Shown here piece by piece: positions 1-64,000 of a DNA stretch of 64,000 nucleotides. The stretch comes from Antedon mediterranea. Lineage: Eukaryota; Animalia; Echinodermata. A program made the position numbers and the translations under genes. Numbering within the stretch: position 1 is the stretch's first letter; every line of letters starts with the position of its first letter. The notes beneath the pieces were generated by a model. The model had not been told where the DNA came from. It saw only the letters and a program-made list of their open reading frames with translations, and searched no databases. The DNA lies in NCBI RefSeq assembly GCF_964355755.1, contig NC_092673.1, positions 17,481,648 through 17,545,647 on the forward strand. Direction: 5' to 3'.

Positions 1-231
1 TATTAAAAACACCATAAACTAAAGGCCGATTATTTCGACAATCCACACAAAACGCCGCTATTCTTCAACAGCGGAGATAGGCCTAGAATCGTACCGCACT
101 TGTGTAATCACTTCTTGTTGCTATACGCTTGGGTGCACACGGAACAAGAAAATTTAACTGATGAATTATTCATGTTTATTTTGTGACGTTTCATGAGGGG
201 GTCCCCAACTTATGTACGAAAAAAAAAATCG
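1..231 (+). repeat. Copy of an internal segment of the 1618-4523 element, cut by the window edge
   Basis: 1-231 is essentially identical to 3200-3431 and is the reverse complement of part of 2258-2613. Confidence 0.85.
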
Positions 232-1617
232 CTGCCTGGGCTAGGCCTAGTCCCTATCTCTATAGTACTACAGTAGGCCTATTAGGCTACTCTAGGAGGA
301 GAGGGCATAGCATGTAGAAGTTAGATATGGCTAGGCCTAGTAAGACTACAGATTAGTGGAGACCTAAGGTGTGCTATGGTCTATTATTAGGCTAGAAGGC
401 CTGCTTTACAGGAAGACCAAGCCGGCACTGATCCACAACTGCATTTGAATTTAACAGCGTTGCCAGCGATAAAATTTAAATTATGCCGTATCCTGTCTCA
501 AATAATGCCAGATTGGGAAAAATAATGCCAGATCCCCAAAATGTGGCCCTAAACAGCGCCACCAACGGTTGTATGTCTAATAAACGTTTGTAAAACCCCA
601 ACTGACACAAAATAGGGCCTAAAATTGTATCCCATGTCATACAAAATTTATATTTTTAGTTTTGTGAGTAATAACTAATAATTCTAAATATCTGGGGTGC
701 GAAAATGGTAATTGCAAATGACACCAACACCAACCAAAATTTGGAAAAATACAGCTACTCGATGGCCAGAAATGGCACTTAATTTAAAATATGAAATAAA
801 AATATATTTATTAGTGTCTCCATGATCTTAGCCCACCATAGTTCGAAAATGGCAATTATAATTTAAAATAGGAAATCAAAATATATATTAATTGTGTCTC
901 CAGGACCTCAGCCCCAACCATGGTGGGGCTGAGGTAAGAAAATTTGAAAAATATAGAGCTGCTCAATGGCCGGAAATGGCACTTAGGCCTAATTTCAAAT
1001 ATAAAATAAAAATATATTTATTAGTACCTCCAGGATCTTAGCCCATGATAGTTTTGAAAGTGGCAATTATAATTTAAAATAGGAAATAAAAATATATATT
1101 AAGTGTTTCCAGGACCTCAGCCCCACCATGGTTGGGGCTGAGGTAAAACAAATTGGAAAAATAGAGCTGCTAGATGGCCGGAAATTGCACTTAATTTTAA
1201 ATAACAATGTATAAGAGTCCCAAGGACCTCGCCCCATCATGGTCACTGAGAGGTGAAGAAAATTTGGAAATATAGGGTTGCTACGACGATGCAAATAGAA
1301 CATAATTTGAAATAGGGAAAACAAATTCTCTAGAAGAAATTCTTTTTAAAATTAGTTACGTAATTTCAGCGTAAAAAAACTGTCGGTTTCAAATGTACGT
1401 ACGGCAGGACTATAAAACATTGTCGTTTACAGAAACAAATAAATAGACACAATGATTTATGTAGTCAACCAAAATTAGCACCTAGAAACTTGTCACAAAA
1501 TGAGTCGAAATTTGTTATTTAAAAAACCCAATTTTGTTAAATTATTCTTTATATTTCTTTATTATCCAATCATTAACGAAATATTTTTTTATAGGCCTAT
1601 AAATAATATACCACTAA

Positions 1618-4523
1618 CAGGCCTCGAATTTTACCGCGGCCACCGCGGCCAGTGCCGTCGGTGCCCTCCCAGTTGGCCTCAATGCCCTCGAAAATGAATA
1701 GCACCCACGGCCACTACTGGCCTGCCCTTTTTTTTGCGTTGGCCGCGAGTGCCCTTCCCGAGTTTTACCACAATAAAAACCACTGAATTAGATAGAAAAT
1801 AATGTCAAGAAGATTTGTTTACACGACTCGGACGAGACGCAAAACTATCGCCTGTCTTCGTTGCAAGGGGATTTCCCTAAACGCATTTATTAATACACAA
1901 ACAGTAAACAAAACATCGAACATTGCAATAGGGTAACCAAAACAATATCATCCCGGCCGCCGTGCGTGGTAAATCATGGTATAGATAGTACATTAAAATA
2001 CAGGGGTGTAAACTTTTAATAATCAAGCTAAAAACGTTCCTCGATCGGAGGTTACTGAAAGTATTAAAGTCGCACAATAATCGAGCTAGCCGCCTTCGAT
2101 GAAAAAAATATTACACGCACTCCTAGCTAGCCTAGCCTATCCTCCCGCCGCCGCCGATCCGGTCGATCGAACACACGCAATTCAATGCATTGGGAAAACA
2201 ATTCTATTTGACGCACACGACGCACCCTCTGATAAGAAATTTCACACACAACCGGCCGCGATTTTTTTTTTCGTACATAAGTTGGGGACCCCATCATGAA
2301 ACGTCACAAAATAAACATGAATAATTCATCAGTTAAATTTTCTTGTTCCGTGTGCACCCAAGCGTATAGCAACAAGAAGTGATTACACAAGTGCGGTACG
2401 ATTCTAGGCCTATCTCCGCTGATTTCATAATAGAATAGCGGAGTTTTGTGTGGATTGTCGAAATAATCAGCCTTTAGTTTATGGTGTTTTTAATATAGTT
2501 TATTACTAAAGAATTACGTGTTAAAATTATAGTTTCTATTGATACTATTAGGCCTAATTACTAGTCTCTAAACCCCTGTATATTCTAGTAGTAGCTGTGT
2601 GGGTGTGTGTGACTTGTGTCTTTGGGCTATGTCCAATTAGCTGTCGATTAGCCTCGACACATTTTGCATAGTGGACGTGTGTGTGAAGAAGAGTGTGCGC
2701 GAAGGCAATCACGTGAATTGACCTAGAATCCTAGGCCTATTATTGTAGAAAGAATCGTATCGCAGTTGTTGTTCCGTGTGCACCCAAGCGTTCTTGGACA
2801 TAGCCCAAAGAAAGCTTAGACCCACAAGAATAAAGAATGTGTATAATTTGTGTACTGTATTTTTTTAATTCTGCTATCAATTATCAAACAATATGCAATG
2901 TACTCAAAGGAACTTTAAAAATGCGCGTATATGAACACATGAGATGGGAAGATTTGACCCACGAGAATAAAAAATGTATTTTTGTGTAATGTGTATTGTT
3001 TAATTTTGCTGACTTATTACTCGGATTGTGTCATACCAAAGATAGTGTAACTATCTTTGGTCATACCTAACACACACACACGTCACACACATCCACACAG
3101 CTACTACTAGAATAGACATGGGTTTAGAGACTAATAATTAGGCCTAATAGTATTAATAGAAACTATAATTTTAACACGTAATTCTTTGGTAATAAATTAT
3201 ATTAAAAACACCATAAACTAAAGGCCGATTATTTCGACAATCCACACAAAACGCCGCTATTCTTCAACAGCGGAGATAGGCCTAGAATCGTACCGCACTT
3301 GTGTAATCACTTCTTGTTGCTATACGCTTGGGTGCACACGGAACAAGAAAATTTAACTGATGAATTATTCATGTTTATTTTGTGACGTTTCATGAGGGGG
3401 TCCCCAACTTATGTACGAAAAAAAAAATCGCCAACCGGCCACCGGCGGGCCGCGCGAAGGATCGGCGGATCGTTGGAAAAACAATTCCTTTTGACGTACA
3501 CGCACCCTCTGAGAAGAAAATACCATGTGCGTTCATGCATGGTGTAGTCCATTATACGTGTAAAATTAGGGGTGTTTACCTTTAGCACCAAAGTTAAACC
3601 TGCACCTCAACCCGAAGATCGTTTGAAGTATATCATATTTATATTTTATCGCACCCACCTCAATAATCCAGCAGACAGATCATCGAAAAATCTTGTTTAA
3701 CAACGTCGTACACTAAATTACCAAACGCGTTTTTACCGAATTCAAGGAAATGGTATAGTCCAGAATACACGTGCCGAAGGCTAAACAGAGAGAGAAAGGG
3801 GTCGGTGTCCGTCCGTGTTTTGAATTCTTATAAATATGGGTTATACTAACAAAAAAGCTTCAGAAATCGAAACTCGGAAATAACTATAATTTATATTCTA
3901 CTACATAATGTAATTGGCTTGATTTTTATCGTGGTTAACACTCTGTGTATGAATAGTTGTAGGTAAGGCCTACAAACAAATTGTTTTTGTATCATGTTTT
4001 CTCCGTCGGCTGCTAGCTAAGTAAGGCTGAGTAGCTTGCTGTTGTAAGGGTTTTTATACCTGTTCCGGGCCTTACTTGGTTGGCTTCACATGCCTTTTTA
4101 TCGCATTATTTGAAACTAAATGAAACATTCAACACAGGACGGTAAACTATAAACGCTGAACATCGTACCTATTTATTATTTATATGGATCGTAAATACAC
4201 GTAATATTTATATGAAATACAAAAAGATGATGTATTGTAGACAGTCTACTACTACTCCGCGATCTGATGAATAGGGGGAAATCCCAAAACATTTTGCGGG
4301 TAGAATTTTTTTTTTTTGGAAAAAAATTCCACCCTCAACCGGAAACAGGCTATTTTTAAATTTTGGCCTAGTTATTAAAATATTTTTAAATTTTGGCCTT
4401 GGTGCCCCTTTGATTTAAAACAAATGGCCTTGGTGCCCTCCCATTTGGCCTTGGTGCCCCTAAAATCAATGAAAACCGGAGGCCAAATGGCCTTGCCCCT
4501 AAAATCCCCAAATTCGAGGCCTG
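1618..4523. mobile_element. Non-autonomous TIR DNA transposon with 6-bp TSD (hAT6-like)
   Basis: 14-bp TIR CAGGCCTCGAATTT / AAATTCGAGGCCTG; TSD CACTAA at 1612-1617 and 4524-4529, with the empty site present in the Helitron copy at ~30640; subterminal TGGCCTTGGTGCCC-type repeats; no transposase ORF. The superfamily call rests on termini and TSD length only. Confidence 0.75.
2258..3432. repeat. Long inverted repeat (~350-bp arms, 2258-2613 vs ~3081-3432) inside the hAT6-like element
   Basis: Direct reverse-complement match, e.g. TTCGTACATAAGTTGGGGACCCC vs GGGGTCCCCAACTTATGTACGAA. Confidence 0.85.
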
Positions 4524-5611
4524 CACTAAATAGAGTAAAACATTTCCGATTTAATACTTTATTAAAACTGTCACTGTCTCATGGTCGATTGAAATGGTAA
4601 AGTACATTTAAAGACCACTAATACGTTTATATTTTTGTAATTATTAATTAATACAAACGTTGAGAAACAATTGACAGTAATAAAGTATTATATTATTATG
4701 TGTTTATAATCTAAAAGTAGGGACTACCCACATTCACAGTGATAAAGTTTATTAGTATATTTGTTTATATTATATCTAACAGTACCAACACACTTTTGAT
4801 TCAAATGGCGATCAAAAGTGGTTAATACCTATTTGCAGTATTGTATAGCATTACAATACTATTTCTGTTTATTCTCCAAGGGTCTATAAATTTACCTACT
4901 TGTGTTAAACCATGGAGGTATGCAATAATTTGGAATGTTCCATTCATTGAAAATCAATACATTTCTATAAACGTATATTAAATCTATCAAAATAGTATTT
5001 TTTAAAGAAAATCGGCCTGTCTTCAACATTATGATGCTGTACTCTAGCTGTTCAACCGGTTTTCAGCTATTAAAAACAATTATCATAGGAGGAGATAGGA
5101 AAATGCGAAGCCTCCTCGCATTTTTGTGGCGGGTATTTTTCAAGATGGACATCCATTAGACAGTGTATACCACGATCGGAAAACACCCTATTTGGGGCAA
5201 ATCGTTGAACCTAAATTCGTTTTAATCGTCAATAACTACTTTTTTTTTTTTCTCTTTTGTGGCGCAAACACCACTTTTATTCACATTCATATTATCTCAT
5301 ATTACATAAAATCGTATTATTTAACTTGTAAATGTCGTTACAGTTCATAAGTAACATTTTTACATATATGAATTCTGTATTACTCCTTTTTTCATTAATT
5401 TTCGTATATTTTGTTATACACTTGACAGGATCATCATTGTCATCTATCCCGTTTTAAAATAGGTCACACATTTTCATTTGTTTGTTTTCATTTTACAACC
5501 CGGATTATACAATATATTTATATACATGATAAAAAAAACAATAATAACTCAGTACCACCAGTAACCCGTATCACTGTAATTCTTTTTCGGTTAATCGTAT
5601 CAAATTAGAAA

Positions 5612-8135
5612 TTATATTATCATAATCTTATTTCTTAAAGCTACCCATTTTTCTATACTTGTTTCTTTATTGTTATATGTTTCACATTCAATGTTATATA
5701 ACATATTGCTTTTAAATGAATTCCATAAAGATTTACCCACTGGCTTATTTAGTGCAGATAACATTTTTATTCTATAAATAGTAAATGCTGCAAAAGTGTA
5801 AATATAATCTATTAGCTTATCTCCCGTTCCTAGTATTAATTGTTTAAATGATATATTATTGTGATTTAAACTTACAAAGATACTAAGCATTTTCCTCCAA
5901 TATTTCTGAATAAATCTACAACTAAAAAACAAATGATTTTCATTTTCAATTTCTCCACATTTGTCACACGTTTGTGTTCCTTAACTTTCCACTGATACAG
6001 CCGTTTGTTGGTAGGCAGTATTCTATGTAACATCTTATAATTGAATTGTGCTAGTTTCTTATCTTTCATTTTACATACTTTCCGTAACCAAGAAGTTTTC
6101 CAATCAATGTTGTTATCATTGAAGTACTCTTCCCATTTTAGTTGTGACATTGGAATAATGAAATATTCTTTCACAAACCATGAGTATATTAGTTTGGTAG
6201 TATTAATCTCATACTTGGTCCCAACTAATTCATCATTATCATCACAATTGAAAATATCTACCTCCTTAATAATACGTTTCCATTGAATTGGTATTGCCTT
6301 AATAATGCACAAATACTCATTTAACCAGTTTGTTTTACATTGTAGTTTCACCAGTATTTCGTTTGATGTTAAAAAAGTGTTCTTATTAACAATGTCTTTA
6401 ATACTGATAATGCCACTGTCAATCCAATGCTTGTAGAAAAGCGATTTTTTTTTAGTTTAACGTAGTGGTTTCCCCACAGTTGCTCATTCATTATATCGTT
6501 ATAAGTTTCAGGGTTTTTTTTAGAGATTCTGTTATAATTTATGTAGGCTTTTATCATATTTTTGTAAAACAGTGGAATTTTATCAGAATTAACATCAATA
6601 ATGTTATAACATGACATATTAAGTAAAACATTAACATCACATATTTTTTTAATATAATACATTGGAATATTTTTCCATTTAGCACCATCATCATTCATAA
6701 TTCTTTTTAACCAGCCACACATGAGTGCGTTAACATGAAGAGTAAAATCAGGCATTTTAATGCCTCCCATCTCAACATCACCAATTAGAGTTTTTCTTTT
6801 TATCTTTTCCCTTTTATTGTTCCAAATAAAATTATATATTAGATTTGTAACTTGTGTATATACATATTTTGGAACATCAGTGATATTTGCAGCATATGTT
6901 AATTTAGATAGTGCAAGAATTTTCAGGATTATTATTCTACCAAAAATTGAGAGATTTCTAGCATTCCATTGTTTTAAAGTCTTTTCTAGCTCTATTAATT
7001 TAACATCCCAGTTTTTTCTGGTACATTCTTCTGTATTATATCCTACATATATGCCTAAAATTTTGATCGGGTGTTTTACCCAATTTAATTCTAAAGGTCT
7101 ATCTATTCTGTTCTTCCATTTACCAATCCAAAAAGCATTGGTTTTTTTTTTATTTAGAGTCATTCCAGATACTTCACAAAAACGTTCAATTACACTGACT
7201 GCTGACTTAATACTTTTGTCATTACCAACATACAAAACAGTATCATCGGCTAATTGGCTTATTCTAGCTTCTATGTTATTTTCATTATTTGGAAGTTTAA
7301 TACCCTTATAGTCATCTTTGTTTCTTATTCTAGATGCCATTACTTCAACCACTAAAATGAATAACAGAGCAGATAGAGGACAACCTTGTCTAATACCTCT
7401 TTCCATTTTAAAATTGTTTGAAACCCAACCATTGTTAACTGTGACACATTCAACGTTATTGTATAATACTTTTACCCAGTTACAAAAGAACATTCCAAAG
7501 TTAAACTTTTCTAGAACATTGAACATAAAATCTCTACTAATAGAGTCAAAAGCCTTCTTAAAATCTACGGTAATTATTGCCCCTTCGATATCATTACACT
7601 CTGTATAATAAAGCAGGTCTTCTATTAACCGAATGTTTTCACCAGCGAAACGGCCTTTTATATAACCTTTTTGGTCTGAACTTACTATTGATTTAATAAC
7701 CATTTTAAGTCTGTTACTTAATACATGTGCAAGAATTTTGTAATCGGTGTTTAAGAGGGTAATGGGACGCCAATTATTCAAATTTTCTCTTTCTCCATCC
7801 TTGAACAAAAGGGTGATTACACCTCGTTTTTGCGAAAAGGATAATTCTTGAGAATTATAACTTTCATTTAACGCATCGCAAATTAAATGTTTAATATTAT
7901 TCCAAAAGAACACATAAAATTCAACACTTAGACCATCCGATCCAGGTGTTTTATTTTTTCCCATCATTGAAATGGCCTTTTTACATTCATCAATAGTGAC
8001 GTAACCTTCACAATTTTCTTTTTCTATTTCTGAAAGCTTGTTTATAGTAGAATTACAAAGGTATTTATTAATTTTTCCAGGGTTTATAACATTTTTTGCG
8101 TATAAACCTTCGAAATGTTGTATTTGTTCCTTTAA
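5612..8135 (-). pseudogene. Tx1-like ORF2, RT and C-terminal part (frameshifted near 6450 and 5970)
   Basis: Motifs KTPGSDG, NWRPITLLNTDYKI, DFKKAFD, GIRQGCPLS, LADD, QFNYKMLHRILPT across ORFs 6369-7967, 5872-6351 and 5612-5932. Confidence 0.9.
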
Positions 8136-11061
8136 AATGGATATGAAAGGATTTTAAAATTTCACAAAAAGGACTTTGTATGAATCCTTTTAATGTTAAT
8201 AAACAGCACACAAAAAATTAGATTCAAATACCTAGTAGAAATTGAGAAACAAACAAATTAAATTTTGGTATAAAACGTCCGCAAAATGGCCGACCAACTG
8301 GCACGCCATCTTAATTTTTATGAACGTTCTATACGCACGTACGAGATCGTCAAATTTAGAGTTTGAAACACCCGGGGTTGTAGCCACGGCAGCAGTCGTT
8401 TTGTGATTGGTTAATGAATTTTAATACAGTCCAATCACCGCCTTGTCTCGTTCGCGGACTGTGTGGTGTAAACAAAATAAACAAACCCATGCTACACGAG
8501 ACTCGCGTGTTGCAAGCTCCCTGTTGCTGCAGTCGTAGAAAATATCGATATTTCACAAATCAATAAAAAGTTATGTCTGCAAAGATTGTACGTGAAAAGA
8601 AGAAAGTGTGTATTTGTACTTCTCACACTAAACCACTCACGCAGACTACAAATTAGGCTAGGTCTAGTAGACTATAGTTTCTTCTAAATTCGCTAGTAGT
8701 AGGCTAGGCCTACACATGGAGTTACTCCATGGCCTACAGTACAAGAGAGTAGCAGTCGCCGGTCCACCGACGAACCTCCAGGAAGTGGACAAGGCGCGGG
8801 CGTAGACGTATGTAAAAGGCGACGTAAATAAAAAAGGTAAGCTTGTGTTGAACTTGTTTTTGGCTCTGACTTTTGTTATTGACTAATATAGTAATATAAT
8901 AATACTAATAATTAAAGTAGAGGAGGTGAGGCCGAGAGGATTATTATAGTTTAGTTAGTAACTGTAGTGTAATTAAATAATATTAATAACCTCTTTCTGT
9001 TTGTTACCAAGTCATAAAATATAATACTATAGGGCCTAGAGGTAGGATTGAATAAAAATAATAGTACATTTTCGTCCATTTATTGGTCTTATCTTTGCAG
9101 ATTTATGGAATCAACAGTACATGAGATGGCTTTGAAGAACTGTAATAGTACTAGTAATAAAATTGTAAACATCAAATTATATGGCAGAAATAGTGTGTGG
9201 AATGAATTTTATTGAACAAATGTATCATAATGAGTTTGGAACAAGCAGGATTTTTCAAACAGGACATAAATTACTTTTGAGACCTGAGTGATACATTTTA
9301 ATTCTATCAACACCAGCCAGCTCCATCATATTCAAGAGATGGATTCTTTCATAAATGTCCATTGTACATAGTATTTGGCTAAATAAATAAAAAAAGAAGT
9401 ACAGTAGTGGTTTATTTGTTTATATACCCAGACCCATTTAATGGTTAAAAACAAACACTATATGATGCACTGCTACTAGTGTACTGTCTGGTAGTACATT
9501 ACCATAGTTACAGTATGACTGTAACCCTAGCACTCGCGTCTAAAGAATTCTATTATGCATATTTTACTATTCTTCATAAATATTTAGTTCTGTAATTTTA
9601 ATTGTCTGCGCTCATTCTATACTTGGTGTCTTAGTATACTGCATAAATGTATCGTGCAAGCATGATCCAAGTAGCATCTATTATAAAGTACTCTGGGTAT
9701 CTTTCTATTCACCTGAAAAAAGGAAAATGAATAAGCACATGTTTATCTGCCCTCAAAACAAAATAATAATTTAGTATAATGTATTATGTAGGTTTGATCA
9801 ACAGTTTAAAATAGCAATGCTCAGTATCTGTTACCTTAATATTATAATTTTACTCTAACATTTGCGCTTCCATTCCAATCAATAAATACATTTGCTTATC
9901 CCGTCCATCAATTATCATAATTGCACTCCAATTATAGACCTGTAGGTAGGTAAAAATACAAATGAATTGTTTATTTACTGTATACTGTACTGTATATTGT
10001 ACTGTATATGATACAAGCTGAAATACCCCTAACTAGGCCTGGCCTGTTATAACCTTTATTACTACATTAGAGAAAATCCAACTCTATTCATTTTATTGGG
10101 AATCATAATACAGTATTTAGTATTCAGTGTTGCCTAGCCTACTAGCTAGTAGGGCGGCATGTAATAACAAAAAAATATTTTAATAATACGTTAGTCAGGA
10201 CACTACAGCACACAACAATATTATTAATAAACGTACTTATAAATAATGTGTATATACATAATACAGTAACACAATTGTGCCTACCATTAACACCCTCAAC
10301 GATACATCAAGGAGCATACGCTCTCAGCTCACCTCTGGCCGGGCGACTAAACACCGTATCCAGCAGTCATCACTACTAAAAAGGCCTAGCCTAGGCCTAG
10401 CTAGCTCCAGGCCATGGCATTGTCAAACACCATTTACTCGTCCAACCGTTTCTTCAAAACGATGTTAACACCCGTGTTAACAAGACGATGTGGACGAATT
10501 TCCATCAATTTCAGTTAATTACAACGAAATAATAATAAAATGAATGTTTCAATAATACGTGTATAATAAATAGCGAAATAAACATCGCTCGCGAGAGGAG
10601 GAGGGTCGAGAGAGAGGCCAAGGTGGTCGACTCTGTGATTCTCACGCATGCGCAAAATAACTCCGTGTACCCAGCAAGATAGGCATTTGGCTATGAATTT
10701 CGTAAAAGATGGCCTTGAAAAACGAAATTAAAATCCGTTAAAAAAAAAACTTGGTTGATAATATGAATTAATTTTATTCGATTAGGCTAACATACTTATC
10801 CAAGAATAAAAATATCAAAGCAATAAGTAATTACTACCATGCTTTTGCATCAATCAATGATTTACTGCTAAATTCCTATCTCTGTAATACAAAAATAACT
10901 TTTAGTGACGTCACAAAAAGTTTTTCACAGGTTTCTCAGGGGCGTTTTGAGGGCGTTGTCGTCCTCCAAAACATTAAGTATGACTATGGCAAGCTTAAAA
11001 CTGATTGATCTACACGTTGAGCCAATAAAATGATATTGCTAGGAACCCTTTCATATCCATT
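8136..11061. mobile_element. Non-autonomous Kolobok-like DNA transposon (2.9 kb)
   Basis: 15-bp TIR AATGGATATGAAAGG / CCTTTCATATCCATT; TTAA TSD at 8132-8135 and 11062-11065. Purine-purine termini favour Kolobok over piggyBac (CCY termini). Confidence 0.8.
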
Positions 11062-11813
11062 TTAAGATATCAATTGGGCTCGTTGCTAAGCTCCCATCTT
11101 TAGTAATTAAACTTTTTATGTGTTTCTTTTTACTTTTGGATCTTTCTAACCCAAGAAAGTATTTTGTATTCCGCTCGCCTTCCTCTATCCATTTTACTCT
11201 GGACCTAATTTGCGCGCCTTTTGCTTCTACATTATAAATGTTTTCAAGCTCTATTTTTTTGTTTTCAATTTTATTTTCAATGGTTATATCACAATTTTGA
11301 GTATTCATAATTGTTTCATTTAAGTTTTTTATTTGTTTTTGTAATTTTTCTTTCTTTTTATTCTGGTTTTTATTTTTTTGTTTTCCGTATGCAATTGAAA
11401 ATTCTTTTATTTTTGTTTTTACAAGCTCCCATAACAAACTTGCACTTACAGGTTCTCTATTATTTTTTAGTATTGAAACATCAATTATTTTAATTACTAA
11501 TTTTGTAAATGTTTCATCTTTCAGAAAGCTATTGTTGAACATCCATAAACCAGGACCGCGTATTTTTTCATGCAAATCTATTTTAATTGATACCGCCTGG
11601 TGATCTGTGAGAATGGCTGGACGAATGTCACAGGCTAAAACATCTCCATTTGAAAAGAGATCTTCTGATATTAACCAGTAATCCAGCCTACGGAAAATGT
11701 TGTTAAATCTCTTACGCCACGTAAATTGTCGCTTATTCATGTTTTTGGATCTCCAAATATCATTTAAATTTAAATTTTTCATTAGGTTTTTAATCGTAAA
11801 AACAGAGTTATCT
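11062..11813 (-). pseudogene. Tx1-like ORF2, C-terminal half of APE endonuclease plus linker
   Basis: FTW, RLDYWLIS, TDHQAV, GPGLWMFNNSFL, RSRVKWIEEGERNTKYF. It reads through PIDILK|EQIQHF into the 8135 segment when 8136-11065 is removed. Confidence 0.9.
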
Positions 11814-13289
11814 GTCAATAACTACTTATCTAACTTAATTTAATTAGTAAACAGGGTTACATTAGGTGGTTAAAATCAGTACCGAAAGTACGAACCAACT
11901 TTATATACCATCGAGTAAAAATTCTAGAAGTAAGGCGCAGTTTACCGAATTTTGCCCTTACGCTGGGGATCCAATAACCTGCATGGTCTCTGAAATAGAG
12001 CAACATAATTGGCCAATAGCTAGCCTCTTCGGATTTGTTGTGCTGCCTATATCGCAGACACGGTAGTTTTTGAGCAGCCTTCCTATCCGAAGAGTCGATT
12101 AAGTCCGAAACGAAAGGATGGAAGAACTATTGTACGGAAAACCCGAACAGATCTGTTTTGTATGATATGATATTGTGTAAGGTGATATGTATTAACAAAA
12201 TATTTTATTTTTGTTCTGTGGTATATTATTTTTTTGGTTGTTCAAAAAACACAAAATTATGCCAGATTATGCTAAAAACGGCTAAATAATGCCGCGGCAT
12301 TATGCCAGATGCCGTGGGCCTCCAAATAATGCCAAAAAGCATAATAATGCCAGAAATGGCAACTATGATTTGAAATCGGTTGCGTTTCTAATCAGTTGCA
12401 TATGGCATGCCAAATGTGCCTTATGTATATTTTCTTTTGCTTATTCCTCCAAGGTCATACCGTATGCAAACCAAAGGCTTCCATTGGTACACTAAGAGAC
12501 GTAAAAAAATGAATTCATAAAAAATGCAATATATATGTTATGTACCCACTATATCTTTTATTATTGTTCTGAAAAAATGATAAATAATAATGATATACAT
12601 TTCCATAAATTTATAAATGAACATATTTCACATTTTCTGTAGGAAATTTAACTGAAAATATTGGAATCTAATAACCAGGCCATTTACTTGGGTGTTTATA
12701 TTGTTAAGTTGTAATAAATTGCAGTTGATAAAGTAATTATTAACAATAACTAGATATCAATATGTTATTACAAAATAGACAAAATATCATTACAAAAATG
12801 TACTTAAGATTTAAAAATAAATCACTTTGGGAATTGACAATTTAATAATTATCATCGTCAAATTGACCTATTAATATTTTTTCACATTTTAATTTTTCCT
12901 TTTCTCTTCATGTCAAGCAATTTCTGTTTTTTTCTTCATCACGTCTGTTTAATAGTGAGGTCTCTCCTTTCAATTAGTTTAGTATGTCAACTTAGTCTAG
13001 GTTCTAGAATGTGTTTTGACATATTAACAATAAATAAATATATTGCCACATATGGCGTTTCATACGTATAATGTTAATTGATAGATCATCGAAAAAAAAC
13101 ACAGTAGTCTCCAAACAAAAATTGAAACGCTATCTGGTGGACTGACATAAAAAAGAGAATATAAACTACAGACTTGGAGCATGGATTAAAGAATAGAAGA
13201 ATATACATCAGTTTGAGATCAAGGGTTCCATGACTCTAGCCGACAGAGCGCGGACCGCCCACAATGTTACATTGACTATAGTTGCATTT

Positions 13290-13506
13290 CTGCCGTACTT
13301 TGAGAAAAGGCATTATCTACAAAAAGGTACTTTTTTGTTTATTTATAAAAAACATACAAATAATATTCTATTTCTAAATGTATAGTCTTGAGAAGAACAT
13401 CAAACAAAAATATGCCATGTATGGTCAATTCAGATGTTAAGTTATGCTCTTAAAAATCTCAATTTCGAAAAAAATGTAGATAATACCTTTTCTCAAAGTA
13501 CGGCAG
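13290..13506. mobile_element. Sola1-like MITE
   Basis: TIR CTGCCGTACTTTGAGAAAA / TTTTCTCAAAGTACGGCAG with 4-bp TSD ATTT (the AWWT pattern of Sola1). Confidence 0.7.
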
Positions 13507-14357
13507 ATTTGTTGAGAACATTTATTGAATTGAAAAGTAGAGAGTTATTGCTAACATTTCCTTTCAAAACCATGATAAATGCATCCAGCCTTTTATTTCT
13601 CACCCTGTTATTGTGAGGTTCAAGGGAATTGTTCATTGCAAGCTTTCTTGTTTTGTATTCATCATAAATGTTTGTGTTTCAACAATTTGTATGCATTTCC
13701 TTTGTGGTTTAAACCAGGGCAGTTTTTGTATTGTAATTTTCAGGTCAATGATTTGTACCATATAATAGTACAAATTCTGTTTAACTGAGACATTTGAAAG
13801 TCAATGTAAAACCTGCGATTGTTATGCATCATTTACATTTGATATTATTGTAGTCAATACGGTAAAATACAGTTTGGAAGGCATATGTAAATTATCAAAA
13901 TATAAAAAATCAATGACATCATCATCAATGACAGTTAATAATTTTCTGATCATCTTATAGGCAAGTAGAGTGTTTACGACTTGTGAGTTGTATTACTGTG
14001 AGGGTGGTGTGAAATTAAAAATATTTTGTTTGAACTTCCTACATTGTGAACTATGTGCTGGTGTAAACATTTTATGGAATAATGATTTTGTTATAAATAG
14101 TCTGAAATGTCAATCAACCAAAATTCTGAGCTTTAAAGAGGTACATGTCTGAATTAAATGTCCACTGCCCACAATAGTGGAAAATAACCTTAGTAAATAA
14201 TATTTTGACAAATACATTTGGTTAAAGAATTCTGCCATTTACAAATCAACTAACATGTTTAATAATTGTTCCTCTTTGGTTATATATGTTACCCAAAAAT
14301 ATGGAAATTAATCTAATGCAATTTATTCTTTACAGATGACAGCGTAAATAAAGTGAA

Positions 14358-17300
14358 ATGGCAGATTCACAAGGTAATGTTCAGATGATTATAAAATTCA
14401 AATCAAAATCAATCTAATTCCATTCATAAAATGAATGATATAGAATTCTATTAATGTCGGTTTTATAGTCTTAGTACTAATGAGTATTATAAAATAGTTG
14501 ACGATTTAATTGTACAATTCAAGTATATTATATACCTGTATATCAATAGGAATGTATTGTTAATTCAAATATATTTGATGATAATTGATAAATAATTTTG
14601 TAAATGAAGGAGTAAAAAAATACAAAATTGACTACCAAAGAAATGTCATTCTTAGGTCAATGAATATTAATGATAGCATAATCTTGAAGATCATTGCCAT
14701 CATTTAGCCTAATTTGGTACATTTTTTATTATTTTAATTAATAAAAGAAAATAAAACAAATCTATTTAAATCAGTGCATATAACCTATAATTCGTCATAG
14801 TGACGAACTAAATCTGGTTTTATTTGAGTTACTGAAATGTATACTTTGAAATCTTATTTAATCAGTTGAAAAGGATCCATCTGCTATTACTGCTCATGGT
14901 ACAGAGGTTAAGAAAGCATACGTTAAGGCATTGGCTGAGGGATCTGTCAAAGTCAACCTTGGAACGCTTAAAGTGATTGGGCAGGAAGGAGTTGGTAAAA
15001 CTTCCCTTATCAATGCCTTACTTGGAAAGAAGTAAGTACTAGTTAAGTACAGGGAAATGAACATAAGAAGTATGTGAGTCAACTATTAAAGAATACAAAC
15101 TAGCCATTTTCTTTCATTTATTTCACAGGAGAAGATCTTGAATTTTGTTAATGGAAGAGAGTTAATAACTTCTTTGGCACATATAATATTGATAGTCTGT
15201 CTAAAAAAAATAGATATCCAAAAGTTCATAATTTCATCCTAAGGGAAGTGCACTCCTCTAGCCCAACCCCCTCCCACTTGCTTCAGAGCTGTTTCAATAA
15301 ACCACTTATTAATTATTATCACTTTTTAAGTGTCACAATTTGAATACTGATATAAATGATATTAATTAAATGTCTACAAAAATAGATATCAAAAAGTTCA
15401 CATTACGTGTACAGCCCCATTAGAGAATGTGTTCATTTTTACCAACAAGCACGAATGTGCAATACTCGGGGTACAGCGAAAGAAGCTGTAATGACGTCAT
15501 AAGACCAGATATAACGTCACATACACATCAAAAACCGCGCTACCAAATACGGCTATACGATACCATCTTCGAGACGTCATATGGCTGCATCCGGTATGAA
15601 ATTAAAAAATCCGGCTCTCTATAGCTTTGAGGACATGTCCCTGTAGTATATTCATGCTAAATCCGAGCTCAATACTACAACGAATAGGCCTAAGGGAGGA
15701 GTAGTACTTTATAAATTGCACTTTTTGCTCAATAGTGTCCGGATGGAAGAAGAAGAGGAAAAGATGAGAGAGTCCTAGACTCAGGTACCCCGACTAATAA
15801 AACGATATATACTCTATATCATTTTACGTATACAGTATATTTCACCATAAAGTTAAAGAAAAATAGGTTTCGCCAGGGCTCGAACCGGGACCTTCTGCGT
15901 GTTAAGCAGACTTGACAACCACTACACTACGAATCCTCTTACATTAAAAATGTGGGTTACAGAAAGTTTTTTAATCCATTTAAATTACAAATAAATGGTA
16001 ATAAGCACAAAGCAAAATAAACATGTGTAAAAGTGATAATTACCGATTACACAAAATAAGTATTTTAAAAAATAATAAAAATAAGATATACTCTGTATAA
16101 TTATCATATTGCGTATACAGTACTTTTCACCGTAAAGTTTAAAAAAAAAGGTTTAGCCCGGGCTCGAACCAGGTACCTTCTGCGTGTTAAGCAAACGTGA
16201 TAACCACTACGCCAAGAATCCGCATATAACTACATAACGCTGTGGTGTGTGTCACACATTGTGGCTTCTTAATTAAACAAATTAATTAACAAAAAAGCAC
16301 GAATGTGCAATACTCGGGGTACAGAGAAAGAAGCTGTATACAGACGTATACAGTTAAAGTTAAAGAAAAATAGGTTTCGCCAGGGCTCTAACCGGGACCT
16401 TCTGCGTGTTAAGCAGACTTGACAATCACTACACTACGAAACCCACTTACACTAAAAATGTGGGTTACAGAAAGTTTTTTAATCCATTTAAATTACAAAT
16501 AAATATGGTAATAAGCACAAAGAAAAATAAACATGTGTAAAAGTGATAATTACCGATTACACAAAATAAGTATTTAAAAAAATAATAAAAATAAGATATA
16601 CTGTGTATAATTATCATATTGCGTATACAGTACTTTTCACCATAAAGTTTAAAAAAAAAAGGTTTCGTCCGGGCTCGAACCAGGTACCTTCTGGGTGTTA
16701 AGCAAACGTGATAACCACTACGCCAAGAAGCCGCATATAACCATATAACTACATAACGCTGTGGTGTGTGTCACACATTGTGGCTTCTTAATTAAACAAA
16801 TTAATTAACAAAAAATTAAAAATCCGGCTCTATAGCTTTGAGGACATGTCCCTGTAGTATATTCATGCCAAATCCCAGCTCAATACTACAACTAATAATG
16901 GAGGAGTAGTACTTTAAAAATCGCACTTTTTACTCAATAGTGTCCAGATGGTGGAGGAGAAAATGAGTAAGTCCTAGGCCCTGTTCAGACCCATGGCGTT
17001 AGACCGTTTTAGCGTACAACGTTACTATCAAGGTCACGTTACAAACCGCAGAGAAAAAAACGAGGTGTTCAGACCCATAGCGTACGATTATCGTTACAAC
17101 GGAAGTACGTCATCCAGGTTGTTTCTAGTTGCATTCATGTACTCTTACCCACGTGTTTTCATCATTATTTCCACTGTATATAGGCCTAGATCTCAGCCCT
17201 AAATTATGACAAAATTTGCCGTAAATAAAACATACCTCAGCATTTATTTAAGAAAAATATAGTAAAGCCAAATTTCTGTTTCTATTGTTTTTATTTTGTG

Positions 17301-20300
17301 GTAAAAAACATTTTCCCCAGGCTCTTGTGTTACGAAAATAAAGCAGTAAAGTAATGATGAAGAAAAAAATGATTGTGATTACTAGTCTATCCAGTCCAGC
17401 GTTGCCAGCGATAAAATTTAAATTATGCCGTATCCTGTCTCAAATAATGCCAGATTGGGAAAAATAATGCCAGATCCCCAAAATGTGGTCCTAAACAGCG
17501 CCACCAACGGTTGTATGTCTAATAAACGTTTGTAAAACCCCAACTGACACAAAATAGGGCCTAAATTGTATCCCTATGTCGTTCAAAAATTGTATTTTTA
17601 GTTTTGTGAGTAATAACTAATAATTCTAAAAATATCTGGGGTGCGAAAATGGTAATTGCAAATGACACAAACACCAACCCACGAACCCTTCTCCCCCCAT
17701 CCCCCCCCCCAAAAAAAACCTGTTACAGCCATGGAAATTTAGAATTTTTGAGCTGAATATGAGAGCTGCTCGATATTTGCACTTAATTTCAAATATGAAA
17801 GGATCTTAGCCCACGTCACCATAATTAGAAAATGGCAATTATAATTTAAAATAGGAAATTAAAATATATATTAAGTGTCTCCAGGACCTCAGCTCCACCA
17901 TGGCTGGTGCTGAGGTAAGAACATTTGGAAAAATAGAGCTGCTCAATGGGCGGAGATGGCACTTAATTTCAAATATGAAATAAAAATATATTTATTAGTA
18001 CCTCCAGGATCTTAGCCCATCATAGTTTTGGAAATGGCAATTATAATTTAAAATAGAAAATAAAAATATATATTAAGTGTCTCCATGAGGCTGAGGTAAA
18101 AAAAAATGGAAAAATAGAGCTGCTCGATGGGCGGAAATGGCACTTAATTTTAAATAAAAATTACCTCGCCCTCATGGTCACTACTGGGGCTGAGAGGTGA
18201 AGAACATTTGAAAAAATAGGGTTGCTACGACGATGCAAATGGATGGAACATAATTTGAAATATGGAAAACAAATTCTCCTAGAAGAAATTCTTTTTAAAA
18301 TTAGAGCTTCTAATTAGTTACTGGAAATTGCCATTTCAAGGGTTGGGGTAGGGGTGCGGCCACTTATAATTATGAACTGAAACAACAAAACCCCTTTCAT
18401 AATGTTTTCGTTCAATTGTCTCTATATCTGGGGATCCAATAACCTGCATGGTCTCTGAAATAGAGCAACATAATTGGCCAATAGCTAGCCTCTTCGGATT
18501 TGTTGTGCTGCCTATATCGCACACACGGTAGTTTTCGAGCAGCCTTCCTATCCGAAGAATCTATTTAAGTCCGAAACAAAAGGATGGAAGAACTATTGTA
18601 CGGAAAACCCGAACAGATCTGTTTTGTACGATATGATATTGTGTAAGGTGATAATATGTATTAAATTGCAAGATTAACAAAATATTTTATTTTTGTTCTG
18701 TGGTATATTATTTTTTTGGTTGTTCAAAAAACACAAAATTATGCCAGATTATGCTAAAAACGGCTAAATAATGCCGCGGCATTATGCCAGATGCCGTGGG
18801 CCTCTAAATAATGCCAAAAAGCATAATAATGCCAGAAATGGCAACTATGATCCAGTCCAGTCAAAGATATATATTCTTTGGTCCAGTCGGTTGAAAATAA
18901 CCCTTAACTTGCTAATAAAAGGACACAGCTCCCCCTTGTTTGTTTACTGATTTTTTTAGGAGTTAGGGGGTTTTCAGCATTAAACTTGTCCAGTCTAGTC
19001 TGCCTTGTATGAATGAGTGACTTGATATCCCACGCTAGTTTTTAGCTTGAATGAAATGCGTGAATGGCTCTAGGCCTAGCTAGGCCTAAAAGCGGATGGG
19101 ATCGTAGTCACTATGTTTAAATACAAGGTGCATGTATTTATGTCATTTGTTAGAAAATATAATGGTAATCAGTTGATAATAGTTTGTAGCCTTTGTAACA
19201 GTTGTATTTGTAGTGTAGTTAGGCCTTATTTATTCTGGCCTTTTTGTTATTGAAATCCATCTCACACATTGACGATACAAGATGTCAGCCTAGGTCAAAC
19301 CTTGTTTCGCGTCATAACAGGAAACGTTGTGATTGGATACAACGTTGACTTACAGTAGCGTCGTACGCTAAAACGGTACTATCAACCGTTTTCCACTACA
19401 ACGCTACAACCGTTGTACGCTAATCCCCAACTGTTCAGACACACATTCTTTTAGCGTCGTACGCTAAAACGGTCTAACGCCATGGGTCTGAACAGGGCCC
19501 TAGACTCGGGTACCCCGAGTAAAAACTTCGGGTAAATGTCACTTAACCTCCTACTGTGACATGTGTTTATTTAAGTCCAACTTTGATAGGCAGGTCATTA
19601 AACTATTTGATCATTGCTGAATTCTGCTAGTTTTTGCCTGACCATTGACCTTGCATACTGAAGAATGTACCTTGTCCTAATCAATCAATTACAAGAGAGC
19701 TAATAAAATCACATAGTAGGCCTGTTAAGTGACCCAATCCTTCAAATTGTGATAACATTCTGAAACTTTGCACAGTTATTCATTAGGGTGTCAAAAATAT
19801 GAAATGGAAGGGTTGCACAAAATTTGGTCAGGGGAAAGCCGCCATTTTGGATTTCAAAATGGCGGACCCAAATTGTTCACTTTTTAGGTATATCTCTGCT
19901 AAATAGGCACCTAGAGTTCTGAATTTAGGTGCAAATTATATGGTAATGGGGTCACCAAACATATTGGTATAACTAACATTTTAATTGCATGGCGGCCATT
20001 TTGGATTTCAAAATGGCGGACTTCAAATTTTCACTTTTTAGGTATATCTCTGCTAAAGAGGCACCTAGAGTTCTAATTTTAGGTGCAAATTATATGGTAG
20101 TGGGGTCACCAAACATACTGGTATAACTAACATTTTGATTCCATGGCAGCCATGTTGGATTTCAAAATGGCGGATTTCAAATTTTCATTTTTCAGGCATA
20201 TCACTGCTAAAAAGGCACCTAGAGTTCTGATTTTAGGTGCAAATTATATGTTAATGGGGTCACCAAACATATTGGTATAACTAACATTTTGATTGCATGG

Positions 20301-23300
20301 CGGCCATTTTGGATTTCAAAATGGCGGACTTCAAATTTTCACTTTTCAGGTATCTCTGCTAAAAAGGTACACAGAGTTCTGATTTTAGGTGCCAATTATA
20401 TGGTAATGGGTCACCAAACATATTGGTATTTAACTGACATTTTTATTGCATGGTGGCCATTTTGAATTTCAAAATGGCGAACTCAAAATGTTTCAGTACG
20501 GTACCTACAGTTATAATTTTAGGTACAAAGTATAATATAGTATTGAGGTCAACAAACATATTAGTATAACGTCTTTGATTGCATGGCGGCCATTTTGAAT
20601 GTAGCTCAACCCGTACTGGCTTTACACTATTTGTTTATGTTCATAATTACATGCATTTAACACGGACACTTATTGTAGGTCACATTTTCCCTGGCAACCA
20701 CACAGCTCTGTACATCGTAAATCACTCTTTCTGCATTTACAGCATCCAAGATCACAGTCGGTGTGTCCACAGCGAATTAAAACCTTTGTGACATCTGAAA
20801 GTTTCGGCAATGACCTCCAAGCTGGACTAAATGTGTTGCCGTCCTTCCTCTATCCCCAGTTCGCTGGGTCCTGTTTAACCCTGAATGCATCTAGACAGTC
20901 GTACCACTTCCTGGCTTCCGTTTCACATGTTCTCTTAATGCCGCAGATGTTGGGGGATATTTTCAATCGTCTTTCTCTTGTTGTAAAAAGATATCGTCTT
21001 GCATCATTAAATGTTCTGCAGTAGACATAGTTACAACAAACTGTTCTAGATAATCTGTGTCTGTTTCACTAACATGCCCTACAGACAATGACATCCTCTC
21101 AAAAACTGGAGTCATACATGGCATCTTTTTCAAGGTCTCGTTAAATGTAGCTTTACCTTTTCCTTAAACAGATGAAGTTCTATCACAACCGCTAATGGTA
21201 TGAAAGAACAAGTAAGCGGCTGATGCTTGTGATCCAAGAGAAGAAGCAATCTCCTGTATTGGGATGTACTTCAAGTGCTTCCCCACTCCAAACTCGATCC
21301 GAAGCTCGTGGATGCCAGGTATTCTGTGGAAAGCTGACAACAACATCACTGTGTACAGTCTTGACAATGCGTGGAAAATTTCAGCGGCAAGTTTAACATG
21401 AACAAACATACGTTCATCTGCCTCTTCTATGTTACATGGCATCAGCGATTGTATATTTACTGGTTTGTTACAGCTCGGTCTCCCAAAGACCCTACAAACA
21501 TTCCGTGATTTGTGCCAATGTTCTCTACTAATTCAGTTACAATAAATAAAAACAACTCTGATTTGTTGTCATCAAATCTAAAAAATGTGGTCCAATTGTT
21601 GGGCAAGCTCCCGCTGGCTTTAACGACCCTCCTTACACCAGAGACGCGGTTTGAACGCGTACCAGACTTTAAACTGTCGTTAAAGTATCTATCGAAAAAC
21701 AAATCTAGTCGTGTCACTGATCGAAGTTGATGGTTGTATGACACTTGATATATACTCAATGAATGTCTTCGAATCATTGGGCCTGAGCATATTGATTATT
21801 GCTGGTCCATCTAACACCTTGGCAGCAACTAATGGTGCTTCATTTTGTCGTACAACCATAATATAGACCATCAACTTCGATCAGTGACGTGACCAGATTT
21901 GGTTTTTCGATAGATACTTTAACGACGGTTTAAAGTCTAGTACGCGTTCAAACCGCGGCTCTGGTGTAAGGAGGGGCGTCAAAGCCAGTGGGAGCATGCC
22001 CAACAATTGGACCACATATTCGAGATATGATGACAACAAATCAGAGTTGTTTCATTAATTGTAACTGAAGTAGTAGAGAACATTGACACAAATCACGGAA
22101 TGTTTGTAGGGTCTCTGAGAGACAGAGCTGTAACAAACCAGTCTGTAAATATAAAACCGCTGATGCCATGTAACATAGAAGAGGCAGATGAACGTATGTT
22201 TGTTCATGTTAAACATGCCGCTAAAATGTGTCCGCGCATTCTTGTCACGACTGTAGACAGTGATGTTGTTGTTATTTCATTGTCAACTTTCCACAGAATA
22301 CCTGGCATCCATGAGCTTTGGATCAAGTTTGGAGTGGGGAAGCACTTGAAGTATATCTCAATACACAAGATTACTTCTCTTGGATCACAAGCATCAACCG
22401 CTTACTTGTTCTTTCATTCCTTTAGCAGTTGTGATACAACTTCATCTGTTCAAGGAAAGGAATTTGAGACGATGTCATTGTGTGTAGGGGATGTTAGTGA
22501 CACAGATTATCTAGAACAGTTTGTTGTAACTATGTAGAAAGAAGGTAAATGATGCAAGACGATATCTTTTTACTACAGACTATTGAAAATATCCCCCCCA
22601 ACATCTGCGGCATTAAGAGAACATGTGAAACGGTCTTTTCTACAAGCCAGAAAGTGATACAACTGTCTAGATGCATTCAGAGTTGAACAGGACCCAGCAA
22701 ACTGGGGATGGAGGAAGGACGGCAACAAATTTAGTCCAGTTTGGCGTTCATTGCCGGAACTTTCAGATGTCACAAATCGCTGTGACACACCGACTGTGAT
22801 CTTGGACGCTGTAATTGCAGAAAGAGTGATTTATGATGTACAGAGCTGTGTGGTTTGAGCTACATTCAAAATGGCCGCCATGCAATCAAAGACGTTATAC
22901 CAATATGTTTGTTGACCTAAATACCATATTATACTTTGTACCTAAAATTATAACTGTAGGTACCGTACTGAAACATTTTGAGCTTGCCATTTTGAAATTC
23001 AAAATGGCCGCCATGCAATCAAAATGTTAGTTAAATAGCAATATATTTGGTGACCCATTACCATATAATTTGCACCTAAAATCAGAGCACTGTGTACCTT
23101 TTTAGCAGAGATATACCTGAAAAGTGATTGGGGTCCACCATTTTGAAATCCAACATGGCCGCCATGCAATCAAAATGTTAGTTATACCAATATGTTTGGT
23201 GACCCCATTACCATAATTATAATTTGCACCTAAAATCAGAATTCTAGGTGCCTTTTTAGCAGAGATATACCTGAAAAGTGAAAATTTGAAGTCCGCCATT

Positions 23301-26300
23301 TTGAAATCCAACATGGCCGCCATGCAATCAAATGTTAATTATACCAATATGTTTGGTGACCCCACTACCATATATTTTGCATGTAAAATCAGAACTCTAG
23401 GTGCCTCTTTAGCAGAGATATACCTGACAAGTGAAAATTTGAGGTCCGCCATTTTGAAATCCAAAATGGCGGCTTTCCCCTGACCAAATTTTGTGCAACC
23501 CTTCCATTTCATATTTTTGACACCCTAATGAATAACTGTGCAAAGTTTCAAAATGTTATCACAATTTGAAGGATTTGCCTAAAATATGCTCCTTAACATG
23601 CCTACTAACAGGGGTATAATAGGATTCAGGTAATTAATCACCTGCTAAGTTGATTTATCTGATAAGGATTTTGACCAAAAAGTTCTAATGGGGATGTACA
23701 CCTAATGATAATTTCATCCTAAGGGGAAGTGCACTCCTCTAAGCCCCACCCCCTCCCACTTGCTTCAGAGCTGTTTCAATAAACCACTTATTAATTATTA
23801 CCACTTTTTAAGTGTCACAATTTGAATACTGATATAAATGATATTAATTAAATGTCTACAAAAATAGATATCAAAAAGTTTATAATTTCATCCTAAGGGA
23901 AGTGCACTCCTCTAAGCCCCACCCCCTCCCACTTGCTTCAGAGCTGTTTCAATAAACCACTTATTAATTATTATCACTTTTTAAGTGTCACAATTTGAAT
24001 ACTGAAATAAATGATATTAATTAAATGTCTACAAAAATAGATATCAAAAAGTTCATAATTTCATCTTAACTGTTATTGTTAAATGGGGAAGTTCACACCC
24101 CTAGTCCCTCCCCCTTGTTTCTGCACCTGTTTCAATAAACCACTTGTATTAACGTGTCACAATTTTAATACTGATTTCAAATAATAATAATAATATTTAT
24201 TCGGCAAAAGTTCTTAAAAGTACGTTTTACATTTCATCTTGCCAGGATCGAGCAAGTAATAGGCATGAGCCCAAACAGAAAACTGCTGTTACTCCATCAA
24301 TGATTTTCATTTCAGATTTAACCCCAAACATGATGTTACAGATGGCATAGCAGTGATAAGAACTGTAACCACAATATGGACAGAAGATCATGACGATAGT
24401 GGTAAACATACATTAATTTACATTATTATTATCATTGTAAACACTGACAGCATAAGTCTTTTCTCACAGTAAAACAGTATACTACATATTGAAAGATAAA
24501 TTGAAAATAGTTTGGATATTAATTTGCATATTAGCAATAGAGTAACCTGAATAATGTACATACAGACTGATTGTCAAGCATCTAATTTTTTTAATTTCAT
24601 TTCTTATGCATACTTTGTTGCACTGATTGGCGAATGAACAAAATTGGTGAAATGTTTTAAATATTATAGATATTTATTAATATTTAACTATTAATAAAAC
24701 CAATATGATTATATTTTTCTACAGGTAATCCTTCAAAACAGTATACAAAAATGGTCGCTGATAAACTGAGAGGAATGGTAAGTTCATTTAAATAGTGCCT
24801 AGATGACAATTCTAATACTGCTAAATTATATAAATCTTAAACCAAACAGCATGGAATGATTAGAATAAAGTAGACAATGCTAATAATATCTTATTTTTTT
24901 CTTGTGTCAGGTTGACAAGGAATCTCTAGCAGAAGGTAGGCCTACGGAATTCCTTTAAATGTTGTTTTTTGTCAATAATACTTAAAGATAAAAATATCTA
25001 AGAATTTTAATTTATTAACAACTTGTTTTTAACATTTTCAATTCTATGCGATATAAATAAGTTTTCATTTTAGCTGAATTTGAGTGAAATTAAGTTCTCC
25101 TTTCAGTTTAGCCTTATAATTCCTGTAATTTACTGTTCTGCTCTAATAGACAATTTTGTTTTGTAATAACAAAACTTTCAGTTTACTATTATAATTTGTA
25201 TTACTGTATTTTTGTAACTAAAATAATAACAATTATTTACAAAAATTATAATTTTTCTCATAAGTTATTGACAATGCACAAACATTTAGAATAATCTGAT
25301 TTTTAAAAATGTATTTTCCCAATCAAAAGTAGCTAAAGAAACATACAATCTCCATTGTTGTTATTTAATCTATTAACCAATCTATGACAATGATATTGAC
25401 TTTAATGATAAAAATATGACAATGATATTGACTTTAATGATAAAAATAAAATATTGATTACTACTACAAAAATGACAATGACAACAATAGTGATGATAAT
25501 GAATACAACAATGATAATGAGATCAATGAAAATGATTAGAATAATAACTGATGAACAATGATGATAATAATAATTATGATAATATTAATGATGCTATACA
25601 TAAGTGTTGAGTGTGACCAAAAAAAAAATATTTCACTGCAGGTACTGAAGCTATACCATTTGATATAGAGGAACAGTTAGATAAAGATGTAATTCAGGCT
25701 ATTGAACAAAATAAGGGGGAAACATATGAAGACACGATCAACATCTGGGATCATGGGGGACAACACATGTACCATGGTATACATCGTGTAAGTTATGATT
25801 GTATTTGCTTTGAATAAAGTCCATAGACATATAGTATTCTTCTATTCTTCAATATGATAACATTGATTATTTACACAGTGCTTAAATAAAATTTTGTTTT
25901 AAATATTTATTTACTACACTATTTATTTTTAATAGAGAACAATTGCACTTGATAAAAGTGTTTGAGTATTGAAGTTTCAGAAGTTTTTATCTGAGAAACT
26001 TCCTTTTATAGTCCAATTACAGAAGGAAATAATATTTGTATTTCTTTTTTCCTAGATGTTCATGACATCGGAAGCCCTTTACATCGTAGTGTTTGATCTC
26101 AGTAAACCTCTTAATGATCCTGCCAATACCATTGATTCAAATCGAGTAAGTATTTAAAGACAATGTTAAGGTACAGGTATTTGTGATTAAAGATACCTAC
26201 CAGATGAGTGAGACGATTAAGAAAAACATCTAATAACTATTTCATTTTATTTTAATCAAATAAAGATATAATAATAATTGTTTTTTTTATAGAAAAAGCG

Positions 26301-29300
26301 TCATCATCATTGGACCAATCTCCAGTTCATATTATCTTACATCCTGTCAGTTTATTCTCATAGTCGTATTGTGGAAGAAGATGAAGAGAATGAAGTTCAC
26401 CAACCAACTATCCTTATTGTGGGTACACATAAGGGGAAGCTTGGTGAGACTGAAAAACAGCAAAATGATGAGGTTAATATTTACATTATTAAAAGAGTAA
26501 CCAGTACACATTTCTGTTCTAAAAGCTAAACTATGACTACTATTAGAGTACTGTATCGAATACATGTATATCATAAGTTCTTGAATGTTTTCGATATTAT
26601 TTAAAAGAAGAACAGTTTTTATCCCATGTTTTCATTTATTTATATTGTTTACAACCAGGCAGAGAAGGCCTTTAAACAGATTCATGATGCACTTAAACAT
26701 AAAGTGTATGGAAAGCATGTATATCAATATTTTGCCGTTGAAAACAGCCAAGACACTACAGATAAGAGCTTTAGTGATCTCAAACAAGTTATTGATGCAC
26801 TTATGACTGCTTTAGAGAAAGAAGTTCCTTTAAAGTGGATGCGTTGTCGATGTGATCTACATGATCTAAAGAGAAAAAAAAATTTTTCTTTGTGTCCAGT
26901 TGAAGAGGTAAATTTAATTTGCATCATTCCTCAGTGTTTTGTTTTCAGAATAGAAATATGTTGGAAATAGTAGTATTTAAAAGAGTATAACAAAAGACTC
27001 TACCCACTGTTATATATAACTACAGTACTATATAATAATATTGATGATATTTTTGTCATATTTTCATCTTCACTGCTCTAAATCTGAATGGTAAAATAAT
27101 GTTAATGTAATATAATATAAAATATACAATCCTATCCATGCTATTATGGTTTCCTATCTGAAAACAGTATTTTTTATGGAATATTTGCATTGCAACACTA
27201 GCAATGCATTCTGTTAGAAAAATTGCAGTTAGGTTTCCCCCATCCTGAGAGAGACGTTTTCCTTCAGATCCAAAATTATGCAGTACATGTTATCAAGTAA
27301 ATTTCAAAACATTTCAGGCTGTAAAGGACAAAACTAATTGTTGTAAATGTATAGTTTCATATTTTTGATATTTTATTTGTATTTATCTGAATAGTAAACA
27401 ATTTTTTCATTAGCTCAAAATTCTGGCAAGTAAGAATGGTATTGCAGATGAAAAACAACAATCCTGTCTTCTTAACTTCCTGTATGATCTTGGTGAAATT
27501 GTTTACAGGCCTGACAACAAATTATTGAAAGATAAAGCAGTGTTAGATCCGATGAGACTTGTTGAAATTGTCACTGCATTTGTAACAGTCATTCCATCAA
27601 AATTTCCAGTAAGTAGATTCATAAAAATGTTAATGCAGTGTTCCTTGGAGAAATAATAGACACATGTGAATTCCTATAGGCACTAGTACCAAATTCAATA
27701 TCTGACAGTTACCTTATAGTTTAACATTTAGTGGTATATTGATTATGGGTTGAAACATGTAATTGCATCTCCAATTCTGCTGTTTGATAACTTAATTAAC
27801 AACAAATTATAATAAATATGGCTAATTGGTCTGTTTTTTTTAGCCGACCATGTATATTGATGCCTTTGATAAGCTTGACAAGGGCATACTGGAGGAAGAC
27901 TTATTGCGTGAATTATTGAAAGAGCGTAAAGTTGACAATGGAAAGAATTTTGAGTTCCTTGTAGCACTGATGATTCAATTAGGTTTCATTTGTGAGAGGA
28001 AGACAACCAGCAGCCAAGATAGGGCAAGTATATCTACAGTAGGTTTTGTCCAGTTATCTTTTCTAACAAGTTTTGTTCATGCATGCAAGCTTATTTGGCT
28101 AAGCTAAAATTTTATATAAAATTTCAAATTATTTGTAGGGTTATGACATATTTTGATTAAACTTCTGAAAATATACAGGAAATGGTATTTAGTTTTCTTA
28201 TTAAAAGAAATCTAAATGGCATTTTTACAAATCAACAATTTCAGGGATCTGTTGGAAAGCGATCATTCTTTGTGCCACTACGCCTTGCTTTCAAGACATC
28301 AATTGAAGTGAAACCAGTGCCTGATAGATTGCAAGATATCAGTATCTATTACGACTTTAAGGGATATCTGCCAGATGTATTGTTTCCATACATGATTATT
28401 GATTTCATCAACAAATTTCAAAAGAAAGGTGTTGACCCAATACTGTCATATAATCATGCTGAACTTTACTTCGACCAAGATCATTTTGTGACTTTATCTC
28501 TTGTCAATGTTGTCACTAATGAAGATGAGCGAAAGTTCTTGTTAAAGGTACTGTGTTGTACAATCTCTTGTGAATTTTCAATAAATATTTAAACCAACTT
28601 ATTTTGAATTGATAGAAGTTGATTAGTCAAACACAAAACAATGCTGAAACCTGCTGCAAATTATCATTTAGTTTGTAACACTTATTACAATCGCCTGTAT
28701 TATCCTAATCTTTCTTTTACTTATTTTTGTTGTTAAATATTAAGTCAGAATTTACTCTACATGTGCATAATAATTCAAATGCAGATATAAAAATATCAAC
28801 TACTGTACTTTCTTTTTTTCCAGGTGACTATTAAAAGAATAAATGCTTTTAATGAAACTAATGAGGAACCTTCATCTGAAGCATGTAGAGAGGTATGTTA
28901 TCATATTATTTGATAAACCATGAGCACTATCTAAGATTGTTTATAGATAATAATTTTTACTAAATATTTATAATTAAAGTTTTACAATTATTTTGGGGCA
29001 GTGTAATCAAAATAGTGGTTAACAATTATTTTCATTATCAGTCAATTTCAATGTATTTGACCTTATAATTCTGTAAATTTGCAATTTCAATAATAGAAAA
29101 ACACATGATGCTTAGATGGCACAAGTCTCCCCAACATTTCCAACTATCAAAGAAAATATCAAAAAGATATCTTTTCACACATAAAATCGAAGATATTAAA
29201 ACCATCTTAACTTTTTTTTTAAACTATAATATTGTAAATGTGAGTGAATAAATGTGTGCAGCGGATTCAAAAGGTAATCAAGTTTTTGTTATTGATTGTG

Positions 29301-29586
29301 TCTTAATTTGGTATTTGTAGTTGGATTTATTTATGTGATTGGAAAACAATATTCAATGTATATTTGTAGGTTTTGTTAACAATCCAGAAGTCATTTGAAC
29401 CTTCTCAAGATGGTGGTAGAAGAGGGATTAAATTTGAGAGATGCATACTTTGTGGTGTATGTAGTGATACATCAGAAAAGAAGCACATTCAAAATCTTGA
29501 AAATTTCCAGGACGAGAAGTTGCCATGCACCAAAACTGGCAAGTCTGTTACAATGGATGTTAAGCGTTACAAGCGGCTATTTGGAG
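14358..29586 (+). CDS. ROCO-family gene, Roc-COR module 1 (14 exons, 663 codons + 1 nt)
   Basis: GT-AG exons 14358-14373, 14866-15031, 24316-24401, 24725-24777, 24911-24935, 25642-25787, 26056-26145, 26293-26472, 26659-26907, 27414-27608, 27844-28038, 28245-28547, 28824-28892, 29370-29586 splice in one open frame: MADSQVEKDPSAITAHG...VIGQEGVGKTSL (G1), VTDGI (G2), IWDHGGQ (G3), ALYIVVFDL, ILIVGTHKG (G4), FAVEN (G5-like), then COR-type VPLKW, LLNFLYDLGEIVY, VLDPMRL, MIQLGFIC, FFVPLRL and a C-terminal Cys/His cluster. Confidence 0.88.
15444..15797 (-). mobile_element. Helentron/DINE-type non-autonomous element (HINE-like), copy 1
   Basis: On the minus strand it starts with a palindromic subterminal repeat (CTCAGGTACCCCGAC on +, a variant of CTCGGGGTACCCCGAG) and ends with the matching repeat GTACCCCGAGTA, a short stem-loop GCACATTCGTGC and TTGTT; no TSD. 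Confidence 0.6.
15865..15936 (-). tRNA. tRNA-Val(AAC)-like sequence, probably a pseudogene
   Basis: Reverse complement GGATTCGTAGTGTAGTGGTTGTCAAGTCTGCTTAACACGCAGAAGGTCCCGGTTCGAGCCCTGGCGAAACC: A box, CTGC/GCAG anticodon stem with AAC, B box GGTTCGAG, downstream T-run; stem mismatches. Confidence 0.7.
16149..16221 (-). tRNA. tRNA-Val(AAC)-like sequence, probably a pseudogene
   Basis: GTAGTGGTTATCACGTTTGCTTAACACGCAGAAGG...GGTTCGAGCCCGGG followed by a long T-run; acceptor-stem mismatches. Confidence 0.7.
16372..16443 (-). pseudogene. tRNA-Val(AAC) pseudogene
   Basis: Near copy of 15865-15936 with mutated B box (GGTTAGAG) and D loop. Confidence 0.65.
16660..16732 (-). pseudogene. tRNA-Val(AAC) pseudogene
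   Basis: Near copy of 16149-16221 with an anticodon-stem mismatch. Confidence 0.65.
16977..19499. mobile_element. PIF/Harbinger-like non-autonomous element
   Basis: ~40-bp TIR GGCCCTGTTCAGACCCATGGCGTTAGACCGTTTTAGCGTAC; 3-bp TSD CTA (empty site GTCCTAGACTC seen at ~15772). The boundary can alternatively be read as a 5-bp CCTAG TSD. Confidence 0.8.
17397..18849 (+). mobile_element. Intact non-autonomous hAT-like element (1.45 kb) nested in the Harbinger-like element
   Basis: Imperfect TIR CAGCGTTGCCA / TGGCAACTATG; perfect 8-bp TSD ATCCAGTC at 17389-17396 and 18850-18857. Confidence 0.88.
20700..21860 (-). pseudogene. Academ transposase C-terminal (XPG/PIN-like) fragment
   Basis: VLDGPAII, LDLFFDRY, CNIEEADERMFVH, FFHTISGCDRTS in frameshifted ORFs. 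Confidence 0.8.
21866..22855 (+). pseudogene. Second, inverted copy of the Academ transposase C-terminal fragment
   Basis: CNIEEADERMFVH, TVDSDVVVI, FFHSFSSCDTTS (ORF 22100-22537); reverse complement of ~20700-21737. Confidence 0.8.
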
Positions 29587-29760
29587 GTAAAAAACATAAA
29601 CATAAGGATACAAAGTATATCTTTTTAAAGACTAACACTATTTTGTTTATATTTAAATGAATTCTATGAATAGGATTGGTACAGTATTATAGTTTATTAC
29701 TATTTATCTTAAATCCTGTTGAACCAAACTTTTAGAACATAATATTGTGGCTACTGTAAA

Positions 29761-31072
29761 TCTATATATAAATTTACGTAAGGGCAAAATTCGGTAAATC
29801 GCGCGTTACTTCTAGAATGTTTACTCGATGGTATATAAAGTTGGTTCGTACTTTCGGTACTGATTTTAACCACCTGATGTAACCCTGTTTACTAATTAAA
29901 TTGAGTCAGATAATTAGTTATTGACAATTAAAACGAATTTAGGTTCAACGATTTGCCCCAAATAGGGGTGTTTTCCGATCGTGGTATACACTGTCTAATG
30001 CATGTCCATCGTGAAAAATACCCGCATACAATAATACGAGGATGCTTCGCATTTTCCTATTTCCTCCTACGATAATTGTTTTTAATGGCTGAAAACCGGT
30101 TTAACAGCTCAAGTACAGCATCATAATGTTGAAGACAGGCCGATTTTCTTTAAAAAATACTATTTTGATAGATTTAATATACGTTTATACAAATGTATTG
30201 ATTTGCAATGAATGGAACATTCCAAATTATTTGGTTTAACCATACTTGCATACCTCCATGGTTTAACACAAGTAGGTAAATTTATAGACCCTTGGAGAAT
30301 AAACAGAAATAGTATTGTAATGCTATACAATACTGCAAATAGGTATTAACCACGTTTGATCGCCATTTGAATCAAAAGTGTGTTGGTACTGTTAGATATA
30401 ATATAAACAAATATACTAATAAACTTTATCACTGTGAGTGTGGGTAGCCCCTACTTTTAGATTATAAACACATAATAATATAATACTTTAATACTGTCAG
30501 TTGTTTCTCAACATTTGTATTAATTAATAATTACAAAAATATAAACGTATTAGTGGTCTTTAAAGGTACTTTACTATTTCAATCGACCATGAGACAGTGA
30601 CAGTTTTAATAAAGTATTAAATCGGAAATGTTTTACTCTATTTAGTGGTATATTATTTATAGGCCTATAAAAAAAATATTTCGTTACTGAGTGGATAATA
30701 AAGAAATATAAAGAATAATTTAATATAAAGAATATATTAAAAAAACTTTCCTTTTTGTACCTCCTCATCCCCACCGCTCAACTCTAATGTTAGATACAAA
30801 ACCCTAAACTCTAATAGATACAAAATTGGGTTTGTTTAAATGAGTCCAAATAACAAATTTGAACTCATTTTGTGACAAGTTTCTAGGTGCTAATTGTGGT
30901 TGACTACATAAATCATTGTGTCTATTTGTTTCTGTAAACGACAATGTTTTAAAGTCCTGCCGTACGTACATTTAAAATCGCCATTTTTTTTACGCTGAAA
31001 TTACTATGTATTCGAGAACCATCTGTGGGCACGAACTAGATGGTACGCGAGCGAAGCGAGCGTACCATCTAG
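29761..31072 (+). mobile_element. Non-autonomous Helitron (1.3 kb)
   Basis: 5' TC, 3' CTAG with terminal hairpin CTAGATGGTACGC...GCGTACCATCTAG, inserted between A and T without TSD; exact empty site CTGTAAA|TAACTATA in the duplicate at 49121-49135. Confidence 0.92.
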
Positions 31073-31213
31073 TAACTATAAAAACAGTACTATGGGTAGA
31101 TTTAGACTTCCAAGGAGTGAGTGGCTTATATTGATTAATTATCTTCTGTACAGTACCATGTTGACTGTATGATAAAAGTCTCGTGGTTAGTGTTCAATTT
31201 TACTTTTTCACAG

Positions 31214-31263
31214 ACGTCCAAGATGATAGAGAGTTACTGCAATCTGTCAATATTCTTAAATAA
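31214..31263 (+). CDS. Candidate alternative terminal exon after module 1 (DVQDDRELLQSVNILK*)
   Basis: Acceptor TTTTACTTTTTCACAG, phase 1 matching the donor at 29586, stop overlapping AATAAA; duplicated at 49269-49318. No expression evidence. Confidence 0.45.
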
Positions 31264-33521
31264 AAGGCTTGACCTATAATCTGATTGGCAAACACTAGAC
31301 TTTATTGTTTTCATAATCTAGCAATCATTATTATTCAGATTTAAAAAATTAACAATTCAGTTATCATATTAAAATAATATATTGTTATCAACTAAAAAAA
31401 TAGCCACTGATCCCATAGTTTTACAACTCGTTTTGCAATGCAGATCTGTTTATTTCTTGAAATGTTGTGTAGAATATCGGTTATATTTTGTTTTAAAAAC
31501 CTAGTACTTTTGGATTATTGTACCTTACTTTCTTCCACCTTCTTAGACTGTACACAAGGCCGTGATTATGAAAATGAAATTATTTGTACCATTCCACGAA
31601 TATAAAACATTCATTATTGGTTTTATATAACATCTAAGTAGACATGCATTTCATCTTAATAGGAGTGTCCACTGAGTAGGGGTTGGCCGTAGTGGTAAAA
31701 CATATATTGCCTCTGTTGTGCAGGAAAGTGTCTGCTTACCAAAAGAGGGGCTCTGCTGTATTATACATTAAATGAATTCTTGCTGGATTAATTGCCATTT
31801 GAAGTCATTGCATTAATTGATTTAAACAAATTTTAATTTATAGATAATTATTTATCACAAAAGAAAACAGTTATTGATTTTTTATTTCTTAGCCTTATAT
31901 GGTTTTTATATAATAAAATTATATTTTATCAGATGAGAATATTCCATCTGCTATTACTGCTCATGGTGCAGATGTTCAGGAAGTGTACACTAAGGCATTG
32001 ACTGAGGGATCTGTCAAAATCAATCTTGGAATGCTTAAAGTGATTGGGCCGGAAGGAGTAGGTAAAACATGCCTCATAAATGCTTGTCTTGGAAAGAAGT
32101 AAGTACTAGTTAAAGGACAGTGAAATTAACTATGAAATATGCAAGTTAACTATTAAAAAAATATGATTCATTTTAAAAACCAATTCCCTAATATCGCAGC
32201 CTTAAAAGTAACTCAAGTTCACTAATGGTTTCAAATAATTTTCACTTCAAATTTAACTCCAAGCATAATGTTTACAGCACTTAAAAGTGACCCAAGTTCA
32301 TTATTGGTTTCAACTGATTTTCACTTCAGATTTAACCCCAAACATGATGTTACAGATGGAATAGCAGTGATAAGAACTGTAAGCACAACATGGACAGAAG
32401 ATCATGAGGATAGTGGTAAACATAAATACATTTACATTATTATTATCATTGTAAACACTGACAGCATAAGTCTTTTCTCACAGTAAAACAGTATACTACA
32501 TATTGAAAGATAAATTAAAAATAGTTTGGATATTAATTTGCATATTAGCATTAGAGTAACCTGAAAAATGTACATACAGACTGATTGTCAAGCATCTAAT
32601 TTTTTTTATTTAATTTCTTATGCATACTTTATTACACTGATTGGCGAATGAACAAAATTGGTGAAATGTTTTAAATATTATAGATATTTATTAATATTTA
32701 ACTATTAATAAAACCAATATGATTATATTTTTCTACAGGTAATCCTTCAAAACAGTATACAAAAATGGTCGCTTATAAACTGAGAGGAATGGTAAGTTCA
32801 TTTAAATAGTGCCTAGATGACAATTCTAATACTGCTAAATTATATAAATCTTAAACCAAACAGCATGGAATGATTAGAATAAAGTAGACAATGCTAATAA
32901 TATCTTATTTTTTTCTTGTGTCAGGTTGACAAGGAATCTCTAGCAGAAGGTAGGCCTACGGAATTCCTTTAAATGTTGTTTTTTGTCAATAATACTTAAA
33001 GATAAAAATATCTAAGAATTTTAATTTATTAATGTTGAACAACTTGTTTTTAACATTTTCAATTCTATGCGATATAAATAAAGTTTTCATTTTAGCTGAA
33101 TTTGAGTGAAATTAAGTTCTCCTTTCAGTTTAGCCTTATAATTCCTGTAATTTACTGTTCTGCTCTAATAGACAATTTTGTTTTGTAATAACTATTACTA
33201 CTACTACTATTATAATTTGTATTACTGTATTTTTGTAACTAAAATAATAACAATTATTTACAAAAATTATAATTTTTCTCATAAGTTATTGACAATGCAC
33301 AAACATTTAGAATAATCTGATTTTTAAAAATGTATTTTCCCAATCAAAAGTAGCTAAAGAAACATACAATCTCCATTGTTGTTATTTAATCTATTAACCA
33401 ATCTATGACAATGATATTGACTTTAATGATAAAAATATGACAATGATATTGACTTTAATGATAAAAATAAAATATTGATTACTACTACAAAAATGACAAT
33501 GACAACAATAGTGATGATAAT

Positions 33522-35439
33522 TGTAGTGAATTTCTCTTTTAGTTGGTTCCGAGCTTTCTCAGGCGTATATCCACTCGACGTACACAGCTGTCGTTCCGAG
33601 CTTTCTCAGGCGTATATATTTCCACGCGACGTACACAGCTGTCACTGAATGATAACTCATACAAAAAGTATATTTAACTCAACTAGAACTTTTATTCCTT
33701 GTAATTCGATTAATACATCTTTCTACCACTACCAGTCAAGCCTTATTATATTCTTTATCATCTTTCCGTTTATCTACTCTGATCTTATTCTCTCTTCTCC
33801 TTTTACTAACTATTACATTCTACTTTTATACAAGTTATGCAAATTTTAGGCTTCAGAGGAGGATAACATTTTCCCTCCGAAATTTACACGATTTTGATTG
33901 GCTAATAATAAGGCGGACGTGGACTAAAGCATCCTTCTCTAATCACAGAGAATCACAACATCAATAATATGACATTCCCCTGTTTGGGAAAAAGATTGTG
34001 TCAATCTTTCCAAAAATTTAACATTTAAAACCATTTTACTTTAAACTATCTACTAATAACACCTCTATAATATTATTTATGCACGACTTAATCCATCTGC
34101 ATTTCCATTTAATGATCCTTTCTTGTAAATAACTTTAAATTTATATCCTTGTTAAAACAGAGCCCATCTCATAAGTCTAACATTGGCACCCTTCATTGAG
34201 TCCATCCATCTCAATGCCTGGTGGTCAGTATGAACTTGAAATTCACAACCATACAGATAATACTTAAGTTTATTGATAGCCCAAACAATAGAGAGGCACT
34301 CTTTTTCTGGCACAGAATATCTCTGCTCATGTACAGATAACTTTCTACTTAAGTACACAATGGGATAATCATTACCCTCACCATCTATTTGGCTCAGCAC
34401 TGCACCTATGCCATAATTTGAGGCATCGGTTTGCAATATAAACATCTTATCAAAATTTGGGGCTTTTAATACATTATCATCAGTAAGTCGTTTCTTTAAA
34501 GTTACAAAGGCATTTTCACATTGTTCATTCCACTTAACGGTATTACTTTTACTCTTTAAAGTTAAATCAATCAATGGCTTAGCAATATCGGCATAGTTCT
34601 GTACAAATTTTCTGTAATAGCCAGTTAATCCGAGAAATGATCGGACTTGTTTCTTAGACAAAGGTCTGGGGAACTTTTCCACAGCCTCAACCTTATCAAT
34701 CATGGGTCTAATTTCTCCATTACCAATCTTATGCCCCAGAAATTCTACCTGAGCATAGGCAATTTTACATTTCAAAGGCTTTGCTGTCAATCCAGCACTA
34801 CTTAATCTTTCTAATACATCATTCAAATGAAAAATATGATCTTTCCAAGTTTGACTATAAATACATATGTCATCTATATATGCCTTAGCATATCCCTCAG
34901 TACCTTGTAATACCTTATCCATTAATCTTTGGAAAGTACTAGAGCTATTTTGCATACCAAATGGAAGTACATTGTAACAATACTGTCCAAATTGTGTAAT
35001 AAATGCTGATTTGTCTTTGGTCTTAGGATCCAGAGGCACCTGGTAAAATCCTTTAGTTAGATCTAACGTAGTTATGTATATTGCGGATGATACCTCATCC
35101 AACATTTCGTCTATGCGAGGCATAACATAAGGGTCAAATTGTGTAGTCTTATTTAGTGATCTAAAATCTGTCACCATTCTAATTTGATTCTGGCCTTTCT
35201 TCAGGGCAATAATAGGTGCAGCATAGGCACTAACAGTAGGTTCTATTATACCCATAGCCAACATACTATCTAATTCTTCTTTCAATTTACCCTTTAATGC
35301 TTGGGGCGTTCTATATGCCCTATGCCTTATAGGCATTTCACCATTAGTCTTAATTTCATGTGTCACTAAGTGAGTTCTACCTGGTACATCCGAGAATACA
35401 TTCTGTTGGTACTTTAACAATTCTGTTAATTGTTTAGTT
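33522..35439 (-). mobile_element. 3' portion of a Gmr1-like Gypsy element (RT-RNase H, PPT, 3' LTR 33522-33868)
   Basis: Near-identical reverse complement of ~40793-42658; ORF 34152-35420 ends early through TTA>TAA; the LTR is more diverged and has a ~50-bp tandem duplication. Confidence 0.92.
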
Positions 35440-36252
35440 ATCCTCCTCTGAAGCCTAAAATTTGCATGTCCAGTATAAAAGTGGAATGTAATAGATATTA
35501 GAGAAGAAGAGAGAATAAGATCAGAGTAGATAAACGGAAAGATGATAAAGAGAATATTAAGGCTTGACTGGTAGTGGTAGAAAGATGTATTAATCGAATT
35601 TCAAGGAATAAATGTTCTAGTTGAGTTAAATATACTTTTTGTATGAGTTATCATTCAGTGACAGCTGTGTACGTCGCGTGGGAATATATACGCCTGAGAA
35701 AGCTCGGAACCAACTAAAATAAATTCACTACATGGTGGCAGCGGTGAAAATTTTTTTTACATGATTTAAGTATCAAGAAGAAGAAGAAGAAGAAGTGACA
35801 GTGCCTACTCTACGGGCCTGTTAAATCAGTAACCAAAAAGTTAAATGGTTACGAAGATCTGGATTCCTGACAGTTTTTATACCGTGCGTTGTTTGGATAT
35901 TACAACGAAGAAGAAGTACTGTTGAGCTCAAGACTGCTGGATATTCATCGGAGATACTGTATATATTCACCGAGGTCTGAAAGAAGAAGACTGAAGTAAC
36001 AGAAGGAAGCCCAGTAAATTTTGAGAAGATTTGCAAAGCTGACTTTGTAAACTAATTTTTATTTCGAAAGTGAATTTTTGTACGGAGCGAACTTGGAACG
36101 TTGTTTGTGACTTTGAAGTAAATTAATGTCTTATATTGTATTGCATTTAAGAATTTATGTGGATTTCATATTAATCAAGGTAATACAAATACTTTTATAA
36201 CATATTTTGTATACATAAATTTACATATTTCATTAGTAAAATTGTTATTAGC

Positions 36253-37216
36253 ATGACAACTTTAAGATCGGGTAAAAATATAGATAAGACTATGTCAGAA
36301 AAAGATACTAGGGAAGAGATGGTTGACCAAGAAGAGGTTGACCAAGTCAATGAAATGTATGATAACATGGCTAGGGATATTGATTTGCCCGAAATACCCG
36401 GCGGTATGCCTAAAGATATGATGCTCGAATATTTTCGAATGAAGTTCGAGGCCGAGGCCGAAAACAAAAAGTTAGAATTACAATACCAACAAGACCAATT
36501 AAGATTAAAAGCAGATATAGAGCAAAAGAAAATAGATATAGAGCAAAGAAAAATTGAATCACAAGAAAGAGTGAAAATGATGGAATTAGAAAATAGGTCT
36601 AGCTACAGTAATGCTAGGAATATAGTAGATGAAATGAAGGTAAAGGTTCCTACTTTGAAGGAATCAGATGATATTGATATATATTTTAGAACATTTGAAC
36701 ACTTGGCAGAAGCCACAGGTTGGGATAAGAATACGTGGTCCGCTAGGTTAGCACCTGAACTGTCTGGTAAAGCTAGGACAGCATATGCATCCTTAACCGT
36801 AAAAGAATGTGTAGATTATGATACCTTAAAGAAGGCAATCTTAGAAAAGTATGATGTGTCCGCAGAGACCTACAGATTTAAATTTAGAAATTCGAACAGA
36901 GTTAAAGATATGTCCATCAGGGAATGGCTGAATGAGCTCTCCCATTATTTAAAATGTTGGATGAAATGTGCTAATGTAAAAGAAGATGATGCTGCAGGCA
37001 TTATTGAAATGATTATAATGGAACAGGCACTTGATAAAATGCCTGAAGATCTGAGGCTTTATCTTAGAGATAAACAAGTAAATAAGAGCTATGATATGGC
37101 TGTGATAGCCGATGATTATATAGCTAATAGAGGTGGCCGTGGCTATTGGAATGCCGTAAATTCTGAAAATAAGCCTACGTATTATAAGGGCCAAGAAAAT
37201 AGTAAACCTAAGAATA
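36253..37216 (+). CDS. Gag N-terminal part (coiled coil plus capsid/SCAN-like domain) of the gag-pol ORF
   Basis: YFRTFEHLA, LAPELSGKA, ETYRFKFRN, IIMEQALDKMPEDLRLYL; interrupted by a LINE at 37217. Confidence 0.85.
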
Positions 37217-38484
37217 GTTTTTTATTTTATTTTATTTATTCGGTATATAAAAATATATTACAAAACGACAGTCAAGGACTGAAATGAAATGTATTACAAA
37301 TGACTAAAAATTAGTTAAAATTGCTATAAAAATAGAAACATCTTAATAAAATTAGATATCGTACCATACAATTAAAAACATACATGAATAAAAAACCTTA
37401 AAACATTCACTTATTACATATCTAAAAAAGAGCTAGTGGTGCCTATTAATTATATCCACCATGGTGGGCACTGGAGACGACCTAAGTCTGCTGGTTTTAC
37501 AATGAGGTACTTCTAGAAAGCGGTTGACTCTGAGAGACCGAGCTGGCTTATGAAGAGGGGGAAGTATTTCTCTAAACAGCTCGGATTTTAATAAGCCTTC
37601 CCCGAAAGACAACACAAGTTTGTTTCTTCTCTCTACAAGAGTAGGTAAACCAGTAACAGACAATGCATGATCATAGCACAAATAGTTGTTACCTAGCATG
37701 ATACGCAATGCTCTCTTTTGTACCTTTTCAATAGACTTGGACATGTCCTTAGTGATAGCGCCATGCCAAACAGGGGCAGCATATTCTAAAATAGGTCTTA
37801 TATACGCCATATAAACAGTCAACAGATCATTAATTAAGATTCCTGCTTTCTTCAAAATGCACAAGGAAAATAAACGTCTAGAAGCTCTAGACACAATATT
37901 ATTAGTGTTAAGTTCCCATTTCAGGTCATTTTGAATGATTACACCAAGAAGCGTCATGTGATCAACTACTTGTAAAATGGAACCACTCAGACTAAAAGAA
38001 GGCGATATAATATCATCCGACTTATCCTTAAGAAAATTGACAACCAAGATATGGCATTTGGAGGGTTTGGGTATCATATTATTGGATGAACACCAAACAC
38101 TCAGATCATCTAACAGGGATTGCATGGAAGGCAAATCACCTTTGCGAACGACCTCCCCAAGGGTGAGGTCATCCACATATTTCCATCGTCTGCAGCAATC
38201 AACACAAGCATCGTTAATAAGTACTAGGAAAAGTACAGGGCCAAGCAATGTCCCCTGTGGGACACCACAAGTCAGTGACTTTGAAGATGACAAAATCCCA
38301 GCAAACTTGGTGTTGAGAGAACGGGAAGTGAGAAAGCTGCAGACGATGGGAATTATGGACGACCTCACACCCAGTTCAATCAACTTAATAATAATAACAT
38401 TATGATCAACACGATCAAAAGCTTTAGTAAAGTCAGTGGCACATAGGTTAACATAACATTTACCCTTCTCAACATCTTTGACTC
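37217..38484 (-). mobile_element. 5'-truncated CR1-group LINE (L2/Crack/Daphne-like) inserted in gag
   Basis: RT motifs DFTKAFDRVDH, GVPQGTLLGP, KYVDD, IRPILEYAAPVW (ORF 37433-38383); (TAAA/TAAAA)n-type tail at 37218-37240; apparent TSD AGAATA at 37211-37216 and 38485-38490. Confidence 0.9.
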
Positions 38485-38490
38485 AGAATA

Positions 38491-41400
38491 ACCCTGGAGC
38501 TAGGCAGCAAGGATACAATAGGTATCGCGGAAGGGGAGGCAAATTCCATAACTATGGTAGAAATTTCCAACAGAGAGAACCTTCAAATGAATGGATTAAT
38601 GGCCTATGCTTCAATTGTAAGGAGAAGGGACATAAAATAGGGGATTGTCCTAAGATGGTAGCAAAAGGAAAGACTAGTGACACTAAGAAGGGCCCGAATG
38701 TGAAAGATGGCTTAAGATGTGAAGAAATAAAATCAGATAGACCCCAAGTAGTTATGGATAGTGTAGAAAATAAAATGGAGAAGTGTATAATACCAGGAAA
38801 ATTAGAAGGACAGGATATAACTATGCTTAGAGATTCGGGATGTACCCAGTCAGCTGTTAAGGAAAGTCTAGTGCCTAACAAATGTTACTTGCCAGGAAAA
38901 TGGGTTACGTTAAGAGGTATAGGAGGCGATATTACCGTCCCCTTAGCTGAGGTAGCTATAGAAAGTAAGATAGTGACAGGAAAAGTAATTGTAGCCGTAA
39001 TCGAAGGATTACAGAGGGACATGTTATTGGGTCATGATTTGGACCAGAATTGTGGGGAAACAATGGCTAAAGAAATGTTCGTCCTAACTAGGGAGCAAGC
39101 CAGAATAGAAAATGATGTTAGAATACAAGACGAAATGATATTGTTAGGGAAAGATAGTAACTTTAAGCCGATAGAAGAGCCGCCTAAAGAAACTAATGTA
39201 CAATTGTTGAAAACAGTAGTAAATGACAACAAAGTAAATAAAACTAAGTGTTTAGATGATATGAATGGAACAGAAATGAATAATTTGTTTGACGAAAATG
39301 AGGATAAAGCTAAAGATAAAACAGTCAAACATAAAACTTATGAACAACAGCACAAGCTGAACCTAACTAAACAAGAACTGATCAAATTGCAAACTAAGGA
39401 TGACTCACTCAAAGGAGTGTTTGACAGGGTAGTCCCTATAGAAGAAATAGGTCAGCATAGGGTATGTTTCTTTATGAGACAAGGTATATTGATGAGAAAT
39501 TGGAGTAGTATTAAAGATAAGAATAACCAAGTGGAACAGATTGTATTACCCACTCAGTGTAGACAGGGTGTATTACACTTAGGTCATAATGTGCCATTTG
39601 CAGGTCACATGGGTGTTGAGAAAACTAAAAGTAGGATCCTGAACCAATTCTATTGGCCAGGTATATTTAAAGATGTGGTAGTCTATTGTAAAGTCTGTAA
39701 GGAATGCCAAAAGGTAGATAAGGGTAAAAGTAAAAGGAAACATACTTTGATACCATTACCGATTATAAGTACACCATTTAAACGTATAGCGATAGATATT
39801 GTTGGACCCTTATCTAGAACAAGCAGTAATAACAAATATATGCTTACTATAATTGACTATGCTACGAGATATCCGGATGCTATCCCGTTACCCAATGTTA
39901 GAGCTGAAACAGTAGCCAGGGCTCTAATAGAAGTCTTTACTAGAGTAGGATTACCCGAAGAGATTGTACATGATCAAGGAACTAATTTCATGTCTTCAAT
40001 TATGCAATCTATATGTAGTATGTTGGGGATTATTCAATTAAAGACTACAGTGTACCACCCCCAAAGCAATGGGCTTGTTGAAAGATTTCACGGTACATTG
40101 AAAAATATGATAAGGACACTTACAGTTAAGCAAAGAAAAAATTGGGATAACTACATACCCCCCTTTCTGTTTGCATACAGAGAAGTTCCTAGTAAAGCGA
40201 CGGGCCATTCACCTTTTAAATTGCTTTATGGTAGAGAGGTGAGGGGACCTTTGAGTTTACTCAAAAGTAATTGGGTAGAAGATGAAGAAACATCTACTGA
40301 TGTTATCAAATACATGTTAGACATAAGAGAAAAAATGGAGGAATTAATGAAAGATGCTAATGTAAACAAACTTGAACAACAAGAAATTATGTCCCACAAT
40401 TATAACAAGAATGCTATTGATAGAGAATTTGTAGAAGGGGACAAAGTGTTGATATTCATTCCAGTAGGAAATAGTAAGTTAGACAGTAAATGGCAAGGCC
40501 CCTTCACTGTTACAAAAAAGGTCAATGATGTAAATTATGAAATATACATAGGAGGTAGAAGAAAAGAAAAACAAATTCTACATGTTAATATGTTAAAGAG
40601 ATGGTATGATAAAGTAGAAATAAGTAAAGATGGTTATTATGTAGTAACAAATGTTCAGTCGATAGAAGAAGTAGACTTAAATGAAACAGTCCATGACAAT
40701 GAGTTAGATAGTGAAATAGACATAGGATTGTCTTATCATCAATCACAAACATGGAGAGATGTTAACGTTAGTAGTAATTTAAATGATACACAAACTAAAC
40801 AATTAACAGAATTGTTAAAGTACCAACAGAATGTATTCTCGGATGTACCAGGTAGAACTCACTTAGTGACACATGAAATTAAGACTAATGGTGAAATGCC
40901 TATAAGGCATAGGGCATATAGAACGCCCCAAGCATTAAAGGGTAAATTGAAAGAAGAATTAGATAGTATGTTGGCTATGGGTATAATAGAACCTACAGTT
41001 AGTGCCTATGCTGCACCTATTATTGCCCTGAAGAAAGGCCAGAATCAAATTAGAATGGTGACAGATTTTAGATCACTAAATAAGACTACACAATTTGACC
41101 CTTATGTTATGCCTCGCATAGACGAAATGTTGGATGAGGTATCATCCGCAATATACATAACTACGTTAGATCTAACTAAAGGATTTTACCAGGTGCCTCT
41201 GGATCCTAAGACCAAAGACAAATCAGCATTTATTACACAATTTGGACAGTATTGTTACAATGTACTTCCATTTGGTATGCAAAATAGCTCTAGTACTTTC
41301 CAAAGATTAATGGATAAAGTATTACAAGGTACTGAGGGATATGCTAAGGCATATATAGATGACATATGTATTTATAGTCAAACTTGGAAAGATCATATTT

Positions 41401-42155
41401 TTCATTTGAATGATGTATTAGAAAGATTAAGTAGTGCTGGATTGACAGCAAAGCCTTTGAAATGTAAAATTGCCTATGCACAGGTAGAATTTCTGGGGCA
41501 TAAGATTGGTAATGGAGAAATTAGACCCATGATTGATAAGGTTGAGGCTGTGGAAAAGTTCCCCAGACCTTTGTCTAAGAAACAAGTCCGATCATTTCTC
41601 GGATTAACTGGCTATTACAGAAAATTTGTACAGAACTATGCCGATATTGCTAAACCATTGATTGATTTAACTTTAAAGAGTAAAAGTAATACCGTTAAGT
41701 GGAATGAACAATGTGAAAATGCCTTTGTATCTTTAAAGAAACGACTTACTGATGATAATGTATTAAAAGCCCCAAATTTTGATAAGATGTTTATATTGCA
41801 AACCGATGCCTCAAATTATGGCATAGGTGCAGTGCTGAGCCAAATAGATGGTGAGGGTAATGATTATCCCATTGTGTACTTAAGTAGAAAGTTATCTGTA
41901 CATGAGCAGAGATATTCTGTGCCAGAAAAAGAGTGCCTCTCTATTGTTTGGGCTATCAATAAACTTAAGTATTATCTGTATGGTTGTGAATTTCAAGTTC
42001 ATACTGACCACCAGGCATTGAGATGGATGGACTCAATGAAGGGTGCCAATGTTAGACTTATGAGATGGGCTCTGTTTTTACAAGGATATAAATTTAAAGT
42101 TATTTACAAGAAAGGATCATTAAATGAAAATGCAGATGGACTAAGCCGTGCATAA
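38491..42155 (+). CDS. Gag C-terminus and Pol with domain order zinc knuckle-protease-integrase-RT-RNase H
   Basis: CFNCKEKGHKIGDC; LRDSG; HHCC plus DIVGP/DQGTNF/VERF integrase; LDLTKGFYQ, PFGM, YIDD; TDAS...EKECL...TDH...NADGLSR. Confidence 0.95.
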
Positions 42156-42916
42156 ATAAAATGATAGAGGTGTTATTAGTAGATAGTTTAAAGTAAAATG
42201 GTTTTAAATGTTAAATTTTTGGAAAGATTGACACAATCTTTTTCCCAAAAAGGGGAATGTCATATTAAATGTTGTGATTCTCTGTGTTTAGAGAAGGATG
42301 CTTTAGACCAGGTCCGCCTTATTATTAGCCAATCAAAATCGTATAATTTTTGGAGGGAAAATGTTATCCTCCTCTGAAGCCTAAAATTTGCATGTCCAGT
42401 ATAAAAGTGGAATGTAATAGATATTAGAGAAGAAGAGAGAATAAGATCAGAGTAGATAAACGGAAAGATGATAAAGAGAATATTAAGGCTTGACTGGTAG
42501 TGGTAGAAAGATGTATTAATCGAATTTCAAGGAATAAATGTTCTAGTTGAGTTAAATATACTTTTTGTATGAGTTATCATTCAGTGACAGCTGTGTACGT
42601 CGCGTGGAAATATATACGCCTGAGAAAGCTCGGAACCAACTAAAATAAATTCACTACAGTGAATTATTGAAAGAGCGTAAAGTTGACAATGAAAAGAATT
42701 TTGAGTTCCTTGTAGCACTGATGATTCAATTAGGTTTCATTTGTGAGAGGAAGACAACCAGCAGCCAAGATAGGGCAAGTATATTTACAGTAGGTTTTGT
42801 CCAGTTATCTTTTCTAACAAGTTTTGTTCATGCATGCAAGCTTATTTGGCTAAGCTAAAATTTTATATAAAATTTCAAATTATTTGTAGGGTTATGACAT
42901 ATTTTGATTAAACTTC

Positions 42917-45900
42917 TAGTCCAGTCAATCTAGCAAATATAAGGGGGTGACCCACCACTAATTGCAAAAGAATTTATTTCACTGCAGTGCATTTCAGCAT
43001 GGCTCCCTAATCAACATACTAAAAGTCCCCAAAAATCTAAGCACGGGAAATTTGCTAATTTGCATAATATGCAAATTAGCTTCCGCCATTAGAAAAAAAT
43101 CAAAATATTGCCATAACTTTGGATTGGACTGTCCAATTGAAACAAATTAAGTGTTCAAAGGTATGTTGTCATGGTCAGTGAACAAGATAAACATACTTTT
43201 AAATTAATTATTTGATTCTAATTTGCATAATATGCAAATTAGTTATTGAAATTGTGTAAAACAGATCAGAATTATGCTAAAACTTTAGTTTGGATGGTCT
43301 GATTTAAACAATTAAATGTTCAGAAGTATTAATGACCAATTACCATGATAGCCATACTTTTATTTCAATTCAGTATAATGCATATAATTTACATAATATG
43401 CAAATTAGCTCATAAATAGAAGTACCTTTATTCTGGGTATAAACATTAGACTGGAAGCACCTAACTAAATAAGCAAGTACCGGTAAGGTTTTGGCAGAAA
43501 ATATAAATGAACTAGAAGTCATATATCAGAAAGTCAGCAAAAGTATTCATAATATATAAACAAGACAGTCATACCCTTAATCAAATTACAGTTTATGAAT
43601 ATTTACAAAATATGCAAATTACCAATAGACTGGATACACAAATACACAACAAACAAGTGGGGTTTTCCTGAATACATGAACCATATAAAAAAGTCATCAC
43701 ATCTATGTGTGAATATTGTACATCATGAATTTCAGGTTTTACCATACACTGCATCCAGATTGTTAGGAATCAGTTATATAAATCATTTTGGAACATTTCA
43801 TAGAATGATGGGACTCATTGCCACTTTTACACCAGAAAAATGTCTACATAAACCTGTACCTAGAATGTCAGTTACAACATCATCAAAGTAGGCAGGATTA
43901 ACATCAACACTTTCAAATCCCAGCACACAGGACTTCAATCAATGGAAGTGTATGATTCAACGTATCATGTTGATCTTCTGTGGGACGTGGTATTTGCTCT
44001 TCGCCCCAAAATGCCTGGGTGGTCAGGTCTAATGCAGGCCGTAAATCATGGTAATTATCCTGGAAAATCATTGATGCGATTCCTGCTCATGATAGATTTA
44101 AATCCATCTGACATGTCATGTATCTTCTCCACACTCTCGTATGTTTGTGAACAAGCTAAGGCATACAATGTCACACTCGTTATTACATTTGATCAACCAC
44201 TTTGGTGGAAAGCCATGATGATCATCGAATCAGAGCCAGATTGCAGTTATCTGAAGTCTATTGTCCTGAGACTAGAGGGCTTACATATGGAAATGAGCTT
44301 CTTGGGCTGCATTGGTTATATTATGGCAGGAAGTGGTCTACAAGTGATCCTTGAAGTAGCATATGCAGGAAATGCCGTCAAGCATATGCTGAGTGGAAAA
44401 GCAATCTCCAGAGCAGTCCGAGGACATCTCTTGGTTGATGCTGCCTTACATACCATATTACTAGCTAATGCATATAATCTTCCTATATCCCCTTTTCAAC
44501 CTGATCAACTACAACACAATCGAGACACGGAAACAACCTGTGAGAACGATCAAACAACAGAACATTCAGAAGAAATGGAAATAGAAGTTGATGCTGACAT
44601 TATTCCAAACACACGGCCAGATCAAGATTTGCTCGAAGCCAGTAAGATTTTGGATAATCTAATAAATGATCCCGACGCTCATATTGACCTTTCCTCTTCA
44701 GATGTCCTTACAAGAATTACTCATAGATTGAAAGACGAGCGGAACTTACTTAGTGATAAAAGGACTGCCCAACTCTGGTTGCAATATTTGGACATGGTTG
44801 CTGTTTTTAAAAAATTCATAAAAGCTGAACGTGGGAATTGGACTTTACATCTTTCAGCAGTAAAGGATATGTTACCTTTTTCTGCTGCGGCTGGGCATAA
44901 CCTGTACACAAAATCTGCGTATCTGTACTTGCAAAAAATGTACCAACTCGAAAAGACTCACCCCAATGTCTACACCAACTTCATAAATGGTTTTCATGTG
45001 ATTAGAAGAAGTGATCGGTACTGGGCAGGACTATCTACCGATCTTATTATTGAGCAAGTCCTAATGAGAAGTGTCAAAACAAGTGGTGGGTTAACGAGAG
45101 GTAGAGGCATGACAGAAGTTCATCGGTTGACCTGGGTACTGGGAATGCCTTCTTGTGCCGAGGTAAACTTTGCAATGCAAGAGCTCACCAGTGTTAACTA
45201 CAACACTAGGGAGCAACACAAAGACACATCACAATCTCGTCAAAAAAGAGACACAGAAGATACTTAAAACTAATCGAAGCATTCAAGGAGTGGGATCCAT
45301 TTGGTAGTGAGTCATCACTGCGTAGCATAGTAAGTGGTGTTGCTGCTACTGACAATGTAAATGTTGACCAGGCAAGGTATGTGGGCCAGCGTATACTTGA
45401 ATCGATGGTTGGAAAGAACATTGATGAGTTCTCTTTCCAAAGAAAAAAAACAAGCAGTCACACTTGGATCCAAAACAGCTGTTGTCATTTGCGGAGATCC
45501 AGTCCAAGTTGATCCACAATTACTCTTTCAGCGATTAAGTGTTATCGCAACACGTGAAGAGGTGGGAGATCCCGCAAATTTATTTAAATATGAATTTTGC
45601 AGTCATCCAACTGCATTATTCGATAATGTTGGGCTTCCAAGGGAGGCAAATAAGGCGACACTAGCCGATGCCCTTTGGGAGATTGTAAAGCAGGATCAGA
45701 CAGACTCCCCCCCCCCCCCCCTTAATGATCCACATTATGTGCTTGATTGTGGTGCCCTCTTGCAACGTTTATCATGGTCAAGAGGTCAAACATTTGACAC
45801 TATTTGTCATAAATATGTATCATATGTGACAAGTCGGTATGGAATTCCAACTATTGTATTTGATGGTTATGAAGATGGACCTGCAATCAAAGATGCTACA

Positions 45901-47529
45901 CACTGCAGACGTACAGGCAGTTCCAAGGGACCAAATTTTTTGTTTACAGGAGAGACTTTGCTAATTAAGAAGAAAAATGAATTTCTGACCAACAAAGTAA
46001 ACAAGCAACGATTTCTTCATTTGCTGAGTTTACATCTTGAAAAGGCAGGTTATACAACAATTCATGCCAAAGGAGATGCAGATATCCTAATTGTCAAGAC
46101 AGCAGTTGAGTCAGCAAGGAAGTTCTTGTTGGTGACGATCTGATTTGCTAATCCTGCTTTGCTATTATGGAGATACAATTGAGAAGGACCTCTTTTATAC
46201 CAGAAATAAAGACCAACACCAAAAAGCACAAGGTATGGAACATACAGAAAACAGTGATGATCTTGGGGAATAAATTATGTTCCAGACTTTTCTTTGTGCA
46301 TGCTTTACTTGGATGCGACACAACGTCGAGAGTATTTGGTATAGATCGGAAATGTAGCACTGAAGCAAGTCCAGAACAGTGTTGATTTCCAGCAATTTTC
46401 TGACCTGGTTACTAAAGAGGGTGCGACAAAGAAAGATATAATTGCAGCAGGAGAAGACTCTCTGATTCATCTCTATAAGGGCAAGTATGGTGAAAGTATA
46501 TACGTTCTACGGTACAAGCGATTCTGTGAGAAGGTGGCAAAGAGTAGCACATGTGTTGAACCACAGACATTGCCTTTGTAATCTGCAGCTACACAATACC
46601 ATAGTCTGCGAGTATTTTTTCAGATACAAACATGGAAAGAAACTGCTGCACAAATGAAAGCAGAAGAATTGAGATGGAAGGTAACTAATGGACAACTGCT
46701 GCCACACACATCTCCCGGCTGCACCTGAAAAGTTGATCAAGATAAATCAGATGTAACTGCAAAACTGGTTGCAGTACTAGCAGATGCACTTGTAAACTAT
46801 ATTCAATTAGTTGTACATGGATATGTGGGGTGTGCAAAGGTTCCAGTTGCACAAACTCTTCTTCAGTAGATATAGATGATCTCAGTGATTGATATGCTTT
46901 ACAACATTTGAAATTCCAGAATCATAAAGTGCTTTATTTATTCCCGATTATTTTTAAACAGGTAAAATCAAGAACAATATTACAGTTTAGATGATCCGAA
47001 TTTGCCTAAATTATATGCAAATTTGATTTAAATTTTAAAATCAAGGTGGTTCTTTAGACATTGTTTTATTGAATCCAAATTTAAGATCCTCGTTGCGTGA
47101 TTACTGTATGAAGGAGCTAATTACAAATTATACATAATCCTATTAATGTTATTAATATGCATATTTTCATTTCGAAAATTCACTATTAAAACAAAAATAC
47201 GACATTTGGAATGTTAATTTTGAATAATATGCAAATTTATTCTAATTTATTCCTAACGCGTGTTTAATCTTTCTATTGACCATGAAAATGTGAGTTTTAC
47301 TGCTTAGTTTGATTGAATTGCAGCATTTTATGCACATTTATAAAGAAAATAGATTAATTCATCATGAAAAAAGGCTAATTTGCATATTATGCAAATTAGA
47401 CAAATTTCCCATGTTGGGATTTTGGGGGACTTTTAGTATAGTGTTTAGGGGACCATACTAAAATGTATTGTAGTAAAAAAAATTCTTTTGCAATTAGTGG
47501 TGGGTGAAGGTACTATTTTGACTGGACTA
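42917..47529 (+). mobile_element. Academ DNA transposon (decayed autonomous-type copy, 4.6 kb)
   Basis: TIR TAGTCCAGTCAA / TTGACTGGACTA plus long subterminal inverted similarity; 3-bp TSD TTC; empty site AACTTCTGAAAA at ~28160. Confidence 0.9.
43700..46890 (+). pseudogene. Academ transposase (frameshifted/stopped): DDE-like core, XPG-like domain and C-terminal Cys-rich domain
   Basis: PGWSG, ITFDQPLWWKA, LRLEGLH..SFLG, FIKAERGNW..HL, AAGHNLY, STDLIIEQ, IVFDGY, HAKGDADILIV, HALLGCDTTS, CNCKTGCSTSRCTC. Confidence 0.85.
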
Positions 47530-49987
47530 TTCTGAAAATGTACAGGAAATGGTATTTAGTTTTCTTATTAAAAGAAATCTAAATGGCATTTTTACAAATC
47601 AACAATTTCAGGGATCTGTTGGAAAGCGATCATTCTTTGTGCCACTACGCCTTGCTTTCAAGACATCAATTGAAGTGAAACCAGTGCCTGATAGATTGCA
47701 AGATATCAGTATCTATTACGACTTTAAGGGATATCTGCCAGATGTATTGTTTCCATACATGATTATTGATTTCATCAACAAATTTCAAAAGAAAGGTGTT
47801 GACCCAATACTGTCATATAATCATGCTGAACTTTACTTCGACCAAGATCATTTTGTGACTTTATCTCTTGTCAATGTTGTCACTAATGAAGATGAGCGAA
47901 AGTTCTTGTTAAAGGTACTGTGTTGTACAATCTCTTGTGAATTTTCAATAAATATTTAAACCAACTTATTTTGAATCGATAGAAGTTGATTAGTCAAACA
48001 CAAAACAATGCTGAAACCTTCTGCAAATTATCATTTAGTTTGTAACACTTATTACAATCGCCTGTATTATCCTAATCTTTCTTTTACTTATTTTTGTTGT
48101 TAAATATTAAGTCAGAATTTACTCTACATGTGCATAATAATTCAAATGCAGATATAAAAATATCAACTACTGTACTTTCTTTTTTTCCAGGTGACTATTA
48201 AAAGAATAAATGCTTTTAATGAAACTAATGAGGAACCTTCATCTGAAGCATGTAGAGAGGTATGTTATCATATTATTTGATAAACCATGAGCACTATCTA
48301 AGATTGTTTATAGATAATAATTTTTACTAAATATTTATAATTAAAGTTTTACAATTTTTTTGGGGCAGTGTAATCAAAATAGTGGTTAACAATTATTTTC
48401 ATTATCAGTCAATTTCAATGTATTTGACCTTATAATTCTGTAAATTTGCAATTTCAATAATAGAAAAACACATGATGCTTAGATGGCACAAGTCTCCCCA
48501 ACATTTCCAACTATCAAAGAAAATATCAAAAAGATATCTTTTCACACATAAAATCGAAGATATTAAAACCATCTTAACTTTTTTTTAAAACTATAATATT
48601 GTAAATGTGAGTGAATAAATGTGTGCAGCGGATTCAAAAGGTAATCAAGTTTTTGTTATTGATTGTGTCTTAATTTGGTATTTGTAGTTGGATTTATTTA
48701 TGTGATTGGAAAACAATATTCAATGTATATTTTTAGGTTTTGTTAACAATCCAGAAGTCATTTGAACCTTCTCAAGATGGTGGTAGAAGAGGGATTAAAT
48801 TTGAGAGATGCATACTTTGTGGTGTATGTAGTGATACATCAGAAAAGAAGCACATTCAAAATCTTGAAAATTTCCAGGACGAGAAGTTGCCATGCACCAA
48901 AACTGGCAAGTCTGTTACAATGGATGTTAAGCGTTACAAGCGGCTATTTGGAGGTAAAAAACATAAACATAAGGATACAAAGTATATCTTTTTAAAGACT
49001 AACACTATTTTGTTTATATTTAAATGAATTCTATGAATAGGATTGGTACAGTATTATAGTTTATTACTATTTATCTTAAATCCTGTTGAACCAAACTTTT
49101 AGAACATAATATTGTGGCTACTGTAAATAACTATAAAAACAGTACTATGGGTAGATTTAGACTTCCAAGGAGTGAGTGGCTTATATTGATTAATTATCTT
49201 CTGTACAGTACCATGTTGACTGTATGATAAAAGTCTCGTGGTTAGTGTTCAATTTTACTTTTTCACAGACGTCCAAGATGATAGAGAGTTACTGCAATCT
49301 GTCAATATTCTTAAATAAAAGGCTTGACCTATAATCTGATTGGCAAACACTAGACTTTATTGTTTTCATAATCTAGCAATCATTATTATTCAGATTTAAA
49401 AAATTAACAATTCAGTTATCATATTAAAATAATATATTGTTATCAACTAAAAAAATAGCCACTGATCCCATAGTTTTACAACTCGTTTTGCAATGCAGAT
49501 CTGTTTATTTCTTGAAATGTTGTGTAGAATATCGGTTATATTTTGTTTTAAAAACCTAGTACTTTTGGATTATTGTACCTTACTTTCTTCCACCTTCTTA
49601 GACTGTACACAAGGCCGTGATTATGAAAATGAAATTATTTGTACCATTCCACGAATATAAAACATTCATTATTGGTTTTATATAACATCTAAGTAGACAT
49701 GCATTTCATCTTAATAGGAGTGTCCACTGAGTAGGGGTTGGCCGTAGTGGTAAAACATATATTGCCTCTGTTGTGCAGGAAAGTGTCTGCTTACCAAAAG
49801 AGGGGCTCTGCTGTATTATACATTAAATGAATTCTTGCTGGATTAATTGCCATTTGAAGTCATTGCATTAATTGATTTAAACAAATTTTAATTTATAGAT
49901 AATTATTTATCACAAAAGAAAACAGTTATTGATTTTTTATTTCTTAGCCTTATATGGTTTTTATATAATAAAATTATATTTTATCAG

Positions 49988-52900
49988 ATGAGAATATTCC
50001 ATCTGCTATTACTGCTCATGGTGCAGATGTTCAGGAAGTGTACACTAAGGCATTGACTGAGGGATCTGTCAAAATCAATCTTGGAATGCTTAAAGTGATT
50101 GGGCCGGAAGGAGTAGGTAAAACATGCCTCATAAATGCTTGTCTTGGAAAGAAGTAAGTACTAGTTAAAGGACAGTGAAATTAACTATGAAATATGCAAG
50201 TTAACTATTAAAAAAATATGATTCATTTTAAAAACCAATTCCCTAATATCGCAGCCTTAAAAGTAACTCAAGTTCACTAATGGTTTCAAATAATTTTCAC
50301 TTCAAATTTAACTCCAAGCATAATGTTTACAGCACTTAAAAGTGACCCAAGTTCATTATTGGTTTCAACTGATTTTCACTTCAGATTTAACCCCAAACAT
50401 GATGTTACAGATGGAATAGCAGTGATAAGAACTGTAAGCACAACATGGACAGAAGATCATGAGGATAGTGGTAAACATAAATACATTTAGCTTTTCATCC
50501 CTCTTGCTGTGAATTATGATAAACTATTGAAAGATAAATTGGAGATCAATATACTACTGACACACAGTAGTATATTGTTGGATTCTATGTTAATGTTGAT
50601 ATGAACAGTCGTGTAACTGGCTGATTTCTGCATGATTTTTTTTTTACATATTAAATATTGTTACTCCTGATCTTTTCTGATGCAAAACATTTGATGGTTT
50701 GCTTCTTTCAGGATTGTATTTCATGCAATTTACATTACAAGTAGTTTGAAAGTGGTAACCTAATAATCAAATATTATTCACTTAAATCAACCCAAGGACC
50801 TACAGAAATAAATAACTTTGTTTTGTTATTTTCAGGTAATCCCTCAAAACAGTATACGAAATTTGTCGCTGACAAAATGAGAACAATGAAAACTGAAAAC
50901 GTATGTCAACAACATTTTATTAAAAACATTAAAATAATACAAAAGGCATTTATACTTCTTTTATTTTTGGAAAGATATCAATCTAGTCCACTGGACTTAC
51001 TTACTAACGTAAGTTCAGTGAACTAGATTGATATCCTTCCAAATAAAAATTACACTACCTGAATGAATGAGAATATTATTCATATCCGCATTTATACTAT
51101 TATTACTAGCCTAAACTGAGGGGTTTGTTTTCTTAATGTAAATCAATGATTCTTTAACAAGCAAATGAAAAATAATGTGCTTTGGAAAGTAAATGTATTT
51201 TCTATTTAGGTAAATATAAAAATATTTAAATCAATATAGCTCATCGGCGATGAGCTATGCTCGACGCGATTATGAGATCATGTTCCGAATATGAGCACTG
51301 TTTCAATAATTTAACAGTATGATTTATAAAGAATATTTAACTATTTAGGTTTGTTTTCATTATACGAGTTAGGTTGTCCAGAAAGATGATGATGAGTCTG
51401 AAAATATTGAGGGCCATGATGATGATATTAATGACAACCACACCAGTAGGGAAGACAACCACAGCAAAAATGATGGTCATGACAACCACAGCAAAGATGA
51501 TGATCATGACAGCCACAGCAAAGATGATGATCATGGCAACCACAGCAAAGATGATGATCATGACAGCCACAGCAAAGATGATGATCATGGCAACCACAGC
51601 AAAGACGATGATCATGAAAACCACAGCAAAGATGATGATCATGGCAACCACAGCAAAGATGATGATCATGGCAACCACAGCAAAGATGATGATCATGGCA
51701 ACCAGAGCAAAGATGATGATCATGGCAACCACAGCAAACAGAGCAGTGATAATGATCATGACAAACAGAGCAGTCATGGTAATGATTATTTTTTGTAACT
51801 TTTAAAATTCTGTTTTTTTAAACAATAGTATTGAGAATTATGTAACATTAATGATGAACCTTTTTAATGACTGTAACATAACATGTGCAATCCTGAGATT
51901 TGATCCCATTCACAATATAGTGGAGTTTATACTGTACCGTGATCGTACCATTTTACAACAATTAAATTGGAAGGTAATACTGTATCTGCTGTATTAATTA
52001 ATTATTTGCAGTTATAAATTAATTGTTGTTTTTCTAATAGAAATATTTTCCAACTTTACTAAAGAACTTTTAGACATTTTATTGTATATTTATATGATTA
52101 AATGTGAGTAAAATAATTTAAAAACTACTATACAATTTATAAAGATATGACTAAAACAATGACAAAACTCAAACGTTGACTAAAATGATTATGTATACAA
52201 AAACAATGATGAGAATGATTGTTATGAGTATATATATTGTTGACAATTACAATGATGATGATGACAATGATTATGACAAAAACTACAACATTCATGATAA
52301 TGAAGATGACAACTACAACATTGATTATAATAACAAACAATAACAACAACAACAATGATGAATTTTTAATGACTATATAATGATGATAGTGATGACAACT
52401 ATGATAAATGAGATTACTACAATGGAGCTTTTTGCATGTGGAGTATTACAAACAAAATCTGTTTTACCTTCAGGTACTGACATTCCATTTGATACAGAAC
52501 AGCAGTTAGATAAAAATGTGATCAAACAAGTTAAGGAAAATAAGAAAGAGACATTGAAAGAAACATTCAACATCTATGATCATGGTGGACAATTGATATA
52601 CCATGGTATTCATCGTGTAAGTTCTTTTAAGTGATGTTTTATTGGGGAGGTGTTGGGCGTTTATTCAAATAAATACCATCCTAATTGGTATAATTAATAC
52701 ATTATTTTAGTTTAAACATCTTTTGAAACTACTTCCGTGACACAGTGGGCCGTTTTAGCCTAAGACGGAAGAAGTTTTAGACGGCTTGCAACATGGGAAG
52801 AAGTATATCCTATGGTCCTAATGAGACACAGGTAGGGAAAAGTTATACAGACCTGCCAGCTTATTAAACAACTCGGCTATTGGGATTCACTTGATTTTAA

Positions 52901-55900
52901 ACAAAAGGTCTTATCATCAGTTCTCCTGATTTAATTTTATATACTATTCCCCACAATATACTCCAATGCTTTATGAATATATTTAAGTTGCAGTATGTAT
53001 AATTCTTGTTTTGCTAACTACTATACTTTCACACCCGCGGTCCGAAAATAAAAAAAAACTAAAATGGGTAACGGCCAACTTAGTTACAAGATGTTGACTC
53101 ACCTTGAACCCGGAACTAACTTTATCGCCGACACTTAAAAATCTACCGATGCAACCAAACATTTCGTTTTAAAACCCTCCATGATATCTTCCTAAGAGAG
53201 AAATATGGAGCAATATCGTATAGGCCTGCTAAAATGTTGTAGAATATACCTATCGCAGTACACATATATTGATTGCTTAGAGGTTAAATATAAGATTTGA
53301 CATCCCCGAGGGAATGATATTATGTTCGAGGGAATATATATTTCCCGAAGCGCAAGCTGAGGGAAATATATAATTCTCGAGAACTTAATATCATTCCCGA
53401 GGGGATGTCTAATCTTATATTTTACCGATATAAAAGGCGATATCTGTTATATTACATAGCCAACAACAAGTAGAATATCTGCTGGGTCGGGTAGCTAGGC
53501 TAGGCCTCCTTTTTGTATTGTATGTAAACAGGCTGCCCATTCACCTTACATTTCGAAGAATAATATACAGATAATTACTAATTAATGATTCCTTGGCAAC
53601 AAAATATTCACTAGCCTAAGTCGTTTAAATAATAATAGAAGAATTTCCATCAATAAGCCTACATTAATAATAATAATATTAATATCAGGTAGGCCGAATA
53701 ATTTGTCTTCTTCGATCGAGCCGAATCACCGGCCAGATGTTCAGTGCGTCGCGCGCATACCGGTTACTACTGTGAGTATTAACCAATCACAAACAGTATT
53801 TCATCACATCTAGGGAGGACTAATAACAAATGAGGGCGCTATGTATGCATAGTTTAAAGGGATTACGGTCGAAGCGGCCGCCAACCAAAGCGGCCGCTAG
53901 TTCAATAACGGTAATTTGTATGGAACGCCGTGTGCGCTTTGATTGTCGTTGTTTTGTCATTTTTGATTGTCATTGTTTCGATCGTCAAGTTTTCTTTTCC
54001 TCGGACGTAAATAACAACTTATTATTAATATTATGTAATATATTCTCTTTTTTGACAGATTGAATGTGATACCTTCTTTTAAACGAAATGGCGAATCGAT
54101 GATTACTTACTTTAACTGTTCTAAATGATATATATGTTTAATAAAGTCAATAAAAAACATTGTGGTGTTTTTATTGTATAATATATAATATGCCAATTAT
54201 TAAGAATAATATATATATTTTTTCAATTTCTTCCCTGCAATTTTGGACGTTTTTTGGAAAATAATACATATATATCACTTTAAAAACATTAAACCATGTC
54301 ATTCCTTGTCTTAAATGTACGTTTTATGGTAAATTATGATAAAAAGTGAGAAACAATGCACTACCTAAGTAGCTCGCGGCGATCGACCTCTCGTGGACGG
54401 TCTTAGTGTTGTAGGCCTAGCTGGTAAACATCGATAACGTACGAACATCGTACGCTAGCTATATACCGAGCCTGACGTTGTATAGTTGCTGCATTAGTTG
54501 TATTTCTATTTTTGCCAGACTCCGTTGATACAAATTGGGGAAAACCCGGTATTTTCGCTGAAAAGTTAGGAGTCTTCCATTTGTTTTGGCTTCACGATCA
54601 ATCGAAAAGTGGGCGAATTACAGGTGAAAAACAAAAATATCAATCCGCGCGCAATGCATTTTGGGATTTATAGCGGGCCGCTATAATTATTAGAATCGAT
54701 TTATTTTTCACATTTTTAACCGTTTAAAGACGAAAAAAGTTATCGCAATAGGACCATATAGTATTATTTTTACATTAAATATAGTTTGTGATCTTAAATT
54801 AGATCTAAAAAACGTAGGGAATGGGGCTTTAAATAGTTTAGTTGATTAATTTCTTCCAGCAAGTTCCGTGGCGCAGCGCAAGAAGCGATGTCTTGTGATG
54901 GAGGGACAATTTCATCGCGAGTTCAAGATCCAGTAGATGACTTTTATTTATTTACGAAAATTACACAGTCAATATCATCGTACTCGAGAATTTATATGAT
55001 TAATGACAGGGACAGGACAATTACGCGAAAATTACTCAGTCAATATCATCGTTCTTGAGTAATATACGATTTACGATCCTCGCAGCGTTAGTCATGTGAT
55101 GCAGTTTCAACCAATCACGTTTGCGTATTTACATAGGCTATGTAATATATAATAATAGTCTTTATTTATGTTAGGGACCACTACCGAATAAATGGTACTT
55201 GTTCATAGGCCTTTAAGAATATTAATAAAATATTTGAATAACAAGCACATTATTTTTTCCAGATCTTCGTAACATCAGAAGCACTTTACATCGTAGTGTT
55301 TGATCTCAGTGTGAACCTTAAAGATCGTGCTATCGTCATTGATCCTAATGGCGTAAGTATTGTAAGACTAATTAAGCTATTGTAGTTGTTGTGCTGGAAC
55401 AAGTCTTCTTGATAAGAAAAAAAAAGCATTTACTTTTTTTTAAATCAAAAAGGTAATTTTGTTCTGTTTTTGTTTTTTTTTTAGAAAAGGCATCAACATC
55501 ATTGGACCAACCTCCAGTTCATATTATCTTACATCCTGTCAGTTTATTCTCATAGTCGTATTGTGGGAAAAAACGAAGCAAAGGGAGTTCACAAACCAAC
55601 TATCCTTATTGTGGGTACACATAAGGGGAAGCTTGGTAAGACTGAAAAACAACAAGATGATGAGGTAATACTCAACTACTAAGAATACAAAGTCTATAAG
55701 CAAATGTAAAGAAACTTAGTCCTGGAGTAGTGTATCAAGTAATTTTATTACTTAAGTCTAACCTGTGATTACTATAGTAGTAAGTAGTAGTACCGAGTCT
55801 ATCGTAACAAAGTTTTTGAATATTAATCTATATATAAATTTACGTACGGGCAAAATTCGGTAAATCGCGCGTTACTTCTAGAATGTTTATTCGATGGTAT

Positions 55901-58900
55901 ATAAAGTTGGTTCGTACGTTCGGTACTGATTTTAACCACCTGATGTAACCCTGTTTACTAATTAAATTGAGTCAGATAATTAGTTATTGACGATTAAAAC
56001 AAATTTAGGTTCAACGATTTAGGGGTGTTTTCCGATCGTGGTATACACTGTCTAATACATGTCCATCGTGAAAAATACCCGCATACAATAATACGAGGAT
56101 GCTTCGCATTTTCCTATCTCCTCCTTCGATAACTGTTTTTAATGGCTGAAAACCGGTTGAACAGCTCGAGTACAGCATCATAATGTTGAAGACAGGCCGA
56201 TTTTTTTAAACAAATACTATTTTGATAGATTTAATATACGTTTATAGAAATGTATTGATTTGCAATGAATGGAACATTCCAAATTATTGCATACCTCCAT
56301 GGTTTAACACAAGTAGGTAAATTTATAGACCCTTGGAGAATTAACAGAAATAGTATTGTAATGCTATACAATACTGCAAATAGGTATTAACCACTTTTGA
56401 TCGCCATTTAAGTGTGTTGGTACTGTTAGATATAATATAAACAAATATACTAATAAACGTTATCACTGTGAGTGTGGGTAGCTCCTACTTTTAGATTATA
56501 AACACATAATAATATAATACGTTATTACTGTCAGTTGTTTCTCAACGTATGTATTAATTAATAATTACAAAAATATAAACGTATTAGTGGTCTTTAAATG
56601 TACTTTACCATTTCAATCGACCATGAGACAGTGACAGTTTTAATAAAGTATTAAATCGGAAATGTTTTACTCTATGTAGTGGTATATTATTTATAGGCCT
56701 ATAAACAAAATATTTCGTTACTGATTGGATAATAAAGAAATAATATAAAGAATAATTTAACAAATTGGGTTTGTTTAAATGAGTTCAAATAAAAAATTTC
56801 GTCTCATTTTGTGACAAGTTTCTAGGTGCTAATTTTGGTTGACTACATAAATCATTGTGTCTATTTATTTGTTTCTGTAAACGACAATGTTTTATAGTCC
56901 TGCCGTACGTACATTTGAAATCGCCAGTTTTTTTACGCTGAAATTACTATGTATTCGAGAACCATCTGTGGGCACGAACTAGATGGTACGCGAGCGAAGC
57001 GAGCGTACCATCTAGTTAGAATAAATTACAGTAATTTACCCATGTTATTATATGAATATATTTTTTTTAGGCAAATAAGGTATTTGAAAAGCTTCGAGGT
57101 GCACTTGGAGAAAAACTGAAAGTACATGTGTATAACCATTATTTTGCCATCGAAAACAGTGAAGAAACAACAGATGAGAGCTTTAGTGAACTAAAAAAGG
57201 TTATTGATGAGTTTATGTCAGATTTAGAAAGGCCTGTTCCTTTGAAGTGGATGCGTTTTCGGTGTGGCATATATAATCTAAGGAGAGAAAAACACTTTTC
57301 TTTGTGTCCTGTTGAAGAGGTAAATTTAATTTAATGTTTTGTTTGTATTTTTTTAATATGTTTTTTTAAATATTTAGGCAAATTGCCAAAGATAACCATA
57401 AGCGAATTCATTCACTATTCTTCTTAAAGGTGGCAATCATGTTCACAAGATAAACATATACTTTTTAGTAGTAATTAATAGTATCTAAAAAAGCATAAAC
57501 AAAAGATTTTTCCCACTATTAAAAAGCAAATAATATTAGTAAATGTGAGCCAGACCTAGTAATATTACATGAAATATTCATTGCTATGTTGCCATTCAGT
57601 GAGAACAATTTCTGTATATATCCCCCATGGCTGTGTGAGAATGACGTTTTCCTTCAGATCCAACATTATGCAGTAAATCAAGTAAATGACAAAAAGTGAC
57701 AGTATTTTGCGCAAAACTGTTTTATATTGGTAATTGTACCTAAAGCATTTTGTGTTGTAAAGCGATGTTTCGCAAACTATGGGCTGCCAGTTTACAACAA
57801 ACAGTGTAAATTTGATGTTATGCAGGTTTTGAGTTTGTGGTTTGATATTCCAAAAATGTTTGTAACATACCAAATGCAATTGATACAGGTATGTGCGACT
57901 AAAGTTTCAATCGCGAATTATGTGAGAACTGTGACATGACAGAGTGATATGTCCTGTGTGCATTATAAAGGCAAAACCCTGATGCTGCTGATTTTTTCGG
58001 TGTTTTTTACCCTAAAAAAAATATCACAACGCAATTTCCAGGGAGCTAGAGCTCCATATTCCTAATTACCTCACCCTCAACCATGTGGGACTGAGGTGGT
58101 GGGTTCTTTTATTTATATGTGTAGTTGAAGTTTCGACCACGATGTAAGATGTAATGTAACGCAATACATTGACATGTCTAGTGTCTGCTATAAAGGAGAA
58201 ATCAAACCGGGCTGCGCTGAATTTAAACAATTTTTTCGTGGATCATCATCAGTGCAATTTCTATCCTCCAAAAAAAAAAATTACAAAACAATTCAAGGGA
58301 CCTAGAGGTCCATATTCCAAAAATGTTCTGGGTGTCTAGAAAACTCAGATCTCAGATATATCTGAGTTTTCAAGATCTAGAAAACTCAGATATTTGAGTT
58401 TTCTAGATCTAGAAAACTCAGATATCAAGATCTGAGTTTTCTAGTTCCAGAATGGAACTAGAAAACCCAGATCATCAAATGGATCGTTCCATTATTAATC
58501 AAAGGGTAGCAGCCTACTGTACAACTTTAATCATAAAGAAATTCAGTATACACCTTTTAAATTTAGGTTTAGCACTTAAGCCTAGCCTAGCTAAGCAAAC
58601 TCAATTCAAGGCTCAACGTGTGGGCGCTATCGCGATGTATCGCGAAGAGTAGGCTTGGCCCTACTAGGCTAGAAGTGGTCAACTCGTACCCAAAATAACT
58701 CGTACCTATTCCCAACTTGGCTAACTCGTACCTCAACCAACTCGTACCCACACCAACTCATAATACCTAATTTTTAAGCCTACATTTTAACGGTAATGTG
58801 CACTGTATTTTCTTTATGATTTAAGCCGTAGGACGCTTCTACATGTTACAATATTAGTAAGAAAACATACACAGTAATCAGTTTTAATAATACTCTAGTA

Positions 58901-61900
58901 TTTCAAATGACCTACCTTCTGATTAATAATGGAATGATCCAAATGACCTACCAACCAATCATTTGATGATCTGAGTTTTCTAGTTTCATTCTGGAACTAG
59001 AAAACTCAGATATTGATATCTGAGTTTTCTAGATCTAGAAAACTCAGATATTGATATCTGAGTTTTCTAGATCCTACCTATGATTTCATTTTTTTTCTTC
59101 AGCTCAAAGAGCTGGCAAGTGAGAATGGTATTGCAGATGAAAAACAATCAATCCTTCTTAACTTCCTGTATGATGTTGGTGAAATTATTTACATGCCTGA
59201 CAACAAATTATTGAAAGATAAAGCAGTGTTAGATCCGATGCAGCTTGTTGAAATTGTTACTACATTTGTAACAGTCAATCGACCAAAATATCCAGTAAGT
59301 AGGTTAAAAAAATTGCTAATTCAGTGTTCCTTGGGGAAATAATAGAGGTACATGTGAATTTCTATATCATTCATGTATCAAATGCAATATCTGACAGTTA
59401 CCTTATAGTTTAACATTGAGTGATTGTATAAGGGTTTAAACATGTAATTGCATCTATAATTCTGCTGTTTGATAACTTAATAAACACAAATTTTTAATAA
59501 ATGTGGCTAATTGGTGTGTTTTTTTAGCCGGCCATGTATATCGATGCCTTTAAAAAGCTTGACAAGGGCATACTGGAGGAAGACTTGTTGCGTAAATTAT
59601 GGAAAGAGCGTGAAGTTGACAAAGGAAAGAATTTTAAGTTCCTTGTAGCACTGATGATTCAATTAGGTTTCATTTGTGAGAGGAAGACAACCAGCAGCCA
59701 AGATTTGGCAAGTACATCTACAGTAGGTTTTGTTCAGTTATCTTTTCTAACATGTTTTGCATGCAAGTTTAAGTATACAACAATTATTTTTGATATAATA
59801 CATATTATAATGTATATTTGTGAATTTTTACCTAAAAGTTTGAAATATTTGTAGGATGAAAGATGCTTTTACCATGTACAGGAAATGATCTTTAGTTTTC
59901 TTATTAAAAGAAATCTAAATGGCATTTTACAAATTTCAGGAATCGGTTGTGAAGCGGTCATTTTTTGTGCCATTACGCCTTGCTTTCAAGACGTCAAAGA
60001 AAGTGAAACCAGTGCCTGATAAATTTCCAGCTATCAGTATATATTACGACTTTAAGGGATATCTGCCAGATGTATTGTTTCCATATATGATTATTGATTT
60101 CCTCAACAAATTTCAAAAAGGCGATGACCCAGTACTGTCATATAATCATGCTGAACTTTACTTGGACCAAGATCATGTTGTTACTTTATCTCTTGTCAAA
60201 TTTGTAACTAATGAAGATGAGCGAAAATTCTTGTTAAAGGTACTTAAAGGTGTCATACAATTTTTTTTTTTCTTTTTCAATAAATATTACCTACTTGCTT
60301 TGAGTTGATTAGTAAAAAGCAAAATAATTTTGTAAACATTTTTGTGTTAAATGTTAACTTAGAATTTACTCTATGTACAAAAGATTTCAAATTCAAATAT
60401 ATGCTTCCTTTTTTTCCTCCAGGTGAGTATTAAAAGAACACCTACTCGTAAGAAAACAAGTACCGATGAACCTTTATCTGAAGCATGTAAAGAGGTATGT
60501 TATGATCAAGGATATTTATTATTTTTTGCGATAGCCTATTGTTATTGTCAAAAATTTCATTTTTTCTGCTCATTTTTGTGTCTCGCAGATCTCTAAAACG
60601 GCGGAAGCAGTTCAGCCAGTAGGTGCACCTGACTTTGGTTTAATGAAAATATGGTCGCGTAAGCGTAGGCCTACCTATGCGCAATTTTCTGAAATTCTTA
60701 AATTGACTATAAATTCAAAACTAACAGCCTTTTTTAAATGAAACTTGGACACATGTATATGCTTCATGTCAATAAGGGGGCGGATAGTGACATTTTCCCC
60801 ATAGGACTATTTTGAGTACAATCGTCACAACAGGGCGTTTCGCGCAAGTCAGCATTTGCACATGGCGGAAAAAGGTGCTTGTTGTTGATAAATTTCATGA
60901 TAAATGGCACCTCTAATTTGCAGGAAAAGACACTCTCATATGTAGCATGCTACCAATGAGCAAAACGATCATACTTTTCCCCTCCAATAAACACATGTGA
61001 CTAATTGAAGGACAATATAACATTTTGTTGCCGATTTCATTCACTCAGTATTTAGTTTTGATTGCGTTGCGTTCAAGTTCAATGCGAACGTACATCTAGG
61101 GGAAGCCCCTGAAAAAAGCGGAAAATTTAATGCTTATTATAGCTCAATATTTGTTGAGGAAATTAAATATATAAATATAAATATAAATAGGTATTGATAC
61201 AGTTGGGTGGGTGGCCTAGAAAAAAAATCTGTTGCTATAATGTATACTACATCGCACAGTTACCACAGTTAGTGTACTATATTATTATTAACATATCCTC
61301 TATGATGATGATACACTATACTATAGCCACACATACTGTAGTAGGTAAACATGGCGTTCCATTTTTTACGTATATACACTAGAAACAATAGGTAGGCCTA
61401 CGTGGTTGTATGGTGGTGTCCTTTGTACGAATCGTTCGAGCCCAGCTCGCTGTATGGGTACGATACACGCGTCAATATCATGTTACATCCAGGGACCAAA
61501 ATGCGTTTATTTTTAATGTGAAAATAGGCAATTCATTTCGCAACTATTAGAAATTTACAGACAGCAACGGCAATGGTAACCTCTAATAAAAAGTAAATTA
61601 GCACTGTGCTGAAACAAAGTGTTTTAATCAAAAGTGAAAGTACTTTATTCTTTTGGTTTTTTTTCCAAATTTTTTTTCCTTATGGTAGGATAATTTTTTT
61701 TTCTAAAGATTTATAGGGGCGGGCGTGCAGAGGGTACGCCCCCCTCTCTGGATCCGCCACTGTCAAGGGTCATCTTCCTGTATCATCAGCACAATTTTCA
61801 GAACATTTTAAGCATTTCGTATATGTGTGCAGCGGACTCAAAACCTTATAAAAAATTTTGTTGTTATTGTAGTTGGCTTTATGTTTTGGAAATCAATATC

Positions 61901-62411
61901 CAATGTATTTTTTTAGGTTTTGTTTACAATCCAAAAGTCATTTGACATTTCAATCAGTATATTTGATCATCCTCAGGAGTGAAAATTCAGAAAGTCCTCA
62001 ATCGTGAGGTATTCAAACGAAATGTCAAAAAACTCAACAGTTCTTTATCAAACAAAATATATGTACCGCAAACTTTATATCAACATATTAAAAAAAAAAC
62101 ATATTGATTTCGCCATGCAAACCTTCAAACAATATACTGTGTCTTAAATTGTCACTTGGCTTTATGTTGGAAATCAATATTCAATGTATATTTTTAGGCA
62201 TTGTTAACGATCCAGAAGTCATTTGAACCTTCTAAAGATGGTGGTAGAAGAGGGATTCAATTTGAGAGATGCATACTTTGTGAATGTAGTGAAAAATCAA
62301 AAAAGAAGCACATTCAAAATCTTGAAAATTTCCAGTATGAGAAGTTGACATGCACTAAAACTGGCAGGTCTGTTACGATGGATGTTAAACGTTACAAGCG
62401 GCTATTTGGAG
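49988..62411 (+). CDS. ROCO-family gene, Roc-COR module 3 (13 exons, 786 codons, phase 1 to phase 1)
   Basis: GT-AG exons 49988-50153, 50385-50470, 50836-50900, 51373-51778, 52474-52616, 55263-55352, 55485-55664, 57071-57319, 59103-59294, 59528-59722, 59940-60239, 60423-60494, 62198-62411 splice in frame; motifs GPEGVGKT, VTDGI, IYDHGGQ, VGTHKG, FAIEN, VPLKW, FLYDVGEIIY, VLDPMQL; same intron positions as module 1. Confidence 0.88.
51454..51740 (+). repeat. Coding 27-bp minisatellite, 10 full copies plus a partial, encoding (G/D)NHSKDDDH
   Basis: Unit GGCAACCACAGCAAAGATGATGATCAT inside exon 51373-51778; the reading frame is fixed by the flanking splice phases. Confidence 0.88.
53265..55150. 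mobile_element. Non-autonomous element with a long left-end hairpin and asymmetric subterminal inverted repeats (possibly Crypton-like)
   Basis: Hairpin ATATAAGATTTGACATCCCCGAGGGAATGATATT...AATATCATTCCCGAGGGGATGTCTAATCTTATAT (53287-53420); TATATTACATAGCC (~53447) is inverted at 55136-55149; absent from the corresponding module-1 intron. Boundaries and class are uncertain. Confidence 0.45.
55827..57015 (+). mobile_element. Non-autonomous Helitron, second complete copy
   Basis: A|TCTATATATA...CCATCTAG|T with the same terminal hairpin as 29761-31072. Confidence 0.92.
58330..59075. mobile_element. MITE with repetitive inverted ends and an internal (AACTCGTACC)n block
   Basis: CTAGAAAACTCAGAT / ATCTGAGTTTTCTAG repeated in both orientations at 58336-58480 and 58964-59072; AACTCGTACC repeats at 58681-58760. 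Confidence 0.65.
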
Positions 62412-63328
62412 GTGAGTAACAAAAGAGACAATGGCATTTTTATTCATTTTTTTTACCCCTAACTATAGTAAACAGTGTGAAACAATTAGACAGTCAGTCA
62501 GAAACTGCTAAACAATATGAGGATAAATTAAGGTTCAAATGTATAATACTATACACATAATGAATGTTTATGAGTTGAATGGTCAGAATATTTCATGAAT
62601 AGAAAGATTGAAGGCTCTATTTTTAATGAGGCAGAGCCGAAATACAAAACATTCATTTTATTCAATTTATTGATCGTTAATCATTGACAAATGCTAGGCC
62701 ATGAAGCTAGGCCATTCAAAAAGACAGTGCTCCAAATTTGAACACGGAGTAGAACATTTATAGACGGTGCTCAGAACAAGTTGATTTTCAAACCCAATCA
62801 GCCAACAATGAATCCATTCAGCAAATAGAAAACATATTTAATTTTAAGAAAAATGTTAAATCACATTTCTGTTCAACCAAATAACTATATAAGTCAATCA
62901 TAGTCTTTTAATTTAACTTGTTTTATTATATTATTGTTTTTGTTATATTTACGTGTTTAATGCAATACTTAGTAATTTTTATATTTTTTATTGATTGTAA
63001 AAGGATGCCAATGGAAATAAGCTAATAAGCTTTTTGGGCTATCCTGGAAAATCTTTTATAAATGTATAATTTGTAATGTCCGTAATTTATGTTATCACTT
63101 TGTATATGTATTTGTTATGATGATTTTCCTAATAAATTCAAATCAAATGTCGCGTTGCAAAAATTCTCAAATTGTTTGCAAAAAACTGAAAGTGCGTTAA
63201 AGTATCATTTGGAATTAGCCCCAACTAACTTGTTTATAAAATAAATTGTTGCATTCATGACTATGTTTGAATGTGATATGAATTTGAGTATCTATTGAAT
63301 ATATTGTTATATTTTTCAGTAAATACAG

Positions 63329-63358
63329 ATGTTGCTGGAACATCAAGTTCAAACCAAG
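63329..63358 (+). CDS. Candidate next micro-exon of the ROCO gene (DVAGTSSSNQ)
   Basis: TACAG acceptor (alternative in-frame acceptor giving a start at 63320), AAG|GTATG donor, phase 1-1, open frame; implies the gene continues beyond the window. Confidence 0.55.
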
Positions 63359-64000
63359 GTATGTTATGTCTTTTATTATTATTATAATGAAGTAAGTCAA
63401 TTAAGACAGAAAAGGATTTTGTGTTATAACCAATTGCATAATATATGGCCATGATGTATGTAGCATGTTTAAATACATGCTTATAAAATAAAGGAAGAGC
63501 ATATCTTTTTGAAATAGACGTCATCTCATATTGATCATTCTAAACAGTGGTAAAGAAGCCAAACAATACTTTCTCTAAAATTATTTAAACACAAAAACAT
63601 GATATTGATAATTAAGATAATGTAATGAGTGTAAGTAGTTTTACTGTAGTTTTTTAATTAATATATTAATTACATATACAGTAAATATAAAATTATTATA
63701 GTGTTTCATTTATTTATATTCTTAAAACAATGATTATGATTTTACCAATAATTCAATAATAATTATACTATTGGCTAGAGCTATCTATCTGACGTTTTCA
63801 AGACTGATTTAGGGATTGTTCTTTTTTTTTGATGACCACCAGAATCTCGCACACAAAAACAGCAGCTTCAGTTAATGCAGCTATAAACATTTTTTTATAG
63901 CAATTATATAACAAAACTGCTTATAATTATTGACTGCTTTTTCATCGTTCAGTATATTTATATCTCTCGCCTCACGATCCAAACGGAAGCCACATGGCCC

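What the first reader, a model, noticed from the sequence alone, without database searches (positions are those of the whole stretch)
14358..63358. Sensor-less ROCO gene made of concatenated Roc-COR modules in one reading frame
Seen: each module ends on a phase-1 donor (RLFG|) and the next begins on a phase-1 acceptor (|DENIPSAITAHG). No counterpart of the start exon was noticed before modules 2 and 3, so they appear to be internal to one transcript. An in-frame TAA 9 nt upstream of ATG 14358 puts the GTPase at the very N-terminus, with no LRR/ANK/TPR. Established: characterised ROCO proteins (LRRK1/2, DAPK1, MFHAS1, Dictyostelium and bacterial Rocos) carry one Roc-COR, usually flanked by sensor/effector domains, and their activity is linked to COR-mediated dimerisation. 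Inference: a tandem Roc-COR polypeptide could form an intramolecular pseudo-heterodimer, and rapid module turnover fits an immune/conflict GTPase. This is the best candidate for an undescribed system here.
Basis: partly seen in the sequence, partly recalled or inferred. Interest (0 to 1): 0.85.

Follow-up and report, generated by a model that had tools for sequence, protein, structure and literature searches.

The report
Feather-star ROCO cassette array, one broken
A feather-star locus carries two intact copies and one broken copy of an LRRK2-type GTPase switch (Roc-COR); the first copy likely ends at its own stop exon, so the two-switch protein that the splice frames would allow is possible but untested.

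Summary
The exons, splice phases and coordinates are real, and the units are Roc-COR. But there are two intact units, not three. The middle unit is a recent chimeric duplicate: a retrotransposon replaced its G3, G4 and COR-A exons, and using all its spliceable exons gives a stop at 793 aa. A RefSeq model of Antedon mediterranea ends on that exon. The 'start exon' has a strong upstream acceptor, so 'sensor-less' is not shown. Phase-1 ends look family-wide: relatives join the same edges to ankyrin, DED, death, kinase or membrane cassettes. Units 1+3 would still make a stop-free 1,462-aa chain. Unit 3's closest relative is annotated as the second Roc-COR of a two-unit protein, and 3 of 120 Roc-COR proteins held have two units, all predictions. 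No junction read between units was seen. Verdict: new variant of an expanded invertebrate ROCO family; two-unit product about 35-40%.

The parts
14336..14373 (+). Small exon with ATG 14358 (in-frame TAA at 14349) and a phase-1 donor; has its own strong acceptor, so likely an internal exon
   Evidence: read in another frame it matches the tail of RefSeq P0022
14866..15031 (+). Unit 1 Roc start exon (helix alpha0 region, G1 P-loop), phase-1 acceptor
24316..26907 (+). Unit 1 Roc exons: 24316-24401 (G2), 24725-24777, 24911-24935, 25642-25787 (G3), 26056-26145, 26293-26472 (G4, THKG), 26659-26907
27414..29586 (+). Unit 1 COR exons: 27414-27608, 27844-28038, 28245-28547, 28824-28892, 29370-29586 (phase-1 donor)
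   Evidence: (COR-A E 2.4e-7)
31214..31263 (+). Stop-carrying phase-1 exon ('T exon'), likely a linker exon that lost its donor; AATAAA at 31259; ends unit 1 at 679 aa
   Evidence: RefSeq P0001 ends on the same peptide
31933..32949 (+). Unit 2 5' part: exons 31933-32098 and 32330-32415 (unit-3 type), crossover near 32434, exons 32739-32791 and 32925-32949 (unit-1 type)
33522..42658 (.). Gypsy-type LTR retrotransposon (SCAN gag; protease-integrase-RT-RNase H order) plus an inverted partial copy; no target-site duplication; replaces the G3, G4 and COR-A exons of unit 2
42659..48953 (+). Unit 2 3' part: acceptor-less exon remnant 42659-42789, DNA transposon about 42915-47529, COR-B exons 47612-47914, 48191-48259, 48737-48953
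49269..49318 (+). Identical second copy of the stop exon
49988..57319 (+). Unit 3 Roc exons: 49988-50153 (G1; in-frame ATG 50086), 50385-50470, 50836-50900, 51373-51778 (Asp/His-rich repeat insertion, needed for frame), 52474-52616 (G3), 55263-55352, 55485-55664 (G4, THKG), 57071-57319
   Evidence: splice 50150>50385 in one contig of run X1
59103..62411 (+). Unit 3 COR exons: 59103-59294, 59528-59722, 59940-60239, 60423-60494, 62198-62411 (phase-1 donor)
   Evidence: (COR-A E 1.6e-7)
63320..63358 (+). Phase 1-1 linker exon after unit 3; the gene runs off the window. In P0002 and P0012 this linker leads to a hydrophobic, likely membrane-spanning tail

Best explanation
The window holds two intact Roc-COR units and one broken duplicate from a large feather-star ROCO array; unit 1 likely ends at the stop exon behind it as a stand-alone 679-aa GTPase switch, and the in-frame fit to unit 3 is likely a by-product of cassette shuffling. 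Shown: the exon structure, the break in unit 2, the stop exon, and the mosaic ancestry of the exons. Inferred: (1) Roc-COR, DED, ankyrin, linker and membrane cassettes in this family share phase-1 edges, so unequal crossover can rejoin them in frame. (2) One such event cut a linker exon behind unit 1 and placed unit 3's internal Roc exon 0.67 kb behind the stop. (3) A later unequal crossover near 32434 duplicated the unit 1-unit 3 boundary, and transposons then destroyed the copy. (4) Family members likely act as GTP-switched death or immune signalling proteins through their tandem DEDs; a tail-less unit 1 would act as a dimer partner or modulator. A two-unit chain would arise only when the stop exon is skipped.
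For: Stop exon with a phase-1 acceptor, no in-frame donor before the stop, and AATAAA; RefSeq P0001, 92.7% identical to unit 1 over COR, ends on it. It resembles linker exons of P0010, P0019 and P0013. After RLF[G/E], 24 of 30 relatives have a G-codon residue and many different tails (near-duplicates included). The Roc start exon follows ankyrin, DED, death, kinase, short-peptide or Roc-COR segments in different relatives. The nearest relative changes from exon to exon, and unit 1-unit 3 exon identity alternates between 75% and 95%. Unit 2 is a chimera with 3 differences from unit 1 over the six shared coding exons. 25 of 28 first hits lie on a contig of the same 36.2-Mb length. Tandem DED fold in paralogue P0011 matches caspase-8/cFLIP DEDs. 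Two-unit proteins are rare, 3 of 120, and all are predictions.
Against: The stop exon's acceptor scores low in a small matrix built from this window (2.4 bits, against 8.3 for the Roc start exon; training range -4.6 to 17.6), which favours skipping. AATAAA is common here (1.83 per kb). Only 671 bp separate the stop from the next Roc exon, with no CpG-rich stretch and one modest donor at 31694, so unit 3 has no evident first exon of its own. Unit 3's closest relative, P0002 (82%), is annotated as the second Roc-COR of one protein, joined at this very exon. One contig of run X1 shows that exon spliced downstream and carrying 101 more letters upstream that do not follow the intron. P0001 is itself a fragmentary model that starts in what is an intron here, so its ending may not rest on reads.
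Confidence: 0.52

Rival explanations
1. Units 1 and 3 form one gene. The donor-less stop exon is usually skipped, giving a Roc-COR-Roc-COR protein of more than 1,462 aa with a likely membrane anchor beyond the window. The two units would pair as a tethered GTPase heterodimer. In this haplotype the wrecked duplicate must also be skipped.
For: Stop-free frame. Stronger acceptor at the Roc exon than at the stop exon. No evident promoter room. Both units intact, with dN/dS 0.54 (bootstrap 0.42-0.72). P0002 has two complete units joined at the same exon edge. The X1 contig shows the exon as internal. P0143 (Branchiostoma belcheri XP_019630255) and unnamed P0129 also carry two units. COR-mediated dimers are established for the C. 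tepidum protein (PMC6337361 section 9).
Against: No junction between units was seen, though both tables were cut and the runs are contigs. P0002's first unit is a distant ankyrin-bearing type (about 25% identical to unit 1), so the unit 1-unit 3 pairing is not what is annotated. All two-unit proteins are automated models that may fuse neighbours. The linker between units would be only a few residues. In this haplotype 20.4 kb with a sense-strand LTR element and a frame-breaking default splice lie between them.
Confidence: 0.35
2. Unit 1 is not a gene start either. An upstream ROCO gene outside the window splices into 14336 (out of frame, ending its protein) or into 14866 (in frame), so these units are internal or trailing cassettes of a longer sensor-bearing transcript.
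For: Strong acceptor at 14336. RefSeq P0022, a Roc-COR-DED-like model, ends with this exon and the next in another frame (36 of 36 residues identical over 14866-14973). P0179 runs from DED-like sequence into a Roc. Unchecked notes place ankyrin-ROCO genes 41 kb before and 123 kb after the window.
Against: No ROCO, DED or linker exon was found in 1-14300, and no strong phase-1 candidate exon scored there, so the intron would exceed 14 kb. This reading can hold together with either of the other two.
Confidence: 0.1
3. One reading: three complete Roc-COR units in one sensor-less polypeptide.
For: Donor and acceptor phases match at both boundaries.
Against: Unit 2 lacks G3, G4 and COR-A; every route tested contains at most two of each.
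Confidence: 0.02

Closest known systems
Antedon mediterranea RefSeq 'uncharacterized' ROCO cluster (P0001 XP_071948791, P0002 XP_071947615, P0012 XP_071948735, P0022 XP_071947397, P0004 XP_071948768)
   Same: Same subfamily (68-86% identity to unit 1), same G motifs, same stop exon, Asp/His repeat and post-COR linker. P0002 has two complete Roc-COR units.
   Different: Automated models; no paper on them was found. P0002's first unit is a distant ankyrin-bearing type. No unit 1-unit 3 fusion and no unit 2 chimera among the hits.
Brown-algal LRR-ROCO families (Teng et al., PMC11378527, passages; Zambounis et al. as summarised in PMC4104024 section 5)
   Same: Expanded ROCO families with exon shuffling, some with membrane-like tails, proposed as immune receptors.
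   Different: There single LRR exons shuffle in front of one Roc-COR. Here whole Roc-COR, DED and membrane cassettes appear to be rejoined.
Trichoplax ROCO expansion (PMC4104024 section 5)
   Same: At least 17 genes with death or CARD domains; three have a second, Ras-like GTPase in front of Roc.
   Different: The second GTPase is Ras-like, not a second Roc-COR.
Chlorobium tepidum Roco, LRRK1/LRRK2, DAPK1
   Same: Roc-COR fold (Foldseek E 1e-12 to 1e-10 for paralogue P0011); G1-G3 intact.
   Different: One Roc-COR each, dimers between chains. This subfamily lacks the G4 aspartate (0 of 19 A. mediterranea modules) and has a long acidic insertion after G2.
Prokaryotic AP-GTPase+COR counter-invader proteins (Kaur et al., PMC8195603 section 15)
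   Same: Roc-COR switch with a swappable C-terminal effector, several copies per genome.
   Different: Bacterial, N-terminal LRRs, no introns. No 'COR+AP-GTPase' string in the supplements searched.

Membership tests
ROCO proteins | Roc GTPase with G1-G3 motifs | tested here: met
   G1, G2 Thr and G3 DHGG in units 1 and 3. Single exons hit Pfam Roc only weakly; whole paralogues pass the cut-off.
ROCO proteins | COR directly after Roc | tested here: met
   COR-A E about 2e-7 on single exons; COR-A and COR-B in order; fold match for paralogue P0011, mean pLDDT 62.
ROCO proteins | Canonical G4 aspartate (known to vary in Roc) | tested here: not met
   THKG in both units; THKG in 17 and THKA in 2 of 19 A. 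mediterranea modules of this type. PMC6337361 section 9 says G4-G5 vary in Roc.
ROCO proteins | GTP binding, hydrolysis and COR-mediated dimer | not testable with these tools
Multi-Roc-COR single polypeptide (proposed) | Three complete units | tested here: not met
   Unit 2 lacks G3, G4 and COR-A.
Multi-Roc-COR single polypeptide (proposed) | Open frame across units 1 and 3 | tested here: met
   1,462 codons, no stop.
Multi-Roc-COR single polypeptide (proposed) | Transcript joining the units | tested here: inconclusive
   Only contigs were available. No inter-unit joint was displayed, the tables were cut, and the upstream 101 letters of the one spliced contig were not shown.
Sensor-less ROCO (proposed) | No coding exon upstream of Roc in the transcript | tested here: inconclusive
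   In-frame TAA holds only if the small exon is used; it has an acceptor, and exon 14866 can take any phase-1 donor.
Exon-shuffling immune ROCO arrays (brown-algal type) | Clustered paralogues with recombining exons | tested here: met
Exon-shuffling immune ROCO arrays (brown-algal type) | One-repeat sensor exons under diversifying selection | tested here: not met
   None found in this window; overall unit 1-unit 3 dN/dS 0.54.

The most novel reading that the evidence does not exclude
Feather stars make natural double-ROCO proteins. Whole Roc-COR units are interchangeable phase-1 cassettes, and skipping a weak stop exon switches the locus between a one-switch protein and a membrane-anchored two-switch chain whose units pair as a built-in heterodimer. 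In the P0002 type, a unit with a canonical G4 is tethered to one that lacks the G4 aspartate.
Probability: 0.35. Interest if true: 0.72.

Novelty: new variant of a known kind. Interest (0 to 1): 0.45.

Why it matters
Whether ROCO GTPases such as LRRK2 work as dimer-activated switches is debated (PMC6337361, passages and section 9). A natural chain with two different Roc-COR units would let each side be mutated alone, and would test whether one unit can serve as activator only. Even if the fusion is not made, the locus shows how an invertebrate ROCO family likely renews itself by rejoining phase-1 cassettes. It also warns that automated gene boundaries in such arrays are unreliable.

Tried and rejected
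No whole genome is held, so flanks could not be read. Sequencing runs: no RNA holder listed; 5 runs, one only guessed to be RNA. Laying four of them and then two showed no joint between units; the tables were cut (144 and 7 joints not shown), so this is no evidence either way. Run X1 had slight cover over the stop exon and none over the intron before it; not used as evidence. Contig depth over the duplicated segment was about 2-4 times that of unit-1-only introns in X2-X4 (table 8), which would fit a real duplication. These are one sample, possibly the assembly's source, and depth is not copy number, so it is only a hint. Complex prediction of a unit-1-like COR (P0001 210-566) with a unit-3-like COR (P0012 427-783): no answer, score 0.00, alignments not used. 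A search of shorter proteins around the P0002 junction returned 12 A. mediterranea models and no transcript-derived fragment spanning it. A search of proteins of 1,499-4,280 aa found only P0002 among 4,463 candidates. The tree is the quick version only and does not resolve unit 1's position. A P-loop-like word near 31680 sits beside a high-copy repeat and was dropped as chance. Earlier-findings look-ups near the window, by sequence and for relatives gave nothing; one search listed no two-unit case among the 8 of 16 shown.
Full report
Observation. I rebuilt the exons by coordinate. Unit 1 has 14 exons (14358-29586, 663 codons). Unit 3 has 14 exons in the window (49988-63358), including an Asp/His-rich exon at 51373-51778 that the frame needs. 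All introns are GT-AG. Units 1 and 3 are 73% identical over the main block, and joined they give 1,462 codons without a stop. Single exons hit Pfam COR-A (E 2.4e-7 and 1.6e-7, under the gathering score) and Roc weakly. Profiles from relatives find G1, G3-G5, COR-A and COR-B once per unit. A model of paralogue P0011 (mean pLDDT 62) matches LRRK1/2 and C. tepidum Roco, and its tail matches caspase-8 tandem DEDs.

Unit 2 is broken. Self-comparison shows 31073-32434 identical to 49128-50489, 32310-33521 97% identical to 24297-25500, and 47514-49139 99% identical to 28149-29772. The switch from unit-3-like to unit-1-like sequence lies near 32434, and the six coding exons shared with unit 1 differ at 3 bases. 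This is what a recent unequal crossover gives (inference). A Gypsy-type element with an inverted partial copy and no target-site duplication replaces the equivalent of 25501-27907, which holds G3, G4 and COR-A. Using all exons with an acceptor gives a stop at 793 aa; in-frame routes need skipping and never hold more than two G3, G4 or COR-A.

A stop exon was missed. At 31214 (copy at 49269) a phase-1 exon reads 16 residues to a stop, has no in-frame donor, and carries AATAAA. It resembles linker exons of three paralogues. The RefSeq model P0001, 92.7% identical to unit 1 over COR, ends on it. Against its use: its acceptor scores 2.4 bits in a 25-site matrix from this window, against 8.3 for the Roc exon; AATAAA occurs 1.83 times per kb; only 671 bp remain for a promoter of the next unit; and P0001 is a fragmentary model.

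'Sensor-less' is not shown. The small exon has a strong acceptor. RefSeq P0022, a Roc-COR-DED-like model, ends by splicing into this exon and the next in another frame. No ROCO exon was found in 1-14300. Units 2 and 3 have an in-frame ATG before the P-loop, where several RefSeq models start.

The family. The first search gave 28 hits, 27 from Antedon mediterranea, 25 of them on a contig of the same 36.2-Mb length. Many are Roc-COR followed by DED-like pairs, death domains or hydrophobic tails. The Roc start exon follows ankyrin, DED, death, kinase, short-peptide or Roc-COR segments. After RLF[G/E], 24 of 30 proteins have a residue that fits a G-starting split codon (near-duplicates included, introns of relatives not seen). 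Phase compatibility is therefore likely a family-wide cassette property and weak evidence for one transcript. The nearest relative changes exon by exon. Unit 1-unit 3 dN/dS is 0.54 (0.42-0.72), which fits constraint on both. The G4 aspartate is absent in both units and in 19 of 19 A. mediterranea modules of this type.

Support for a two-unit protein. P0002 (XP_071947615), 82% identical to unit 3, has ankyrin repeats, a distant Roc-COR, a unit-3-like Roc-COR joined at the same exon edge, and a hydrophobic tail. Of 185 proteins held, 120 have Roc G3-G5 plus COR-A, and 3 have two units: P0002, P0143 (B. belcheri) and unnamed P0129. Only the best 150 of 4,666 library hits were seen. One contig of run X1 (RNA by guess) joins 50150 to 50385 as predicted, carries P0002-like variants, starts its match at acceptor 49988, and has 101 further letters that were not displayed. 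Another X1 contig (depth 39) ends its match at donor 48953 and goes on with 73 letters; no joint to 49269 or 49988 was displayed for it. No inter-unit junction was seen, in cut tables.

Mechanism. Shown: anatomy, breakage, mosaicism. Inferred: cassette turnover by unequal crossover; unit 1 ending at the stop exon as the likely main product (0.52); a fused two-unit, likely membrane-anchored protein as main product (0.35); both units trailing an upstream sensor-bearing gene (0.10). An immune or cell-death role rests on DED and death tails in paralogues and on analogy, not on a test.

Literature. Nine full-text searches listed no paper on proteins with two Roc-COR units or on this crinoid family; most subscription papers are not in the library. 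I read passages of PMC11378527, passages and section 9 of PMC6337361, passages and section 15 of PMC8195603, passages and part 1 of 2 of section 5 of PMC4104024, and passages of PMC12373286 and PMC11463336. In the supplements of PMC8195603, 'AP-GTPase+COR' occurs 2,470 times in file 6, and 'COR+AP-GTPase' was not found in the files searched; file 4 was cut and file 13 not searched. Other supplements were not read. The labels Gmr1-like and Helitron-like rest on recalled definitions.

Verdict. A real, fast-changing ROCO array with two intact units. The three-unit sensor-less reading fails. The two-unit protein is open, and appears in annotation but not in the papers searched. New variant of a known kind; interest 0.45.

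Noticed in passing
window 33522-42658: Young Gypsy-type element with SCAN-domain gag and integrase before RT (Gmr1-like by recalled definition); LTR ends 99.7% identical over 296 bp; open 1,232-aa pol frame; nested LINE-like RT at 37436-38482 on the minus strand; inverted partial copy at 33522-35440.
   Followed up: partly
window 29761-31072 and 55825-57015: Two 93%-identical non-coding insertions between A and T, with TC...CTAG ends and a 3' hairpin (Helitron-like); the empty site is in the duplicate near 49128; very high depth in all runs.
   Followed up: partly
window about 42915-47529: Inverted-repeat DNA transposon with an apparent TTC target duplication and ORFs at 43864-46600 without a Pfam hit; degenerate related inverted-repeat element at 19736-23575.
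   Followed up: partly
window 26293-26472 and 55485-55664: G4 motif reads THKG; the guanine-reading aspartate is missing across this Antedon subfamily but present in P0002's first unit and in Anneissia relatives. Nucleotide specificity may differ.
   Followed up: partly
window 51373-51778: Exon of 27-bp Asp/His-rich repeats inserted between G2 and G3 of unit 3, shared with P0002 and P0012 in different copy numbers; possible metal-binding or low-complexity region.
   Followed up: no
window 5875-11821: Fragmented LINE retrotransposon on the minus strand upstream of unit 1.
   Followed up: no
window 15795-16815: Tandem copies of a tRNA-like short repeat in unit 1's long intron, seen by eye and as repeats; not scanned.
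   Followed up: no
proteins P0151, P0143, P0105, P0126, P0088: Invertebrate-type ROCO relatives carry varied partners: caspase, GT4 glycosyltransferase, FN3-CARD-TIR, Neuralized, Macro with Ras.
   Followed up: no
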